This document shows, in pieces, positions 1 through 64,000 of a stretch of 64,000 bases of DNA. Location of the stretch: positions 3,080,441-3,144,440 of the forward strand of contig CBDCTH010000012.1 of the NCBI GenBank assembly GCA_965222155.1, written 5' to 3'. Below the pieces are notes generated by a model. That model saw only the letters and a list, made by a program, of their open reading frames with translations. It was not told where the DNA came from and did not search any database. Within the stretch, counting starts at the first letter, position 1. Every line of letters begins with the position of its first letter. This stretch comes from Gammaproteobacteria bacterium. GTDB taxonomy: Bacteria > Pseudomonadota > Gammaproteobacteria > Eutrophobiales > Eutrophobiaceae. A program made the translations under genes and the position numbers.

Positions 1-136
1 CCGTAGCGCCGCCGGGCAATCTTTGATTACAGTTGAGAATAGCCTCAAGGAGAACGCCGGTGTCCAACTGTTCTCGGCCACAAAAAAGCACGGCCTGGAA
101 GAATTGTACAGGGTGCTTGATATGTGGTTGGAATAA
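1..136 (+). CDS. engB: C-terminal end of a GTP-binding protein, EngB/YihA-like (partial; starts upstream of window)
   Basis: Open frame enters at the window start and ends ...VQLFSATKKHGLEELYRVLDMWLE-stop (taa 134-136). The tail resembles EngB C-termini, but the fragment is very short. Confidence 0.4.
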   Translation, partial: RSAAGQSLITVENSLKENAGVQLFSATKKHGLEELYRVLDMWLE

Positions 137-325
137 AGCGTTGTTGATGGTAAATCGAAAAAGGTCGGCCCCGGAGTCGTGAGGGGGGAAGTCCACCGGG
201 GCCGGATTACCCGGCTGGGGATCGCCGGGGTTCGTTTATCATCTGATAACAAGGAATATTCACCCTGTGTCAATTAAGACCCACAGGGTTTAAAAAAGTT
301 CCGGTTCGCTGTTGTAACGGAATTT

Positions 326-540
326 TTATGCACAGATCAAGGGTTTCCCGGGGGTTTTAGCGACTAATCGCAGACAAGTATCAACGGGGAACGCCATACA
401 AATTCTAACTATTTGAAATATATAAGGTTTATTAAATTGTTTAAATTTTAACAAATTTGTCATAAATCCAGTATTTTTCCGTACTTTAAGGCGTGCTCTC
501 CCACTGTATCCACAAAGTTATCCACAAAAAATGTGGATAA
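326..540. promoter_or_regulatory. Cluster of DnaA-box 9-mers next to an AT-rich stretch in a convergent intergenic region
   Basis: TTATGCACA 326-334, GTATCCACA 506-514, perfect TTATCCACA 518-526, and perfect reverse box TGTGGATAA 532-540. An AT-rich tract lies at ~400-480. Both flanking genes (engB', rpmE) end toward this region. Confidence 0.5.
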
Positions 541-692
541 CAAATTATCTTCAATTATGACAAGCAGTTATGTTTTTAAAACTAGAATCTATATCAAAGA
601 TGCATCCTAACTTGGAAAGCAAAAAATCAGCAACGTGGTCTTGAATAACAGCAGTCGGCAAGCAGCTCGACAGCAACCCTTGACCCTCGGAA

Positions 693-893
693 TCACATGC
701 TGTACTTGCGCCGGAATTTATCCACCCGTCCGGCGGTATCCAATATCTTCTGTTTGCCCGAATAAAAAGGATGGCACAGGGAACACACTTCTATGTGCAA
801 ATTTCCCTTATGGGTTGACTGAGTGGTGAAGGTATTGCCACAACTGCAAGTAACCTCGATTTCATTGTATTTTGGATGAATGTCGGCTTTCAT
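693..893 (-). CDS. rpmE: 50S ribosomal protein L31 (Zn-ribbon type)
   Basis: 66-aa [25 protein letters not shown]...[13 protein letters not shown]. This is the classic L31 sequence with CxC/CxxC motifs. Confidence 0.95.
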
Positions 894-977
894 CGTTTAC
901 CCCTGTTTCGTTTCCGGGCGCAGATTGTAGTGGAAACTGCTGGTTTATTCAACTTTGTTTTGCCACAGTGTTGTTTT

Positions 978-1036
978 GCCACAGAGGACACAGAGATCAC
1001 AGAGTCCGGGTTTGGGAGCTTTGTGTCCTCTGTGGC
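978..1036 (-). terminator. 15-bp perfect inverted repeat immediately after the xthA stop codon
   Basis: gccacagaggacaca (978-992) pairs with tgtgtcctctgtggc (1022-1036), with a 29-nt loop. There is no clear U-tract, so terminator function is tentative. Confidence 0.35.
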
Positions 1037-1806
1037 TAAAACCTGAATTCTGCGACAACGGGAGTGTGGTCAGAGGGACGCTGCTGCTGGCGCGGAACAA
1101 TATCTATCCAACTGTCGGCACAACGCCGGCTGAGCGGGGTTGACGCCAGAATGAGGTCGATACGCAAGCCGCGGTTATGCGCGAAATCGCCCGCGCGGTA
1201 ATCCCACCAGGAAAAGGAATGGCGTTCCTGTTCAAACAACCGGAAGGTATCCGTCAGGCCGTGGGCCAGGAGTCCGGATAAGGCATCTCGTTCCGGTCGA
1301 CTGCAGAGTATCCTGTCGCGCCATCCTTCCGGGTCGTGGACGTCGGCATCGGCAGGCGTGATATTAAAATCACCGAGGAGAACGAGTTTATCGTAGTTTT
1401 GCAACAGTTCGCCGGTGAAGACGTCAAGTCGCGCCAGCCAGTCGAGTTTGTAGGCGTACTTGTCCGAGCCGACCTCGGAACCGTTCGGTACGTACAGGTT
1501 CAGGACGCAAATATCGTCAACCAGGGCGCACAGCACGCGTTTCTGCGGGTCATCCAGGCCGGGCAGGCCGGTATGCAACATCTGAACCGGATTCCTGCTC
1601 ACGACGGCAACGCCGTTATAGGTTTTTTGCCCGGAAAAAACTACCTGGTAACCTGCTTCATCAAAGGCATGGGTGGGGAAGCCTTCATCCTGGGTCTTGG
1701 TCTCCTGCAAGGCAAGCACGTCCGGCCCATGGGTGTCCAGCCACTGCAACACCTGCGGCAGGCGCACCTTCAGGGAATTGACGTTCCAACTGGCTATGGT
1801 CCACAT
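1036..1806 (-). CDS. xthA: Exodeoxyribonuclease III
   Basis: MWTIASWNVNSLKVRLPQVLQWL...LALQETK...LGDFNI...SDHTPVVAEF is typical ExoIII/EEP. Start taken at M22 of the tracked ORF. Confidence 0.88.
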   Translation of the reverse strand: MWTIASWNVNSLKVRLPQVLQWLDTHGPDVLALQETKTQDEGFPTHAFDEAGYQVVFSGQKTYNGVAVVSRNPVQMLHTGLPGLDDPQKRVLCALVDDICVLNLYVPNGSEVGSDKYAYKLDWLARLDVFTGELLQNYDKLVLLGDFNITPADADVHDPEGWRDRILCSRPERDALSGLLAHGLTDTFRLFEQERHSFSWWDYRAGDFAHNRGLRIDLILASTPLSRRCADSWIDIVPRQQQRPSDHTPVVAEFRF

Positions 1807-1816
1807 GGAAATAGTC

Positions 1817-3874
1817 TCAGGGCCGTGCTGAAACATCAGGCATGATACCCGAGTGTCGCAACAGGGCATCTATAACAGGTTTACGGCCGCGGAATTCAAC
1901 GAACAGGTCCATGGGTTCACGTGAACCCCCCTGCTCCAGTATGGTGTGGAGAAAATCCCTGCCCGTTTTGGTATCGAAGATCCCATTTTCCTCAAACCGG
2001 GAGAAGGCGTCGGCGGAAAGCACCTCGGCCCACTTGTAGCTGTAATAGCCCGCGCCATAACCGCCTGCGAAAATATGGGCGAACCCATGTTGAAAGCGGT
2101 TGTCGGGTGGCGCTTTGACCACCGCGACAGCGCGCCGGACCTGGTCCAGCAGGGACTGGATATCGTCCGTATCATGACCGCGCCGTTCATTGTGGAGGCG
2201 GAAGTCGAACAGGGCCAGTTCGAGTTGCCGCACCATGTGCATCCCGGCATGATACGTCCTGGCCTGTTGCATCTTGTCGAACAATTCTTTCGGAAGCGCT
2301 GCTCCGGTCTGGTAATGGCGTGCGAACAGGTCCAGCGATTCCCGTTCCCAGCACCAGTTTTCCAGGAACTGGCTGGGCAGTTCCACCGCATCCCAGGGCA
2401 CACCGTTGATCCCGGCCACGCCGGCGTAATCGACCAGCGTCAGCATATGATGCAGGCCGTGGCCGAATTCATGGAACAGGGTGAGCACCTCGTCGTGGGT
2501 GAGCAGGGCGGGTTTGCCGGATACCGGTGGAGTGAAGTTACAGGTCAGGAACGCCACCGGAGTCTGGACGGCGCCGTTGTTCAGTCTGCGCGTGATACAT
2601 TCATCCATCCAGGCGCCGCCGCGCTTGTGCGGGCGGGCATACAGGTCAAGGTAGAATGCGCCGCGCAACCCGCCGTCAGCATCCCTGACCTCAAAAAATC
2701 TGACGTCGGGATGCCAGACCTCGACCTCTTCACGCTGATTAATGCTGAGGCCGTACAACCGGTTGACCACCGAGAACAGCCCTTCGACCACCTGGTTTGC
2801 CGGAAAATAGGGGCGTAAATCTTCCTGGGAAAAGTCGAATTCTTTCTGCCTGAGCTTCTCCGAGTAATAGGGTATATCCCAGGCTTGCAATTCATCAAGG
2901 CCGTACTCCTGAGCGGCAAATTCCTCCAGGGCCGCCATTTCCCGATGCGCCACGGTCTTGCTGCGCCCGGCCAGGTTATGCAGGAACTCCGTGACTTCTT
3001 CCGGCGTGTCAGCCATCTTTTTGACCAGTGAGTATTCCGCATAGTTTGCGTAGCCCAGTAACGCGGCGAGTTCCTGTCGTAACGACAGGATCTGCGTCAT
3101 CAGCGGTCCATTGTCCCATTTCCCCCCATTGGGGCCCCGCTCCGAGGCGCGGGTATTGTAGGCGATGTACATTTCCTGCCGGAACGTCCTGTCGTCGGCG
3201 TAGTTCATCACCGGCGCGTAAGAAGGATATTCCAGTGTAAACAGCCAGTCGGTCCGGTCCTGCCGGCGCGCGTTCTGCGCCGCCAGTTCGACGGCCGTAT
3301 CCGGCAGACCGTTGAGTTGCGACTCATCCGTAACCAGCCTGGTCCAGCCGTGGGTGGCATCAAGCAGGTTTTCTTCAAAGCGCGTTTCCAGTTGTGAGAG
3401 TTTCTGTCTCAGAACCTTGTACCGGTCTTTTTCCCGTTGTTCCAGGTCGATGCCGGACAGGTGAAAATCCCGCAAGCTGTTCTGGATGATCTTTTGTCGG
3501 GAGATATCCAGCCGGGAATAGTATTCGCTACCGGCCAGGGTCTTGCAGGCGTGGAACAGGTCTTCATTCTGCCCCAGTTCAGTGGCGTGGTCGGCCATTT
3601 TGGGCACACAGGCATTGTGAGCTAGGCGCAATGCCTCATTATCGGCGACCGAATGCAGGTGCCGGACCATGGACCAGGCGCGTTGCAGTTGATCTTCCTT
3701 GTCTTCCAGGGGCTGGAACAGCGATTCCCAGGTATGTTCCCCGGGTTGTTCCAGCAGGGACTGCAACAACACGCGGTGCTCTTCCAGCAGCTGATCGACG
3801 GCGGGCTCCATATGTTCTGGCCTGACACGGCTGAAGGTCGGCAATATCTGATTTTCAAGTAACGGATTGTTCAT
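1817..3874 (-). CDS. prlC: Oligopeptidase A (M3 family zinc metallopeptidase)
   Basis: ~685 aa with an HEFGHGLHH zinc motif and M3 family-like sequence throughout. Start taken at MNNPLLENQILP. Confidence 0.88.
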   Translation of the reverse strand: MNNPLLENQILPTFSRVRPEHMEPAVDQLLEEHRVLLQSLLEQPGEHTWESLFQPLEDKEDQLQRAWSMVRHLHSVADNEALRLAHNACVPKMADHATELGQNEDLFHACKTLAGSEYYSRLDISRQKIIQNSLRDFHLSGIDLEQREKDRYKVLRQKLSQLETRFEENLLDATHGWTRLVTDESQLNGLPDTAVELAAQNARRQDRTDWLFTLEYPSYAPVMNYADDRTFRQEMYIAYNTRASERGPNGGKWDNGPLMTQILSLRQELAALLGYANYAEYSLVKKMADTPEEVTEFLHNLAGRSKTVAHREMAALEEFAAQEYGLDELQAWDIPYYSEKLRQKEFDFSQEDLRPYFPANQVVEGLFSVVNRLYGLSINQREEVEVWHPDVRFFEVRDADGGLRGAFYLDLYARPHKRGGAWMDECITRRLNNGAVQTPVAFLTCNFTPPVSGKPALLTHDEVLTLFHEFGHGLHHMLTLVDYAGVAGINGVPWDAVELPSQFLENWCWERESLDLFARHYQTGAALPKELFDKMQQARTYHAGMHMVRQLELALFDFRLHNERRGHDTDDIQSLLDQVRRAVAVVKAPPDNRFQHGFAHIFAGGYGAGYYSYKWAEVLSADAFSRFEENGIFDTKTGRDFLHTILEQGGSREPMDLFVEFRGRKPVIDALLRHSGIMPDVSARP

Positions 3875-3885
3875 GTTCTGATACT

Positions 3886-3904
3886 GATAATGAGAATTAT
3901 TTTT
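3886..3904. promoter_or_regulatory. Fur-box-like sequence in the prlC/bfr divergent region
   Basis: gataatgagaattattttt matches GATAATGATAATCATTATC at about 15/19 positions by eye. Confidence 0.35.
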
Positions 3905-4055
3905 ATTTAAAATCAATAAGTTATGCTTTACATGCAGAATCAGAGCTGATATGATCCGGCACTGGTTTCCGTTTATGGGAGTGAACCGTAGTCCAGTCGC
4001 CCTGCAGGCGGGAGCCGCTTTCGATTAACTCGTTGTTTATTTACAGAGGTCTATT

Positions 4056-4520
4056 ATGCAAGGTGACGAAAAAATAATCGAGTACCTCAACCAGGTACTC
4101 AAGAATGAACTGACGGCGATTAACCAATATTTCCTGCATGCACGGATGTGGAAGGACTGGGGCCTGAAGGAATTGAATGAGCATGAATATCACGAATCCG
4201 TCGATGAAATGAAGCATGCCGACAAGCTGATCGAACGGGTTCTGTTCCTGGAGGGTCTGCCGAACCTGCAGGACCTGGGCAAGTTGTTTATCGGCGAAAA
4301 TACCAGGGAGATGCTGGAATGCGACCTGAAACAGGAACATCTCGCCATACCTTTGTTGCGGGAGGCCATAGCACACTGCGAAGCCGAACGGGATTATGTC
4401 AGCCGTGCACTCCTGGAAGATATCCTTGAAGACGAGGAGGAACACGTGGACTGGCTGGAAACCCAGCTTGAACTGATAGAAAAGGTCGGCATTGAGAATT
4501 ACCAGCAATCCAAGATGTAA
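4056..4520 (+). CDS. bfr: Bacterioferritin
   Basis: [37 protein letters not shown]..., a 154-aa canonical Bfr. Confidence 0.95.
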
Positions 4521-4685
4521 CAGGATTAAGGATGGCGGGAAGCAGGAAACTGGAATCGATTTTGCAAAGGTTACACATAGTAAAAATGTCTCGCTAAGCC
4601 GCTGATCGTTCCCTGGTGTCAGGGTTCAGACTCGAAAGTATTCAGCTGTCCCGCCCGGGGCAGAAAATCAGTATAAATATTTGTT

Positions 4686-4704
4686 GCAAATGATTCTCAT
4701 TTGT
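4686..4704. promoter_or_regulatory. Fur-box-like sequence upstream of bfd
   Basis: gcaaatgattctcatttgt has a dyad AATGAT..ATCATT-like core, ~50 nt upstream of the bfd start. Confidence 0.45.
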
Positions 4705-4752
4705 TCTATTATTCGTGTTACTAACCAATCTGCATATAAAGAGTGCTATCAG

Positions 4753-4953
4753 ATGTACGTATGTGTATGTAACGCGTTAACGGAACGGCAAGTCAGGCAA
4801 GCCATAGGCGAAGGTGCCCTGACACCCGGACAAGTCAGACAAAAACTGGACTCCGAGCGCATTTGCGGCTCCTGCGACGACTGCCTGGAAGACTGTCTTT
4901 CCGAAGCATTCATGTTCGCTTCCCCCAGCCTGAATGTCGCAGTAGCCGAGTAA
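4753..4953 (+). CDS. bfd: Bacterioferritin-associated ferredoxin (BFD-like [2Fe-2S])
   Basis: MYVCVCNALTERQVRQAI...CGSCDDC Cys pattern, and the gene is adjacent to bfr. Start taken at the internal M of the tracked ORF. Confidence 0.8.
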   Translation: MYVCVCNALTERQVRQAIGEGALTPGQVRQKLDSERICGSCDDCLEDCLSEAFMFASPSLNVAVAE

Positions 4954-5103
4954 ACAGCACCCGGCATTCATCTACCCCTGCTTTGACTCCTGTGCGGGCA
5001 GGGGGCCATAAAGAACTACCATCACGCGGATTCCCGTCCCTGTTCAACACCACACAGTACTTGCTGCCGGCTTACTGCAGGTAAGAGGCAGACGTTTGCA
5101 AAT

Positions 5104-5122
5104 GCAAATGATAATTATTATT
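5104..5122. promoter_or_regulatory. Fur box upstream of the TonB-dependent receptor
   Basis: gcaaatgataattattatt matches the Fur consensus at ~15/19 positions. An overlapping aaatgcaaatga repeat lies just 5' of it. Confidence 0.6.
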
Positions 5123-5197
5123 ATTTGTATCACGCCTCGCATTCATGTATTATCGACGCCAGGTGTAACACCAGACAAATAATAAGAGGAGAAATGT

Positions 5198-7492
5198 ATG
5201 TCCGCTGTTTCATGCTTCCTGAAGCCACATCAACGTTACAGCCTGCCTGACAAGAGGCGCCTGCTGCCCGTCACCGCGCTGTACGCGGGATTGGCCCTGG
5301 CCGCCTTCAACTTGCCGGCATTCGCCGCGAACCAGGAAATCAATGAGGAGATTACTGTTGTAGGCAGCTCGGACGAGGCCCAAAGCGTTGCCGGGGCGGC
5401 TCACTTCATTGGTCAGGAGGAACTGGAGAAATTTTCCTATTCCGATATCCAGCGTATCGGGCGCGAGGTGCCGGGTGTGTCACTACAGGTGGAAGACGGT
5501 TACGGTCTGCGTCCCAACATCAGTATCCGCGGTGTAGCCACGGAGCGCAGCGGCCGTATCACTCTGCTGGAGGATGGCGTGCTGATTGCCCCGGCGCCCT
5601 ATTCGGCGCCGTCGGCCTATTACTTCCCCACGGCGGGCCGCATGAATGCATTCGAGGTGCTGAAAGGCCCCGCCGCGATCACCCAGGGGCCCTACACCAT
5701 CGGCGGTGCGCTTAACATGATCTCGACACCCATCCCGAATGAACTGCAGGGCCGGGTGATGGCAGAGGGCGGTGAAGATGCGACTTACCGGGTCCATGCC
5801 CACTACGGCGGCGAGCTGGGGAACGGTCTTGGATTCCTGGTCGAAACACATCAATGGGGAACGGACGGCTTCCAGAACCTGGATAACGATGGCGGCGATA
5901 CCGGGCTCAGGCTGGAAGACTATACGCTAAAGCTGCGGTACGCTTCTCCCGCTTCCCGTCACCAGCTGGACTTTAAATTTCAATACGCCGATCAGGATTC
6001 GGAACAAAGCTACCTCGGGCTGACCGATGCGGATTTTGCGGAGGACCCATATCGCCGCTATGGCGCGTCGGAACTGGACAATATCGCCACGCAGCACTTC
6101 CAGTACATCTTGCGTTACAAGCTGGAACTTACCGACAGACTGACCTTGGCCATAACCGGTTACAACAATGAACACGAACGCGACTGGTTCAAAACCGAAG
6201 GTCTGGACGCGGACGGCAGCCCGAGTGCCGAGGAGTTCAGCCGAACCAGTTGGTTCAACGTTATCCGGGCGGTAAATCAGGGCAGCGGGCTGGGCGCGCT
6301 GACTCCGGTCGAACTTCAGGGCATCCTGGATGGCTCGATTGATACCGCCCCCGGCAGCATACAGGTCCGCTCCAACGCTCGTGAATACTTCTCCCGCGGC
6401 GTGCAGTTCAATTTCAACTGGAACGGTGAGATCGGTGCGACTCGCCATGACCTGGAAATCGGCGTCCGCTACCACGAAGACGAAGAAGACAGGCTGCAGC
6501 GCAACAGCTCCTACCACCAGGAAAACGCCAGGCTGGTGCTGGACGATCCGGGGTTGCTGGGTAATGCCGGTAACCGCGTGCAGGAGGCCGAGGCTGTCGC
6601 CGTGCATATCTATGATCACATTGAATGGGGCAACTGGGTGCTGAGCCCGGGAATCCGCTATGAAGACATCGACCAGAAGCGCACCCGCTGGCGCGACCGG
6701 GGCGATCAGGCCGGCGCGCGCAACACATTCCGGGACAGCCGGAAAAACAGCACCAAAGTATGGCTCCCCGGCCTAGGCATTCTCTACCGTATGAATGACA
6801 ACCTGGCGCTGCTGGCAGGCATCCACAAAGGTTTTACCGCGCCCAGTAATGCGCCGGACGTGAAAGAGGAGAAGGCGATCAACTATGAACTGGGCTTCAG
6901 GTACGCGCACAACGGCCTGCGCGGAGAGGTGATTGGTTTCCTTAGTGATTACGACAACATCCTCGGCGAATGCACGTCGTCATCCGGCGCCGACTGTACG
7001 GTCGGCGACGCATTCGATGGCGATGCGGCGACGGTTGCCGGCGTGGAAGTGCTGCTATCAGCCAACCTGACCCCGGACCACAGCTTCAGCCTGCCGCTGT
7101 CATTCGTTTACACTTATATAGACGCCGAATTTGACACGGACATCGCCGTCACCGACTTTTTCGGCGACGTGAGTAAAGGCGACCCCATCCCCTACATACC
7201 GGAGCACCAGTTACGGGTATCTGCCGGCATTGAACAATCGCGCTGGGCCGCGTATATCAGCGCGAATTACGTGGACGAGGTATGTGTGCGCGCCTCCTGT
7301 GCTGATTTTGAACGCACCGATGCAGCGCTGACGGTCGATATAGCCGCCAACTTCCGCTATAACGACAGGATATCCTTGTTTGGCCGCATGGAAAACGTCA
7401 CCGGAGAGGAAGACATACTGGGCCGCCACCCCTACGGCGCCCGGCCGAACAAGGACCGGACCACCATTGCCGGCGTCCGCATCGGATTTTAA
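5198..7492 (+). CDS. TonB-dependent outer-membrane receptor (iron/siderophore type)
   Basis: 764 aa with a signal peptide, a plug-like N-terminus (EEITVVGS..., RGVATERSGRITLLEDGV), beta-barrel-like repeats and a terminal ...GVRIGF aromatic residue. A Fur box lies upstream. Confidence 0.88.
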   Translation: MSAVSCFLKPHQRYSLPDKRRLLPVTALYAGLALAAFNLPAFAANQEINEEITVVGSSDEAQSVAGAAHFIGQEELEKFSYSDIQRIGREVPGVSLQVEDGYGLRPNISIRGVATERSGRITLLEDGVLIAPAPYSAPSAYYFPTAGRMNAFEVLKGPAAITQGPYTIGGALNMISTPIPNELQGRVMAEGGEDATYRVHAHYGGELGNGLGFLVETHQWGTDGFQNLDNDGGDTGLRLEDYTLKLRYASPASRHQLDFKFQYADQDSEQSYLGLTDADFAEDPYRRYGASELDNIATQHFQYILRYKLELTDRLTLAITGYNNEHERDWFKTEGLDADGSPSAEEFSRTSWFNVIRAVNQGSGLGALTPVELQGILDGSIDTAPGSIQVRSNAREYFSRGVQFNFNWNGEIGATRHDLEIGVRYHEDEEDRLQRNSSYHQENARLVLDDPGLLGNAGNRVQEAEAVAVHIYDHIEWGNWVLSPGIRYEDIDQKRTRWRDRGDQAGARNTFRDSRKNSTKVWLPGLGILYRMNDNLALLAGIHKGFTAPSNAPDVKEEKAINYELGFRYAHNGLRGEVIGFLSDYDNILGECTSSSGADCTVGDAFDGDAATVAGVEVLLSANLTPDHSFSLPLSFVYTYIDAEFDTDIAVTDFFGDVSKGDPIPYIPEHQLRVSAGIEQSRWAAYISANYVDEVCVRASCADFERTDAALTVDIAANFRYNDRISLFGRMENVTGEEDILGRHPYGARPNKDRTTIAGVRIGF

Positions 7493-7599
7493 TCAACTCC
7501 GCGACAGGAGTGATCGGCCCGTACTTCCTGGTAGGAGAAGCGGGTCAAGACAGGGAACTTTCAAACTCAGCAACGTTATACTCTTGTCGTAACTGGAGT

Positions 7600-7633
7600 G
7601 GGGGCGTATATTCAGGCACGCCCCCCCTTTTTT
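7600..7633 (+). terminator. Rho-independent terminator after the receptor gene
   Basis: gggggcgt (7600-7607) pairs with acgccccc (7618-7625) and is followed by tttttt (7628-7633). Confidence 0.7.
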
Positions 7634-7650
7634 ACAAGATAAGGAACAAG

Positions 7651-8658
7651 ATGAGATATATACCCCTGTTATTTTTTGTTGTCCTGGCTCATCAGGCAGG
7701 ACAGACAGAAGAAGTCAACGTCTACTCCGGCCGCAAGGAGGCCCTGATTAAACCGTTGTTCGACGAATTCACGGAACAGACGGGGATCAGGGTTAACCTG
7801 GTCACGGGCAAGGCGGATGCGTTGATTAAACGCCTGGAGCTTGAGGGTGAAAAATCACCGGCGGACCTGTTGCTGACCGTGGACGCGGGACGCCTGCATC
7901 GGGCAAAGGAACAAGGCTTGCTGCAGGCAATCACTTCCGCAGAACTCAACGAGGCGGTGCCGGAAAACTATCGCGACCCCCAGGGATATTGGTACGGCCT
8001 GTCAATCAGGGCGCGGGTAATAGTCCACTCCAAGGCAAATATCGAGCCGCTACGGCTTTCCACCTATGAAGCCCTGGCCGGTCCCGTCTGGAAGAAACAG
8101 CTTTGCGTGCGCTCCTCATCCAACATCTATAACCAGTCACTGGTTGCCTCCATGTTTGCCCACCACGGGCTGGAGAAAGCGGAATCCTGGATCAGGGGCC
8201 TGGTCGGCAATTTCGCCAGAGACCCCAAAGGCGGCGACCGGGACCAGATCAAGGCCGTGGCGGCGGGGCAATGCAATGTGGCGCTGATCAACACGTACTA
8301 CCTGGCAGGTATGCTTGACTCGGATATCGATAGTGAAGTCGCCGCGGCAAACAAGGTGGCACTGTTCTGGCCGAACCAGGCGGGAAGAGGCACCCACGTC
8401 AATGTCAGCGGCGCCGGCGTAACAAGGTCGGCAGGACACAAGGGCGCCGCTGTGCGCTTGCTGGAATACCTGGTCAGCATCCCGGCGCAGGAATGGTACG
8501 GAAAAACGAACCATGAATTTCCCGTCCGGGAAGGTGTTACCGGAGACAGCATCCTGCAATCCTGGGGCGCGTTCAAGGCCGACAACTTGAACCTGGCAGT
8601 GCTGGGGGAAAATAACCAGGCTGCCGTGCGCGCCATGGACCGGGGCGGCTGGAAGTAA
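7651..8658 (+). CDS. Fe(3+) ABC transporter periplasmic substrate-binding protein (FbpA/AfuA-like)
   Basis: MRYIPLLFFVVLAHQ signal peptide followed by VNVYSGRKEALIKPLFDEF..., typical of ferric-binding proteins. RBS aaggaac lies upstream of the atg at 7651. Confidence 0.82.
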   Translation: MRYIPLLFFVVLAHQAGQTEEVNVYSGRKEALIKPLFDEFTEQTGIRVNLVTGKADALIKRLELEGEKSPADLLLTVDAGRLHRAKEQGLLQAITSAELNEAVPENYRDPQGYWYGLSIRARVIVHSKANIEPLRLSTYEALAGPVWKKQLCVRSSSNIYNQSLVASMFAHHGLEKAESWIRGLVGNFARDPKGGDRDQIKAVAAGQCNVALINTYYLAGMLDSDIDSEVAAANKVALFWPNQAGRGTHVNVSGAGVTRSAGHKGAAVRLLEYLVSIPAQEWYGKTNHEFPVREGVTGDSILQSWGAFKADNLNLAVLGENNQAAVRAMDRGGWK

Positions 8659-8672
8659 TACAGCCCTAAGCA

Positions 8673-10349
8673 ATGGCTGCTTCCATGCCGTTATTCCGGC
8701 AAAGCCTCACCGGATTTACTCTCCCTCCTCCCTGGGTGGCCCTGACCATCCTGGTGGCCGGGGTGCTGTTGCTGCCCGTCATCGTCGTAGCAGCGTCGGT
8801 TTTTCTGTCCAGCGGCGACGTGTGGCAACACCTCTATGCCACGGTTCTTGGGGAGTACATCGTCAATTCGCTGCTGCTGGTGGCCGGGGTGGGCTGCCTG
8901 GCCCTGCCCCTGGGCGTGATCCCTGCCTGGCTGGTGACCTTGTACCGGTTCCCCTGCAGCCGCCAACTGGAGTGGGCTCTGCTGCTCCCCCTGGCCATGC
9001 CCGCGTACATCATCGCCTACACCTACACCGGCCTGCTGGACGTGGCCGGCCCGTTGCAGTCCTGGTTGCGCGAGGCATTTGCCTGGGGCTACGGTGATTA
9101 CTGGTTTCCCGACATCCGCTCCCTGCCCGGCGCGGTCCTGATGCTGTCCCTGGTGCTGTACCCCTATATCTACCTGCTGGCCCGGACCGCTTTCCTGGAA
9201 CAGTCCGCCTGCGTCGTCGAGGTCGCCCGGACCCTGGGTGTCCGGCCGGCAAGGGTGTTCTTCAAGGTGGTGTTGCCGCTGGCGCGTCCGGCGATCATTG
9301 TCGGACTGTCCCTGGTGATGATGGAGACCCTGGCGGATTACGGCACCGTGCAATACTTCGGCGTGGCGACATTTACCACCGGCATCTTCAAGACCTGGTT
9401 CGGACTGGGCAGCAGCATCGCTGCCGCCCAACTGTCCGCGCTGCTGCTGTTCTTCGTGCTGTTCCTGATCATCCTGGAACAGCGCTCGCGCCGCCAGTCC
9501 CGCTATCATCACACCAGCACCCGTTACGGTCGCCTGGAACAGAGCAAACTGCACAACCGGCGCGGTTTGACGGCCCTGGTCGTGTGTGCGCTGCCGGTAT
9601 TGTTCGGATTTGTCATCCCGGCCTGCCAGTTGCTGTCATGGGGCATGCAAACCTGGCGCGCGTCCCTGGACGCCGGGTTTTTCGGCCTGGTAGGGAACAG
9701 CATCAAACTGGCCCTGATCACCGCCTTGCTTGCGACGATCCTGGCGCTGGCAATCAGTTATGCCCGGCGCCTGCAACCCGGCATAATGGCGAACTCGCTC
9801 AACCGCCTGTTGGGTATGGGTTATGCCGTCCCGGGTACCGTGATTGCGGTAGGCGTACTGCTTCCCTTCATCTGGCTGGACCGCCACCTGAGCTACTGGC
9901 TCGGTTTGCTGTCCGGCGCCGACCCCGGTCTGCTGTTGAGTGGCTCCATCGTCATCCTGGTTTTTGCCTACCTGGTGCGCTTCCTGGCGCTGTCCCTGAA
10001 TACGGTGGACGTCGGCCTGGCAAAGATCAAGCCATCGATGGACGAGGCGGGAAGGAGTCTGGGCGTCAGCGGCTTCAGGTTGTTGCGCCGGGTCCATGTC
10101 CCCGTCCTGCGCGGCACTATGCTCACTGCCATGCTGCTGGTGTTTGTCGACGTCCTGAAAGAACTGCCGGCGACACTGATATTGCGGCCGTTCAATTTCA
10201 ACACGCTGGCGATCCGCACCTACGAGCTGGCCAACGAAGAGAGGCTGGCCGCCGCCGCGTTCCCGGCCCTGGCGATCGTGCTGGCGGGCATCATTCCCGT
10301 TATCATACTCAGCCGGGCCATTACACAATCACGTTCCGCTTATGCTTGA
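8673..10349 (+). CDS. Iron ABC transporter permease (two fused permease domains, FbpB-like)
   Basis: 558-aa polytopic membrane protein lying between the binding-protein and ATPase genes. Confidence 0.85.
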   Translation: MAASMPLFRQSLTGFTLPPPWVALTILVAGVLLLPVIVVAASVFLSSGDVWQHLYATVLGEYIVNSLLLVAGVGCLALPLGVIPAWLVTLYRFPCSRQLEWALLLPLAMPAYIIAYTYTGLLDVAGPLQSWLREAFAWGYGDYWFPDIRSLPGAVLMLSLVLYPYIYLLARTAFLEQSACVVEVARTLGVRPARVFFKVVLPLARPAIIVGLSLVMMETLADYGTVQYFGVATFTTGIFKTWFGLGSSIAAAQLSALLLFFVLFLIILEQRSRRQSRYHHTSTRYGRLEQSKLHNRRGLTALVVCALPVLFGFVIPACQLLSWGMQTWRASLDAGFFGLVGNSIKLALITALLATILALAISYARRLQPGIMANSLNRLLGMGYAVPGTVIAVGVLLPFIWLDRHLSYWLGLLSGADPGLLLSGSIVILVFAYLVRFLALSLNTVDVGLAKIKPSMDEAGRSLGVSGFRLLRRVHVPVLRGTMLTAMLLVFVDVLKELPATLILRPFNFNTLAIRTYELANEERLAAAAFPALAIVLAGIIPVIILSRAITQSRSAYA

Positions 10350-11373
10350 AATCAAAAACCTGGCCATCCTGTTCGATGGCAAAACCATCATTTCGGACAT
10401 ATCTTTAAGTCTGGAGCAAGGCAGGATCGGTTGCCTGCTGGGCCCCAGTGGCTGCGGCAAGACCACCTTGTTACGCACCATAGCCGGGTTTGAGCAACCC
10501 CGGCGCGGCGAGGTCCGGGTTAACGGCCGCTGTTTCAGCAGTCCCTCATCACTGCTCCCCGTGGAGCAGAGAGGCGTGGGCATGGTGTTCCAGGACTTCG
10601 CCCTGTTTCCGCACCTGGCAGTGCGCGACAATATCGCCTTCGGTCTGCAGGAGCAGGCAGGGGAAGCGCGCCGGGCCCGGGTAGACGAAGTGGTGCAGGC
10701 GCTTGAGATCGCCGATTTCCAGCACAAGTATCCCCACCAGTTGTCAGGAGGCCAGCAACAACGGGTCGCTATTGCCAGGGCGCTGGCGCCGCGTCCCGAC
10801 ATGTTGCTGCTGGACGAACCCTTCTCCAACATGGACATAGAGCTGAGGGAACAGATCGCCCGGGAACTGCGCATGATCCTCAAACAGGACGGCATGACGA
10901 CGATCCTGGTGACCCATAACCAGCTCGAAGCGTTTGCCATGGCGGACGAAATCGGCGTCATCCGGGACGGCGTACTGCTGCAATGGGACAATGCATTCAA
11001 CCTGTATCACCGGCCCGCCGGCCCGGACGTTGCTGATTTCATCGGGGAAGGCGTCTTCCTGGACGGCACCGTGCTCAGCACGACGGAGGTGGCGACCGAA
11101 CTTGGCGTGTTGAGCGGTTCCGTCCCCCACGACATGGCGCCGCCGGCGCAGGTATCCTTGCTGGTGCGTCCGGACGATATCATCCACGACGACAACAGCA
11201 AACAGACCGCAACGGTACAAGACAAGGTCTTTCGCGGCGCCGAGTTTCTCTACACCCTGACCCTTCCCAGCGGCGCCCGGATATTGAGCCTGGTCCCCAG
11301 CCACCACGACCACGCCATTGGAGAAAAAATAGGCATCCGCCCGGAAATCGACCACCTGGTGGTGTTTGAGTGA
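10342..11373 (+). CDS. Iron ABC transporter ATP-binding protein (FbpC-like)
   Basis: Walker A GPSGCGKTT, signature LSGGQQQRVAIARAL, Walker B LLLDEPFS. Overlaps the permease gene by 8 nt. Confidence 0.9.
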   Translation: MLEIKNLAILFDGKTIISDISLSLEQGRIGCLLGPSGCGKTTLLRTIAGFEQPRRGEVRVNGRCFSSPSSLLPVEQRGVGMVFQDFALFPHLAVRDNIAFGLQEQAGEARRARVDEVVQALEIADFQHKYPHQLSGGQQQRVAIARALAPRPDMLLLDEPFSNMDIELREQIARELRMILKQDGMTTILVTHNQLEAFAMADEIGVIRDGVLLQWDNAFNLYHRPAGPDVADFIGEGVFLDGTVLSTTEVATELGVLSGSVPHDMAPPAQVSLLVRPDDIIHDDNSKQTATVQDKVFRGAEFLYTLTLPSGARILSLVPSHHDHAIGEKIGIRPEIDHLVVFE

Positions 11374-11394
11374 CAAAGTCTGGTGGTTGATATC

Positions 11395-11463
11395 TTAAGC
11401 TAATCCAAATGTGATGATAGTGTATTCGTAGCTTTCAGCAAGATCAGTGGTCGCTTTGGATGA
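11395..11463 (-). pseudogene. Vestigial ParE/RelE-type toxin N-terminus (22 codons, no start codon)
   Basis: The frame reads SSKATTDLAESYEYTIITFGLA-stop, directly downstream of the ParD-like ORF. It resembles ParE N-termini (LSxxAxxDLxxIxxY...). Confidence 0.35.
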
Positions 11464-11467
11464 TAGA

Positions 11468-11644
11468 CTATAGGCGGCCATCGACTCCAAGTCGAGCTTC
11501 GATTTCCTCCATGATGTCACTGACTGTCTTATTGCTCACACCGCTATTCATGCCTTCCTGAATTGCGGCTTTGAGCGCCAGAAACCTGGAGTTATGCTTG
11601 TGGAGCGCGGTTTTGACAGTAGTTTGTTTACCTGCTTTTTTCAT
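11468..11644 (-). CDS. ParD-family antitoxin-like small ORF (58 aa, probably N-terminally truncated)
   Basis: My own translation: MKKAGKQTTVKTALHKHNSRFLALKAAIQEGMNSGVSNKTVSDIMEEIEARLGVDGRL. The ...LKAAIQEGxxSG... part matches the C-terminal half of ParD. Below the 60-aa track cutoff. Confidence 0.5.
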   Translation of the reverse strand: MKKAGKQTTVKTALHKHNSRFLALKAAIQEGMNSGVSNKTVSDIMEEIEARLGVDGRL

Positions 11645-11702
11645 AGAGTATCCTTATTTGACGTTTCAACCTGTTGATTTTTCGCCGGATTCTCCAGCGC
11701 TA

Positions 11703-12428
11703 TCAGTAAGGCGGTTCAGCCGGTCCGTCGTAGCCACAGACGCCTGTGCGCGGGGAGTTGAAGATACCCATCAGGCCACCGTATTCGTCGTGTTCACTAT
11801 GGGCTGCGGCGTCATCGCCGCAGACGAAGCCTTGCTCAACTTCGTCGTCGCTGTCGTAGCAGTCATGACATATCCACTGCGCGGGTTTGCTGCAAACATT
11901 GCATGGGGGTGGCTCGAAATTGTTACGCGCCATCAACGCAACAGCGTTTCCGGTTGTTGGCCCTCCGGTACGTTGTCCGACTACTTTGAGCGTTAACTCG
12001 GTAGTTGAACCAAAGTCATATTCGTAGTCAATCTCCAGGCCGGCCTTCAAGACCCGCTCTAGCTTGACATCCATTGACTTTTTGTCTTCTCCATAGTCAA
12101 ACAGTTTGGGGGTAATCTGTGTGTAACGCCGTCCCCGGATGGTGAAATCGCTCATATGACCACAACATTCGAGCCAAATCCAGCGCAAATAGTCGTCCAG
12201 GTCCGTTAATGTTGCGCGCCCACGTACTTCAAGTTGCAGCCAGTATCCCAGGTCGTACGCGTCCTGCACTTGAAGGTGATACTGCTTTTCGCGGCGCCCT
12301 CGTTCATTGGCCTGGCGTATTTTGTTCTGCCGTTGCGCGCAACTCTGCAAATGCCTGACCATGCGGCTTCGGGTTATCTCATTGTGACAATAATTGCAAA
12401 CGCCTTTGGTCTGTCTGCTACGCGCCAT
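11703..12428 (-). CDS. pRiA4b ORF-3-like (PRiA4_ORF3 / MM3350-like) domain protein with Cys-rich ends
   Basis: YHLQVQDAY..WLQLEVRGRATLTDLDDYLRWIWLECCGHMSDFTI resembles the PRiA4_ORF3 core. It is flanked by CNYCHNE...HLQSC and CNVCSKPAQWICHDC motifs. Confidence 0.65.
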   Translation of the reverse strand: MARSRQTKGVCNYCHNEITRSRMVRHLQSCAQRQNKIRQANERGRREKQYHLQVQDAYDLGYWLQLEVRGRATLTDLDDYLRWIWLECCGHMSDFTIRGRRYTQITPKLFDYGEDKKSMDVKLERVLKAGLEIDYEYDFGSTTELTLKVVGQRTGGPTTGNAVALMARNNFEPPPCNVCSKPAQWICHDCYDSDDEVEQGFVCGDDAAAHSEHDEYGGLMGIFNSPRTGVCGYDGPAEPPY

Positions 12429-12567
12429 ATATTCAGTTAAGCTGAACTGTGGTTATTTCCTGGTTAGTTTACAGATCATACGTCATACCCAGCAAATGAA
12501 GAAGCACTGTATTGCATCGATCTCAAAGAGATAAATCAGAGCTATGTAAGGTGTTACAGTTTCCCAA

Positions 12568-13356
12568 TCATGGCGATGAAATTCCGTTTTCGCTTATGTG
12601 TCCTACGCAAGGCGTCCAGGTAACTTCCGGCAGCCGCTCAAAGATAACATGCATGTGGCCATCGGAATCATCCATGCTTGGCATCGCCTCTTCTGCCTTA
12701 CGTAGGGCAAACTCGGTTAACTGAATGACCGCCTCGGCCTGGCCGTTCCTGAGTAGTGTTTCAACGGAATCGACGGCGGTCTCAACAGTTTTGGCATAAC
12801 CATAAGCAGCCTGATAATCGATGAAATATCCGGGAAGTATTGTCTCTTCGAGCGCCTTCTGCACGACTGAGATATTCGTATCTCCCCCAATATCGCGGGC
12901 GACCTTCAGTTGCAGTTGCCTGTACAGGCTTTGATCGTCCATTGCCTGTTCGACCAGCAGCTCAGCAAGCGTGGCGACGTCCTGTTTTTGTAACCAGGCA
13001 TGAATATCTTCTGCGCTAATTTCCTTGCGGGCTTTTTTCCGGGGAGGTCTCCGAGTGGATTTGTTATCGCCGGCAGCTTCAGTTCCGGTTTGCTCCAACA
13101 GCGCCAGCCCTACCGCCACGCAATGTTTGCAGAATACATAGTCCAGGCCATCTGGGCAACTGCATCCATAATCCAGTTCTCCGTTCTTTTCCCACAAATT
13201 CACCTGGTAATCCTGAGTGCCTGTCACTGTAGCGCTGATCCTTTCCCGGTATTTACGCAGGCTGGCTACCGCGCCGCCATGATAATATTCCTGGCCCCGC
13301 TGAAACCTGAGACTGTCTGTCAGGGAGCGCAAACGTTTTTCAGTAATCATGCTCAT
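12568..13356 (-). CDS. SWIM zinc-finger protein (possibly C-terminally truncated)
   Basis: SWIM signature CSCPDGLDYVFCKHCVAVGLAL, preceded by RGQEYYHGGAV... as in COG4279-type proteins. Confidence 0.7.
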   Translation of the reverse strand: MSMITEKRLRSLTDSLRFQRGQEYYHGGAVASLRKYRERISATVTGTQDYQVNLWEKNGELDYGCSCPDGLDYVFCKHCVAVGLALLEQTGTEAAGDNKSTRRPPRKKARKEISAEDIHAWLQKQDVATLAELLVEQAMDDQSLYRQLQLKVARDIGGDTNISVVQKALEETILPGYFIDYQAAYGYAKTVETAVDSVETLLRNGQAEAVIQLTEFALRKAEEAMPSMDDSDGHMHVIFERLPEVTWTPCVGHISENGISSP

Positions 13357-13695
13357 GGATATTCAAAGGATAACATCAGAGTGAATCATAAACTGCTCTG
13401 TAGCATTATCAAATCATCATCCAGGCCATGACGCAAGACGTCTCACTATCTATTTCCAGTTGCAGCTCCGTTGCTCGCGTTTTTCGGTACGGCCTTTCGC
13501 AATGCCTTATCAGATGAGATTTGAGGACTGAAGAAGGTGATGATTTCTTTCATTGATCTATCGGCCAATCAGGTATATTCGCAGCGTTTTCATATATGTT
13601 ATTTTCTGACACTGCCTGGAAGTTGGATAAAAGAAGAAAACATCCACCTGAACTTCTTTATAATATCAAAATTCAGAGGGTTGCCCCTTGCATTC

Positions 13696-14061
13696 ATGAT
13701 GAAAGAAAAAAAAGTGACCGGGATTACCCGGATTATCAAAGCCACGATATATTCCTACCGGGGACTGGTAACCTGTTTTAAAACCGAGGCCGCGTTTCGG
13801 CAGGAACTGGCCCTGGCGCTGGTGTTGGTGCCGCTTGGCCTGTGGCTGGGTAATTCCGGGATAGAGCGGGCATTGCTCGCAGGCAGTATCCTGCTGGTTC
13901 TGATAGTCGAATTATTGAATACCGGTGTCGAATACGTCGTTGATCGATTCGGGGGTGAAATTCACGAATTATCCGGCAAGGCAAAGGACATCGCATCCGC
14001 AGCAGTGTTTCTTGCCTTGTGCAACGTTGCCGTCGTGTGGGCCCTGGTCCTGTTTTTTTAA
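13696..14061 (+). CDS. dgkA: Diacylglycerol kinase
   Basis: 121 aa: TGITRIIKATIYSYRGLVTCFKTEAAFRQE...ELLNTGVEYVVDR...AKDIASAAV. Start taken at the internal atg 13696. Confidence 0.88.
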   Translation: MMKEKKVTGITRIIKATIYSYRGLVTCFKTEAAFRQELALALVLVPLGLWLGNSGIERALLAGSILLVLIVELLNTGVEYVVDRFGGEIHELSGKAKDIASAAVFLALCNVAVVWALVLFF

Positions 14062-14216
14062 TCTCGACCTGGTTCACACATTAAGACGAAGTTCAGCCAT
14101 TATGCTGTTTTACATCACTGAGTAAAATTACTCAATGATGTAAATAAAAATGCATTTAACCTGTTTTTCCAATCAGTTACACACACCTGACAGAAGATCT
14201 TTATTGAGGTATCCCC

Positions 14217-14705
14217 ATGAAACTAGCTGGCTCATGCCATTGCGGCGCAGTGAAGTTCAGCGTTAATTCCCCCCATCCGTATCCGTTCAATTTTTGCTAT
14301 TGCTGCATCTGCCGGAAGACGGCGGGAGGTGGTGGCTATGCTATCAATCTCGGCGCCGAGTTTGCGACGCTGGAGGTCAGCGGACGGGAAAATATCTCGG
14401 TGTATCGTGCCAGGATGAAAGATGAGGAGTCGGGAGAGTTCACGGAAAGCCCCGGCGAGCGTTCATTCTGCAGGACCTGTGCCAGTGCCCTGTGGGTGTG
14501 GGACCCGCGCTGGCCGCACCTGGTGCATCCGTTCGTATCGGTCGTCGACAGTGAATTGCCTGTTGCCCCAGAGCGTACCCACCTCATGCTGGACAGCAAG
14601 GTAGATTGGGTACAGGCAGACATCAGGGCTAACGACAAGACCTTCCCGCACTACCCGGAAGAGTCCCTGGCGGAGTGGCATGAACGCCTGGGCCTGGTGT
14701 GTTGA
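14217..14705 (+). CDS. GFA / CENP-V family Cys-rich protein
   Basis: GSCHCGAVKFSV...CYCCICRK...CRTCASALW is the typical GFA zinc-site pattern. Confidence 0.8.
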   Translation: MKLAGSCHCGAVKFSVNSPHPYPFNFCYCCICRKTAGGGGYAINLGAEFATLEVSGRENISVYRARMKDEESGEFTESPGERSFCRTCASALWVWDPRWPHLVHPFVSVVDSELPVAPERTHLMLDSKVDWVQADIRANDKTFPHYPEESLAEWHERLGLVC

Positions 14706-14715
14706 GAAATGGGGC

Positions 14716-15882
14716 CTACAGCTTTAATTCGCCGAAATAAACCTCGATATTGTCCTTGGTGAACACCAGGCGCACCCGGGTCTTTGCCTGGTTTACGCGC
14801 TGCCCATCGACCACCTTCGGTTTGAAGCGCCAATTAGGGGCGACGTCCAGGGTGACCTGGTCAAACACTCGCCCCGGTTTTGATTCGATGATCCTGGTAT
14901 CTAACACGCGCCCTTCCATTGTGACCGTAAATTCCACCAGGGCCCAGCCGGCCGGCCTGGTTCCGTCCTGAAAAACCGGATATTTAGGCTGCATCACGTA
15001 TAAGGGTACGGCCGGTCCGTCCTTGTCGGGGGTATAGCGGATGACCTTGTCGGCATGGCCGGCAAATTTATCATCGCGCAGGGCGACGTATAATTTCGCC
15101 AGGCGGGAATGGTTTGCCAGCACTATGGGATCATCTTCGAGCAGGTTGTCCTCGTAGATGCGCAGCGCTTCCATATATCTCTGTTCCGCTTTGTCAAATT
15201 CCTGGCGGGTCAGGTCGACATCTCCAAGCAGGGAAATAACGTCCGCCGAACGCACGTTGTCCTTACCGAAATTCTCGTCATAAATAGCCAGGGCCTCGCG
15301 ATAGGCCGCCTCGCCTTCATCCACGTTTTGCTCGGCGATATGAATTGCCGCCTCCTGAACCAGGACATTGGCGATGCCCGCCGATCTGTCACCGGATTGT
15401 TTGCTGATGATGGAGATGATCGTATCCAGTTCCCCCCGCGCCTTTTCCAGTTCCTGCTTGCTGACATAGATTTTGGCCTGGTCTTCATGCACGGTAATCA
15501 GGTCCACATGGTCGGGCCCGTGCTGCTTGATTATCTCGGCTTTTGCCTGCAACAGGATGGGTTCGGCCTCCTCCATTTCCCCGATCGCGATAAGGATGTG
15601 GGCCAGGTTAACCTGCAGGACGGGAATTTTTTCATGGTCGGCGCCCAATTCCTTGAGCGCCAGGTCCAGCACCTTGCGCGCAAGCTCGGCGGCGCGGGCA
15701 TAATTCCGTTGCGCATACGCGGCGTTATAGGCACGGTAGGTCTTGGTAAATTCTTTGGAGACCTGGATCTCTTCCTGTGCCGCCGAGGGTTGGCAACAGA
15801 GCAACAGGAAGGCGCAGATCGCTGTTAACCCGCATATCTCACCAATCCGCTTATTGCCAGAGAAAACGTTCATCGTTGTCAA
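14716..15882 (-). CDS. TPR-repeat protein with a TonB C-terminal-like domain
   Basis: Signal/anchor at the N-terminus, multiple TPR-like repeats (Y..A...Y), and a C-terminal PKYPVF...GWALVEFTVTMEGRV.D..I..S.P...FD......RFKP segment resembling TonB_C. Confidence 0.7.
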   Translation of the reverse strand: MTTMNVFSGNKRIGEICGLTAICAFLLLCCQPSAAQEEIQVSKEFTKTYRAYNAAYAQRNYARAAELARKVLDLALKELGADHEKIPVLQVNLAHILIAIGEMEEAEPILLQAKAEIIKQHGPDHVDLITVHEDQAKIYVSKQELEKARGELDTIISIISKQSGDRSAGIANVLVQEAAIHIAEQNVDEGEAAYREALAIYDENFGKDNVRSADVISLLGDVDLTRQEFDKAEQRYMEALRIYEDNLLEDDPIVLANHSRLAKLYVALRDDKFAGHADKVIRYTPDKDGPAVPLYVMQPKYPVFQDGTRPAGWALVEFTVTMEGRVLDTRIIESKPGRVFDQVTLDVAPNWRFKPKVVDGQRVNQAKTRVRLVFTKDNIEVYFGELKL

Positions 15883-16007
15883 TAGGGTATCTCGGTTTAT
15901 GTCACTTTGCCATTATCACAGACTGCGCTTGATGCGTTCATTGCGCACATCCATGTACGCAACCCTGCGGGCGGCTGTTGCCGTGCAAATCGGCTATCCT
16001 GCCGATT

Positions 16008-16166
16008 TGTCTCGCTTGTCTTTTTCCCGCCAGCGGGCACGTGCTCCCTCAACCAGAGAGACGACTATGCTTTCGGTCCCCGTATCAAGTACGGGGCAGG
16101 CTCCGGCACCCGCCGGCGGGAAAAATCCTGCGCAATCATCGCATCAATTGGCGAGATATACGGGTT
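16008..16166 (+). repeat. ~155-bp dispersed structured repeat, copy 1 (variant, preceded by an extra repeat module at 15950-16007)
   Basis: Shares ...cttgtcttttt..gggcacgtgctccctcaaccaga...ctatgctttcggtc...aaaaatcctgcgcaatcatcgcatc... with the copies at 20356-20510 and 41043-41196. Confidence 0.85.
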
Positions 16167-16264
16167 AAGATGGAACGCATTTTCTGTCCTGATTAATCAA
16201 TAGTAATAACCTGTTTCGCATATCCGTGATTATACGGGGTTTTCTACCCACACTGCTCAAAAAA

Positions 16265-17005
16265 CTATCTGCACACCGGGCATTCGGGATCTTTCGGCAG
16301 AATGGCGCTATGCCATTCCATCGCCATCACGTCTATCAGCAACAGCCGCCCCTGCAAGGTGTCGCCGAGGTCCATGATCAGTTTCATGGCTTCCGTCGCC
16401 TGAATGCTCCCGACGATACCCAGTAACGGCGCCAGTACGCCGTTGGCGGTGCAGGTCGCTTCAACTTCCGAGTCTTCCTTATACAGACAACGATAACAGG
16501 GAGAGGTTTCATGGTTCGGATTAAATACGCTGATTTGCGCCTCGAAGCGAATGGCTGCGGCAGAAACCAGGGGTGTACCCGTAGCGACGGATGCCCGGTT
16601 GACGGCGAAGCGGGTGGCGAAGTTATCACTCGCATCAACGATGATGTCCGCTTGCTCCGCATAGTTCTTCAATTCATCTTGCGTCAGCATGCGGTCGATC
16701 AAGGTCAGTTTGACGTCGGGATTCAGCGCCCTCAGGTGGTCTGCCCCGGACTCTACTTTCAGCCGTCCGATATCGGCGGTTTTATAGAGTATCTGGCGCT
16801 GCAGGTTGGACAGGTCTACCCTGTCGAAATCGACCAGGATGATATGTCCCACCCCGCCGGCAGCCAGGTAAATGGAAGCGGAGGAGCCCAGACCCCCGGC
16901 GCCTATCATCAGTACGGTTGCCTGCGCCAGGCGCAACTGCCCTTCCGCATCGATTTCGGGCAGCATGATCTGCCGGCTGTACCTTAACAGTTGTTCGTCG
17001 TTCAT
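16265..17005 (-). CDS. moeB: Molybdopterin-synthase adenylyltransferase (MoeB/ThiF family)
   Basis: MNDEQLLRYSRQIMLPEID..GQ..L...VL.IGAGGLGS motif and C-terminal CYRC...CPVC. Confidence 0.82.
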   Translation of the reverse strand: MNDEQLLRYSRQIMLPEIDAEGQLRLAQATVLMIGAGGLGSSASIYLAAGGVGHIILVDFDRVDLSNLQRQILYKTADIGRLKVESGADHLRALNPDVKLTLIDRMLTQDELKNYAEQADIIVDASDNFATRFAVNRASVATGTPLVSAAAIRFEAQISVFNPNHETSPCYRCLYKEDSEVEATCTANGVLAPLLGIVGSIQATEAMKLIMDLGDTLQGRLLLIDVMAMEWHSAILPKDPECPVCR

Positions 17006-17018
17006 AAGGGCAACCCGT

Positions 17019-17855
17019 TCATGGTCGTATGGCGAGGGTGAACCGCTCACGGCCAGCAAGGTCTTGCCGGGTGGCGATGTCCCGGTAATGGTTGAGCCTG
17101 AATTGCTGCCTGACAAAATTGCCCTGGTCGTGGGCATGCTCAATGATCATGAACCCGCCTGGATTGATATGCCTGAACCCGTTGATAACGATGATACGGA
17201 TACTGGCAGTGCCGTTATGTCCGCCATCCAGGGCGAGGCGCGGTTCGTGGCGGATTTCATCGGCAGGCAATGTGGAACTGGGAAAATCCACGTAGGGGGG
17301 ATTACATAAAATTGCATCAAAGCATCTGTTATCCAGGTTCCCGAACCAGTCCGACTGCCGGAATGATATATTGGCGACCTTGTTTGACGCGGCATTTACC
17401 CGGGCGACGGCCAGCGCGTCCGTGCTCAGGTCAACGGCCGTGACGGCGCAATGTGGGCGGGCGGCAGCCACGGCGACGGCAATCGCACCGCTGCCGGTCC
17501 CCAGGTCGAGGATACTGGCCCGGCTGTTACCGGGGATGAGCTCGAGCGCCGCTTCAACCAGTAATTCCGTCTCCGGCCTGGGTATCAGGGTATGACGGTT
17601 CACCCGGAATGCCATTGAGCGGAATTCCTTTACTCCGGTCAGGTAGGCGACGGGATAACCGGCGCGCCTGCTGTTCAGCAAGCGCTTGAAATCCGCGACT
17701 GAGGATTGCTGCGCCGTCAGTTCCGGATGGGCATACAAGCGGCTCCGGTCTGTCCCGAGAACGGTTGCCAGCAGCACCTCCGCGTCAAGCCGCGGGCTGT
17801 CCGAGGAGCGCAGTTGGTGCGCTGCGAAGCGTAATAATTGTCGCACCGTCAGCAT
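17019..17855 (-). CDS. prmC: Release-factor glutamine methyltransferase
   Basis: DLGTGSGAIAV SAM motif and NPPY catalytic motif. Lies directly downstream of prfA. Confidence 0.9.
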   Translation of the reverse strand: MLTVRQLLRFAAHQLRSSDSPRLDAEVLLATVLGTDRSRLYAHPELTAQQSSVADFKRLLNSRRAGYPVAYLTGVKEFRSMAFRVNRHTLIPRPETELLVEAALELIPGNSRASILDLGTGSGAIAVAVAAARPHCAVTAVDLSTDALAVARVNAASNKVANISFRQSDWFGNLDNRCFDAILCNPPYVDFPSSTLPADEIRHEPRLALDGGHNGTASIRIIVINGFRHINPGGFMIIEHAHDQGNFVRQQFRLNHYRDIATRQDLAGRERFTLAIRP

Positions 17856-17861
17856 CTGCCG

Positions 17862-18944
17862 TTACTCGCCAAGAGCTGCTAGCAGGTCGGCCTGGTGTTC
17901 GTTGATCAACGGGTCGACAATCATATCCAGTCCACCCTGCATGATCTCCTCCAACCGGTACAGGGTCAGGCCGATTCTGTGATCAGTCACTCTTCCCTGC
18001 GGAAAGTTGTAGGTCCTGATGCGCTCCGAGCGGTCTCCCGAACCAATCAGGTTACGCCTGTTTTCGGCTATTTCCGATGCTTGTTTCGCTTTTTCGGCAG
18101 AGAGCAGTTTCGCCCGCAGCAAGGCCATGGCCCGGGCGCGGTTTTTGTGCTGGGAGCGTTCGTCCTGGCATTCCACCACAATGCCACTGGGCAGGTGGGT
18201 GATGCGTATGGCGGAGTCCGTCTTGTTGACATGCTGGCCGCCGGCCCCGGACGCGCGGAAGGTGTCTGTCCTGAGATCGCCCGGGTTGATTTCGATTTCG
18301 TTTATTTCATCAGCTTCGGGCAGGACGGCAACAGTACAGGCTGAGGTATGGATACGGCCCTGGGACTCCGTTTCCGGTACCCGTTGGACCCGGTGTGCGC
18401 CGGACTCGAACTTCAGTCTCGAATAGGCGCCGTTGCCAAGGATGCGCATGATAATTGCCTTGTAGCCCTCCAGGTCGCTTTCCGTGGTACTCAACAACTC
18501 GACTTCCCAGTTTGATTTCTCGGCATAGCGGGAATACATCCGCATTAAATCGGCCGAGAACAGAGCTGCTTCCTCCCCGCCCGTCCCTGCCCGGATTTCC
18601 AGGAAGATATTACTTTTATCCGCCGGGTCCGTGGGCAGCAACAGTTTTTGCAATTCCTGATCCAGTGCCTCCAGCCGTTGCCGGGAGATATCGATTTCCT
18701 CGGTGGCCAGTTCCCGGATGTCCTTATCGCTGTCCTTCAGCATAGCCCTGGCATTATCCTGTGCCAGCAGGGTTGACCGGTAGTTTTTGAAACAGTCGAC
18801 GATCGGGCTGATTTCTGCCGCTTCCTTGTTCAGGTCACGGTAACGATTTTGATCATTGATGACATCCGGAACGGACAGCAGCGCATAGATCTCCTCCTGG
18901 CGTTCACACAGCTTTTCCAGCTTTTGTCGCAGACTGTCCTTCAT
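17862..18944 (-). CDS. prfA: Peptide chain release factor 1
   Basis: 360 aa with [23 protein letters not shown] (GGQ motif) and a PET/tripeptide region. Confidence 0.97.
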
Positions 18945-18978
18945 AAATCAAATCATTTCCAGGATGTGGAAATGCCTG

Positions 18979-20259
18979 TTACTCCTCGTCCCCGTTCTGC
19001 AAATCATCCGGCGGCAGGTTGTACAAATCCCGTACCACCCGCAGCATGGCCTGTTTTTGTGCTGCATCGAGCTTATGCAATTTGGCGCTTGGGGAGTGGA
19101 TCAATTTGTTGGTTAGCGTCCGGGTGGCCTCGTGAAGCAGGTCTTCGGGGGGCGCCCCCAGCCGTAATTTTTGCAGTGCCGACTCCAATACGTCTGCGCG
19201 AACTTCCTGTGCCTGGTTGCGCAGTGCCCGGATTGTCGCAACGGCATCCTGCGAATTAATCCAGGCCATGAACTGGGCAACCTCAGTGTCGATGATCTGT
19301 TCCGCCTGTCTTACCGCTTCCCGCCGGGTTTTTATATTGTCGTCGATAATACTTCTCAGGTCGTCCACGGTATACAGGTAAACGTCTTCCAGTTCACCCA
19401 CGTCGGGTTCCACGTCCCGCGGTACCGCAATGTCCAGGATAAACACGGGTTTGTGTTTACGTTGCAAAACAGCTGTCTCAATCATACTCCTGCTCAGCAG
19501 CGGCCGTCGGCTTGCAGTGGAGGAGATGACGATGTCTGCTTCGTCCAGGTGCCGGGGTAGTTCATCCAGCGTGATGGTGTATGCGGAATATTGCTGGGCC
19601 AGCTTCTGTGCTCTTTCCGGGGTACGGTTGGCAACAATCATTTTATGCAGGCCGTTGTCACGCAAGTGTTTTGCGGCGAGTTCTATGGTTTCGCCGGCGC
19701 CGATGAGCAATGCAGTCTGCCTGGACAGGTCACCAAATATCTGTCTGGCCAGACGCACTGCCGCGTAGGCGATTGACACCGGATGGTTCCCTATCGTGGT
19801 GTTGCTGCGTACGTCCTTGGCGACTTTGAACGAATGCTGGAACAGCCGGTTCAGCATTTTACCGATACTGCCTGCCTCTATGGCCGTCTGGTAAGCCCGT
19901 TTCAGTTGCCCCAGCACCTGAGGTTCTCCGACCACCATGGAGTCCAGCCCGCTGGCCACGCGCAACACGTGCTTGACCGCGCCGGCGCCGGGGTGAGTAT
20001 AGATGTAGCCGTGCAGTTCACTTTTGTTGCAACCGTGAAATCCGGAAAACCAGTCAATTGGTCGTTCCAGGTCTGCGGCGTTGAGGTTGCAGTAGATTTC
20101 GGTGCGGTTACAGGTGGACAGGATAGCCGCCTCATCGATGTCTGTGTCCCCGGTCAACTCGGTCAGGGCGTCAGACAACACGCCCTCGTCGAAGGTCACT
20201 TTTTCGCGTACCTCCAAGGGAGCAGTGGTATGGTTAAGACCAAAAGCCAGAAGCGCCAT
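18979..20259 (-). CDS. hemA: Glutamyl-tRNA reductase
   Basis: MALLAFGLNHTTAPLEVREKV...STCNRTEIY...; 426 aa. Confidence 0.95.
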   Translation of the reverse strand: MALLAFGLNHTTAPLEVREKVTFDEGVLSDALTELTGDTDIDEAAILSTCNRTEIYCNLNAADLERPIDWFSGFHGCNKSELHGYIYTHPGAGAVKHVLRVASGLDSMVVGEPQVLGQLKRAYQTAIEAGSIGKMLNRLFQHSFKVAKDVRSNTTIGNHPVSIAYAAVRLARQIFGDLSRQTALLIGAGETIELAAKHLRDNGLHKMIVANRTPERAQKLAQQYSAYTITLDELPRHLDEADIVISSTASRRPLLSRSMIETAVLQRKHKPVFILDIAVPRDVEPDVGELEDVYLYTVDDLRSIIDDNIKTRREAVRQAEQIIDTEVAQFMAWINSQDAVATIRALRNQAQEVRADVLESALQKLRLGAPPEDLLHEATRTLTNKLIHSPSAKLHKLDAAQKQAMLRVVRDLYNLPPDDLQNGDEE

Positions 20260-20355
20260 ATTATTAACTCGGATATTACGCCAGTTCGCTTGTCATTAAT
20301 GGAAAATTTAATGCTGTCAATAGGTTATTTACAGTGTATCACTTCTATCTTCGTT

Positions 20356-20510
20356 GCAAACTACGCTGGATGTGCCCTCGCTTGTCTTTTTTGCGCTGGC
20401 GGGCACGTGCTCCCTCAACCAGAATTACCACTATGCTTTCGGTCGCAGGCACCCGCCAGCGCAAAAAATCCTGCGCAATCATCGCATCCACTGGCGCAAT
20501 TTCCGAGTTT
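20356..20510 (+). repeat. ~155-bp dispersed structured repeat, copy 2
   Basis: Internal stem gcgctggcggg (20393-20403) pairs with cccgccagcgc (20452-20462). The element ends 49 nt before the TPR gene start. Confidence 0.9.
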
Positions 20511-20558
20511 ATAGTTTACCACGTTGTCGTATTTTCATTTCAGGATATAATCACGAAA

Positions 20559-22337
20559 ATGCGTAAAGAATCGGATATCAGGCCACTCGGCCACCTCGCA
20601 AGACTCGTGCTGCCGGTCGTTGTCACGCTTGTAATGGTGGCCTGTGCCCAAACTAACCTGAGTTCGATAGCGCCTGTTGAGCCCGAGACTATCCAGGAAG
20701 ATACCGGCAGGAATGCAAAGATCATCCGTGTTGAGCCGGTCCGCCCTAAGATCGCGTTAACCGAAGAGCTCCTCTATAAGTTGCTGATCGCCGAGATTGC
20801 AGGGCATAGGGGGTTGCTGGACATATCGATTCAGAATTACCTGGATCTGGCCCGTTCCACCAGAGACCACCGTATCGTTGAGCGGACCGCGCGCATCGCA
20901 GTTTACGCCCGTAACGATGCCGCCGCCCTGGCTGCAGCCCGGTTATGGGTGGAACTTGACCCGCGCAATCCCGATCCGCACCAGGTGCTGGCGGTCATGA
21001 AATTGCGCGCCGGTGACCTGGAACAGGCGGCGTTGCATTTGCAGGACATTTTTACTTATTCGGATGGAGAAGCGGATGAAAGGTTATGGATGATTGCCAA
21101 CCTGCTGGGAAGTGAAAATGACAAGGAAGCGGTATTGGACATTATGGAAAAACTGGTTATCTCCCAGAATAATTCTCCCGGCGCTCTGTATGCTTTTGCG
21201 CACGTCGCCGCCAAACTGGAAGACCTGGAGCGATCGCGGGAATTGCTTGAAGAGACACTCGCCCAGGCCCCGGACAATGATAACGCGGCGCTCAGCTATA
21301 TTTCCATACTGCAGCGCCTGGGCCGGGAACAGGAGGCATTGGCCTGGTTGGAACAGGAGTTGGCGCAACGCGAGGAGAACGACTTCAACCTGCGTATGGC
21401 TTATGCAAGACTATTGATGGAATTCAGGCAGTTCGACAAGGCGCTGGACCAATTTGAACTGCTGGCCGGACGGGAACCCGGGAATCCTGACGTGCTGTAT
21501 GCCCTGGGTCTGTTGTATCTGCAGAGCAATCGTCTGGATGATTCCGAGACGCTGTTCAAAAAATTATCGGAGCGGGAAGCCCTGACGGACGTCGCCAATT
21601 ATTACCTCGGGCGAATCGCGGAGGAAAAGCGGCGCTATGATGAAGCCTCTGCCTGGTATCAGGGCGTGCATAAAGGCGAACATTATTTTGATGCCCAGGT
21701 CAGGCTTGCCATGTTGCTGGCGAGGAAGGGAGAAGTGGAAGAGGCGCGCAACCACCTCAACTCCATACGGCAGCAGAGTGGACAACAAGCGCTGATCATT
21801 GTGCAGGCGGAAGGCGAATTGCTGATCCAGGCGCAACGTTATGAAGAAGCCATCGCGGTCTATACCAAAGCCCTGGGAGATCAATACGATGCCGACCTGT
21901 TGTACTCCCGGGCCATGGCGGCGGAAAAAATCGCCAGGCTGGATATGCTGGAAACGGACCTCAGGACAATACTCCGGCACGAACCGGACCACGCACAGGC
22001 AATGAATGCATTAGGATACACCCTTGCAGATGCCACCGACCGTCTCACCGAAGCCTATGAGTTGATCAAGAAAGCCTTGGAACTCCGCCCCTCGGATTTC
22101 TATATCCTGGACAGCATGGGCTGGGTCCTGTACCGGCTGGGACGGCTGGATGAGGCCGTTGAGTACCTGAGAAAGGCCTTGAACATAAGACAGGATCCGG
22201 AAATTGCCGCCCACCTGGGAGAGGTACTATGGGTCAGGGGTGAGCGGGAACAGGCAAAAGAGGTCTGGGAAGCGGCCTTGAAACAGACGCCCGAAGATAC
22301 CCGCCTGCTGGACGTGATTGAACATTTCAAGCCTTGA
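20559..22337 (+). CDS. TPR-repeat lipoprotein (conserved neighbour of lolB)
   Basis: Lipobox-like ...TLVMVACAQ followed by many TPR-like repeats. Its position upstream of lolB-ispE matches the arrangement in Pseudomonas-type genomes. Confidence 0.78.
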   Translation: MRKESDIRPLGHLARLVLPVVVTLVMVACAQTNLSSIAPVEPETIQEDTGRNAKIIRVEPVRPKIALTEELLYKLLIAEIAGHRGLLDISIQNYLDLARSTRDHRIVERTARIAVYARNDAAALAAARLWVELDPRNPDPHQVLAVMKLRAGDLEQAALHLQDIFTYSDGEADERLWMIANLLGSENDKEAVLDIMEKLVISQNNSPGALYAFAHVAAKLEDLERSRELLEETLAQAPDNDNAALSYISILQRLGREQEALAWLEQELAQREENDFNLRMAYARLLMEFRQFDKALDQFELLAGREPGNPDVLYALGLLYLQSNRLDDSETLFKKLSEREALTDVANYYLGRIAEEKRRYDEASAWYQGVHKGEHYFDAQVRLAMLLARKGEVEEARNHLNSIRQQSGQQALIIVQAEGELLIQAQRYEEAIAVYTKALGDQYDADLLYSRAMAAEKIARLDMLETDLRTILRHEPDHAQAMNALGYTLADATDRLTEAYELIKKALELRPSDFYILDSMGWVLYRLGRLDEAVEYLRKALNIRQDPEIAAHLGEVLWVRGEREQAKEVWEAALKQTPEDTRLLDVIEHFKP

Positions 22338-22446
22338 AGTTAAAACGACCGTGCCGGCCAGAATCCCCTGCCTGCCATTCCCGCGCAAGTTTACCCCTGT
22401 ATGCTTTGAACAGGGACGGGAATCCATGATGTGTCAAAGTCGCGCC

Positions 22447-22471
22447 GGGGACAGATTTCAAATCTGTCCCC
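22447..22471. repeat. 25-nt palindromic repeat, copy H1
   Basis: ggggacagatttcaaatctgtcccc, between the TPR gene and lolB. Confidence 0.9.
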
Positions 22472-22503
22472 TACTCTGTTTTCGGATTCCCGCGTGCGCG
22501 GGA

Positions 22504-23103
22504 ATGGCACTGTACCGCAGTCTCCCGGCATTTGTGTTGCTGGCTTTCACGCTGTCGGGTTGTGTCCAGGCGCCGGTTGAAAACAGGGTTAAACCCTCAT
22601 GGGAAACCCGCAGGGATGAATTAATGCGGCTGGAAACCTGGGATCTCAAAGGCAGGATAGCCGTGCGCACATATAATGATTCCGGATCAGGTTCCCTGTA
22701 TTGGGAACAGCGCAAGGATGACTATGACATCCGGGTGATAGCTTCATTCTCCGGCGGCGTCTATGAACTGTCCGGCGCCGCCGGCATTGTCTCATTACGC
22801 ACCCCGGACAAGAGTATGTTGCAGGCTGAGGATGCGGAAACCCTGCTGCGGCAGGCAGCGGGTTGGTATTTCCCGGTATCAGACCTGGTCTACTGGATAA
22901 GAGGGCTCCCGGCGCCGGCCTTGCAGGTTGACCGGATGCTGCTGGACGCTGAAAACAGGCTGAGCGCCCTGAGCCAGGGCGGCTGGTCGATACGTTACAA
23001 AAACTACACCGGGATTGACGGAACCAGTATGCCGGCGCGGCTTGACCTGGAAAACGATCAGGTGCGCGTGCGCCTGTCCATCAGGGAATGGAGCCTGCCC
23101 TGA
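22504..23103 (+). CDS. lolB: Outer-membrane lipoprotein LolB
   Basis: Lipobox LTLSGC, ~200 aa, and a position between the TPR gene and ispE. Confidence 0.82.
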   Translation: MALYRSLPAFVLLAFTLSGCVQAPVENRVKPSWETRRDELMRLETWDLKGRIAVRTYNDSGSGSLYWEQRKDDYDIRVIASFSGGVYELSGAAGIVSLRTPDKSMLQAEDAETLLRQAAGWYFPVSDLVYWIRGLPAPALQVDRMLLDAENRLSALSQGGWSIRYKNYTGIDGTSMPARLDLENDQVRVRLSIREWSLP

Positions 23104-23140
23104 TGGCGTCATCCGACCGCACACGGGTATACTCACCCGA

Positions 23141-24007
23141 ATGACATCACAACCCTGGCCGGCCCCGGCGAAAATAAACCATTTTTTACACGTCATCGGT
23201 CGCCGGGACGACGGTTACCACCTGTTACAGACCCTGTTCCAGTTTCTGGACCTGGCCGATGAGTTGCGGATTACCGTGAGCGCGGATGGCCGGATCAGGT
23301 GCCTGCGCAATTACCACCAGGTGGACGAGCAGGATGACCTGGTGGTCAAAGCGGCGAAATTGCTACAGGAGATCGGCGGCAGCGCCAGGGGTGCGCAAAT
23401 CCACGTGGATAAAAGAATCCCCATCGGCGGGGGACTGGGAGGCGGCAGTTCCGATGCCGCGACGACGCTGGTGGCCCTGAATTGCCTGTGGGAAACCGGC
23501 CTGACCATGGAACAACTCGCCGAAGCAGGATCGAGCCTCGGGGCTGACGTGCCGGTATTTGTACACGGCTTCGCTGCCTGGGGAGAGGGCGTGGGAGAGA
23601 TACTGGAACCCGTAGAACTGCCGGAAAACTGGTATTTCCTGATCTATCCCGATACCCCGGTTGTTACCGCGGACATATTCAGTGCGCCGGGGTTGATGCG
23701 CGCAACGCCCAGGGTCACGTTGCGCGACTTCCATCAGGGAAGCTGTCACAATGACTGCGAACCGGTAGTACGCCAGACCTGCCCCGAAGTGGCCGCCGCG
23801 CTGGACTGGCTCAACGCCCGCGCCGAAGCCCGGCTATCCGGCACGGGCGCAAGCATCTTTGCCGCGTTTCCGGAAAAGGAAGAAGCCGTAACACTCCTTG
23901 AACAACTACCGGCCAGATGGCAGGGGTTTGTCGCCATGGGGTGCAATCGCTCCCCGCTATCAGACAGGCTTGCCCGGGAGAACCAGGGCAGGATAAAAAC
24001 CGGCTAG
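23141..24007 (+). CDS. ispE: 4-diphosphocytidyl-2-C-methyl-D-erythritol kinase
   Basis: WPAPAKINHFLHVIGRRDDGYH and IPIGGGLGGGSSDAATTL (GHMP kinase motif). Confidence 0.92.
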   Translation: MTSQPWPAPAKINHFLHVIGRRDDGYHLLQTLFQFLDLADELRITVSADGRIRCLRNYHQVDEQDDLVVKAAKLLQEIGGSARGAQIHVDKRIPIGGGLGGGSSDAATTLVALNCLWETGLTMEQLAEAGSSLGADVPVFVHGFAAWGEGVGEILEPVELPENWYFLIYPDTPVVTADIFSAPGLMRATPRVTLRDFHQGSCHNDCEPVVRQTCPEVAAALDWLNARAEARLSGTGASIFAAFPEKEEAVTLLEQLPARWQGFVAMGCNRSPLSDRLARENQGRIKTG

Positions 24008-24026
24008 CGCCCGCCGTTCATGGTAG

Positions 24027-24452
24027 TTCACCAAGTCCCGTGCCCGGCACAGCAATGACACTGCCCTGGTGGAATGCAAGAACGGCCATGTCGTGCGTAA
24101 GCTCCTGGGCCATGCCCATATCCCGCAGCGCTGGGCCAGTCTGCTCAATGACTTTCACCGCCGGCACCTCAATCCGTACGTCAACGACCACCGGCCCTGC
24201 CTGTTCCCGGTCACGGTCACCGACCCGACCGGGAAACAACGAAAACGCTATCCCTACGCGTCCCTGATGACACCGTATGAGACACTCAAATCCCTCACCG
24301 ATACAAAGACGCACTTGAAACCGGGCGTACGCTTTGACAGACTGGACACCATCGCTTACCGGCTCCGCGACAACGCGGCCGCCGAGGCCTTGCAACAGTC
24401 GCGCCGGCAACGCTTTACCAGCATGTATGAACAGGCGCAGAAACGGGTTTGA
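24027..24452 (+). pseudogene. 3' fragment of an rve/DDE-type transposase (5' part deleted)
   Basis: The frame opens just after the ispE stop: FTKSRARHSNDTALVECKNGHVVRKLLGHAHIPQRWASLLNDFHRRHLNPYVNDHRPC...TPYETLKSL. This looks like the C-terminal region of integrase-core transposases, and no N-terminal or catalytic part is present. Confidence 0.55.
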
Positions 24453-24520
24453 GATGAGTCAGAATCACTCTCCCTTCAGGCTCAGTCCGAATTGGAAAAC
24501 ACTGGAAATGCAAGCCGAAA

Positions 24521-24620
24521 CAGCCGTTCCCGCTAACGCCCTCCCTGCCAGAGGAATATGCCTCCTTATGGTCAGAGTATGCCCGGGACTCCTGGGGGAC
24601 AGATTTAAATCTGTCCCCCC
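24521..24620. repeat. ~100-bp repeat element (contains palindrome H2 at 24594-24619); inverted partner at 33814-33914
   Basis: The outer 20 nt cagccgttcccgctaacgcc and the inner 34 nt gactcctgggggacagatttaaatctgtcccccc recur as a reverse complement at 33895-33914 and 33814-33847. Confidence 0.85.
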
Positions 24621-24665
24621 CAAAAGCTAACATGATAAAGCTTGTCCCGTACACCGATACGGGAC

Positions 24666-24759
24666 CGGACAGATTATGTGTTACAGATGCGGACAGTTTA
24701 TGTGTTGACAACAAACCAGGACAGTACAGTTGTGATGACGCCCGGAACAGATTATCATT
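24666..24759 (+). repeat. Four ~16-nt direct repeats spaced ~25 bp apart, upstream of the RTX gene
   Basis: cggacagattatgtgtt (24666-82), cggacagtttatgtgtt (24690-706), ggacagtacagttgtg (24719-34), ggaacagattatcatt (24744-59). They share GGACAGATT with the half-site of the 25-nt palindrome. Confidence 0.8.
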
Positions 24760-24827
24760 CCGTATCAACACAAGCACAACAGGGGGCGAACCCCGCTACC
24801 GTTGAGTATTGAACCGGGAGGCAATCT

Positions 24828-25157
24828 ATGAAGAGGATCAGTGACGCCGCTCAGACAGATCCCGAACACGGGGCATCCTGTTGTTGTGCCGGCTGTTTGG
24901 CAATAAATCTGGAAGAGCGAGGAGCCCAATCTCCAGACTCTCAAAGCGCCCGAGGTGCTCCAGCCCCTCAAAACGCCCCGGCCGCTGCGGAGCAGCTGCC
25001 CCAATGGGGCGTGCTCGCCTCGGACGCCTATGACGAGATCGCCGACTTCATGGGTAAGTCCGCTCGCTTTCCGATTGAGCCCGGCGGTGAGATCACGGTG
25101 AACCTCACCGATCTGACCGCTGGGCCCTGGCGGCCTGGGAGGCGGTGGCGAACCTGA
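24828..25157 (+). pseudogene. Segment 1 of a serralysin-like RTX giant gene (N-terminal region, frame 0)
   Basis: RBS gggagg lies upstream. The sequence ...FPIEPGGEITVNLTDLTA parallels FDVEPGGTLTADITALTPAGQQLARWALEVW of the paralog at 49111-53037. Homology then continues in another frame from ~25121. Confidence 0.7.
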
Positions 25158-27853
25158 CCTTTCGGGAAGTGGAAGACCACGCCAATATCAACTTCAAAGA
25201 TGGAGAAAGTGGTCACCCCACGATAACTAACCTCAAAAGAGAGAACGGGTTCGTCTCGCTCGACCTGCACTTTCCGATTGGATTCGTCAATAAGTCTGGC
25301 GACAGGCCCGGCGACTGGACGTTCATTGCTCACCTCCACGAGCTCGGCCATGCGTTGGGCTTGCCCCATGCCGGCCCCTACAATGGCTATCCTATTCCTA
25401 CGTACGGGCTCGATAACCGGTTTGCGGCAGACTCCTACCAGACGTCGGTCATGTCGTACTTCACTCAGACCAGAAACACCGGCATCGATGCGAGCAAGGC
25501 CTATCCGGTCACGCCGATGATGGCGGACATCCTGGCGATTCAGAAGCTGTATGGCGTCCCCGAGACCAACCCCGGGGATACCGTGTATGGCTACCAGTCC
25601 AACGTCGACGGCTACCTGGGGGAAGTCTTCGCGGCAATCACCGAGCAGGACGGTGAGCTTGATGGGCCGGTGGCACTGACGCTGTTCGACAGCGGCGGGG
25701 AGGACCGGCTGGACCTGCGCACGGATGAGACGGACCAGCGGGTGGACCTGCGCCCGGAAGGCGTCTCGGACGTGTACGGGCTGACGGGCAACTGGCTGAT
25801 AGCGCGGGGCACGGTGATTGAGAACCTGGTGGCCGGTCAGGGCGATGACCAGGTGATTGCGAATGCGGCGGTGAACGAGTTGGACGGTGGCCCGGGCAGT
25901 GACACGGTATCCTATGTGGGCTCGGATGCCGGGGTACGGGTGGACCTGGATGCGGGGACGGGTGTGGGCGGTCATGCTCAGGGCGACGCGCTCAGCAACT
26001 TTGAGCACGTGGTGGGCTCGGCACACGCTGACGAGTTGCGCGGCGATGAGCTGGCTAACCGGCTGGCGGGGGGCGCCGGCGACGATACGTTGTACGGCAA
26101 CGCGGGTGCTGACACGCTGGACGGGGGCGCGGGTAACGACCAGCTGTACGGTCACGAGGGCGACGACCATCTGCGCGGCGATGGTGGCGCTGACGTACTC
26201 GAAGGAGGCGCCGGGGCGGACACGCTGGAGGGCGGCAGTGGGGAGAACAGCGCAGCCTACCGGGGCTCGGACGTCGGGGTGGAGGTAAACCTGGACAGCG
26301 GAGTGGTGTCAGGCGGTCATGCTGCGGGCGACAGGCTCATCAGCATCCAGCACCTTATCGGCTCGGCCTATGCCGACACGCTGACGGGGGATGCGGACGC
26401 CAACCGGCTGGCGGGCGGGGCCGGGGATGACCGGCTGTACGGTAGCGCAGGGGACGATGTGCTGGTGGGCGGGGCCGGCGCCGACACGCTGGGCGGCGGC
26501 GCCGGGGCGGACTATCTGGATGGTGGTGGCGGCCCTGACCGGCTGGCCGGCGGCGCGGGGGATGACACACTGGAAGGGGGCCTGGGCAAGGACACACTGG
26601 ATGGCGGCGCGGGATATGATACTGCAACCTACGCAGGCTCTGCGGCGGGGGTACGGATTGACCTGAAGGCAGGCACGTTCCAGGGGGGTGATGCCGCCGG
26701 GGATGCGCTCACTGATATTGAGCGGATTGTCGGCTCGGCACAGGGCGATGTGCTGTGGGGAAGTGACGGGACAGACCACCTGGTCGGGGGCGCTGGGGAC
26801 GATGAGTTAGACGGTCGTCCGGGTGATGACACGCTGGCCGGCGGGGCCGGGGCGGACACATTGGACGGCGGCGCCGGGGACGACACGCTGCGCGGCGGTG
26901 ACGGGGACGATGTACTGGCCGGGGGCGCCGGCGATGATAAGGTGTACGGTGAAGACGGCGATGACCTGGTCAAAGGCGGTCCGGGGGCGGACACGCTGGC
27001 CGGGGCGGGTGGGGACGACACCTTGTCCTATGGGGACTCTGATGAGGGTGTGAAAGTGGATTTGTATTCTCATACGGCGTCAGGCGGTCATGCCGAGGGC
27101 GACGGAATTCGCGGCTTTCAGCATCTGGTGGGTTCGGCGCAGGCTGACGAGCTGCGGGGCGACTCTGGCGCCAACGAGTTGTGGGGGGGCGCCGGGGACG
27201 ATGAGTTGCGCGGCGAAGCTGGCGACGACACCCTCGACGGTGGCGAGGGTAAAGACCAGCTGTACGGTAACGACGGTAATGACCGACTGGACGGAGGCTT
27301 GAACAACGACCGGCTGTGGGGCGGCGATGGCAACGATCGGCTGGACGGAGGCTTGAACAACGACAAGCTGTGGGGCGACGGCGGCAACGATCGGCTGGAC
27401 GGGGGAGCAGGCTATGATCGACTGAAAGGAGGCCGCGGTGATGACACGCTCCATGGGGGCGCCGGTAACGATCAGCTCTACGGGGGCACCGGAGCGGACA
27501 CCGCGTCCTACACCGACTCGGACGCCGGCGTGCATGTGGACTTACACGCCGGGCGCGCCACGGGCGGTCATGCCCAGGGCGATAAACTGACGGACATTGA
27601 GAATCTGCGCGGTTCCGCGCATGACGATGGGCTGCGCGGGGACGGCGGCGCCAACCGGTTGTGGGGCGGTGCCGGGGATGACAAGCTGGTGGGGTGGTAC
27701 AGACACCCTGGAGGGAGGAGCCGGGGCGGACACCTTCGGATACGTCATGGGGGCGGACTCGAGCGTGGCCAACCCGGACCGGATTGTAGACTTCTCAGGG
27801 AGTGGCGGGGACGGCGACATGTTGAGCATACCTGGCAAGCGCTTTATCGGTAG
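25091..27853 (+). pseudogene. Segment 2: M10 (serralysin-type) zinc protease domain plus RTX nonapeptide blocks (frame 2)
   Basis: WALAAWEAVANLTFREV..., zinc motif HELGHALGLPH (25337-25369), Met-turn SVMSYF, then many GGxGxDxL repeats. Meaningful similarity ends at ~27694, and the remainder up to the stop is out-of-frame read-through. Confidence 0.75.
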
Positions 27854-38288: not shown

Positions 38289-38852
38289 ATGGATATTGGG
38301 GAACCGATAAAATCACTTGGCACAGTGGACATGGAACCATTGCGCGCACGCATCCTCGCCCAGGAAGAGTCCGCCTGGTATGAACAGAAACTGCGCCAGA
38401 ACGAATATGACGTTCACCGCTATACGGAATCCATCGTGCTGGTTTTTACCGATGGGTCCGGCTGGCCGAATATCGAAGTCAGCAAGCAGCCCGGTTGGGG
38501 GCGGCTGGTCGGGGAGGCCATGCCGTTGATGCACGGGATTATCGGCAGCTTTTATCCGGCCGGCGGTACCATAATCCGCGCCATGGCGGCGAAATTACTT
38601 GCCGGCGGGAAAATCAAGCCCCACCGGGATGCGCATCCGTCATTTCACTACAGTCACCGTATCCATGTTCCCATTACCACCAATCCCCGGGTCCGGTTCA
38701 TGCTCGACGGGCGCCCGTACCGGCTGGAGGTGGGGCAGGCCTACGAAATCAACAACCAGAAAGTACACAGCGTGATGAACAAGGGCACACAGGACAGGAT
38801 TACGTTTATCTTCGATTACGTGCCGCCCGGCGGCCATGCTACGGCGCAGTAA
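38289..38852 (+). CDS. Aspartyl/asparaginyl beta-hydroxylase-family (cupin) protein
   Basis: ...GGKIKPHRDAHPSFHYSHRIHVPITTNPRVRFMLDGRPYRLEVGQAYEINNQKVHSVMNKG..R..FIFDY matches the Asp_Arg_Hydrox pattern. Confidence 0.68.
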   Translation: MDIGEPIKSLGTVDMEPLRARILAQEESAWYEQKLRQNEYDVHRYTESIVLVFTDGSGWPNIEVSKQPGWGRLVGEAMPLMHGIIGSFYPAGGTIIRAMAAKLLAGGKIKPHRDAHPSFHYSHRIHVPITTNPRVRFMLDGRPYRLEVGQAYEINNQKVHSVMNKGTQDRITFIFDYVPPGGHATAQ

Positions 38853-38912
38853 CGCGGGTTGCATAATCGCCGTACAGGACAGGTAAAAAGATGAGCCGGG
38901 GAGTTTATTCAT

Positions 38913-39113
38913 TTTTGCGGGCACACAACCTCCGAACCCTTGACCAGAGGCCATGAACTGTGATCCCTGCCCAATGTCATCATTATACCCCATGTCGCAT
39001 ATATGACTGACCGGAGAATCGAATGCAACCGGCTGGTTGTCACGGAAAATCTGTGCCGCTATATCAATGGCGAGCGCCTGCTGAATGTTGTGGATATCGA
39101 CCGGGGTTATTGA
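38913..39113 (+). pseudogene. C-terminal fragment of a D-isomer-specific 2-hydroxyacid dehydrogenase with an in-frame stop
   Basis: My own translation: ...HTTSEPLTRGHEL*SLPNVIIIPHVAYMTDRRIECNRLVVTENLCRYINGERLLNVVD.... It resembles the family C-terminus EPL..HPL..LPNVI.TPH.A..T.....V.EN......GE.L.N.V. Confidence 0.4.
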
Positions 39114-39133
39114 TCGGAAACCGTATACAGCGC

Positions 39134-40072
39134 ATGCCTGAAAACAAGCCGTATATGCCAAGGTTAATTGCCACCTCCGTAGTGCGCGGCAGCGAGCAGG
39201 GGGACAGCCACGGCGGGATCTTTAGCGTGGATTTCGAGAAGCAGGAAGCATTCCAGCATGTTGACTGGAACACCTCGGAGATTGATTTTTCCGGACGCGG
39301 CTGGGACCGGGGCCTGCGCGGCATCGAGTTTCATAACGACGAGATTTACATTGCCGCCAGCGATGAGTTGTTCGTCTATGACCAGGATTTTCAGATCCGC
39401 CGCTCTTTCAGGAACCCTTATCTCAAACATTGCCATGAGATTTGCAAAAAAGACAACCTGCTGTTTCTGACTTCTACGGGTTATGACAGTATTCTGGTCT
39501 TCGACCTGTCGGCTGAGGAATTTATCTGGGGCCTGTGTCTGGAAAAACAGTATTCCCGGTGGCAGACTCAACGATTTGACCCCCGTTCCACTGAAGGTCC
39601 GGCCCTGGTCAACAACCTGCACCTGAACATGGTTTCCGTACATGATACCGGTGTCTATTTCAGTGGCCTACGCACTGGCGCCCTGCTGCATTTCGGAAAA
39701 GATTTCGAGGTGTCCGAAATCTGTAATTTACCGGCCGGCAATCATAACGCCCGGCCGTTCAGGGATGGGGTCCTGTTCAATGACACAAAATCTGATTGCG
39801 TCCGCTATGTTGGCCGCAACGGTGGTGACCAGGCGTTCAGGATCAGGCGCTACCCGGAACAAGAAATCCGGTTTGCCGGCATTGACGATTCTAAAATAGC
39901 CCGCCAGGGCTTCGGTCGAGGTCTGTGCCCCTTATCGGACAGGTTTATTGCGGGCGGCTCCTCGCCTTCCACGATCAGCGTATACGATCTCTACTCAGGT
40001 AAAATGGTTGTCAGCGTCAATCTGTCCATGGATATCAGGAATGCGATCCACGGCCTGGAAGTCTGGCCGTAG
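39134..40072 (+). CDS. Hypothetical protein, repeat/beta-propeller-like (family uncertain)
   Basis: 312-aa ORF from atg 39134 (MPENKPYMPRLIATSVVRGSEQGDSHGGIF...) with no recognisable catalytic motif. Coding is supported only by its length and the absence of competing features. Confidence 0.45.
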   Translation: MPENKPYMPRLIATSVVRGSEQGDSHGGIFSVDFEKQEAFQHVDWNTSEIDFSGRGWDRGLRGIEFHNDEIYIAASDELFVYDQDFQIRRSFRNPYLKHCHEICKKDNLLFLTSTGYDSILVFDLSAEEFIWGLCLEKQYSRWQTQRFDPRSTEGPALVNNLHLNMVSVHDTGVYFSGLRTGALLHFGKDFEVSEICNLPAGNHNARPFRDGVLFNDTKSDCVRYVGRNGGDQAFRIRRYPEQEIRFAGIDDSKIARQGFGRGLCPLSDRFIAGGSSPSTISVYDLYSGKMVVSVNLSMDIRNAIHGLEVWP

Positions 40073-40134
40073 GCCTAGCCCGGATTTCTCACCAAGCCGC
40101 TTGTTGCCAGCGGATATGAATATCCCATGCATAA

Positions 40135-40159
40135 GGGGACGGATTTGAAATCCGTCCCC
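40135..40159. repeat. 25-nt palindromic repeat, copy H5 (G variant)
   Basis: ggggacggatttgaaatccgtcccc. Together with its flanks it is the reverse complement of the H6 region (53521-53561). Confidence 0.9.
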
Positions 40160-40168
40160 GGAGAGATG

Positions 40169-40357
40169 CATTGCGCCCATCCCCCTGCTCAACTCCATAC
40201 AGAGCTTGCCCCTGCGGTTGTAAGCAGGGGGGCAGGCTCTGGGCGCAACCCTGCGGGCGGCTGTCGCCGTGCATAAATTCGCCTGGAGCTGTTGAACAGT
40301 CGAGCCGCGCGAGACTGGCCCCGACGGGGCAAAGTACAGGACGTACTTTGTAAATCG
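40169..40357 (-). repeat. 189-bp IS5-like remnant, direct repeat of 36258-36446
   Basis: cattgcgcccatccccctgctcaactccatacagagcttgcccctgcggttgtaagcagggggg...gtactttgtaaatcg is shared with only a few mismatches. Confidence 0.85.
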
Positions 40358-40512
40358 GCTATCCTGCCGATTTGTCAGCGCAGCGCCTGCCTGCCGCCTG
40401 CCGTTCACGCTATGGTGCGCCATAGCGTGGCCGTTAATCGGTTCCGGGATGGTGAAAATCAGCACGCACAGTGCGAGCAGACCGGCCAGTAAGCCGAGTA
40501 GTATAAGGATGG

Positions 40513-40718
40513 CAGGGCAAACGCATACTTTTGAATTCAGATGTTTTTGCCCGATTCCGTCATTCTGGCGCAGGCCAGAATCCAGTGAATAACCCTTCAT
40601 TACCCTGAGCCTGCGCTGTTGTTTGACTGGATGCTGGCATTCGCCAGCATGACGGGCGGTGTTGTCCGGTTGGTTTCCTGTCGTCTGCAACAGAATCCAA
40701 AAGTATGCGGTTGCCCTG
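40513..40718. mobile_element. 206-bp MITE, copy 2 (10-bp target-site duplication)
   Basis: Same element as 36873-37078, with one mismatch in the left TIR. The TSD ataaggatgg is at 40503-40512 and 40719-40728. Confidence 0.85.
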
Positions 40719-40863
40719 ATAAGGATGGGACGCATTGATTTTTTATTCCGTGAACCGTTTCAATCTATGCTATGATGCATAATTTACTGCCGTTCTTCGA
40801 TGAAATCATTCTGATTATTTTATAACGTTATACAATTACGCGCCGAAGCTCGCGGATCTTGAA

Positions 40864-40938
40864 TGGGGCGTAGCCAAGTGGTAAGGCACAGGGTTTTGAT
40901 CCCTGCATTCCCAGGTTCGAATCCTGGCGCCCCAGCCA
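40864..40938 (+). tRNA. tRNA-Gln (anticodon UUG)
   Basis: Cloverleaf folded by hand. The acceptor tggggcg pairs with cgcccca. The anticodon stem caggg/ccctg encloses loop ttTTGat. The T-arm is ccagg-ttcgaat-cctgg, and the 3' end is an encoded CCA. Confidence 0.92.
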
Positions 40939-41042
40939 AATAACCCGGATATTGCGCCAGTCCGCTTGGAGGAATACTAAAATTCATCTGACATCAGATA
41001 GTTATATGGTAAATTCTAAATTTTGTAGCTTTACAAACTACG

Positions 41043-41196
41043 CTGGATGCGCCCTCACTTGTCTTTTTTACGCTGACGGGTACGTGCTCCCTCAACCAGA
41101 GTACCAGCTATGCTTTTGGTCGCATGCACCCGTCAGCGTAAAAAATCCTACGTGATCTTCGCATCCACTGGTGCAATATCCGGGTTAACAATCAGC
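41043..41196 (+). repeat. ~155-bp dispersed structured repeat, copy 3
   Basis: Internal stem acgctgacgggt (41079-41090) pairs with acccgtcagcgt (41137-41148). The element ends 12 nt before the prs start. Confidence 0.9.
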
Positions 41197-41207
41197 AGGG
41201 AAAATCA

Positions 41208-42161
41208 ATGTCATTAGACGATGTAATGCTGTTTTCCGGTAACGCTAACCCGGTATTGGCGGTAGATATCGCGCGCAACCTGAATATGCCCCTGGGCAAA
41301 ATCAACGTGGACCGTTTCAGCGACGGCGAGATTATGGTTGAGATTGCAGAGAATGTACGCGGACGGGATGTATTCATCCTGCAATCCCTGTGTTCACCGG
41401 CAAATGATAATTTAATGGAGATGATGATCATTGCGGATGCTTTGAGGAGAGCGTCGGTAGAGCGGGTCACGGCGGTGATTCCCTATATGGGTTATGCCCG
41501 CCAGGATCGCAGGCCCAGGTCAGCCAGGGTTCCTATAACGGCCAAGGTGGTGGCGGATATGATAGGGATCATGGGCATCTCCAGGGTATTGACGGTAGAC
41601 CTTCATGCCGATCAGATTCAGGGGTTTTTTGATATGCCGCTGGATAATGTATATGCATCCCCGGTGTTGTTGGGTGATATATGGAAGCACAAATATGAAA
41701 AACAAATCGTGGTATCCCCTGACGTGGGTGGCGTGGTAAGAGCGCGTGCTATAGCCAAGCGACTCGATGATATGGATTTGGCTATTATCGATAAACGGCG
41801 GCCGAAGGCGAATGAGTCCGAGATAATGAATATTATCGGCGACGTGAGAGGCCGGACCTGCATTATCGTTGATGATATGGTGGACACGGCCGGCACGCTG
41901 TGTAACGCGTCTAACGCCCTCAAGGATTTCGGTGCTGACCAGGTCGTCGCGTACTGTACGCACCCGGTATTGTCCGGCAGGGCGCTCGATAACATCAACG
42001 CATCGAGCCTGGATGAATTGGTCGTCACGGATACCATCCCGTTGCATGAAGCCGCTGCTGAATGTGATAGAATCCGCCAACTCAGTGTAGCCACAATGCT
42101 GGCGGAAAGTATCCGTCGGATTTCTGAAGGTGAATCGCTGAGTTCAATGTTTATTGATTGA
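41208..42161 (+). CDS. prs: Ribose-phosphate pyrophosphokinase
   Basis: [19 protein letters not shown]...DRFSDGE...[12 protein letters not shown]...; 317 aa. Confidence 0.97.
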
Positions 42162-42171
42162 GAGTTATGAA

Positions 42172-42825
42172 ATGCAAGTTTATGAATTAAAGGCAGAGCC
42201 CCGGAACGAGCTGGGAAAGAGCGCCAGTCGCAGCCTGCGCCGTTCAGGTAGAATCCCCGGCACCGTATATGGGGCAAATAAAGAACCGCAATCCATCTCG
42301 TTGTTACATGATGAGGTATTGCACCAGCTTGAGCATGAGGCTTTTTACTCAAGCATCCTGACCATCAGTGTCAGTGCTGAGAGTGAACGTGTAGTCGTAA
42401 AGGATTTACAAAGACATCCCTATAAACCCGATATTCTGCATATAGATTTTCTGCGTATTGACGAAAAGCAGAAAATTACCATGCGGGTGCCGATACATTT
42501 TCTCAATGAGCAGCAGTGCGTGGGTGTCAAGAGCGGCGGCGGTGTGGTGAGTCGCATCATGACCGAACTGGAAATAAGTTGTTTACCCGGGGACCTTCCT
42601 GAGTATATCGATGTGGACCTGGCAAATGTGAACGTGGGAGAATCCGTGCATCTCAGTGATATCGTGCTGCCTGAGGGAGTAGAAATCTACGCCTTGCAAC
42701 ATGGCGGTGACAGCTCGTCTTCGGTGGCATCCGTGAACGTGCCCAAGATAAGCAGTGACGACATAGAAGAGCAGGAAGAAGAGCAGGAAGAGTTTGAGGA
42801 AGAAAATGAAGCAGACGAAAGCTGA
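42172..42825 (+). CDS. rplY: 50S ribosomal protein L25 / general stress protein Ctc
   Basis: LKAEPRNELGKSASRSLRRSGRIPGTVYG... with an acidic C-terminal tail, lying between prs and pth. Confidence 0.9.
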   Translation: MQVYELKAEPRNELGKSASRSLRRSGRIPGTVYGANKEPQSISLLHDEVLHQLEHEAFYSSILTISVSAESERVVVKDLQRHPYKPDILHIDFLRIDEKQKITMRVPIHFLNEQQCVGVKSGGGVVSRIMTELEISCLPGDLPEYIDVDLANVNVGESVHLSDIVLPEGVEIYALQHGGDSSSSVASVNVPKISSDDIEEQEEEQEEFEEENEADES

Positions 42826-42867
42826 TCCTTTACCATCAACGGCTAACTGAAATCATCTCCTTTCCGG

Positions 42868-43479
42868 GTGAGCGAACCAACCGGGTTGAAACTCATTGCA
42901 GGCCTGGGTAATCCGGGCACAGATTATTCGGCGACGCGTCACAACGCCGGTTTCTGGTTTGTTGACAGGCTTGCCGCTCAACACCAGGTCCGCTTCACCG
43001 CGGAGACGAAATTCTCCGGCGATCTCGCCCGAATCAAGGCTCCCGGAATTAATTGCCTGCTTTTCAAACCGGCCACCTACATGAATAACAGTGGACGCGC
43101 GCTCCGGGCCGTCGCCGATTACTACCGGATTGAGACCACCCAGATCCTGGTTGTCCATGATGAGATAGATCTGGATGCCGGCGTCATTCGTTTGAAAAAG
43201 GGCGGCGGTCATGGCGGACATAAAGGGTTGCGTGACATCAGTGAAAAACTCGGCGATACCGATTACCTGAGACTGAGAATAGGCATGGGCCACCCGGGAA
43301 ATAAAACCAGGGTGCTGGCACACGTACTTGGGCGGCCAGGAAATCAGGATGTGGAATTGATCAATATTGCGCTACAAAGGGGAATGGACATACTGCCGCT
43401 GCTGTTCACCGGAGAACTTGGCAAGGCCATGACCTGCTTGCATACGAATCCTGCACCCAGCACCCCAGCTGGCGATTGA
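42868..43479 (+). CDS. pth: Peptidyl-tRNA hydrolase
   Basis: LIAGLGNPGTDYSATRHNAGFWFVD...HDEIDL..G..RLKKGGGHGGHKGL. Confidence 0.93.
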   Translation: MSEPTGLKLIAGLGNPGTDYSATRHNAGFWFVDRLAAQHQVRFTAETKFSGDLARIKAPGINCLLFKPATYMNNSGRALRAVADYYRIETTQILVVHDEIDLDAGVIRLKKGGGHGGHKGLRDISEKLGDTDYLRLRIGMGHPGNKTRVLAHVLGRPGNQDVELINIALQRGMDILPLLFTGELGKAMTCLHTNPAPSTPAGD

Positions 43480-43598
43480 CAGGATGGGCTAGTATCTTAA
43501 CCCATACCGTACTACAGCCAACCCAAAGGAGCATCAGGCGGCCTTTTACAGGGGTGATTTTGAGGGGGCATCCGTCAACTCCATTGAAGTAACAGGGG

Positions 43599-46500
43599 TT
43601 ATTCCAATGCAACAAGTGCTTGGATTTCCTTGTCTGTCAACTCTGTAATCCACTGCTCGCCGCTGGTTACTGTGAGATTTGCCAGGTCTTTTTTCCCCTG
43701 GATCATCGCATTAATCTTTTCCTCGAAAGTGTTTTCCACAATAAACCGATGCACCTGAACAGCCTGCTTTTGTCCTATTCGATAGGCGCGATCCGTTGCC
43801 TGTGCTTCTACCGCCGGATTCCACCAGAGATCATAGTGAATTACCTGGCTTGCCGCCGTGAGGTTGAGGCCTGTGCCACCCGCCTTCAATGACAAAACCA
43901 TGGCCCGGACCCTTGGGTCATGTTGAAACCTGTCTACCAGTTCATCGCGTTTTTTACGAGACAAGCCGCCGTGAAAGAAAGGCACGTCAATAGAAAACTT
44001 TTGTTTTAAGCTGTCAACCAGTAATTTTCCCATGCTGGCGTACTGGGTAAAAATCAGGACTTTTTCATTCGCATACAGCACTTCTTGCATGATTTCGACA
44101 AACATGGACAACTTGCCGGATTCCTCGATGCGGGCTTGATCATGGTTGAGAAATTGTGCGGGTGTATTGCAAATTTGCTTTAATGCATTAATCAGTTTGA
44201 AAATGATTCCCCTACGTTCAATATCCGTATCGCTGGATTTGAGATCAGCCATGATGGTATCAACCATACTTTGATATAAAGATGCCTGCTCTGTACTGAG
44301 TGTACAATAACGGTCACTTTCCACTTTATCCGGTAGATCATCGATAATGGATTTATCGCTCTTCAGGCGTCTGAGAATAAAAGGACCGGTCAGCTTACGG
44401 AATCTCTCCAAACAGGCTTGATCCCGATCTTTTTCAATCGGACTCGCCAGTGTTTCCTGAAACTTTTTCCGGGTGCCCAGATAACCTTTGTTGGTAAAGT
44501 CAAATACGCTCCAGTACTCCCTTAATCGGTTCTCAACAGGGGTGCCGCTCAGACCGATACAGTTGTCAGCCTTGAGTTTTTTGGTGGCCTTAGCCTGTTG
44601 GCTGTCCGGGTTCTTGATGTTCTGCGCTTCGTCGATGACCAGCGTTCGCCAATGTGGCTTGCCCAGGGTCGTACTGTCAGAGCGAACCACGCCATAGCTG
44701 GTCAGGATAACGTCGTGCGCGGTATCCAGTGAACGTTGATTACCGTGATAAACCTGCACTTTGAGCGTTGGCGCAAAACGTTCGATTTCTTTTCGCCAGT
44801 TGGTCAACAAAGACGTCGGAGCGACGACCAATGCCTTGTGCCTGGCCAATTGCCCCGTCTCTTTTTGACGCAGCAACAACGTGATTACTTGCAGGGTTTT
44901 ACCCAAGCCCATATCGTCTGCCAACAAGGACCCGAACCCGACACGAGCATTCTGTGCCAGCCACTCAAATCCGCGTTTTTGATAAGGACGCAGGTCAGCC
45001 CTCAGCCCTTCCGGCTCAGGTTCCGGCGTTGTCTGGAATAATCGTTCAAACAGTTGGCGGGCAGAGTCGCTCAAATCGACGTCGGCGCCATCAAGATGCC
45101 CGGAAAGCCCGGCCTGTAGCAATTGTATGCGCGAGAGAGATTTCGGTAAGCGACTTAGCTTCCTCAACAGTTGTTGTAATTTGTTGTCATCCAGCATCAC
45201 ATACTGGTCCTGGAACCTGATGAGACCTGAGGCGCCTTTCAGGAGTTGCTGAAATTTGCTGATGCTGATGCGCTGATCACCTAGCGCCACCTGCCAGTTG
45301 AAGTGCAACAATTCATCCAGGTTGAGATAGCTCACCGAAGCGCTTTGATTGCTGACGGAAAGCGACAAACTCAACTTCGGATAAATCAGGTTGCGTAAAC
45401 TCTTTGGCAGGGTCAATTGGATGCCAAGCATTTTCAGGGACGGCAGGATGTCCAGAAAAAACGGTGTGAACGCCTGTAGCGAGTAGGTAAGTTGTTCATT
45501 TACGGATGTTGTTTGATACAACCGTTCAATATCAGGGAAGTAATCCGCAAGTAACGCCAGGTCAGCCAGCACACTGACCTTAGCCTCTGACAAGGTGTTA
45601 TCCTTGGATAAATCGCCCAGGGAAAATATCCGGTGGTCGAGTTCAATTCGAAGATCAATACCCAGCAGCCCTGAATCCCGGTGCGCTTCGTTTCGCCCTG
45701 TCAGCTCCTCAACGAGCAAATGGAGCCGATGTTTTCGCTCTCCCAGCGTAAGGCGGCGCAACCAATGACGGATAACTTTGGGGTAAACAACAGTCTCGAA
45801 CTGGTTAAACAGACACGCTGAGTTGGTGAAGAACAATCGACAAATTTCTTCCTCCAACAGTTGAGCAGGCGCCGCATCCATGGCCTGCTCCATAAAAAAG
45901 CCAATGATAACGTTTAATGCCGTATTCACCTGCGTTTTACCATCTGCATATTGACACTGGGGCTGTTTCCGGTTTTGAAGTGCGTACCTGGACACAACAA
46001 GATCAGGCGGGCAAAGCGAATACAGTTGCTCCAGTATCTGTTTCACCGACCGGTCCAAAAGCGCAGGCTGCCAGTGGACCAAGGTATAATCATCTGCTTC
46101 CATAAAGACAGCGGGGATACAGGCCCGCTGCACAACCAGTTTGACCGCCAGGCGATATAACAACTGCCACATCAGCGCCTGGTGGAAGTCTCGCGCTTCT
46201 GCCGGGCTTAAGGTGCAACGCAGTCGCGCCAACATTGCCAGCCACTCGTCACGTTGATGCAAACTTTGCTCAGGACTCATACCTTGCACGGACAAAAACC
46301 GGCCGCTTGCCCCGACAATGAGTTGAGTGAGTGAAAACGTAGCGACCTCGATGGTATTTTCATCACTCGAATCCGCTGTTTTTTCAAATTGTCTGGCGAC
46401 GCGAGCCGTCCGTTTATAAAAATCAGCCAAGACTTGCCGGAAATCCTTGTGATAGAACAGAGGTTTTTCACTCAGAATCCCCAGAATACGATCGCCCAAA

Positions 46501-47141
46501 TCAGGAATCGTGGTGAGATCAAAAGATTCAAAGACAGGTTGTTCAGGTAATGCCTTGTGTTGTGCAACAGGCGCTTTTTGCCAGGCTGCGGATAGTTGCG
46601 GTGGGGAACTCATTTCCTGAATCGCGACGCCGGTCTGTTTTTCAATAGCTTTGGCCAAATTCATGTGGTGGAGTTGAAATACCAGGAATGGATTTTTATC
46701 AATTTCATTCGCGACCAGGTAAATGACCGCGGCGATGTGCTTACAAGGTATCGCCCAATCCGGACAGGAACAACTCGCTTTCATGTCACCCCAACTTTTC
46801 GGGAAGAGCGGAATGTTGTGATCGTCCATCAAGGTCAACATCTGTGCGGGCAACTGCCGGTTCAACAGCCTGGCTAAAATGGCCGGACTTTGGCTGACGG
46901 CGGTTAAAATCGAAGTTTGCTGCTGTTTGGAAAACGTGGGCAGGTGGATCTTGACTGTATAGGGCGCGGAGCGTCGTCCTTGCACGTTTGCTCGAATGGT
47001 GGCGCCTTGAAACCCGATGCCGGATACCGAACCATTACCGGCATAGCGCCGCCCACGAGGCAGTCGGTTGCCGTAGTCGATACCATTAAAGGCCGCAAGC
47101 CACTGCGTTCCCCACCAGGTCTGACCATACTGAACAGCCAT
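43599..47141 (-). CDS. SNF2-family helicase with an N-terminal SWIM zinc finger
   Basis: SWIM signature CSCPDWAIPCKHIAAVIYL near the N-terminus. SNF2 motifs LADDMGLGKTLQ and VIDEAQNIKN, and helicase-C ...LKAGGTGLNLTAASQVIHYDLWWNP..E.QA.DRAYRIGQ. ~1180 aa. Confidence 0.85.
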   Translation of the reverse strand: MAVQYGQTWWGTQWLAAFNGIDYGNRLPRGRRYAGNGSVSGIGFQGATIRANVQGRRSAPYTVKIHLPTFSKQQQTSILTAVSQSPAILARLLNRQLPAQMLTLMDDHNIPLFPKSWGDMKASCSCPDWAIPCKHIAAVIYLVANEIDKNPFLVFQLHHMNLAKAIEKQTGVAIQEMSSPPQLSAAWQKAPVAQHKALPEQPVFESFDLTTIPDLGDRILGILSEKPLFYHKDFRQVLADFYKRTARVARQFEKTADSSDENTIEVATFSLTQLIVGASGRFLSVQGMSPEQSLHQRDEWLAMLARLRCTLSPAEARDFHQALMWQLLYRLAVKLVVQRACIPAVFMEADDYTLVHWQPALLDRSVKQILEQLYSLCPPDLVVSRYALQNRKQPQCQYADGKTQVNTALNVIIGFFMEQAMDAAPAQLLEEEICRLFFTNSACLFNQFETVVYPKVIRHWLRRLTLGERKHRLHLLVEELTGRNEAHRDSGLLGIDLRIELDHRIFSLGDLSKDNTLSEAKVSVLADLALLADYFPDIERLYQTTSVNEQLTYSLQAFTPFFLDILPSLKMLGIQLTLPKSLRNLIYPKLSLSLSVSNQSASVSYLNLDELLHFNWQVALGDQRISISKFQQLLKGASGLIRFQDQYVMLDDNKLQQLLRKLSRLPKSLSRIQLLQAGLSGHLDGADVDLSDSARQLFERLFQTTPEPEPEGLRADLRPYQKRGFEWLAQNARVGFGSLLADDMGLGKTLQVITLLLRQKETGQLARHKALVVAPTSLLTNWRKEIERFAPTLKVQVYHGNQRSLDTAHDVILTSYGVVRSDSTTLGKPHWRTLVIDEAQNIKNPDSQQAKATKKLKADNCIGLSGTPVENRLREYWSVFDFTNKGYLGTRKKFQETLASPIEKDRDQACLERFRKLTGPFILRRLKSDKSIIDDLPDKVESDRYCTLSTEQASLYQSMVDTIMADLKSSDTDIERRGIIFKLINALKQICNTPAQFLNHDQARIEESGKLSMFVEIMQEVLYANEKVLIFTQYASMGKLLVDSLKQKFSIDVPFFHGGLSRKKRDELVDRFQHDPRVRAMVLSLKAGGTGLNLTAASQVIHYDLWWNPAVEAQATDRAYRIGQKQAVQVHRFIVENTFEEKINAMIQGKKDLANLTVTSGEQWITELTDKEIQALVALE

Positions 47142-47492
47142 AATTTTGATAGTGATCCCTGAAACCAACCAATACCGACTATTTTAATGGTTGAACAACT
47201 CGAAGCAACGAAATCCGTTCTATATGCGCCGGAAAAACTCTTCAACTTTTTATCCTGTATCCTATCCATCAATGTGAACCACATTCAGTCATCCACAAAT
47301 GTATTTATCCAAGAGATTGTTTCCCACTATCTTATTATGTCTGCTACTCTCGACCTGTAGTGACAGAGGGCAACTGTAGCAAGGCATTGATACCTGTTGC
47401 GACGTTTTGACCACACTTTCAGTCACACCTGTGTTGATTTGAGTATGCTTGTGCGCCAAAGGGCTATGATACGCCCGACGTGTAAATAAAAA

Positions 47493-48584
47493 ATGGGCTT
47501 CAAATGCGGGATCGTCGGTTTGCCCAACGTGGGTAAATCCACTTTGTTCAATGCTTTGACCAACGCCGGGGTCAGCGCCGAAAACTATCCATTCTGCACC
47601 ATTGAACCCAATATCGGCGTGGTTCCCGTCCCCGATTCCCGTTTGCAGGCAATCGCCCAGCTAGTCAGGCCGGAACGTGTTGTGCCCACCCACGTGGAAT
47701 TCGTCGACATCGCCGGCCTGGTCACAGGCGCATCAAAAGGAGAAGGACTGGGTAACAAGTTTCTTGGGCATATCCGCGAGACGCACGCTCTTGCCCAGGT
47801 GTTGCGTTGCTTTGAGGATGATAATGTCGCTCATGTCAACGGCAGGATAGACCCGCTTGCCGACCTGGACGTGATCAATACGGAACTGTGCCTGGCCGAC
47901 CTGGAGACCCTGCAGCGGGCTTCACAGAAGGCGGAGAAGGCTGCAAAAACTGCTGACAAGCAGGCCTTGGAACAGTGCCGGTTGCTGGCCGCCCTGGCTG
48001 CGCATATCGATACGGGCGCGCCGGCAAGGACACTGCCTCCGGGACGCGCCGAACGGGGCTTGGCGCGGGAACTGGGCCTACTGACGGAAAAACCGGTTCT
48101 GAATATCGCCAACGTGGAGGAAACCGGCATCACCTCCAACAAGTGGCTGGCGCAACTGGCGCGCCGCTCCGAAGCAGACGGCGCCAGGCTGATTACCGTA
48201 TCCGCTGCAATCGAGATGGAAATCAGCGAACTTGACGAGCAGGGTAAAAGTGAGTTTTTACGAGACCTGGGCTTGTCCGAACCCGGCCTGCACCGGTTGA
48301 TCCGGGCAGGTTATGAGTTGCTTGATCTACACACTTTTTTCACGATGACACCCCGCGAAGTCCGGGCCTGGACCATCAGGAAAGGGACTAGCGCGCCCCA
48401 GGCTGCCGGGGTCATCCATACGGATTTCGAGAAGGGGTTCATTCGCGCCGAAGTTATAGCCTATGACGATTTCATAGAGCGCCAAGGCGAGCAGGGCGCA
48501 AAAAACGCCGGCAAGTGGCGCCTGGAAGGAAGGGAGTACATTGTCATGGATGGTGACGTTATATTATTTCGTTTCAACGTCTGA
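47493..48584 (+). CDS. ychF: Redox-regulated ATPase YchF
   Basis: MGFKCGIVGLPNVGKSTLFNALT...; 363 aa with a TGS-like C-terminus. Confidence 0.95.
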   Translation: MGFKCGIVGLPNVGKSTLFNALTNAGVSAENYPFCTIEPNIGVVPVPDSRLQAIAQLVRPERVVPTHVEFVDIAGLVTGASKGEGLGNKFLGHIRETHALAQVLRCFEDDNVAHVNGRIDPLADLDVINTELCLADLETLQRASQKAEKAAKTADKQALEQCRLLAALAAHIDTGAPARTLPPGRAERGLARELGLLTEKPVLNIANVEETGITSNKWLAQLARRSEADGARLITVSAAIEMEISELDEQGKSEFLRDLGLSEPGLHRLIRAGYELLDLHTFFTMTPREVRAWTIRKGTSAPQAAGVIHTDFEKGFIRAEVIAYDDFIERQGEQGAKNAGKWRLEGREYIVMDGDVILFRFNV

Positions 48585-48704
48585 TACGGTAGCCAGAACT
48601 ACTACGTCCAAGCCCATCCGGATAGTTACTTGCTTTTTTAGTTTAGCCGCAAATGGGTTTTTTCGGGATTTCAGCTTCGAGAGATCGTATTCTTTTTTCA
48701 TCAT
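48564..48704 (-). pseudogene. BrnA-like antitoxin remnant (46 codons, C-terminally truncated; overlaps the ychF 3' end)
   Basis: My own translation: MMKKEYDLSKLKSRKNPFAAKLKKQVTIRMGLDVVVLATVSDVETK-stop. The N-terminus matches BrnA-type antitoxins (MKKEYDFSK...K.VTIRLD.DV...). There is an ATGA overlap with the preceding ORF. Confidence 0.45.
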
Positions 48705-48853
48705 TTTTGGACATTGTAGAATGTGGTTTCGGACTTTGTCGCTTTGCGGGCAGATATGATTCGGATCAATTCAGTTTCGAGTTTGTTCATCCAACGCCTA
48801 AAGGCAGCCTCATAATGGGAGTCCTTGTGTTTGTACGTCGACTCTTTCCTCAT
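48701..48853 (-). pseudogene. BrnT-like toxin remnant (50 aa retaining the C-terminal signature)
   Basis: ...ELIRIISARKATKSETTFYNVQK-stop matches the BrnT C-terminal IRIISARKATKKE..FY motif. An upstream piece in another frame (LEFIGAGRPFLKKQVDVQVHYFD, ~48900-48990) suggests a frameshifted N-terminus. Confidence 0.45.
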
Positions 48854-49110
48854 CCCACCGCTGTCCCACGCCCCTTTTCATCGACAGTAGTCCTTGATAC
48901 ACACCTGAATAATAGTGCTGTAAACATGATCAAAATAATGAACCTGTACATCTACCTGTTTCTTTAAAAATGGCCTTCCTGCCCCTATAAATTCGAGTAT
49001 CCGGCATCTGTCCTGATCACATTTGGTGTCGCTAATTCAGAACCTGCGCTGAAGACGCTGTCGTTTCAGGGCGGACTCCGGCATGGTGTAGCTCGGGGAC
49101 CGAAATCCCA

Positions 49111-52100
49111 TCAAACAATAAAGTCCGTTGCATCCAGGCTGGCCATAGCAAAGTCCGCCAGCAGGATCGTGCCACCGCCGCTGTCGGTGAGGTCAAGCGC
49201 CACACCGTCTGTCGTGGTCGTGGTGGTGAGGTTGTCAATGCCTGCCAGCCCGAAGGCCGTCAGGTCAATGCGGTCCACGCCGTCGGTGAAGTCCGTCACG
49301 GTGTCCTGCCCCTCCCCGGGGGCCACCACGAACACGTCGGCGCCCGGGCCACCCACCAACCGGTCGTCTCCCGCAGCGCCGGTGAGGCGGTCCCTCCCCT
49401 GCCCGCCGTAGAGCCGGTCGTTGCCCGGCCCACCGTCCAGCCGGTCATCGCCGCCGCCCGGCCCGCCGTACAGGGTGTCGTTGCCGGCGCCACCGTCGAT
49501 GACGTTATCCCGGCGGTCCCCGGCCAGCACGTCGTCGTGGGCAGAGCCGCTCAGGTGCTCGACATCGGGCAGGGATTCGGTCTGCTCAACACCGTCACTA
49601 TCGGTCCAGGCGACGTCAACTTTGTAAGGGAAGGTATCACCGGTCGCATCGCCACCCGTGGCCGAGAGGTTGTGCAGGCGCACGTCAACTTTGTAAGGGA
49701 AGGTATCACCGGTCGCATCGCCACCCGTGGCCGAGAGGTTGTGCAGGCGCACCGTGACACCGGTGGGGGAATGGGCCCAGGAAGCCGTGTCATGCCCGCT
49801 GTTGCCAACCAGGCGGTCCGCGCCCGGCCCGCCGATTAATATGTCATTGCCGGCGCTGCCCCAGAGGAAATCATTGCCGGCGCGTCCCTCCAGACGATTG
49901 GCCGTCGTGTTGCCGATGATTGTGTCATTGCCGGAGCCGGCGATGAAGTGTTCAATCACCGTCCCCCGGGCGATGACCAGACTGCCGACCAGACCGTAGA
50001 CGTCCGAGATGCCTTCAGGACGCAAGTCGACTCGCTGGTCAGCCGTATCCGTGCGCAGGTCGAGCGTATCGCTGCCGCCGTTGTCGTAGAGGGTCAGTGC
50101 GACCGATTGGCTAGGCTGTAATGGGGTGAAACTCGCCTCGGTGCGGCTGCCGGTGTTCTCGTAGTAGTTCAGGGTGCCGTCCTCCTCACCCATGACCAGG
50201 TCCAGGTCGCCGTCGTTGTCCAAGTCGGCAAAGGTTGGGGCGCTGTTACTATCCACATCGATGCCATCCAGGGGATTGTCAACGCCGGTGCGCTTTGTGA
50301 AGCCCGGCTGACTGCGGCTGCCAGTGTTCTCGAAGTAGTTCAGGATACCGTTCCCCTCACCCACGACCAGGTCCAGGTCGCCGTCGTTGTCCAGGTCGGC
50401 AAAGGTTGGGTTGCTGTGAGTATCCACATCGATACCATCCAGGGGATTGTCAACGCCGGTACGCTCTGTAAAGTCCGGCTGACTGCGGCTGCCGGTGTTC
50501 TCGTAGTAGTTCAGGATACCGTCCCGCTCACCCACGACCAGGTCCAGATCACCATCGTCGTCCAAGTCGGCAAAGGTTGGCACACTGAGCCAACCCACAT
50601 CGATACCAGCCAAGGGATCGGCAGCGCCAGTGCGTTCTGTGAAGCCCAGCTGACTGCGGCTGCCGGTGTTCTCATAGTAGTGCAGGGTGTCGTACCAATC
50701 ACCCACGACCAGGTCCAGATCACCATCGTCGTCCAGGTCGGCAAAGGTGGAGGTACTGTACCTACCCGTATTGATACCATCCAGGGGATCGGCAGCGCCA
50801 GTGCGTTCTGTGAAGCCCGGTTGACTGCGGCTGCCGGTGTCCTCGTAGTAGTACAGGGGGCCGTAATACTCACCCACGACCAGGTCCAGGTCGCCGTCAT
50901 TGTCCAGGTCAGCCAAAGTTGGCCTGCTAAGATTACCCACATCTATACCAGCGAAGGGATTTAACTCACCGGTCCAGAGTGAGAAGATCTGACCAGGGTA
51001 GCCGTCCACGTTAGAGTGATAGCCATAGACGGTGTCGCCGAGGTTGATATCAGTGGGCGTGCCATAGAGATTCTGAATGGCGATGATGTCCGCAATCATC
51101 GGCGTGGCAGGGGTAACTCTGCTGGCCTCAATATAGGTGTTCCACTCCTGGTTGAAGTAGGACATCACTGACGCTTGCTGAGAGTCGTTCAGGAATGCGT
51201 TGTCAACCCCGTAGATAGTACTGAGTATCGCTCCATCATCGGCGTACCTTGGGTAGGGTCCCGAGTGCCCGAGGCCAAGGGCATGGCCGATTTCGTGGAC
51301 GTAGACATAGGCATGGGTGATGCCTGGGTTAATCGTGGCATGGAGAGGGAGCCAGTCTTTCGATATGTTGACATGCGAAGAGATAATCAAGTACGTGCCG
51401 TCATCTGAGGGTGTCCTCCTGGTTGCTCTGGCATGGGCACCGTCCTCTTCGTCGTCGAAGGTAATGTGCGCATCACCGTCCACGAACTCGAAACCGATGC
51501 CGGTGACGGAGGTCCAGACCTCCAGGGCCCAGCGAGCGAGTTGCTGACCCGCAGGTGTCAGGGCGGTGATGTCAGCGGTCAAAGTACCGCCGGGTTCAAC
51601 GTCGAAGGCGCGGCGCGCCCAGAAGCCATCGGTCAGATAATTGGCAATCTCGTCATAGGTGCCCTCGGGGGTCGTGTTCTCAACGACTGACACTTCGTAG
51701 TCCCAAACGTCGGTATTGTCATCCCCACCTTCTACCTTGAGGTAATACGTGCCGGTAGCCGACACCCGATGAATATCAATCACAGCATCAGAACCGTAAC
51801 TGGAAACCTTGGACAAGATGTTGTCTCCGCTCGAGTCCAAGAGCGAAAGATGGAGCCGGGTGTCCTTGGCCGCCGCGATGCTTGCAATACCGAACCTGTA
51901 AATCATCCCGGCGGTCAGCTCGATGCGGACCCAATCCACATCTCCAGTCTGGCTCCCATCTTCATTGCTGGTGGGGTTTAATGCCCCTTGGAAGATAGCG
52001 CCGACGGCCATCGTATACTGGGTATCGACACCAGCAACCGCATCGCCGTTGTCTTCTTTCAGGGAAGAATATGGGTTGAAATCTCCCTCGGTACGGGTGC

Positions 52101-53037
52101 CGGTATTCTCGTAGTAGTACAGGTAGCCGACATCCTTACCCACGACCAGGTCCAGGTCACCGTCGTTGTCCAGGTCGGCAAAGGTTGGTTTGGGGTTGCT
52201 ACGATTACCTACATCGATACCAGCCAAGGGATTGGCAACGCCGGTACGCTCTGTAAAGCCCGGTTGACTGCGCGTGCCGGTGTTCTCGTAGTAGTACAGG
52301 TGGTCATCATACTCACCCACGACCAGGTCCAGGTCGCCGTCGTTGTCCAAGTCGGCAAAGGTTGGGGTGCTATTATCACCCACATCGATACCAGCCAGGG
52401 GATTGGCAACGCCGGTGCGCTCTGTGAAGACCGGCTGACTGCCGGTGCCGGTGTTCTCGTAGTAATTCAGGGTGCCGTCCCCCTCGCCCACGACCAAATC
52501 CAGGTCGCCGTCGCCGTCCAGGTCGGTAAAGGTTGGGGTGTGGTAATCACCCGCATCGATACCAGCCAGGGGATTGGCAGCGCCGGTACGCTCTGTGAAT
52601 CCAGGCTGACTGCGGCTGTTGGTGTTCTCGTAGTAATTCAAGTTGCCGTACCACTCACCCACGACCAGGTCCAGGTCGCCGTCGTTGTCCAGGTCAGCAA
52701 AGGTTGGGGCGCTCGCGTCACCCACATCGATACCAGCCAGGGGATTGGCAGCGCCGGTACGCTCTGTGAAATCCGGCTGACTGCCGGTGCCGGTGTTCTC
52801 GTAGTAGTACAGATGGCCATGAGCTGCACCCACGACCAAATCCAGGTCACCATCGTTGTCCAAGTCGGCAAAGGTTGGCGCACTATGAGCAACCATATCA
52901 ATGCCAGCGACAGGATTGCTCCCAGCGCCAGTGGTACTGTTGAGCGTGCCTAGCAAGTCCCCGCCAGCGGCCATCTTGTGCTGGGTGCCAGCGTCTGCAG
53001 GCGCCGCAGTGCCGTTGTCTTTTTTCAGGATAGTCAT
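49111..53037 (-). CDS. 1308-aa mosaic secreted-type protein: 5 FG-GAP/VCBS repeats, PPC-like domain, M10 serralysin-type protease, 5 more FG-GAP repeats, RTX repeats, T1SS-type C-terminus
   Basis: Ten repeats of TFADLDNDGDLDLVVGE..G.L.YYENTG..SQP.FTERTG, five at ~52075-52905 and five at ~50105-50965. Zinc motif HEIGHALGLGH (51265-51297) and Met-turn SVMSYF. GGxGxD repeats, ending ...SLDATDFIV-stop. RBS aggaga lies upstream of the atg at 53037. Confidence 0.85.
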   Translation of the reverse strand: MTILKKDNGTAAPADAGTQHKMAAGGDLLGTLNSTTGAGSNPVAGIDMVAHSAPTFADLDNDGDLDLVVGAAHGHLYYYENTGTGSQPDFTERTGAANPLAGIDVGDASAPTFADLDNDGDLDLVVGEWYGNLNYYENTNSRSQPGFTERTGAANPLAGIDAGDYHTPTFTDLDGDGDLDLVVGEGDGTLNYYENTGTGSQPVFTERTGVANPLAGIDVGDNSTPTFADLDNDGDLDLVVGEYDDHLYYYENTGTRSQPGFTERTGVANPLAGIDVGNRSNPKPTFADLDNDGDLDLVVGKDVGYLYYYENTGTRTEGDFNPYSSLKEDNGDAVAGVDTQYTMAVGAIFQGALNPTSNEDGSQTGDVDWVRIELTAGMIYRFGIASIAAAKDTRLHLSLLDSSGDNILSKVSSYGSDAVIDIHRVSATGTYYLKVEGGDDNTDVWDYEVSVVENTTPEGTYDEIANYLTDGFWARRAFDVEPGGTLTADITALTPAGQQLARWALEVWTSVTGIGFEFVDGDAHITFDDEEDGAHARATRRTPSDDGTYLIISSHVNISKDWLPLHATINPGITHAYVYVHEIGHALGLGHSGPYPRYADDGAILSTIYGVDNAFLNDSQQASVMSYFNQEWNTYIEASRVTPATPMIADIIAIQNLYGTPTDINLGDTVYGYHSNVDGYPGQIFSLWTGELNPFAGIDVGNLSRPTLADLDNDGDLDLVVGEYYGPLYYYEDTGSRSQPGFTERTGAADPLDGINTGRYSTSTFADLDDDGDLDLVVGDWYDTLHYYENTGSRSQLGFTERTGAADPLAGIDVGWLSVPTFADLDDDGDLDLVVGERDGILNYYENTGSRSQPDFTERTGVDNPLDGIDVDTHSNPTFADLDNDGDLDLVVGEGNGILNYFENTGSRSQPGFTKRTGVDNPLDGIDVDSNSAPTFADLDNDGDLDLVMGEEDGTLNYYENTGSRTEASFTPLQPSQSVALTLYDNGGSDTLDLRTDTADQRVDLRPEGISDVYGLVGSLVIARGTVIEHFIAGSGNDTIIGNTTANRLEGRAGNDFLWGSAGNDILIGGPGADRLVGNSGHDTASWAHSPTGVTVRLHNLSATGGDATGDTFPYKVDVRLHNLSATGGDATGDTFPYKVDVAWTDSDGVEQTESLPDVEHLSGSAHDDVLAGDRRDNVIDGGAGNDTLYGGPGGGDDRLDGGPGNDRLYGGQGRDRLTGAAGDDRLVGGPGADVFVVAPGEGQDTVTDFTDGVDRIDLTAFGLAGIDNLTTTTTTDGVALDLTDSGGGTILLADFAMASLDATDFIV
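49615..49752. repeat. Perfect 2 x 69-bp tandem duplication inside the RTX region of the mosaic gene
   Basis: 49615-49683 equals 49684-49752, base for base. It encodes VRLHNLSATGGDATGDTFPYKVD twice. Confidence 0.95.
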
Positions 53038-53254
53038 GTTGTTCTCCTAATTGTTGTCGGATTACCGGCCTCAAGGGAGACAAGGAAACCATTTGTTTGG
53101 GCTGACAGATGGAGGAGCACGTGGAGGCTGATGTGCGGTGTCGTACTGATAGCCTCCCCCATGAAGCAGTGAGGGTGTGCCGAAATACGCTGTCACAGGC
53201 CCGCGCACTGGCTGCCGTGGAGTGTCATAATTGATTAAAAGACCTATTAATTTC

Positions 53255-53266
53255 GGGGGGGGGGGG
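53255..53266. repeat. G12 (C12 on the gene strand) homopolymer tract upstream of the mosaic protease gene
   Basis: tttc-gggggggggggg-taga lies 218-229 nt upstream of the start codon at 53037. Confidence 0.95.
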
Positions 53267-53530
53267 TAGAATTATCCGCGCTAACTGGCAGGATGCCCAA
53301 GGTCGATACCCGGAGCAATACCCGCATACGGCAGGTCGCCGCGGCCATTGCTGCACAGGCAACCCCTGTCCCTTGGCGAAGGTGAGACTTCATTGTTACT
53401 TGCTCTCTTGCTCAATGGAGATGGATTTTAATCCTAGACAAGTGTGCTGATAAAGTCAAAATTTTGTATGAGTCCCACCAGGCGATGCGATGATTGCGCC
53501 GGATTTTTGATGTGCGCCTTCCATCTCTCC

Positions 53531-53555
53531 GGGGACGGATTTCAAATCCGTCCCC
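53531..53555. repeat. 25-nt palindromic repeat, copy H6 (G variant)
   Basis: ggggacggatttcaaatccgtcccc. Confidence 0.9.
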
Positions 53556-53628
53556 TTATGCAGTACGGCCGCTCGCTCACGCCGTATTTGGGCAGTGCAA
53601 GGCAGATTCTGCAACAAACCGGTTCGAA

Positions 53629-54897
53629 TTAATTGTATAAAAACCCTTCATAGACAAAGGCGCTGCTGATTTTTTCGCAGTCGGGTTCCGATACTCCGGC
53701 CTGGCGGGCTGTTTCGTGCCATGTACTCTTGATTTGTTTTTGCATGTCATCCAAGAGTCGTGCAGCGCCATCTTTTTCAAGCAGGAAACGGTTTGATTGA
53801 GACAGCAGGTTTGTCGCGTTGGCGCGCCGGCCGGCATCCCCGCAAATTAATGCCAGGTCGCGTCGTTCTATACTGACCGGCGTGAATGGAGTCAGATCAT
53901 AAGCAGGAGACAGTTGCCAGTCATATTCTGCGGCGATAACGGCGTGATTACGTGGATGATCATCAATATTGGAGATTAATGCATTAAAACACATACGCCG
54001 AAACAATTCTTCGGCATCCTCTCTGGGCGTTGCAGACAATCGGCGTAACTCTTCTGCCAACACAGGGTATGACCACTTGCCACGGGAGGTGTGAGTATCT
54101 TCAGCGCGCAGCAAGGTCAAGGCGCTGAGCATGCGGGCGCGAGTATAGCCTTTCCCGGTTTTCTCCCGGTCGAAACGTTTGACGAGCAACACATCCTGTT
54201 TTCCAACTTGAACAACAGTACTTGAGGCTGTCGTCAAGCCACAGGCCCGGGCAAGCATCAGCATGGCATGTTCCACCCGCGCATTGTTCCATTTATCATC
54301 ATCACGATTAAACTTTGCGATCCATAATCCATCATTATCTTCGACAACGGTCTTGGGTCGCGCCCCTCCCATGGAGGTGCCGATCAACATCAGGTTATAG
54401 ACCTGTTCCTTATTTGGCTCATCAGGGAGTGGTTCACCATTTATAACGGCCATAGCGATTTTTTGCAGGTGCGCCAGGTCAATTGTTTGATTAAACTCAG
54501 GCGCTATAGCTGGTGGAGTCAGCTTCAAGCCAAAACTCAGGGCGCCCGCTCGATCATCCGGCGCATGGAGTAAATAGTCCATTTCACTCAATTCCGGTTT
54601 TCCCGCCTGCCGTTCGAGCACCTGCCGTCCCCAGTGACCCGGACCGGCGTCCTGAAATGCGCCAAACACGCCTTTTAATGCGCGTGTTTCATAGACACGC
54701 TCAGACAGTTTCAACTCGACAGGGTCAATCGGCACCTTGTCCGGTCGGGCCAGGTAGCTTCTGCCGTACACAAACAACCCGCCAGGCAAACCCGATTTAT
54801 CAGGTTGGACGACGAATTTACCCGCAGTAACGGGTATTGTCTCGCCTGGCAAGGTGATATAGACAAAACACTCGGTTTGATTGAATTCAGAAATCAT
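53629..54897 (-). CDS. hipA: HipA-family serine/threonine kinase toxin
   Basis: 422 aa. The N-terminal HipA-coupling-like region reads CFVYITLPGETIPVTAGKF...YGRSYL. The C-terminal kinase core has ...GGARPK... and ...NIDDHPRNHAV. Confidence 0.86.
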   Translation of the reverse strand: MISEFNQTECFVYITLPGETIPVTAGKFVVQPDKSGLPGGLFVYGRSYLARPDKVPIDPVELKLSERVYETRALKGVFGAFQDAGPGHWGRQVLERQAGKPELSEMDYLLHAPDDRAGALSFGLKLTPPAIAPEFNQTIDLAHLQKIAMAVINGEPLPDEPNKEQVYNLMLIGTSMGGARPKTVVEDNDGLWIAKFNRDDDKWNNARVEHAMLMLARACGLTTASSTVVQVGKQDVLLVKRFDREKTGKGYTRARMLSALTLLRAEDTHTSRGKWSYPVLAEELRRLSATPREDAEELFRRMCFNALISNIDDHPRNHAVIAAEYDWQLSPAYDLTPFTPVSIERRDLALICGDAGRRANATNLLSQSNRFLLEKDGAARLLDDMQKQIKSTWHETARQAGVSEPDCEKISSAFVYEGFLYN

Positions 54898-55228
54898 TAT
54901 CCAGTTTATTTATATTGCGTGCACGATGTCGCTCGTTTCCGCTCAGGTAGGCAAGGCCCGTATCGTCTTTGTTGGGGTCTGCCAACTCCACTGCAGGGTC
55001 CAACAGGTCATAAGCCCACAGCAGAGCGATATAGACGCCGATCCCAGTTGATATCCTGCCTTGTTCCGCGGCGCGTATTGCGCGCGTCCCTGCGCCGATT
55101 TTCTCCGCCACCTGCTCAATGCTCAGGTTACGTCGCAAACGCGCGGTACGCAGGTTGGCGCCAATCCGTTTGATGGTTTGCTCGACCGGATAAGGCGGGG
55201 CTGCTGTGAGGGCATTTCGTGCTGACAT
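54887..55228 (-). CDS. hipB: HipB-like XRE-family antitoxin
   Basis: HTH segment IGANLRTARLRRNLSIEQVAEKIGAGTRAIRAAEQG. Overlaps the hipA start by 11 nt. Confidence 0.75.
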   Translation of the reverse strand: MSARNALTAAPPYPVEQTIKRIGANLRTARLRRNLSIEQVAEKIGAGTRAIRAAEQGRISTGIGVYIALLWAYDLLDPAVELADPNKDDTGLAYLSGNERHRARNINKLDNDF

Positions 55229-55258
55229 AGTATCTTAAGAGCATGTTATATGATTTAA

Positions 55259-55276
55259 TATGCTTTTGAAAGCATA
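55259..55276. promoter_or_regulatory. Candidate operator palindrome upstream of hipB
   Basis: tatgcttt-tg-aaagcata has 8-bp arms and lies ~30 nt upstream of the hipB start. Confidence 0.3.
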
Positions 55277-55405
55277 ATAGAATTTTTCTGAGACTACAAG
55301 GAAAATATATTGTGAAAATAATGGAAATTTTTCCTGAAATACAACTCCTGCTCGTATCGGGTTAAAATTAGCCCCGCTGTTCCAAGTCCTATATAATCCG
55401 TGTCC

Positions 55406-56086
55406 ATGTCCGATTATATCATCGCGCCTTCGATACTGTCAGCCGATATGGCCCGGCTGGGCCAGGAGGTGGAAGCAGTCCTCGCGGCCGGTGCCGATTA
55501 CATCCACGTGGATGTGATGGATAACCACTACGTGCCCAACCTGACTTTCGGCCCGGTTATGGTCCGAGCCCTGCGGGATTACGGGGTAACTGCGCCGCTG
55601 GACGTGCACCTGATGATCGAGCCGGTGGACCGGATCATCCCGGACTTTGCCGCGGCCGGCGCCGACATCATCACGTTTCACCCGGAGGCGAGTCGGCACG
55701 TTGACCGGACCCTGCAACTGATAACGGATAATGGTTGCCGCTGCGGCCTGGTGTTCAATCCGGCAACACCGCTGGACCATCTCCACTACGTCGTCGACAG
55801 GATTGATATGGTATTGATCATGTCCGTCAATCCCGGCTTCGGCGGACAGAGTTTTATCCCTGCTGCCCTGGAAAAGTTACACGCGGCGAGACAGATCATT
55901 GACGCATCCGGCAGGGATATCCGGCTGGAGATTGACGGCGGTGTAAAAGTGGAGAATATCGGCGAAATCGCCGCGGCCGGCGCCGATACGTTTGTGGCCG
56001 GGTCGGCGATCTTCGGGAACGGTGATTATGCCGGAGTCATCGAAGCGATGAGAAAAGCATTAAAACAGGTTGTCCGGGAAGGTTGA
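55406..56086 (+). CDS. rpe: Ribulose-phosphate 3-epimerase
   Basis: [18 protein letters not shown]......[20 protein letters not shown]... Confidence 0.93.
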
Positions 56087-56122
56087 TACCCGGGATGACT
56101 TATTGGCGTATTGGGTAAACCC

Positions 56123-56710
56123 ATGTTATTGATGATCGATAATTACGATTCCTTTACCTACAACCTGGTTCAGTACTTCGGCGAACTGGACCAGGAGGTA
56201 AGCGTTTACCGGAATGATCAGATCACCCTGGAGCAGATCTACAGGCTTGAACCGGCACATATCGTGATCTCGCCCGGACCCTGTACTCCGAGCGAAGCGG
56301 GTATATCGGTTGACGTAATTCATGAGTTCGTGGATAAAATTCCCATATTAGGGGTGTGTCTGGGACACCAGAGTATCGGCCAGGCTCTGGGGGGGCGCAT
56401 TGTCCACGCCAACCGTATCATGCACGGCAAGACTTCCGATATTTATCATGAAGATTCGGACGTCTTTACCGGTCTGGAAAGCCCATTTGTCGCAACCCGT
56501 TACCATTCCCTGGTGATTGAGCAGAAATCACTGCCAGACTGTCTGGAAATAACGGCCTGGACCAGGACCGAAACCGGTGAGATTGATGAAATCATGGGGG
56601 TAAGGCATAAGGATTATCCCGTTTTCGGCGTACAATTCCATCCGGAGTCGATATTAACCACTTTCGGTCATGACCTGCTCAGGAACTTCCTTCACATTAA
56701 TTCCTATTGA
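56123..56710 (+). CDS. trpG: Anthranilate synthase component II (glutamine amidotransferase)
   Basis: [19 protein letters not shown]...GVCLGHQ...FGVQFHPES. Confidence 0.92.
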
Positions 56711-57732
56711 TGAATGTCCAGTCTGCACTGAATGAAGTCATCAACGGTGGTGACTTGCCCAATGATGTCATGCGCGCCGTGATGCACGATATGATGTCGG
56801 GAAATATGACCGACGCGCAAATCGGCGGGTTCCTGGTAGCATTGCGGATAAAAGGCGAGACCATCGAGGAAATCAGCGCGGCGGCTGCGGTCATGCGCGA
56901 ATTTGCCGTTAGAGTAGACGTTGACGGCCCTCACCTGGTAGACGTAGTCGGCACGGGAGGGGATGGCGCGCATACCTTCAATATTTCCACCACGGCATCT
57001 TTTGTTGTCGCAGCCGCAGGGGGTAAAGTCGCTAAACACAATAATCGTTCCATTTCCGGCCTCTCCGGCAGCGCCGACGTGCTGGAACAGGCGGGCGTCA
57101 AACTGGGCCTGAAGCCGGAGCATGTGGCTGCGTGTATCAACCGGGTAGGTATAGGCTATATGTTTGCTCCTGCCCACCATCCGGCAACGAGATATGCAGC
57201 AGGCCCGCGCCGGGAACTGGCTACCAGGAGCATATTCAACCTGCTGGGGCCGTTGACGAACCCGGCGTACGTCAAACGCCAGTTGATCGGCGTCTACCAG
57301 CAGGACCTGCTGGATGTGTTTGCCCGGGTCATGCAACGGCTCGGCAGCGAACACTGCATGGTTGTGCGCTCGCAAGACGGCCTTGATGAAATAAGCAACT
57401 CGGCCGCAACTGATGTGGTCGAACTCAAGGACGAGCGGATCACTAAGTATCAGATCACGCCGCAACAATTCGGTTTCAAGCCCGGGGAGCTGTCCGAGTT
57501 GGTAATCGACAGCGCCGGACAAAGCTTCGACATCATGTTGGCGGTGCTCGAAAACAAACCGGGGCCGGCACTGGATATCGTCTTGCTTAATGCCGGCGCT
57601 ACCCTATACGTAGCCGGACTGGCGCCGGATATGGAACAGGGGGTAGAACTTGCCAGACACGCTATCGCCAGCGGCGAAGCAAAGAACAAATTGCAGGAGC
57701 TGGCTGCGCTGACAACCCGGTTGGCCGGCTGA
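56707..57732 (+). CDS. trpD: Anthranilate phosphoribosyltransferase
   Basis: [23 protein letters not shown]... motif. 341 aa. ATGA overlap with trpG. Confidence 0.95.
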
Positions 57733-57797
57733 TTACTTATTGCTTTATAACAAGGGATATTATAGTGAATACGGCTGGCATCCTGGCAACATTCTTC

Positions 57798-57822
57798 GGG
57801 GACAGATTTTAAATCTGTCCCC
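57798..57822. repeat. 25-nt palindromic repeat, copy H7, between trpD and trpC
   Basis: ggggacagattttaaatctgtcccc, bracketed by an imperfect ~40-bp direct repeat (57754-57793 / 57828-57868). Confidence 0.9.
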
Positions 57823-57839
57823 TCTCAGGGATATTTATT

Positions 57840-58634
57840 GTGAATACGACTGACATCCTGGCAACCATACTGGAATACAAACGGGAATGGGTTGCTGCAA
57901 GAAAAGCAGTCGCGCCCCTGGCGCAACTGGAACAACAAGTCAGGGATGCCGCTCCATCACCGGGGTTTTATCGGTCTGTCCGTAGCGCCATAGATAACGG
58001 CCGGCCCGCAGTCATTGCTGAAATCAAAAAGGCATCGCCCAGTAAGGGCATCATCCGCCGGGATTTTGATCCTGCCGGAATCGCTGAAGCGTATACGAGC
58101 GCCGGGGCTGTCTGCCTCTCCGTGTTGACCGATGAGAAATTTTTTCAGGGTTCCGACCGGCACCTGGAGCAGGTTAAGGCCGTGACCCGCCTGCCGCTGT
58201 TGCGCAAGGATTTCATCATCGATCCTTACCAGGTTTACGAGGCAAAAGCCATCGGCGCAGATTGCATACTGTTGATAGTGGCGGCTCTGGATGACGTCCG
58301 CATGCAGGAGCTGGCCGCGACGGCTGCTGAAATCGGGCTCGATGTGCTGGTAGAAGTGCACAATCGCGAAGAACTGGAACGCGGACTGCTGTTGCGTACT
58401 CCCTTGATAGGGATAAACAACCGTAATCTGCATACCTTTGAAACATCCCTGCAGACGACATTGGGTCTGTTGCCGGACATTTTCCCGGACCGGACTGTTG
58501 TGACGGAAAGCGGCATACACAACCGCGCGGATATTGCACTCATGCGCAACCACGACGTGCATGCTTTTCTGATAGGTGAAGCGTTACTGAGGGCTGACGC
58601 TCCCGGCGCAGAACTGCGTGCGCTAATCAGTTGA
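57840..58634 (+). CDS. trpC: Indole-3-glycerol phosphate synthase
   Basis: [14 protein letters not shown]...[13 protein letters not shown]...LRKDFI.D.YQ...; GTG start at 57840. Confidence 0.95.
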
Positions 58635-58637
58635 GAG

Positions 58638-59030
58638 TCATTTATCCAGACCGAACAAGTCATCCAGTTCCTGCCGGGTCTGATCTGCCGGCGCATCTGC
58701 CCCGGCTGACCTGGCCGATGTGTCCAGACCGAACAAGGCATTCAGGTCTGATGCGGCCACATCGGCTTCCGAATGATCAGCAGGTTTCCATGCCTGCGGA
58801 TTTAATTCAAGGTAATCACAAAAATTCGGTCTGTCCTTGTCTTTGACCTCGTCAGCGACAGGTTCACGGCATTGCTTTGCGACCCGGGGCTCATAGAACA
58901 GGCACATAAGACAAACGTGCAGTGCGGCATCACAGGCCTTGCAATGGGCGCTCCTGGACAAAGGCATGAGCAGGTAGTCCAGGCCGGCGCCGCATTTCCA
59001 GCATTTCAGGTCTTTCGGCTTGTTCTGCAT
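58638..59030 (-). CDS. Hypothetical Cys-rich (zinc-ribbon-like) protein
   Basis: CWKCGAGL...CKACDAALHVCLMCLFY...C...FCDY pattern. 130 aa. Function unknown. Confidence 0.5.
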   Translation of the reverse strand: MQNKPKDLKCWKCGAGLDYLLMPLSRSAHCKACDAALHVCLMCLFYEPRVAKQCREPVADEVKDKDRPNFCDYLELNPQAWKPADHSEADVAASDLNALFGLDTSARSAGADAPADQTRQELDDLFGLDK

Positions 59031-59086
59031 GTTCCTGTCAGGTCTGGCAAGGGCATTGAAAAATCTTCAGATCACCCATTCAGGCA

Positions 59087-59836
59087 TCAATTGAAGAATA
59101 GCAGTTTGATGATGATCAGCGCCAGCACGGTATTCAACACCAGCTTGATGATCCGCTCGCCCTGGGATACCTGGACCTGTGCGCTCAACCATGCCCCGAT
59201 GGACGTACCGACAGCCAGACAGAGGCCCATAATCCAGAAAATTTCCACCTGCCAGGCAAAAACGATCAGGGCGGCCGTGGTATAGAACGTGATGATAAAG
59301 GACTTGTGCATATTCGCCCTGACCATGTCCAGTCCGAGTGTTTTATTCAGGATCGGCATGAACAGGAAACCGACTCCGACCTGGATGAAGCCGCCGTAAA
59401 TTCCCAGGATTGCCATTAGTATATGGGCAAGCGCCAGGCGCGGTTTCTGCGGCGGCGCCCGGGTATAAGTCCCGGCCTGTTTTTGTGTCGCCATGACCAG
59501 CATCACGGCCAGCATGATGACTGCCAGGATACGGTTAAACCAGACGCCTTCGAGACTGGTCCCGAGATAAGCGCCGGCAATCGCACCGGGCAGTGCAGCC
59601 AGTGACAAGGTCAGGCTGAGTTTGAAATCGGAATACCCGTTCTTAAAAAATGCGATGACCGCCGTGGCCATCTGCGCCAGTATCGCAATGCGGTTGGTGC
59701 CGTTTGCTACCGGCGCCGGCACACCCATGAACAACATGATTGGAATAGTTAACAACGACCCGCCGCCGGCCATGACGTTGACAAAGCCGACAACGATCCC
59801 GACGAGCAACAGGATGATGTATTGCCATATCTCCAC
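59087..59836 (-). CDS. TauE/SafE-family (DUF81) membrane transporter
   Basis: 249-aa polytopic protein with ...VGFVNVMAGGGSLLTIP... and a repeated half, typical of TauE/SafE. Confidence 0.78.
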   Translation of the reverse strand: MEIWQYIILLLVGIVVGFVNVMAGGGSLLTIPIMLFMGVPAPVANGTNRIAILAQMATAVIAFFKNGYSDFKLSLTLSLAALPGAIAGAYLGTSLEGVWFNRILAVIMLAVMLVMATQKQAGTYTRAPPQKPRLALAHILMAILGIYGGFIQVGVGFLFMPILNKTLGLDMVRANMHKSFIITFYTTAALIVFAWQVEIFWIMGLCLAVGTSIGAWLSAQVQVSQGERIIKLVLNTVLALIIIKLLFFN

Positions 59837-59967
59837 TTATTTCAGCTCCCGATGATTTTGCCGACAGAAGGTTTTGGGGTCTGTTGTGGAGTGACTAACG
59901 CCAGAGCCTGTGCAGTTGTAAGCAGGGGGACGAGCGCGGGACGGGCCAGGGCCTGCCCCGGCAGCCG

Positions 59968-60603
59968 TCATTCCCCATAGGTTTTGAATTTATCCAGGTT
60001 GACGTTCATTTCTGCCTCATCCAGCAGCACGGGTGGTCCGTACATGCGGCTGAACAGGTATTGTCTGGCCAGTTCCTCTACGAGTTGCGCCATTTTGAAG
60101 GCGGCGTCCACGTCCTTGCCCAGCGCAATCACCCCGTGATTAGCGAGCAGGCAGGCCTGGCGGCCCGCTAATGCCGCCAGGGCGTGGTCGGATAATTCCT
60201 GGGTACCGTAAGTAGCGTACTCGGCGCAGCGAATGGAAGAACCGCCTACACCGGCGACCATGTAGTGAAACGCGGGCAGGTCCTGGCGGGTACAGGCCAA
60301 CGCGGTGGCGCAGGGTGAATGGGTATGGACAATGGCATCTATATCCGTCCGTTGTGCATAGATATCCTGATGAAAGCGCCATTCACTCGATGGTTTCAGA
60401 TCACCCACAGCCCGGTTGCCGTGCAAGTCCATGCTGACGATATGCGCAGGCGTTAACAACTCATAACCCACCCCGGTAGGCGTAATCAGGTAGCCTTGAT
60501 CAGTCCTGGCGCTGAGGTTGCCGGCCGTGCCTGTGCCGAGCTGATTTTTTTGCAAAGACCGGGCAGCGGCTATCAGGGCTTCGCGTAAACTTGAATGATC
60601 CAT
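59968..60603 (-). CDS. Class II aldolase/adducin-family protein
   Basis: GTAGNLSAR...ITPTGV...VHTHSP.ATA... motifs. Start taken at MDHSSLREAL. Confidence 0.8.
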   Translation of the reverse strand: MDHSSLREALIAAARSLQKNQLGTGTAGNLSARTDQGYLITPTGVGYELLTPAHIVSMDLHGNRAVGDLKPSSEWRFHQDIYAQRTDIDAIVHTHSPCATALACTRQDLPAFHYMVAGVGGSSIRCAEYATYGTQELSDHALAALAGRQACLLANHGVIALGKDVDAAFKMAQLVEELARQYLFSRMYGPPVLLDEAEMNVNLDKFKTYGE

Positions 60604-60685
60604 GAGCGAATAATATATTATCCTGGTCAAAGTTTCCCTTTAACTCATTAATCGAAACCGCGTATGATAGGACGGTGGTGATGAC

Positions 60686-61462
60686 GTGAATAACATGATT
60701 CGGCAGTTCAGCGCATTTCTCCTGTGTTTTTGTCTGGCCGCCAGTGCATGTCCTGACGACTTGTTACAGCCCTTTTCCGCGCACCGGGTGGTTGACCTGA
60801 CCCATGCCTTGCACAAGGATATGCCGTTCTGGCCGGGAACCGCGCCGTTCGTGATCGAGCGGCTGGCTGATTATGACAAGGGCTATCGTATGCACCGGTT
60901 TTCGCTCTGGGAAAATATCGGGACCCACGTTGATGCGCCTGCGCATTTTATCGAAGGAAAACAATCCGTTAATGAACTGGACCTGAATGACCTGGTCGCA
61001 CCCGTTGTAGTCATCAAGGTACAGGACAAGGTCGCACGGGAGCCTGACTATCAATTATCCGTTGAGGACATACTATTGTGGGAGCAACGGAACGGCCGTA
61101 TTCAACCTGGCAGCCTGGTAGTCATGAACACGGGATGGTATAAAAAGTTTCATGAACCGCAAGCCTATGTCAACCAGGATGAGGCAGGCGTGCTGCATTT
61201 CCCCGGGTTTTCCGTTGCCACCGCGCGGTTACTTGTGGAACGGGACGTTGCCGGGATAGGCATCGATACCCTGAGCCTGGACCCGGGTAACGATTTAAGC
61301 TTTCCCGTGCACAAGATCATGCTGGGGGCAGGTAAATACCAGGTCGAAAACATGAATAACCTGGATGCCTTGCCCGTTAAGGGCGCGGTTGCCGTTATCG
61401 GCGTGCTGCCGGTAACAGACGCTTCCCAGGCGCAGGCGAGAATATTTGCGTTTATGGAATGA
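60686..61462 (+). CDS. Putative cyclase / kynurenine-formamidase-like family protein with a signal peptide
   Basis: ...DLTH.L...MP.WPG.......G....HVDAPAHF... pattern and an N-terminal hydrophobic leader. Confidence 0.7.
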   Translation: MNNMIRQFSAFLLCFCLAASACPDDLLQPFSAHRVVDLTHALHKDMPFWPGTAPFVIERLADYDKGYRMHRFSLWENIGTHVDAPAHFIEGKQSVNELDLNDLVAPVVVIKVQDKVAREPDYQLSVEDILLWEQRNGRIQPGSLVVMNTGWYKKFHEPQAYVNQDEAGVLHFPGFSVATARLLVERDVAGIGIDTLSLDPGNDLSFPVHKIMLGAGKYQVENMNNLDALPVKGAVAVIGVLPVTDASQAQARIFAFME

Positions 61463-61463
61463 G

Positions 61464-62384
61464 ATGGCGCCTCAATTACAAAAGCGCAAACAGGGAACGG
61501 CTACAAGCGCATTCGGAACACCTGGAAGAATCAGCCATGATTCCTCAAAATTTTACAGTGCCAGGCTTTATGAAGGATTGGATAGCGGGGGAAAAGTAAA
61601 CTATGTTGAGAATAGTATTCCTCAGGGGTATTTGAACAGAATCTTCTGTAAATCAAGTGAGGTGATGGACGAACTGCCTGATAACAGCGTTCACCTGATG
61701 ATAACATCTCCACCATATAACGTTTCAAAAGAGTACGATGAGGATTTAAGTCTTGATGAGTATCTGGCATTGCTCAATGCCGTTTGGCAGGAGACCTATC
61801 GGGTACTGGTTCCCGGCGGTCGGGCCTGTGTTAACGTGGCGAATCTTGGACGCAAGCCGTATATCCCGTTACACAGTTATATCATTGAAGGAATGCAGAA
61901 CATCGGTTTTCTGATGCGCGGGGAAATTCTCTGGAATAAGGGTTCCAGTGCCAGTCCGTCCACTGCCTGGGGCAGTTGGAAGTCCGCAGCAAACCCGGTG
62001 TTGAGAGATGTTCACGAGTACATCCTAGTCTTTTCCAAGGATTCATTTTCAAGAAAAAAGGGAGATAAAGAAAATACAATCGAGAAGGAGGGGTTTCTCG
62101 AATGGACCAAGAGCGTTTGGGACTTCCCGGCGGTATCGGCAAAAAAAATCGGCCATCCGGCGCCGTTCCCGGAAGAATTACCGCACCGGTTGATTCAGTT
62201 ATACTCGTTCAAGGATGATGTAATTCTTGACCCGTTTGCCGGCAGCGGGACTGTATGCCTGTCTGCTTTAAAGGATAAAAGGAATTACGTGGCCTATGAC
62301 ATCGATCCGGCATATATCAAACTGGCTGAAACAAGAATTTCCGCTTACAGGGACCAGTTTGATCTCTTTGCTGGTAGAAAATAA
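61464..62384 (+). CDS. Beta-class (N6-adenine or N4-cytosine) DNA methyltransferase, no cognate nuclease seen
   Basis: The catalytic motif IV LMITSPPYN precedes the SAM motif I ILDPFAGSGTV near the C-terminus, which is the beta-class order. Starts 1 nt after the cyclase stop. Confidence 0.8.
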   Translation: MAPQLQKRKQGTATSAFGTPGRISHDSSKFYSARLYEGLDSGGKVNYVENSIPQGYLNRIFCKSSEVMDELPDNSVHLMITSPPYNVSKEYDEDLSLDEYLALLNAVWQETYRVLVPGGRACVNVANLGRKPYIPLHSYIIEGMQNIGFLMRGEILWNKGSSASPSTAWGSWKSAANPVLRDVHEYILVFSKDSFSRKKGDKENTIEKEGFLEWTKSVWDFPAVSAKKIGHPAPFPEELPHRLIQLYSFKDDVILDPFAGSGTVCLSALKDKRNYVAYDIDPAYIKLAETRISAYRDQFDLFAGRK

Positions 62385-62440
62385 TAAGGAACTATTTTCA
62401 CAAGTGTCCAGGTTCAGAAGCATGCGAAACTGTTCATTGT

Positions 62441-62731
62441 CTAGCCGGCTTTTTTAAGCGGCAGGATTTTTTCGTGAGTTTGCATCGAATGCCACAGATC
62501 CCGGTTTTTCTGCAGGTTTAACCAGAAATCTGCCCCGGTATTTAATGCTTCACCGAATGCCAGCGCAGAATCGGCAGAAACGCCTCTTTTGCCGTTAATG
62601 ATCTCATTGAGCCGTGCATAGGTCCAGCCAAGGTGAACCGCAAATTCCTTCTGGCTGACACCAAGAGGTTTCAAAAACTCTTCCAGGAGCATTTCTCCGG
62701 GATGTGTCGGAGGTCTGTTTTTGGGCAGCAT
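62441..62731 (-). CDS. higA: HigA-family antitoxin (XRE HTH)
   Basis: PTHPGEMLLEEFLKPLGVSQKEFAVHLGWTYARLNEIINGKRGVSADSALAFGEALNTGADFWLNLQ is canonical HigA. Confidence 0.85.
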   Translation of the reverse strand: MLPKNRPPTHPGEMLLEEFLKPLGVSQKEFAVHLGWTYARLNEIINGKRGVSADSALAFGEALNTGADFWLNLQKNRDLWHSMQTHEKILPLKKAG

Positions 62732-62748
62732 TTTTTATCTCAAAATAG

Positions 62749-62820
62749 CTATTTGTGGTAGTCGGTTATTCCGATGGCATTTTCGGTGTAACTCGACCGG
62801 TATCTTGCGGGAATAACGAC
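62749..62820 (-). pseudogene. Vestigial HigB toxin C-terminus (23 codons behind an in-frame stop)
   Basis: My own translation: VVIPARYRSSYTENAIGITDYHK-stop, directly upstream of higA. It resembles the HigB ending ...F....G.A.DV..DYH and is preceded by tag at 62824-62826. Confidence 0.4.
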
Positions 62821-62987
62821 TATCTACTCCATCATAGATATCTTTTGTTATCCTGTCCCTTATATTCCTTATCATTGATTGAACATATCGAATATCGATA
62901 TATAAGTCAAATAAATATTAATGTCGCATAATCTGGTTAGTAGGGTAATCTTAACGCATCATAAGCGTGTCAAGATTCAGTTCGGTT

Positions 62988-64000
62988 TTATGCGTGTCGC
63001 GCCAGGGCCCAGTCCACATGTTCGCGCACCAGGGCGGAGGGATGGTCCTTGCGTGTGTTCAGGGCATTGATGACCGGGGTTGATGTGGGGGCATTGCCCA
63101 GGGCGACGGCAAGATTCCTTAACCAGCATTCGTAACCGATGCGCCTGATGGCGCTGCCTTCCGTTTTTTTATCAAATTCGGTTTCACTCCAGAGAAAGCA
63201 TTCGACTAATGTCACCGTATCCAGCTGGTGGCGCGGCAGGTAGTCCGGCTCAGTAGAGTATTGTGCGAAGCTGTTCCAGGGGCACACCAGTTGACAGTCA
63301 TCACAACCGTAGATACGGTTGCCGATACTGGTGCGGAATTCCTCGGGAATAACGCCGCGGTATTCAATAGTCAGGTAGGATATGCAGCGCCGGGCATCGA
63401 CCTGATAGGGCGCGACTATGGCCCGGGTCGGGCAGATGTCGATACAGGCCTGACAGGTACCGCAGTGTTCCCCGGCAAACTTTGTATCTGTAGGCAGGGG
63501 CAGGTCGGTGTATATTTCTCCGATGAAAAACCATGAACCGGCATCGGGATGCAGCAGGTTACTGTGCTTCCCGATCCAGCCGAGCCCGGCGTTACGCGCC
63601 AGCGCCTTTTCCAATACCGGCGCCGTGTCGCTGAAGACCCGATAGCCGAAGGGACCAATCGCCGCTTCAACCCGGCGCGCCAGCTTTTTCAACCGGGAAC
63701 GCATTACCTTGTGGTAATCCCGGCCCAGCGCATAGCGGGATATGTAGGCCAGTTCCTGGTTGTCCAGCACTGACTGGGCAGGTTTGGCCCGGGGGGGCAA
63801 ATAATCCATTCGCGCCGAAATGACCCGTAGGGTACCCGGTCGCAGCCGGGCAGGCCGTGAACGTTTATCGCCGTGGCGCTCCATGTAGGTCATCTCCCCG
63901 TGCATTCCCCGGTCGAGCCAGTCAAGCAGGTGGTGTTCGTCTTCTGTGAGGTCGATGCCAGTGATGCCGACCTGTTGGAAGCCGATTTCAATCCCCCAGG
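62988..64000 (-). CDS. queG: Epoxyqueuosine reductase (partial; N-terminus beyond window end)
   Basis: HGEMTYMERHGDKR..., 4Fe-4S motifs CGTCQACIDICP and CDDCQLVCPWN. The frame stays open to position 64000. Confidence 0.85.
   Translation of the reverse strand, partial: WGIEIGFQQVGITGIDLTEDEHHLLDWLDRGMHGEMTYMERHGDKRSRPARLRPGTLRVISARMDYLPPRAKPAQSVLDNQELAYISRYALGRDYHKVMRSRLKKLARRVEAAIGPFGYRVFSDTAPVLEKALARNAGLGWIGKHSNLLHPDAGSWFFIGEIYTDLPLPTDTKFAGEHCGTCQACIDICPTRAIVAPYQVDARRCISYLTIEYRGVIPEEFRTSIGNRIYGCDDCQLVCPWNSFAQYSTEPDYLPRHQLDTVTLVECFLWSETEFDKKTEGSAIRRIGYECWLRNLAVALGNAPTSTPVINALNTRKDHPSALVREHVDWALARHA

Follow-up and report, generated by a model that had tools for sequence, protein, structure and literature searches.

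For chromosomal toxin-antitoxin (TA) systems of type II, a decay in two steps has been described, the toxin first and then the antitoxin (Belot, Payelleville, Jurenas, Rocha and Van Melderen, Mol Biol Evol 2026, PMC13617665). Photorhabdus TT01 was predicted to have 80 TA systems, and the lesions classified in that study comprised 185 toxin-only, 186 both-partner and 8 antitoxin-only cases (PMC13617665). PMC7167474, which cites Mine et al. 2009, likewise reviews how chromosomal TA systems decay via inactive toxin mutants. As far as the work of Mine et al. (2009, Genetics) is described in PMC7167474 and PMC13617665, ccdO157 of E. coli has inactive toxin alleles with the antitoxin retained, and this pattern was read as a selfish element being lost under selection that is weak or absent.

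We analysed a 64-kb window (the whole stretch of DNA presented here, 64,000 nucleotides) of a 4.55 Mb MAG-like assembly with a contamination of 7.3%. Five TA-derived loci were identified in the window, including one intact locus (hipBA) and four decaying loci (parDE, hicAB, brnTA and higBA), where "intact" refers to a full-length open frame with domain matches only. All five are real TA modules or remnants of them. They are putative type II modules; in a functional module of this type the toxin would arrest growth and the cognate antitoxin would rescue the cell. Two of the decaying loci had lost only the toxin (hicA, higB), two were broken in both partners (parDE, brnTA) and none was broken in the antitoxin alone. 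This decay is the ordinary, previously published erosion pattern of selfish gene pairs. The features are listed in Table 1.

Table 1. Toxin-antitoxin features in the 64-kb window (positions are those of the window).
Feature	Position	Strand	Description and evidence
parE remnant	11395..11481	-	ATG (11481), then 28 codons and stop; ~70 C-terminal codons deleted
parD remnant, 58-aa ORF	11468..11644	-	ParD only at residues ~20-58 (~11468-11606)
hicAB promoter-like site	36706..36734	+	TTGACC / 17-nt spacer / GATACT; consensus scan; putative function
hicA 5' part, codons 1-44	36742..36872	+	Collinear with intact 70-aa HicA of G024 and G005
MITE, 206 bp	36873..37078	.	21-bp terminal inverted repeats CAGGGCAACCGCATACTTTTG
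hicA 3' part, last ~26 codons and stop	37079..37170	+	PF07927 match, profile positions 39-58; orthologue alignment
hicB antitoxin, 141 aa, full length	37174..37599	+	PF15919, 33.6 bits
brnA remnant	48600..48704	-	First ~35-41 codons survive, remainder lost
brnT remnant	48701..48781	-	Last ~22 codons (…LIRIISARKATKSETTFY…) recognisable
hipA, 422 aa, apparently intact kinase toxin	53629..54897	-	HipA_C, 163 bits; Couple_hipA, 28.5 bits
hipB, 113 aa, HTH antitoxin	54887..55228	-	HTH_31, 32.3 bits; HTH_3
higA antitoxin, 96 aa, intact	62441..62731	-	TIGR02607, 94.3 bits (cut-off 47.7)
higB remnant	62735..62875	-	ATG at 62875 and ~35 native codons; aligned to intact 97-aa HigB of G026
higBA promoter-like site	62882..62910	-	TTGACT / 17-nt spacer / TATGTT, with palindrome ATATCGATATTCGATAT; putative function

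In the hipBA locus, hipB precedes hipA with an overlap of 11 nt, and the HipA_C match covers profile positions 1-213. A P-loop-like GGARPK, a DDHPRN catalytic loop and a YDL motif are visible in the HipA sequence, presumably with the roles usual for HipA proteins.

The MITE in hicA is flanked by a 10-bp target duplication (ATAGCATTCT; 36863-36872 and 37079-37088). There are about 28 near-full copies of this element in the genome with 95-99% identity, and a further copy lies inside the window (40513-40721). The MITE-free site was found in four congeners (G024, G005, G010 and G003). The two halves of hicA, when joined, still form an open HicA frame, which matched PF07927 (HicA_toxin) with 30.9 bits against a cut-off of 27 in the profile search, while the gene as encoded is interrupted by the MITE. 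The element carries a terminator-like hairpin upstream of hicB. The PF15919 match of HicB spans residues 5-65, with weak HTH matches at residues 77-134 (profile search); its length is that of the orthologues in four congeners, and the dN/dS of hicB is 0.10-0.20. A perfect palindrome (ATCGAACA-TTTT-TGTTCGAT) inside the promoter-like site is kept in five congeners and is likely the operator. hicA lesions were also found in congeners, a nonsense codon in G003 and a frameshift at codon 2 in G010, and hicA is broken in three of the five species carrying it.

Relative to the orthologue of G026, higB has an out-of-frame internal deletion of about 167 bp (gap of 169 nt vs 2 nt in the BLAST alignment), and the native last six codons (ITDYHK) persist out of frame. 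Intact higB orthologues are present in G026, G022 and G025. The higB remnant showed no Pfam match in the profile search, and its dN/dS was 0.09-0.34, compared with 0.10-0.45 among intact copies. The TIGR02607-matching HigA stands downstream of this HigB-orthologous remnant, and it showed 90-96% amino acid identity to orthologues in five congeners with dN/dS of 0.02-0.16. The higA gene occupies one and the same methylase/queG site in G000 and in G007, the higB lesions differ between the two, and higB was broken twice at this site; G007 has lost higB. Between the two orphan higA genes dS was 0.43 and dN was 0.018 (dN/dS 0.04). The higBA promoter-like site is conserved with G026.

The parD remnant is the C-terminal toxin-binding half, and unrelated sequence stands in place of the N-terminal, DNA-binding ribbon-helix-helix (RHH) domain. 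Its TIGR02606 ParD match is limited to profile positions 36-69 (E=3.4e-4), with 20.6 bits for this short fragment against the profile cut-off of 46.2. We used an intact parDE paralogue (C4:421377-421953) as reference, to which the parD remnant showed 63% amino acid identity at the C-terminus and the parE remnant 65% at the N-terminus (E=7e-6). The parE remnant, a fragment too short for the profile, had no PF05016 match in the profile search. Homology to the C4 paralogue and to the G026 orthologue is confined to the stretch between about codon 38 of parD and about codon 27 of parE, and the end of the parE homology was placed at about 11497 in the DNA alignment. At the syntenic site of G026, the closest relative, the encoded ParE is intact (at least 96 aa), and further intact parDE copies occur in G027, G007 and G025. 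The parDE origin is established by orthology at the G026 site together with the identity to the C4 paralogue (63-65%). Both G000 and G030 have a broken parE, which in G030 is truncated, and the ParD C-terminal half was retained independently in both. Between these two genomes, parD-C had 2 non-synonymous and 9 synonymous substitutions and parE-N had 9 and 8, a difference that is not significant.

The brnT and brnA remnants have the order and overlap expected for BrnTA (tblastn). With four intact BrnT paralogues as queries, the brnT remnant was found at E=7e-6 to 2e-4, and a possible weak, stop-ridden N-terminal trace extends up to about 48857 (E=0.48). The PF04365 match of this fragment covers profile positions 62-77 only, with 19.3 bits against a cut-off of 34.5. 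Two intact BrnA paralogues matched the brnA remnant at E=3e-4 and 5e-4 over residues 1-41 only, and the PF14384 match was weak (profile positions 24-46). The brnA remnant ORF extends into the 3' end of ychF.

The five loci lie at the positions given in the initial annotation or close to them. That annotation, made from the DNA alone, had described hipBA as intact, hicA as split by a MITE next to an intact hicB, and both brnTA genes as truncated, and these descriptions are borne out by the domains, the target duplication and the surviving codons shown above. It was also right about a parDE remnant with a short ParD and about a destroyed higB beside an intact higA, but parE was said to lack a start and keeps its ATG, and higB was said to be 23 codons behind a stop and keeps its ATG and about 35 codons. 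Its general picture of TA-derived loci losing toxins by varied mechanisms holds, with the mechanisms now being MITE insertion, internal deletion and flanking deletions. The statement that the toxin was specifically destroyed at four loci applies to only two of them, as the antitoxins of parDE and brnTA are truncated too.

The whole genome was surveyed by profile search for seven toxin families (ParE, HicA, HigB, BrnT, PIN, HipA and PemK). There were 100 full-length open toxin matches in seven Pfam families, about 93 of them unique, because the census is inflated by about seven loci duplicated between contigs. An adjacent partner ORF was present for 94-96 of the 100; a crude rule left the remaining 4-6 without one, and in two of these the partner was missed by the rule (false negatives). 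Toxin-derived loci numbered at least 125 in 4.55 Mb, or about 1.8 per 64 kb, and the same census, which misses short remnants, detects three in the window. It means that the clustering of TA loci in the window is not clearly in excess of chance. Among the degraded loci examined genome-wide, 12 were broken in the toxin only, nine in both partners and none in the antitoxin only. Wherever a single partner was broken it was the toxin, in the window, in the genome and in the congeners. Intact hicAB, higBA and parDE orthologues occur in congeners, some of which carry independent lesions in the same toxins.

We consider it very probable that the five type II TA modules of the window were acquired independently and are seen here at differing points of normal chromosomal TA erosion. 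The lesions and the intact orthologues were observed directly. The modules appear to occupy intergenic or variable spots between housekeeping operons. The intact hipBA would represent stage 0. In stage 1 the toxin would lose its activity and the antitoxin would persist with promoter and operator, as in hicA (by the MITE) and higB (by the out-of-frame deletion), and in stage 2 deletions from both sides would leave the middle of the operon, as in parDE and brnTA. Any mutation removing the antitoxin, which is labile, would kill or arrest the cell as long as the stable toxin is active, and only toxin-first paths would survive. The toxin would thus be lost first because the antitoxin cannot go while the toxin is active (the addiction property), and after toxin loss the antitoxin would be free to decay. 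From this pattern we infer the order of events and their neutrality. The toxin-first prediction agrees with the half-broken loci, which always lack the toxin (toxin-only, both and antitoxin-only: 2/2/0 in the window and 12/9/0 in the genome). The dN/dS of the higB remnant near that of intact copies and the still open frame of the joined hicA halves suggest that these two lesions are recent, and the remnants bear no mark of prolonged neutral drift.

The orphan antitoxins (HigA, HicB and perhaps the ParD C-terminal stub) may instead have been domesticated, as transcription factors or as anti-addiction modules against toxins arriving on plasmids or phages, though we regard this as doubtful. The anti-addiction module concept is reportedly that of Saavedra De Bast et al. 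2008, and orphan antitoxins are said to occur in Klebsiella. HigA and HicB are like them in standing without a functional cognate toxin and keeping their own promoter and operator; unlike anti-addiction modules, their neutralisation of incoming toxins is only hypothetical here. Domestication would fit the low dN/dS of the two orphan higA genes at the methylase/queG site, the retained operator palindromes and promoters of higBA and hicAB, the full-length hicB in all five congeners (three of them with a broken hicA), and the ParD C-terminal half kept in both G000 and G030, where the substitution contrast is not significant. However, the low dN/dS may stem from the time of complete pairs. The divergence of the higB remnant is not in excess, suggesting that the deletion is recent, the MITE places its terminator-like hairpin upstream of hicB, and no close paralogue of a toxin that HigA or HicB could neutralise exists in the genome (nearest antitoxin paralogues 47% and 38% identical). 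The stronger form, in which HigA, kept under strong amino acid constraint at one chromosomal site in two species after independent HigB loss, and HicB, kept in full length in three with a broken HicA, are domesticated and the ParD stubs are minimal toxin-binding "mini-antitoxins", is rather unlikely.

It is improbable that active toxins are costly and that selection favours any allele destroying them, as the initial annotation had proposed. Different mechanisms strike the toxins within the window, the congeners have independent lesions (hicA in G003 and G010, higB loss in G007, parE in G030), and such recurrent lesions may likewise stem from these particular toxins being costly. But the genome does not avoid toxins, as about 93-100 full-length toxin genes are retained with their partners, the closest relatives keep intact orthologues, and two of the four decayed loci have lost the antitoxin too. 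The lethality of antitoxin-first loss predicts the toxin-first asymmetry without any cost, so special selection against toxins is unneeded, besides being a poor fit.

It is hardly credible that errors in assembling or sequencing a metagenome-derived genome produced the lesions. There is the contamination, TA loci are duplicated between contigs with identical scores (C7/C10, C1/C12, C4/C12), and the single-base hicA frameshift in G010 could be a long-read error. The window lesions, however, are of large size and defined structure: the 206-bp element has a perfect 10-bp target duplication, higB has lost 167 bp, and the remaining deletions span several hundred bp and have unrelated flanks. There are no homopolymer indels among them.

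Erosion of this kind gives a clean natural illustration of published toxin-first loss in a gammaproteobacterial genus that is uncultured and rich in TA loci and MITEs, with a MITE as one inactivator, and its importance beyond annotation is little. Pseudogene fragment is the proper annotation for the small ORFs at 11395-11644, at 48564-48853 and at 62735-62875, while hicA is to be marked as interrupted, and higA and hicB as orphan antitoxins. If the orphan antitoxins were under selection, they would bear on the anti-addiction hypothesis.

The window loci resemble canonical HicAB, HigBA (HigB-like RelE-fold toxin PF05015 / HigA TIGR02607), ParDE, BrnTA and HipBA in the order and size of the genes, in frames that overlap or abut and in domain matches, which for the parD and brnT fragments are partial and below the cut-off, whereas four of the five are pseudogenised. 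Compared with ccdO157, as far as that locus is described in the papers citing it, the inactive chromosomal toxin with the antitoxin retained is alike; there, one locus was studied in strains of one species with functional assays, and here five loci of other families are known from sequence only. A further close match is the study of Belot et al. (PMC13617665). Both genomes are TA-rich (80 systems there; here seven families with about 100 full-length toxin matches), the loci lie in variable spots among core genes, the toxins are often truncated, antitoxin-only loss is rare (8 there, 0 here), and independent events are found in related species. Unlike in that study, the host belongs to an uncultured gammaproteobacterial genus represented by MAGs only, the loci are read from DNA, and one of the lesions is a MITE.

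The source genome (4.55 Mb in 12 contigs, 53% G+C, completeness 100%, contamination 7.3%) belongs to an uncultured gammaproteobacterial genus. The core chromosome is represented in the window by rpmE, an iron ABC transporter, hemA-prfA, tRNA-Gln-prs-rplY-pth, ychF, rpe-trpGDC and queG, and the toxin-antitoxin (TA) material was found in the gaps between these core operons. Most of the TA fragments were too short to score in direct profile searches; they were identified via intact paralogues in the same genome and orthologues in congeners. A Pfam scan of all 45 non-overlapped window ORFs of 45-200 aa revealed no TA gene besides HicB, HigA and HipB, and the genome-wide family searches gave zero PIN, PemK, ParE or HigB-like matches within the window. 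With uniform detection there were three TA loci against about 1.8 expected (Poisson P ~0.26), so we do not claim enrichment; the five loci found by hand would give P ~0.03, but with a denominator which misses such short remnants.

Toxin-antitoxin loci and MITE copies of the window
Feature	Position	Strand	Content	Basis
parDE remnant	11395-11644	-		alignment to paralogue on contig C4 and orthologue in G026
hicAB	36742-37599	+	hicA interrupted by MITE, hicB 141 aa	
MITE in hicA	36873-37078		206 bp	
second MITE copy	40513-40721			
brnTA remnant	48600-48781	-		match to intact paralogues in the same genome
hipBA	53629-55228	-		Pfam domains
higBA	62441-62875	-	higA 96 aa and higB remnant	

The initial annotation reported that four of the five loci had lost specifically the toxin, and this was the case for hicAB and higBA. 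In hicAB, the toxin gene is split by the MITE, which has 21-bp terminal inverted repeats and an exact 10-bp flanking duplication (ATAGCATTCT), and the antitoxin gene is intact. The genome contains about 28 near-full copies with 95-99% identity, including the second one in the window (97% identical, 3.4 kb downstream), and the MITE is active or recently so. Each half of hicA was below the Pfam threshold, and the joined halves gave a 70-aa protein scoring 30.9 bits with the HicA_toxin profile PF07927 (cut-off 27). Orthologous hicAB with an uninterrupted site was identified in four congeners: G024 and G005 have the full 70-aa ORF, and hicA as assembled is interrupted by an in-frame stop near codon 27 in G003 and carries a one-base insertion directly after the ATG in G010, single-base lesions which may be assembly errors. 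HicB has the same length in all five genomes, a promoter-like site and a perfect palindrome 5' of hicA are conserved, and dN/dS of hicB was 0.10-0.20 regardless of the state of hicA.

Both MITE copies are inside a variable islet, with tRNA-Gln (40864-40938) as its boundary. On the 5' side, 35800-36630 carries an IS5-like transposase fragment (…VDTTVQEKAVSYPTDSNRTDD…, 36404-36577); the first part of this stretch (35800-36158) is 97% identical to C12:1540359-1540717 on the same contig, has a 76-89% match in all congeners and gave no match in Rfam. On the 3' side of hicB, 37606-38852 contains a 158-aa ORF without Pfam match and a 187-aa Asp/Asn beta-hydroxylase-like cupin, which align to the closest congener, G026, as three blocks with extra G026 DNA between them; this suggests rearrangement or deletion in the window here as well.

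HigA is a clear member of TIGR02607 (94 bits), and the 46-codon ORF upstream of it showed no profile match. The higA of G026 (95% identical) follows an intact higB encoding 97 aa, and the window ORF matches the first ~35 residues of that HigB. DNA alignment with G026 revealed a single internal deletion of ~167 bp, 3' of which the native terminal codons (ITDYHK, stop) lie in another frame. The earlier description of HigB as 23 codons behind a stop was inaccurate, but right in that the toxin is dead and HigA intact. The upstream promoter-like site and palindrome are kept in G026. Intact higBA is also present in G022 and G025, and in G006 at least 53 C-terminal HigB residues are encoded before the contig ends. 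The syntenic spot between the DNA methylase gene and queG is only 27 bp in G026, and in G007 it carries higA without recognisable higB. G007 retains ~30 nt from the 3' end of higB which are missing in the source genome, and lacks the 5' part retained there, so the two lesions are independent. Across all pairs, dN/dS of higA was 0.02-0.16, and between the two orphan copies it was 0.04 at dS 0.43.

For parDE and brnTA, toxin-specific loss did not hold, since both genes are broken in each. An intact parDE paralogue exists in the source genome (C4:421377-421953), and G026 has intact parDE at the same site, between an ABC ATPase gene and a PRiA4_ORF3-like gene. Homology in the window is limited to about parD codon 38 through about parE codon 27: the N-terminus of the 58-aa "ParD" ORF is foreign and the ribbon-helix-helix (RHH) domain is missing, and ParE, previously thought to be without a start, keeps its ATG at 11481 and stops after 28 codons. 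Other intact copies were found in G027, G007 and G025. In G030, parDE at the same site was eroded independently, with an internal parD deletion of about codons 6-33 (RHH domain), native start kept, and parE cut after codon 31 (about 1650-1900 of L101, G030:C3:326900-329600). The central remnant in G030 is strikingly like that of the window. Beside the window remnant (11703-13356) are a 241-aa PRiA4_ORF3-like protein with BED-type zinc finger and a 262-aa SWIM zinc-finger protein, and 43599-47168 is occupied by a large SNF2/SWIM-like gene; such genes are typical mobile- or defence-associated passengers.

The brnTA remnant comprises the last ~22 codons of brnT, recognised from four intact BrnT paralogues, and the first ~35-41 codons of brnA, recognised from two of the partner BrnA proteins, in correct order and with the usual overlap; the brnA ORF extends into the end of ychF. 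Homologous DNA beside ychF was present in no congener. A possible extra brnA piece (LPYQTL…, 48592-48554), which overlaps the conserved ychF end, and a brnT N-terminal trace (48857-48756) had E-values of 0.4-1, and neither was relied on. Where the brnT remnant fades, a repeat starts (48869-49200), spanning the 3' end and downstream of a 1308-aa FG-GAP/calcium-binding repeat gene; it is 96% identical to C12:167492-167822 and occurs also at C12:983564, with shorter copies elsewhere. The hipBA pair is apparently intact, as initially annotated: HipA is full length with both Pfam domains, and HipB is an HTH protein whose gene overlaps hipA by 11 nt.

We counted seven Pfam toxin families in the whole genome with curated cut-offs, a crude census in that HMM sensitivity misses short remnants such as the ParE and HigB pieces of the window.

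Toxin families in the whole genome
Family	Matches above cut-off	Internal stops	Other
ParE	15	4	
HicA	12	1	
HigB-like	10	0	1 frameshifted
BrnT	4	0	
PIN	53	1	3 more half-length
HipA_C	12	0	
PemK	7	0	

Full-length open toxin matches numbered 100, ~7 of them being between-contig duplicates, and 94 of the 100 had a neighbouring ORF on the same strand where a partner would lie; of the six without one, two were false negatives of the rule. Several TA loci scored identically on two contigs (for example PIN C7:4376 and C10:27753; C1:15648 and C12:30802; C4:79985 and C12:3444100). Overlapping haplotigs or a co-binned strain seem to be present in the assembly, consistent with the 7.3% contamination.

Among 18 HigA loci, HigB is present in 11 (9 clear, 2 divergent), five have intact HigA with HigB broken or missing (the window, C10:2530, C12:452676, C12:1638625 and C12:27965), two are HigA remnants, and none has intact HigB with broken HigA. 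Fifteen other degraded toxins were inspected: six have an intact-looking antitoxin, five are bare remnants, three are ambiguous, and one turned out to be an intact PIN-domain ORF. In total, the degraded loci examined comprised 12 with only the toxin broken, 9 with both and 0 with only the antitoxin, the ambiguous PIN loci C12:2769870 and C12:1199445 and a 292-aa HipA_C protein (C4:286587) being omitted. These PIN loci (C12:2769870-2770016 and C12:1199445-1199633) have the C-terminal PIN half only (78-115-aa ORFs), with a Phd/YefM-like ORF after rather than before, and are products of parallel decay or else a short variant that has not been recognised; the HipA_C protein could be a real short variant, not decay.

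The low dN/dS of the orphan antitoxins might mean that they are kept by selection, which we consider improbable. Divergence of the higB remnant does not exceed that of the intact copies, and the parE remnant has 3 non-synonymous and 8 synonymous changes relative to G026; the toxins may therefore have been lost recently and the constraint may be a legacy of complete pairs, though such counts are too small to tell recent loss from a selected orphan. Selection against active toxins, as first proposed, fits poorly with the ~100 toxins kept, which means that this genome is not purging toxins, and with the close relatives, in which three of the four broken window loci have intact orthologues.

The window most probably displays stages of TA erosion, hipBA being stage 0, hicAB and higBA stage 1, and parDE and brnTA stage 2. 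One-sided toxin loss is a prediction of the addiction property and is already described: Photorhabdus pseudogenes include 185 cases of toxin only, 186 of both and 8 of antitoxin only (Belot et al. 2026, PMC13617665), and earlier work on ccdO157 and reviews give the same account (PMC7167474).

What the first reader, a model, noticed from the sequence alone, without database searches (positions are those of the whole stretch)
16008..41196. ~155-bp intergenic repeat family whose internal stem is kept by compensatory substitutions
The copies at 16008-16166, 20356-20510 and 41043-41196 are all on the + strand. Two of them end just upstream of gene starts: 49 nt before the TPR gene and 12 nt before prs. 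They share a conserved core (gtgctccctcaaccaga..ctatgcttt.ggtc) held in the loop of a long stem. Between copy 2 and copy 3 the stem differs at two positions on each arm, and both changes are compensated. The arms are gcgctgGcggg / cccgCcagcgc in copy 2 and AcgctgAcggg / cccgTcagcgT in copy 3. A C.A mismatch in copy 2 also becomes a T-A pair in copy 3. Copy 1 uses a different arm sequence (cccgccagcggg / cccgccggcggg) that still pairs at 11/12 positions, and it carries an extra inserted repeat module at 15950-16007. Covariation of this kind suggests selection on structure, either RNA or cruciform DNA, rather than neutral decay of a dead MITE.
Basis: seen in the sequence. Interest (0 to 1): 0.6.

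Follow-up and report, generated by a model that had tools for sequence, protein, structure and literature searches.

The report
Active hairpin-forming miniature transposon family
The 155-base repeat is the right-hand part of a roughly 245-base non-coding jumping element that shares its ends with a resident IS1380-type insertion sequence; its hairpin arms really do stay complementary through paired changes, but it is selfish DNA of a familiar kind and nothing shows it is a gene regulator.

Summary
All three copies are at the stated places, and the compensated stem differences are as described.

The unit is incomplete, though. It is the right ~60% of a ~245-nt element with these features:
- 21-nt terminal inverted repeats, TA|RCCCGSATWTCTCACCAG...CTGGTGAGAWATSCGGGY|TA.
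- A TA target duplication, shown by exact filled/empty site pairs.
- About 100 copies in this 4.55-Mb genome, plus copies in many related uncultured Gammaproteobacteria.
- The same termini as resident IS1380-family insertion sequences.

It is a live MITE. A relative that is 96% identical lacks all six copies found in the ribosomal-protein gene cluster.

Covariation is strong. 98% of cells are paired, and 28 of 61 pairs show double changes (0/500 shuffles reach this; slid controls give 3-5). This covers the terminal repeats and three internal helices.

Orientation relative to genes is random (30 same vs 26 opposite). No Rfam family matches and no ORF is conserved.

Mismatches are asymmetric (A.C 53 vs G.T 21 events), which points to the opposite strand as the one that folds.

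Orthologous copies differ by swapped or nested hairpin modules.

Best reading: a new member of the MITE kind, whose fold is kept because it is needed for the element's own propagation, or is repaired while folded. It does not look like a host RNA regulator.

The scan had noted related elements before, on other DNA.

The parts
15826..16167 (+). Copy 1, full element including both TA flanks (342 nt). It is a composite carrying two inserted hairpin modules.
   Evidence: nhmmer model 9-123 plus 126-263; sequence.
15937..16010 (+). 74-nt three-hairpin module ('M72') inserted in copy 1 between GATGCG and CTCGCTTG.
   Evidence: Comparison with uninterrupted copies. The M72 family has 122 hits in the genome.
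16078..16104 (+). Small hairpin insert ('Hs2', CCCCGTATCAAGTACGGGGCAGGCT) in copy 1. Coordinates are approximate.
   Evidence: Alignment gap against copies 2 and 3. The same insert is present in one member and absent from the other of an orthologous pair.
20265..20511 (+). Copy 2, full canonical element including TA flanks. It lies between divergent hemA (start codon 20257-20259, minus strand) and the TPR gene (start 20559).
20387..20403 (+). Copy 2, 5' arm of the long stem (TTTTTTGCGCTGGCGGG).
20452..20468 (+). Copy 2, 3' arm of the long stem (CCCGCCAGCGCAAAAAA).
40941..41187 (+). Copy 3, full canonical element including TA flanks. It is inserted between tRNA-Gln (ends at 40935) and prs (starts at 41208).
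   Evidence: The site is empty in four relatives and filled in G014.
41064..41080 (+). Copy 3, 5' arm of the long stem (TTTTTTACGCTGACGGG).
41129..41145 (+). Copy 3, 3' arm of the long stem (CCCGTCAGCGTAAAAAA).
40070..40133 (+). Truncated left end of another copy (model positions 9-72), interrupted by other hairpin repeats.
53473..53513 (-). Fragment of a right end (model positions 208-248).

Best explanation
**What it is.** The repeat is a non-autonomous transposon (MITE) of about 245 bp.

**How it moves.** It carries the terminal inverted repeats of an IS1380-family insertion sequence that lives in the same genome. Shown: the shared ends, the TA target duplication and recent mobility. Inferred: that the IS1380-family transposase moves it in trans.

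**Anatomy.**
- The left ~90 nt are A+T-rich and variable. They keep an IHF-like site that also occurs at the same distance from the IS left end.
- The two ends, two short helices and a 17-bp stem are complementary in nearly every copy, although their sequences differ between sublineages.

**Why the fold is kept (inferred).** Insertions are young, but sublineages are old and diverged. The complementarity must therefore be maintained along the lineages of copies that go on to transpose. I conclude that the element has to fold for its own propagation. The fold could be a cruciform or single-stranded DNA that brings the two ends of a very short element together. Alternatively, mismatches may be repaired while the arms are paired.

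**Other dynamics.** Hairpin modules inside the element are also gained, lost or swapped between copies, which adds 'concerted' arm changes.

**Effects on genes.** Effects on neighbouring genes are side effects of insertion.
For: **Ends and copy number**
- 21-nt terminal inverted repeats.
- About 104 left ends, 78 chained elements and 42-45 canonical copies in the genome.

**Target duplication and mobility**
- TA duplication is shown by exact filled/empty pairs: L015 and L058 against the own genome, and ribosomal-cluster sites against G014 and G032.
- All six ribosomal-cluster insertions are absent from G032 (96% identity) and G014.
- Most G032 insertions are empty sites in the own genome.

**Link to the IS1380 family**
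- IS1380-family ISs (369 bits against a cut-off of 180) end in CTAGCCCGCATATCTCACAAAC or CTAGCCCGGATATCTCACCAAT. These match the MITE terminal repeats.

**Covariation**
- 98.0% of cells are paired.
- 28 of 61 pairs have double changes, against 14.5 in shuffles (0/500) and 3-5 when the partner is slid.
- The long stem has 42 distinct haplotypes; 26 have no mismatch once G.T wobble pairs are allowed. Mean mismatches are 0.67, against 3.1 after random re-pairing of arms.
- About 111 double changes are inferred on a tree.
- Stem arms and the left arm vary while the flanking blocks are nearly invariant.

**Against a host RNA role**
- Random orientation to genes and to replication.
- No Rfam match.
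- No conserved ORF.
Against: **The transposase link is weak in places**
- The two young IS1380-family copies carry an in-frame TAG at codon 410.
- No test shows that this transposase moves the MITE.
- The MITE interior is unrelated to the IS interior.
- From memory of ISfinder, IS1380-family members usually make 4-5 bp duplications rather than TA. I did not check this.

**Nothing shows directly that DNA, rather than RNA, folds**
- The A.C > G.T asymmetry (53 vs 21 events; not mutational) needs a strand-specific single-stranded form. A double-strand cut-and-paste pathway does not obviously provide one.

**Other weak points**
- One orthologous pair shows two compensated pair changes in a 24-nt hairpin while the rest of the element is about 97% identical. 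That looks like segment replacement rather than selection on point mutations.
- The tree used for event counts was built from the same short alignment.
Confidence: 0.6

Rival explanations
1. Complementarity is kept without selection. When the arms pair in single-stranded DNA, for example at replication forks, template switching or mismatch repair copies one arm onto the other (quasipalindrome correction). Ectopic gene conversion among about 100 copies also swaps whole hairpins. Both processes give one-step 'compensated' changes.
For: - Orthologous copies in G032 and the own genome differ by whole modules.
- In the same pair, a hairpin has two compensated pair changes within otherwise ~97% identical sequence.
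- Modules occur in many contexts and in both orientations.
- Most haplotypes are free of mismatches (26 of 42, counting G.T wobble pairs as paired) rather than merely stable.
Against: - Conversion tracts that cover only one arm would break pairing as often as keep it. That matters most for the terminal repeats, which lie 200 nt apart, yet they covary as strongly as the internal stem.
- Unbiased templated correction does not explain the strand asymmetry of the remaining mismatches.
- The non-palindromic core and asymmetric flanks stay unsymmetrised and highly conserved.
Confidence: 0.2
2. The fold matters as RNA. Copies are read through as parts of mRNAs, many of them inside operons. The long hairpins are processed or stabilised by RNases, as for Correia and ERIC elements. 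Copies or lineages that lose the fold are removed by host-level selection.
For: - Many copies sit within a few nucleotides of flanking genes inside operons, including six in the ribosomal-protein cluster, all co-oriented with the genes.
- The consensus folds at -116 kcal/mol with z = -10.3.
- No terminator-like sites were found.
- There is precedent: RNase III cleaves Correia terminal repeats and RNase E acts on ERIC (PMC10969869), and bcr1 shows compensatory changes at the RNA level (PMC3184786).
Against: - Orientation to genes is random overall (30 vs 26), so both strands are transcribed about equally. The mismatch asymmetry nevertheless follows the element's own strand.
- Insertions are too young for in-situ host selection to have shaped them.
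- About 100 weakly selected copies would be hard to police one by one.
- No RNA data could be obtained.
Confidence: 0.13
3. One reading: the 155-nt unit is a cis-regulatory leader or small RNA gene that the host uses, placed upstream of genes in a fixed orientation.
For: - Copies 2 and 3 end 49 nt and 12 nt before gene starts in the same orientation.
- A promoter-like site lies inside copy 3.
- Covariation is strong.
Against: - There is no orientation preference over 78 elements.
- The sites are empty in close relatives with the same genes.
- The unit is only part of a transposon with terminal repeats and a target duplication.
- No Rfam family matches.
- A promoter-like site lies between copy 2 and its downstream gene.
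Confidence: 0.05

Closest known systems
Correia / NEMIS (CREE) elements of Neisseria
   Same: - Short (100-155 bp), non-coding and present in many copies.
- Terminal inverted repeats of about 26 nt and insertion at TA.
- An internal IHF site.
- The whole element folds into a long hairpin.
- Insertion polymorphism between close strains.
(PMC2649163, PMC10969869)
   Different: - There is no sequence similarity, and this element is longer (245 bp).
- The Correia mobilising transposase is unknown, whereas here the ends match a resident IS1380-family IS.
- The IHF-like site deviates from the consensus in most copies.
- Promoter activity and RNase III cleavage were not tested here.
- Nested hairpin modules are not a Correia feature that I know of.
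IS1380-family insertion sequences (such as ISEcp1 and ISPme1) and their deletion derivatives
   Same: - The terminal 19-21 nt match the genome's own IS1380-family copies.
- Both share a GAGTTATCA / IHF-like motif about 60 nt from the left end.
- Both are flanked by TA.
   Different: - The interior of the MITE is unrelated to the IS, so it is not a simple internal deletion.
- The family is usually described with 4-5 bp duplications (from memory of ISfinder, not checked). Here TA is duplicated.
bcr1 repeats of the Bacillus cereus group, and ERIC sequences of enterobacteria
   Same: - Intergenic mobile repeats of about 127-155 nt.
- Their predicted fold is kept by compensatory base changes (bcr1: PMC3184786).
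- From memory, ERIC also occurs in longer forms with inserts at fixed internal sites.
   Different: - Sequences and hosts are unrelated.
- bcr1 has 5-bp direct repeats, and it is known to be transcribed.
- No transcription data exist here.
REP / REPIN elements mobilised by RAYT (Y1) transposases
   Same: - Hairpin repeats whose arms stay complementary.
- Nested and clustered arrangements.
- A strand-specific single-stranded DNA form would explain the mismatch asymmetry.
   Different: - The genome's two RAYT-like genes are flanked by other palindromes (GGGGACACAATACTTAATT and GGGGTCAGGTCGCACAATGCACA), not by this element or its modules.
- This element has long terminal repeats and a TA duplication, which REPINs lack.
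RUP, BOX and SPRITE of Streptococcus pneumoniae
   Same: - Small non-coding mobile repeats that insert into one another and cluster (PMC10969869).
- From memory, RUP is a TA-targeting derivative of an IS (IS630-Spn1).
   Different: - The parent IS family differs. The IS630-family ISs of this genome have different ends (TA|GTACCGTTTCAATTTAATTCTGA).
- Structure-preserving covariation has not been reported for these elements, to my knowledge.

Membership tests
MITE (miniature inverted-repeat transposable element) | Terminal inverted repeats | tested here: met
   21-nt terminal repeats RCCCGSATWTCTCACCAG / CTGGTGAGAWATSCGGGY in canonical copies.
MITE (miniature inverted-repeat transposable element) | Target-site duplication shown by filled and empty sites | tested here: met
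   TA is duplicated. Exact pairs: L015 and L058 against the own genome, and ribosomal-cluster sites 3-5 against G014 and G032.
MITE (miniature inverted-repeat transposable element) | Small, non-coding, many copies, insertion polymorphism | tested here: met
   Size 245-604 nt, about 100 loci. The open frame is broken in about 8 of 41 copies. Sites differ between genomes that are 96% identical.
MITE (miniature inverted-repeat transposable element) | Shares ends with an autonomous IS that could mobilise it | tested here: met
   The IS1380-family ISs of the same genome have matching terminal repeats. Mobilisation itself was not tested.
IS1380-family derivative | Target duplication typical of the family (4-5 bp, from memory of ISfinder) | tested here: not met
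   Only TA is duplicated. The resident IS copies are also flanked by TA on both sides, so the MITE and the IS agree with each other.
IS1380-family derivative | Interior derived from the IS by deletion | tested here: not met
   blastn finds only the terminal 17-19 nt in common, plus a short shared motif near the left end.
Correia/CREE-like element | Insertion at TA with inverted repeats enclosing a core | tested here: met
Correia/CREE-like element | Functional IHF-binding site | tested here: inconclusive
   WATCARNNNNTTR is perfect in 9 of 78 elements and has at most one mismatch in 42 of 78, at a fixed position. Background is 0.3% per 110 nt. Binding was not tested.
Correia/CREE-like element | Sequence homology to the Correia repeat | not tested
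   No Correia sequence was compared. The resemblance is in organisation only.
Correia/CREE-like element | RNase III processing of the hairpin in transcripts; end-borne promoters | not testable with these tools
The promoter scan gave one weak site in copy 3.
REP/REPIN (RAYT-mobilised) | The cognate RAYT gene is flanked by the repeat | tested here: not met
   The Y1 genes at C12:2623939 and C12:1985766 are flanked by different palindromes.
IS630-derived MITE (RUP-like) | Terminal repeats match an IS630-family IS | tested here: not met
   The four IS630-family copies end in TA|GTACCGTTTCAATTTAATTCTGA.
Described structured RNA family (Rfam 15) | Match to a covariance model | tested here: not met
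   The gathering-threshold scan of the window finds only a tRNA. Permissive scans of copies 1 and 2 give nothing below E = 0.2.

The most novel reading that the evidence does not exclude
Folding is an obligatory, strand-specific step in the movement of this IS1380-type miniature element. In this reading it moves through, or is licensed by, a single-stranded or cruciform form. Its hairpin loops are also the landing sites of still smaller hairpin micro-elements: the 73-nt 'M72' and the 25-29-nt 'Hs' units. These move without terminal repeats or target duplications, by a mechanism not yet described. Together they would form a nested system of structure-dependent mobile DNA.
Probability: 0.2. Interest if true: 0.65.

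Novelty: new member of a known kind. Interest (0 to 1): 0.38.

Why it matters
- **A clean natural data set.** Dozens of self-complementary stem variants, recent insertions and empty sites in close relatives allow one question to be asked directly: does a bacterial MITE need to fold in order to move?
- **A candidate transposase.** The data link the element to an IS1380-family transposase. The comparable Correia elements still lack a known transposase.
- **A caution for annotation.** In these uncultured, apparently sponge- and coral-associated Gammaproteobacteria, strong covariation next to genes can come from selfish DNA rather than from a riboswitch or small RNA.
- **Relevance to genome evolution.** The element sits inside essential operons, with six copies in the ribosomal-protein cluster, often exactly on stop codons. 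This bears on how these symbiont genomes evolve.

Tried and rejected
- **Coding.** The frame that runs through the right half is GC-driven and broken in about 8 of 41 copies, so it is not a gene.
- **Known RNA.** There is no Rfam match at gathering or permissive thresholds.
- **IS630 parent.** This was my first guess because of the TA duplication. The IS630-family ends differ. One MITE merely abuts an IS630 copy at a shared TA.
- **RAYT/REP system.** The Y1 genes have other flanking palindromes.
- **Autonomous copy with the MITE interior.** None was found. No pair of ends encloses a transposase-sized insert in the own genome or in 59 loci from relatives. One apparent 1.8-kb case is two truncated copies around a VapBC-like pair.
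The inner base belongs to the element, so only TA is duplicated.
- **Orientation bias to genes or to replication.** None was found.
- **Mutational origin of the A.C excess.** Rejected, because unpaired columns show a nearly symmetric spectrum.
- **Strand test on M72 modules.** I tried to see whether the mismatch asymmetry follows the host element. There were too few mismatches: 7 vs 3 and 2 vs 4.
- **Empty site for the IS itself.** The region is rearranged in relatives, so the result was unusable.


Full report
**1. The observation**

Copy 2 has TTTTTTGCGCTGGCGGG...CCCGCCAGCGCAAAAAA. Copy 3 has TTTTTTACGCTGACGGG...CCCGTCAGCGTAAAAAA. Both differences are compensated. Copy 1 pairs at all but one position.

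Pfam confirms prs at 41208-42161 and a TPR protein from 20559. hemA lies on the other strand and ends (at its start codon) at 20259.

**2. The unit is larger than described**

The window lies in a 4.55-Mb, 12-contig genome. nhmmer finds about 200 hits there.

Flanks anchored on the hits show about 90 further conserved bases on the left. These begin with the reverse complement of the right end.

The full consensus is about 245 nt: TA|GCCCGGATTTCTCACCAG ... CTGGTGAGAAATCCGGGC|TA. It folds at -116 kcal/mol, with z = -10.3.

The genome holds:
- about 104 left ends;
- 78 elements that can be chained end to end (245-604 nt);
- 42-45 canonical copies.

Full extents in the window are 15826-16167, 20265-20511 and 40941-41187. 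Fragments lie at 40070-40133 and 53473-53513.

**3. It is mobile, and recently so**

- A 24-mer of the core occurs in 59 loci from about ten uncultured Gammaproteobacteria MAG records. Several isolate names hint at sponge or coral metagenomes, but I did not verify the sources.
- The tRNA-Gln|prs site is empty in four relatives and filled in G014.
- The ribosomal-protein cluster of this genome carries six insertions, all co-oriented with the genes. Every one is missing from G032 (96% identical over the cluster) and from G014.
- Conversely, most insertions in G032 are empty sites here.

Exact filled/empty pairs show a TA duplication. One example is CTACCCTGT-TA-[ACCCGC..GCGGGT]-TA-GTGTATCC against CTACCCTGT-TA-GTGTATCC. 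The base next to TA belongs to the element, so the duplication is not a four-base YTAR.

Several insertions sit exactly on the TAA or TAG stop codon of the upstream gene.

**4. Whose ends?**

I first suspected the IS630 family because of the TA duplication. The genome's four IS630-family copies end differently.

- NF033539 finds IS1380-family ISs at 369 bits against a cut-off of 180.
- Two 1776-bp copies, 99.55% identical, end in CTAGCCCGCATATCTCACAAAC on both sides.
- A diverged third copy ends in CTAGCCCGGATATCTCACCAAT.
- These are the MITE's terminal repeats, again with TA outside.
- A GAGTTATCA / IHF-like motif lies about 60 nt from the left end in both the IS and the MITE.
- The interiors are unrelated.
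- The two young IS copies carry an in-frame TAG at codon 410, downstream of the YREK motif.

No element with the MITE interior encloses a transposase.

**5. Covariation**

*Profile alignment.* I used 58 distinct canonical copies (own genome plus relatives), aligned to a sequence profile that was not fitted to structure. 97.5% of cells pair, against 33-44% when the partner is slid. Double-change cells number 282, against 8-17.

*Tool check.* On a MAFFT alignment of 31 copies from at least ten genomes:
- 98.0% of cells are paired;
- 28 of 61 pairs have changes on both sides, against a shuffled mean of 14.5 (0/500);
- slid controls give 3-5 such pairs;
- the covariation score is 0.253, against 0.093.

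*Which helices.* All four outer helices take part:
- the terminal repeats (20 pairs, 11 with double changes);
- TGATGC/GCATCA;
- TCGC/GCGA;
- the 17-bp long stem.

The inner core pairs never vary, so they say nothing either way.

*Long-stem haplotypes.* The long stem has 42 distinct haplotypes among the 58 copies. Twenty-six have no mismatch once G.T wobble pairs are allowed. Mean mismatches are 0.67, against 3.1 after random re-pairing of arms.

*Tree-based counts.* Parsimony on a tree infers about 111 double changes. The tree comes from the same short alignment, so the number is rough.

*Where variation lies.* Stem arms and the left arm are variable, while the blocks around and inside the long stem are almost invariant. 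The sequence is constrained in the blocks. In the stems only the pairing is constrained.

**6. Which strand, DNA or RNA?**

Orientation relative to my own crude gene calls is random: 30 co-oriented, 26 anti-oriented, 14 between divergent genes and 7 between convergent genes. Orientation relative to replication (from GC skew) is 36:24, which is not significant.

The uncompensated mismatches are nevertheless asymmetric in the element's own frame. There are 53 events to A.C against 21 to G.T. Unpaired columns have a nearly symmetric spectrum.

On the complementary strand those A.C mismatches are G.T (G.U) wobbles. The strand preference belongs to the element and does not depend on where a copy sits in the genome. 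I treat this as moderate evidence only.

No terminator-like sites were found. A promoter-like site lies between copy 2 and the TPR gene. No Rfam family matches. The open frame through the right half is not conserved.

**7. Modules**

Longer copies carry nested inserts:
- a 73-74-nt three-hairpin unit ('M72'), with 122 hits, found in both orientations. It sits at a few fixed points, including the symmetric TTTTT|GCC at the foot of each arm of the long stem;
- 25-29-nt units ('Hs') built as CCC-hairpin-GGG + GCAGGCT, which nest inside each other's loops.

M72 also stands alone in unique DNA. Its hairpins covary strongly.

Same-site (orthologous) copies in G032 and this genome differ by the presence of Hs units and of an M72. 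In one pair a 24-nt hairpin differs by two fully compensated pairs, while the rest of the element is about 97% identical. That points to replacement of whole hairpins, by conversion or re-insertion, as one source of 'concerted' changes.

I could not define a target duplication or a mobilising enzyme for these units. The two RAYT-like genes are flanked by other palindromes.

**8. Explanation**

- *Shown:* a TA-duplicating, recently active MITE with IS1380-type ends, and robust structure-preserving covariation in four helices.
- *Inferred:* mobilisation in trans by the IS1380-family transposase.
- *Inferred:* the fold is needed for propagation, or is repaired while folded. The reasoning is that insertions are young while sublineages are old, so complementarity is maintained along the lineages that keep transposing.

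Rivals:
- Non-selective symmetrisation and conversion (0.2).
- RNA-level selection in read-through transcripts, as for Correia and ERIC (0.13).
- A host regulatory RNA (0.05).

**9. Comparison with known elements**

- Correia/CREE is closest in organisation. It has a TA target, inverted repeats around a core, an IHF site and a long hairpin, and its transposase is unknown (PMC2649163, PMC10969869).
- bcr1 is the precedent for compensatory changes in a mobile repeat (PMC3184786).
- BOX, RUP and SPRITE are the precedent for small repeats that insert into one another (PMC10969869).

The family is not a member of any of these by sequence. It is a new MITE family of an ordinary kind. It stands out for how strictly the arms covary and for its nested hairpin modules. 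Earlier notes of this scan had already seen related elements in this genome and in other genomes.

Noticed in passing
window 15937-16010; genome-wide, e.g. G000:C4:125666-125738, C12:748225-748297, C1:47967-48039: A 73-74-nt three-hairpin unit ('M72': T(C/G)AT.GCGC..-hairpin, CCCTKCGG, hairpin, CAAAT-hairpin-ATTTG) has 122 hits. About half lie inside the MITE at a few fixed points, in both orientations. Others stand alone in unique DNA. All three hairpins covary. It has no terminal repeats and no clear target duplication.
   Followed up: partly
window ~16078-16104; L035 vs G000:C4:593527-593903; L049 vs G000:C12:2507413-2507794: Tiny units of 25-29 nt (CCC-hairpin-GGG + GCAGGCT) nest inside the loops of other hairpins, in either orientation. 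They are present in one member and absent from the other of same-site copies in genomes that are 96% identical. They are therefore gained or lost in situ.
   Followed up: partly
G000:C12:2344500-2359000 (L079): The ribosomal-protein gene cluster carries six insertions of the MITE (one a ~490-nt composite), all co-oriented with the genes. All six are absent from relatives, the closest being 96% identical. Several lie exactly on the upstream gene's stop codon. In two cases the stop reads TGA where relatives have TAA or TAG.
   Followed up: partly
G000:C4:218567-220342 and G000:C12 ~1242093-1243868: Two 99.55%-identical IS1380-family ISs both carry the same in-frame TAG at codon 410 of the transposase (W to stop in LRLWLS). 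The broken copy has apparently still been duplicated. G014 holds a ~460-nt internal-deletion derivative of this IS.
   Followed up: partly
window 20257-20267: The left end of copy 2 lies only 5 nt from the predicted hemA start codon on the opposite strand. The ribosome-binding site and promoter of hemA would therefore have to lie inside the element, or the true start is further in.
   Followed up: no
G000:C9:18866-20611: An IS630-family IS and a MITE copy abut at a single shared TA (..AAAGGGTAC TA GCCCGCATTTC..). Both elements use TA targets.
   Followed up: partly
G000:C12:768905-768970, C12:2700605-2700701, C4:235723-235770: Another MITE-like family, with ends ATTTGGGGTCAGAGTAAAAATAC...GTATTTTTACTCTGACCCCAAAT, repeatedly interrupts copies of this element.
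   Followed up: no
G000:C12:2623039-2625162 and C12:1984866-1986989: Two RAYT-like Y1 transposase genes are each flanked by their own palindromic repeats (GGGGACACAATACTTAATT and GGGGTCAGGTCGCACAATGCACA). These repeat families are separate from the one studied here.
   Followed up: partly
G000:C12:36532-36604, 2186714-2186786, 3368963-3369035: Three paralogous copies of what looks, by eye, like an IS5-family transposase relic carry an M72 unit at the same internal position. The interrupted IS was therefore copied after the insertion.
   Followed up: no

Follow-up and report, generated by a model that had tools for sequence, protein, structure and literature searches.

The question raised by this locus is how a serralysin-type protease comes to carry two blocks of FG-GAP repeats, one before its catalytic domain and one after it, and what these blocks contribute. 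The locus lies in a window of 64 kb (the whole stretch of DNA that was analysed). The reading favored here, with a probability of roughly two in three, is that the gene encodes an extracellular M10B zinc metalloprotease belonging to a large uncharacterised subfamily, in which a self-contained five-bladed propeller sits within the first loop of the C-terminal β-roll domain. The system as such is of a familiar kind, and its function is predicted from sequence and models only.

The features of the gene are collected in Table 1. The 1308-residue product runs from a leader through five FG-GAP units, a second leader with a PPC-like domain, the M10 domain, five further FG-GAP units and an RTX β-roll to a putative C-terminal signal; the ATG start is backed by homologs that open with MTILKEDNGDA. 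Because the 3.9-kb frame is open, is preceded by a Shine-Dalgarno sequence, and has kept its catalytic residues, the gene looks functional.

Table 1. Coordinates of the gene and its features within the window
Feature	Position	Strand	Basis
Shine-Dalgarno AGGAG, 6 nt 5' of ATG	53044..53048	minus	sequence reading
Whole CDS, 1308 aa	49111..53037	minus	ORF list, Pfam/NCBIfam matches
Leader copy 1, aa 1-38, orphan duplicate of family N-terminus	52924..53037	minus	leader alignment, family N-termini
N-terminal array, five 57-aa FG-GAP/VCBS units, aa 39-325	52063..52923	minus	Pfam, motif, repeat finder
Leader copy 2 and PPC-like β-sandwich, aa 326-470	51628..52062	minus	sub-threshold Pfam PPC, model
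M10 serralysin-type catalytic domain, aa 471-690	50968..51627	minus	Pfam Peptidase_M10, AprA/serralysin alignment
Zinc-binding motif HEIGHALGLGH, aa 581-591	51265..51297	minus	aligned to AprA motif
Met-turn SVMSY with serralysin tyrosine, aa 623-627	51157..51171	minus	aligned to SVMSY of AprA
Inserted array, five 57-aa FG-GAP/VCBS units, aa 691-975	50113..50967	minus	BLASTP mapping, AlphaFold2, Foldseek
Serralysin C-terminal domain and RTX β-roll, aa 976-1240	49318..50112	minus	Peptidase_M10_C, HemolysinCabind
In-frame 69-nt tandem duplication, 23 aa, VRLHNLSATGGDATGDTFPYKVD x 2, in RTX region	49607..49752	minus	Tandem Repeats Finder
C-terminal ~68 aa ending ...LDATDFIV, putative uncleaved type I secretion signal	49114..49317	minus	family C-termini

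Serralysins are textbook type I secreted proteases of virulence and host interaction, and have a fixed two-domain layout. The protein shares with these M10B enzymes (Serratia serralysin, 1sat; Pseudomonas AprA, 1kap/1akl; Dickeya PrtC, 1k7g) the zinc motif and SVMSY, the GDTVYGxxSN junction strand, the Peptidase_M10_C/RTX β-roll, an acidic-hydrophobic C-terminal tail, and the absence of a Sec signal. Pfam Peptidase_M10 matches aa 500-593, and the catalytic domain aligns with AprA/serralysin chains over their residues about 87-266 (E = 3e-14); both the extended motif HEXXHXXGXXH and the SxMSY Met-turn with its tyrosine zinc ligand are present. Downstream, Peptidase_M10_C (PF08548) matches aa 970-1067 (E = 9e-24) and HemolysinCabind (PF00353) matches in six stretches (E = 2e-35), giving a β-roll domain with the GGxGxD nonapeptides of a serralysin, while the C-terminal region matches both serralysin (residues 265-388) and CyaA RTX chains. 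The serralysin-type core and RTX tail proposed in a first-pass annotation stand on these Pfam matches together with HEIGHALGLGH and SVMSY. Consistent with the conserved motifs, the product is a putative calcium-dependent, secreted zinc protease of the serralysin type. The NCBIfam model Zn_serralysin (NF035945) reaches only 234.5 bits where the cut-off is 500, in four separate stretches, the full-length match being interrupted by the insert and the additional N-terminal domains. In particular, the protein differs from classical serralysins in its length (1308 aa versus ~470 aa), in the PPC-like domain and additional propeller that precede the catalytic domain, in its ~285-aa five-blade FG-GAP propeller at the position of AprA residue ~266, and in the lack of an adjoining secretion/inhibitor operon.

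The repeats are of the FG-GAP/VCBS type, as first annotated (Pfam search of the 1308-aa protein: FG-GAP_3 in ten stretches, E = 1.1e-54; FG-GAP, E = 5e-31), but their period is 57 aa, not ~66 aa, with five units in each of the two arrays. A DxDxDGxxD calcium loop is intact in 10/10 units, at aa 58, 115, 172, 229, and 288 of the N-terminal array and aa 710, 767, 824, 881, and 938 of the inserted one. This loop is invariant across the family alignments, and the most conserved positions are the structural repeat motifs. At the DNA level Tandem Repeats Finder reports two arrays of period 171 nt, 52096-52878 (score 1006) and 50142-50961 (score 1038), which are far beyond chance. Units of one array are 65-82% identical to units of the other, the same as units within an array.

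By comparison with a second protease at 25.1 kb, the first-pass annotation had located the second array precisely at the boundary where the catalytic region ends and the first β-roll strand begins. The placement was confirmed by BLASTP; the comparison gene is an alignable paralog that lacks the insert, but it is not an intact ORF, being split by at least two frameshifts (24828-25157, 25145-27853, 27597-33476). In the alignment with ORF 25145..27853, query aa 516-696 pair with paralog aa 6-177, and the match resumes at query aa 979 and paralog aa 176. At this junction, then, the second array forms a precise insertion of about 282-285 aa. With AprA (1akl), query aa 678 falls on residue 266 and query aa 966 on residue 265. 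By both comparisons the insertion follows the GDTVYGxxSN strand and precedes the first β-roll strand, and the insert lies in the first loop of the C-terminal β-roll domain.

A same-size insert (~285 aa) occupies the same site in 92 of the 97 M10-bearing homologs examined. In these the distance from HExxH to the β-roll is 390-419 aa, compared with 95-129 aa in relatives without the insert; in two homologs (P0023 and P0031) it is 701 aa, which corresponds to a double-length insert of ten units. At least nine clusters (50% identity) match query aa 8-713 in one stretch. Uncharacterised proteins of Gammaproteobacteria MAGs, variously named 'M10 family metallopeptidase' or 'FG-GAP-like repeat-containing protein', share the order PPC-like/M10/five FG-GAP/RTX, have the insert at the identical site (for example MDE0511264.1 = P0030 and MCY4210815.1 = P0120; loci L001-L006), and are 45-55% identical over the core; they differ in lacking the N-terminal leader-plus-propeller, and in many the RTX region is much longer (1600-2100 aa). 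Among species-representative genomes, the insert architecture was seen only in uncultured Gammaproteobacteria MAGs. Thus, a large unstudied family in uncultured marine Gammaproteobacteria has the mid-protein insertion as its usual architecture, so that the insertion is not a one-off invention; the idea of a special local elaboration has to be given up, given these 92 homologs and two more insert-bearing paralogs (P0004 and P0127) in the same genome. The annotation had allowed that the architecture might be common and already characterised: it is common, but the literature search found no paper describing an FG-GAP-inserted serralysin.

How is the insert folded? When modelled alone with AlphaFold2, it forms a confident, compact structure of 20 strands (5 x 4), with a pLDDT of 90.8 and a pTM of 0.90. 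In the full-length model both arrays have good local confidence, and the N-terminal array again shows 5 x 4 strands (pLDDT about 80-88), whereas the overall pTM is only 0.51 and parts of the catalytic domain and β-roll are of low confidence. The best Foldseek matches to the insert are FG-GAP-type propellers and lectins (PVL 2bwm, AAL2 4tqj, CRTAC1 9etn, TcB 6h6f, and ITFG2 9v6e), all with probability 1.00 and E = 5e-9 to 1e-5. The integrin α head, PVL/AAL2, CRTAC1, TcB, and ITFG2 share the repeat family and the calcium-loop motif with the arrays; their propellers have six to eight blades, compared with exactly five units per module here. TM-scores against the solved propellers are low (0.42-0.52, rmsd about 8 Å; 0.43 with seven-bladed PVL), and such poor superposition on six- to eight-bladed propellers is what a ring with another number of blades would give. 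The pTM and pLDDT of the insert model indicate one compact domain, whose five blades would close into a ring. None of the Foldseek matches retrieved is a solved five-bladed FG-GAP propeller. A seven-bladed propeller of the integrin-α type was considered and rejected, since neither array has more or fewer than five units, the modelled strands number 5 x 4, and the TM-score with PVL is low.

Export would proceed by the general RTX/type I mechanism (PMC3034196). The protein has no hydrophobic signal peptide or stretch at its N-terminus; without a Sec signal it would stay unfolded in the low-calcium cytoplasm until a type I secretion system, whose genes would lie elsewhere in the genome, recognised the ...DFIV tail and exported it C-terminus first. 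On reaching calcium-rich seawater or host fluid, the β-roll would fold first, followed by the inserted propeller, the catalytic domain, the PPC-like domain, and the N-terminal propeller. An uncleaved C-terminal signal would fit the sequence (no Sec signal, a ...DFIV tail), and a D-F-(L/I)-(F/V) ending is almost universal among family C-termini; the role of such signals in RTX proteins has been reviewed (PMC3034196). Neither the 64-kb window nor the surroundings of the two homolog loci checked contain type I secretion genes (ABC exporter, membrane fusion protein, TolC).

Once outside, the propellers and PPC-like domain would serve as binding modules (exosites or anchors) that direct the protease to protein or glycan targets. 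This role is modelled on the matrix metalloproteases, in which the hemopexin propeller is a substrate-binding exosite. These M10A enzymes likewise join a metzincin catalytic domain to a small β-propeller, but the likeness is one of analogy: hemopexin is four-bladed, belongs to an unrelated repeat family, and is attached through a linker, not inserted, and the enzymes use the Sec/ER route and a pro-domain with a cysteine switch. Pfam finds neither hemopexin nor pro-domain in the 1308-aa protein, which lies outside that group. Modular fusions around an RTX/M10 core have precedents in Caulobacter Sap (SapA; PMC3034196), of which a partial NCBIfam match is present here, and in CylK, a calcium-binding domain fused with a β-propeller (PMC8916777), although both have other partner domains that are appended, not inserted, and lack FG-GAP repeats. 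Most likely, the propellers are calcium-folded binding modules on a type I-exported protease. A binding exosite would set how these proteases choose their targets and would be a bacterial counterpart of the hemopexin domain; it would also provide a natural large calcium-foldable domain that tolerates type I secretion, of use in engineering secreted fusions.

Alternatively, the FG-GAP modules could have no ligand and act, like extra RTX blocks, as calcium-driven folding ratchets or spacers that help draw a long substrate through the type I channel and keep it stable outside the cell. The calcium loop kept in every blade would suit such a role, which RTX repeats are known to play (PMC3034196), as would the free variation in module number among close relatives and the concentration of conservation in the structural repeat motifs. 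However, the β-roll already supplies this function, the closest structural relatives are binding propellers (lectins and integrin-like proteins), and the insert is fixed at five units at one site in a divergent family, which points to a specific folded domain with its own role. The ratchet or spacer explanation is consequently unlikely.

The first-pass annotation had also asked whether the 5+5 blades form one propeller around the protease. A single ten-bladed ring wrapping or capping the catalytic domain would accommodate the good local confidence of both arrays and the fact that they resemble each other as closely as do units within one array. Yet some 95% of the family carry the insert but lack an N-terminal array, the N-terminal modules of the syntenic ortholog number two (10 + 5 units), P0023 and P0031 carry their ten-unit insert without an N-terminal array, and the full-length pTM is low. 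Since the insert is predicted to fold compactly alone, each array is most likely its own predicted five-bladed propeller rather than half of a larger ring, and the ten-bladed arrangement is quite improbable.

Unlike the insert, the N-terminal array is rare (3/120 clusters). It is accompanied by a duplicated ~35-aa leader (aa 4-36 versus aa 327-358, 48% identity, pairwise E = 5e-07), and close relatives, including the syntenic ortholog, have 0, 1, or 2 such modules. The second leader and the PPC-like region are conserved as the N-terminus of family proteins. The β-sandwich annotated for this region is indeed all-β in the AlphaFold2 model, but its assignment to PPC falls below threshold (PF04151, model positions 1-70 of 70, 20.4 bits versus a cut-off of 25.9, E = 1e-3); PF04151 is a precomputed match in some homologs. 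The orphan leader and N-terminal propeller might instead be a retention or anchor module, like the N-terminal plugs of LapA-type adhesins exported by type I secretion, making the product a surface-held adhesin-protease. FG-GAP/VCBS arrays are common in the giant adhesin-like RTX proteins present among the homologs, and the N-terminal module is an optional add-on, but no resemblance to a known retention module or a LapG-type cleavage motif was noticed, and a calcium-dependent propeller would hardly fold in the cytoplasm and plug the channel, so that the odds against an anchor are long.

For the self-contained propeller, the distribution of modules suggests some mobility. The insert is 98% identical to that of P0004, and the identity of the gene to P0004 and P0127 is mosaic; paralogs of one genome appear to swap FG-GAP modules by recombination. 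The syntenic ortholog P0002, itself frameshifted and split, has an FG-GAP array in the β1-β2 loop of its PPC-like domain. The cassette may therefore occur in three contexts: the first loop of the β-roll (all members, sometimes doubled), the PPC-like β1-β2 loop (P0002), and the N-terminal leader-plus-propeller tandem (this gene). An abundant-looking environmental serralysin subfamily has a propeller, predicted to be folded, spliced into its catalytic/β-roll junction; this propeller comes in strict five-blade quanta and appears to move between loops and paralogs. It is tentatively proposed, at somewhat under even odds, that the five-unit array is a distinct propeller class and an insertion-competent cassette, recombined among paralogs, that provides serralysins with an exosite, possibly for the recognition of host matrix or glycans by Gammaproteobacteria associated with animals; as modelled, this class may be an FG-GAP ring of five blades, loaded with calcium, that no solved structure matches well. 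Separately, the frameshifts in the neighboring RTX genes and the ortholog hint at decay in some family members.

That the gene has no current function, being a decaying or chimeric copy or an artefact of assembling repetitive DNA, is the least credible explanation: the frameshifted paralog in the window, the split ortholog, a fresh 69-nt duplication inside the gene, the orphan leader, and the mosaic identity to other paralogs would fit it, but the frame is open throughout its 3.9 kb, the Shine-Dalgarno sequence, the zinc and Met-turn motifs, and ten calcium loops are intact, the duplication keeps the frame, and the leader-array arrangement recurs on an independent metagenome contig. The segment duplicated here (2.1 copies, 98% match) is present as a single copy in P0004 and P0127.

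The best-supported reading of the window protein (P0001) is a type I secreted, calcium-dependent protease of the serralysin type that carries two autonomous five-bladed FG-GAP propellers. The reading frame is real, with a start codon and a ribosome-binding site in place (see the table of features). The top NCBIfam family is Zn_serralysin, although its 234.5 bits fall short of the cut-off (500) and come from four separate stretches. Pseudomonas AprA and other serralysin chains match the catalytic region with E of about 3e-14, and this alignment keeps both HEIGHALGLGH and the Met-turn SVMSY. The serralysin-type catalytic domain and the FG-GAP-type repeats proposed in the first-pass annotation are thus borne out, the latter by the Pfam matches. 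The segment described there as a PPC-like beta-sandwich is all-beta in the AlphaFold2 model, but its match to PF04151, which covers the full length of the Pfam model, is sub-threshold (20.4 versus 25.9 bits).

Features of the protease gene and of other genes in the window
Feature	Nucleotides	Strand	Residues	Detail
Protease ORF (P0001)	49111..53037	-		1308 aa, ATG start
Ribosome-binding site of protease ORF		-		AGGAG, 6 nt upstream of ATG
Leader copy 1	52924-53037	-	aa 4-36	48% identity to copy 2, pairwise E = 5e-07
N-terminal array	52063-52923 (171-nt period at 52096-52878)		aa 39-325	171-nt period
Leader copy 2	51964-52062	-	aa 327-358	
Second array (insert)	50113-50967 (171-nt period at 50142-50961)		aa 691-975	171-nt period
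FG-GAP_3 (Pfam)				ten stretches, E = 1.1e-54
FG-GAP (Pfam)				E = 5e-31
Peptidase_M10 (Pfam)			aa 500-593	
Peptidase_M10_C (Pfam)			aa 970-1067	
HemolysinCabind (RTX; Pfam)				six stretches
Tandem duplication, RTX region	49607-49752	-	aa ~1096-1141	69 nt in frame, near-perfect (23 aa, VRLHNLSATGGDATGDTFPYKVD x 2)
Antisense ORF	51988..52953	+		321 aa
Antisense ORF	50416..50964	+		182 aa
HipA-family toxin kinase gene	53629-54897	-		
Giant RTX/M10 gene (comparison gene)	24828-25157, 25145-27853, 27597-33476	+		three frames, at least two frameshifts

The calcium-loop motif DxDxDGxxD recurs at aa 58, 115, 172, 229 and 288 in the N-terminal array and at aa 710, 767, 824, 881 and 938 in the insert, and this spacing sets the repeat period at 57 aa, shorter than the ~66 aa first estimated. 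Tandem Repeats Finder recovers the two arrays as the 171-nt periods. Units share 56-82% pairwise identity, both within and between arrays, with the exception of the mis-registered fifth N-terminal unit. Position-specific HMMs of insert units 1-5 were used to see if the N-terminal array copies the insert as a whole module; the units are too alike, and the scores hardly separate one position from another. The two antisense ORFs lie wholly inside the arrays and were rejected as genes, being most likely by-products of the codon composition of the repeats.

The site at which the second array was inserted is defined by two alignments. In a BLASTP comparison with the main body of the second RTX/M10 protease in the window (ORF 25145..27853), aa 516-696 of P0001 match paralog aa 6-177, and aa 979 onward match paralog aa 176 onward; the break at a single paralog point means that about 282-285 aa, exactly five units, have been inserted in the window protein. 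Against solved serralysins, query aa ~678 (GDTVYGYHSNVD) corresponds to AprA residue 266 and query aa 966 to AprA residue 265, which places the propeller in the loop that directly follows the first C-terminal-domain strand. Both agree with the earlier placement by eye, between the end of the catalytic domain and the first beta-roll strand. A domain inserted in a loop requires that its own two ends lie close together, and a closed propeller supplies this.

The comparison gene has neither the PPC-like domain nor the FG-GAP insert. Its N-terminal piece (YDEIADFMG...EPGGEITVNLTDLTAG) is in another frame from the main body, and its third piece ends in DFIV; the differing frames imply the frameshifts, which may reflect either real decay (a pseudogene) or sequencing errors (long-read indels). 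The GC content of this gene is 68-70%, versus about 52-58% around it.

The idea that the window gene elaborates the protease core in a special way of its own was rejected, because the architecture extends across the family. Searching 5.8 billion proteins gave 1956 matches at E <= 1e-10, from which the best 120, together with P0127 (a cluster member) and four proteins from a representative-library search, were examined; in 97 of these 125, an M10 zinc motif is present and the beta-roll start can be recognised. The distance from HExxH to the beta-roll is 390-419 aa in 92 of these 97 M10-bearing homologs, an insert of the same size as in P0001, and 95-129 aa in relatives without an insert; in two homologs (P0023 and P0031) it is 701 aa, corresponding to a ten-unit insert. 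In a typical member, the zinc motif falls around aa 240-256 and the five FG-GAP units around aa 365-610; the RTX repeats begin near aa 690-705, and the protein ends in D-F-(L/I)-(F/V). Multi-array FG-GAP proteins dominated the representative-library search, made with aa 318-1030, so that single-stretch matches alone were usable; by this measure at least nine clusters (50% identity) match query aa 8-713 as a single stretch.

Among the best 80 loci of species-representative genomes, the insert is present only in L001-L006, all from uncultured 'Gammaproteobacteria bacterium' MAGs, which also hold paralogs without the insert (L007-L009, L011); none of the alphaproteobacterial relatives in this set (Roseibium, Pseudovibrio, Paracoccus and others) has it. 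Some MAG names (RHO3_bin_19, for example) point tentatively to metagenomes of sponges or other invertebrates. In sponge-associated Pseudovibrio, serralysin-like RTX proteins have been described as abundant, putative host-interaction factors (PMC4811931). The homologs carry only generic source names ('M10 family metallopeptidase', 'FG-GAP-like repeat-containing protein'), and full-text literature searches returned no description of FG-GAP or VCBS repeats within serralysins, or of five-bladed FG-GAP propellers. The FG-GAP/M10/FG-GAP order singled out in the first-pass annotation is rare with respect to its N-terminal array (3 of 120 clusters), but the M10/five-blade/RTX order that it contains is common, though uncharacterised.

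Structure prediction indicates what the arrays may form. An AlphaFold2 model of aa 30-1095, built with a 36-sequence alignment (mean pLDDT 71.5, pTM 0.51), has five times four strands in both arrays, with pLDDT of about 80-88 in the N-terminal array and about 84-92 in the insert; confidence is low in parts of the catalytic domain and the calcium-free beta-roll. Modeled alone (aa 686-978, 37 sequences), the insert shows five groups of four strands, exactly 20 in all, with pLDDT 90.8 and pTM 0.90. In a Foldseek search of the PDB, its top matches are FG-GAP-type propellers: the PVL and AAL2 lectins, CRTAC1, the TcB propeller of a Tc toxin, ITFG2 and BBS proteins. These have probabilities of 1.00, TM of 0.42-0.52 and rmsd of about 8 A, as expected from a ring of differing blade number, and the search yielded no well-matching solved structure; the whole 1066-aa model gave just low-TM multi-domain matches (DDB1, SF3B, GH43). 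The insert is thus probably a five-bladed FG-GAP propeller without a solved counterpart; the closure of its ring, like the position of the propellers relative to the active site, is inferred. The possibility, raised from sequence, that the 5+5 blades build one propeller around the protease fares poorly: most family members have only the insert, N-terminal modules number 0, 1 or 2 while the insert site holds 5 or 10 units, and the insert by itself yields a confident prediction of a compact fold. Taken together, these points favour a separate domain for each five-unit array over a single ten-blade ring.

Among the best 120 clusters of the 1956 matches, FG-GAP units upstream of the zinc motif occur only in P0001, P0002 and P0005. 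The N-terminus normal for the family is found behind the N-terminal array in P0001, and the first ~36 aa of the protein (MTILKKDNGTAAP...GTLNSTTG) are a second, diverged copy of it; this duplication indicates that the added unit was 'leader plus five blades'. The same unit is present in P0002, a syntenic ortholog that shares the gene order HipA, protease, YchF, SNF2 helicase and that has a second five-blade module spliced between ...FQGTLN and DWIRV, in the beta1-beta2 loop of the PPC-like domain. (The P0002 gene, L081:5822-10556, is broken at the beta-roll start, which leaves one ORF of 1305 aa and another of 190 aa.) In P0005 (1170 aa, from a metagenome contig) there is no PPC-like domain, and the N-terminal array is fused straight onto the start of the catalytic domain (…FNPNSLEIADYLTDGYW).

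Two further paralogs with the insert, P0004 (968 aa) and P0127 (1355 aa), lie outside the window on the same 3,509,455-bp contig. Their identity to P0001 is mosaic by region: 59% and 69%, respectively, in the PPC-like region, 98% and 72% in the insert, and 72% and 95% in the C-terminal part, a pattern that suggests that the paralogs have recombined or undergone gene conversion with one another. Within this recombining family, the double-propeller form and its duplicated leader make up a rare and apparently recent variant. The 69-nt duplication is found in the window gene alone and must be recent, since the sequence occurs once in both same-genome paralogs and in the family consensus. The window gene illustrates cleanly both the insertion of a domain into a classical secreted protease and the shuffling of its modules.

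The protein has no Sec signal, and its RTX repeats and conserved acidic-hydrophobic tail fit the RTX/type I route, in which the substrate is unfolded at cytoplasmic calcium, carries an uncleaved C-terminal signal, and is folded by extracellular calcium (PMC3034196). A propeller that needs calcium in every blade is compatible with this route. By analogy with the hemopexin propeller of MMPs, and given their structural relatives (lectins and integrin-like proteins), the propellers may serve as binding or exosite modules. Type I exporter genes were absent among the large ORFs of the 64-kb window (a TonB receptor, an ABC importer, Nramp, an M3 peptidase, HipA and a TPR protein) and from the regions flanking homolog loci L001 and L003.

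The HipA-family toxin kinase gene lies directly upstream of the protease, and the order HipA (with an HTH partner), protease, YchF, SNF2 helicase also holds on the ortholog contig L081. One ORF of a related Gammaproteobacteria MAG (L001:19302-21356, +) joins a domain of the GPP34/GOLPH3 family, which takes its name from a eukaryotic Golgi protein, to a cytochrome P450, and it adjoins a Rieske/KshA-like oxygenase.
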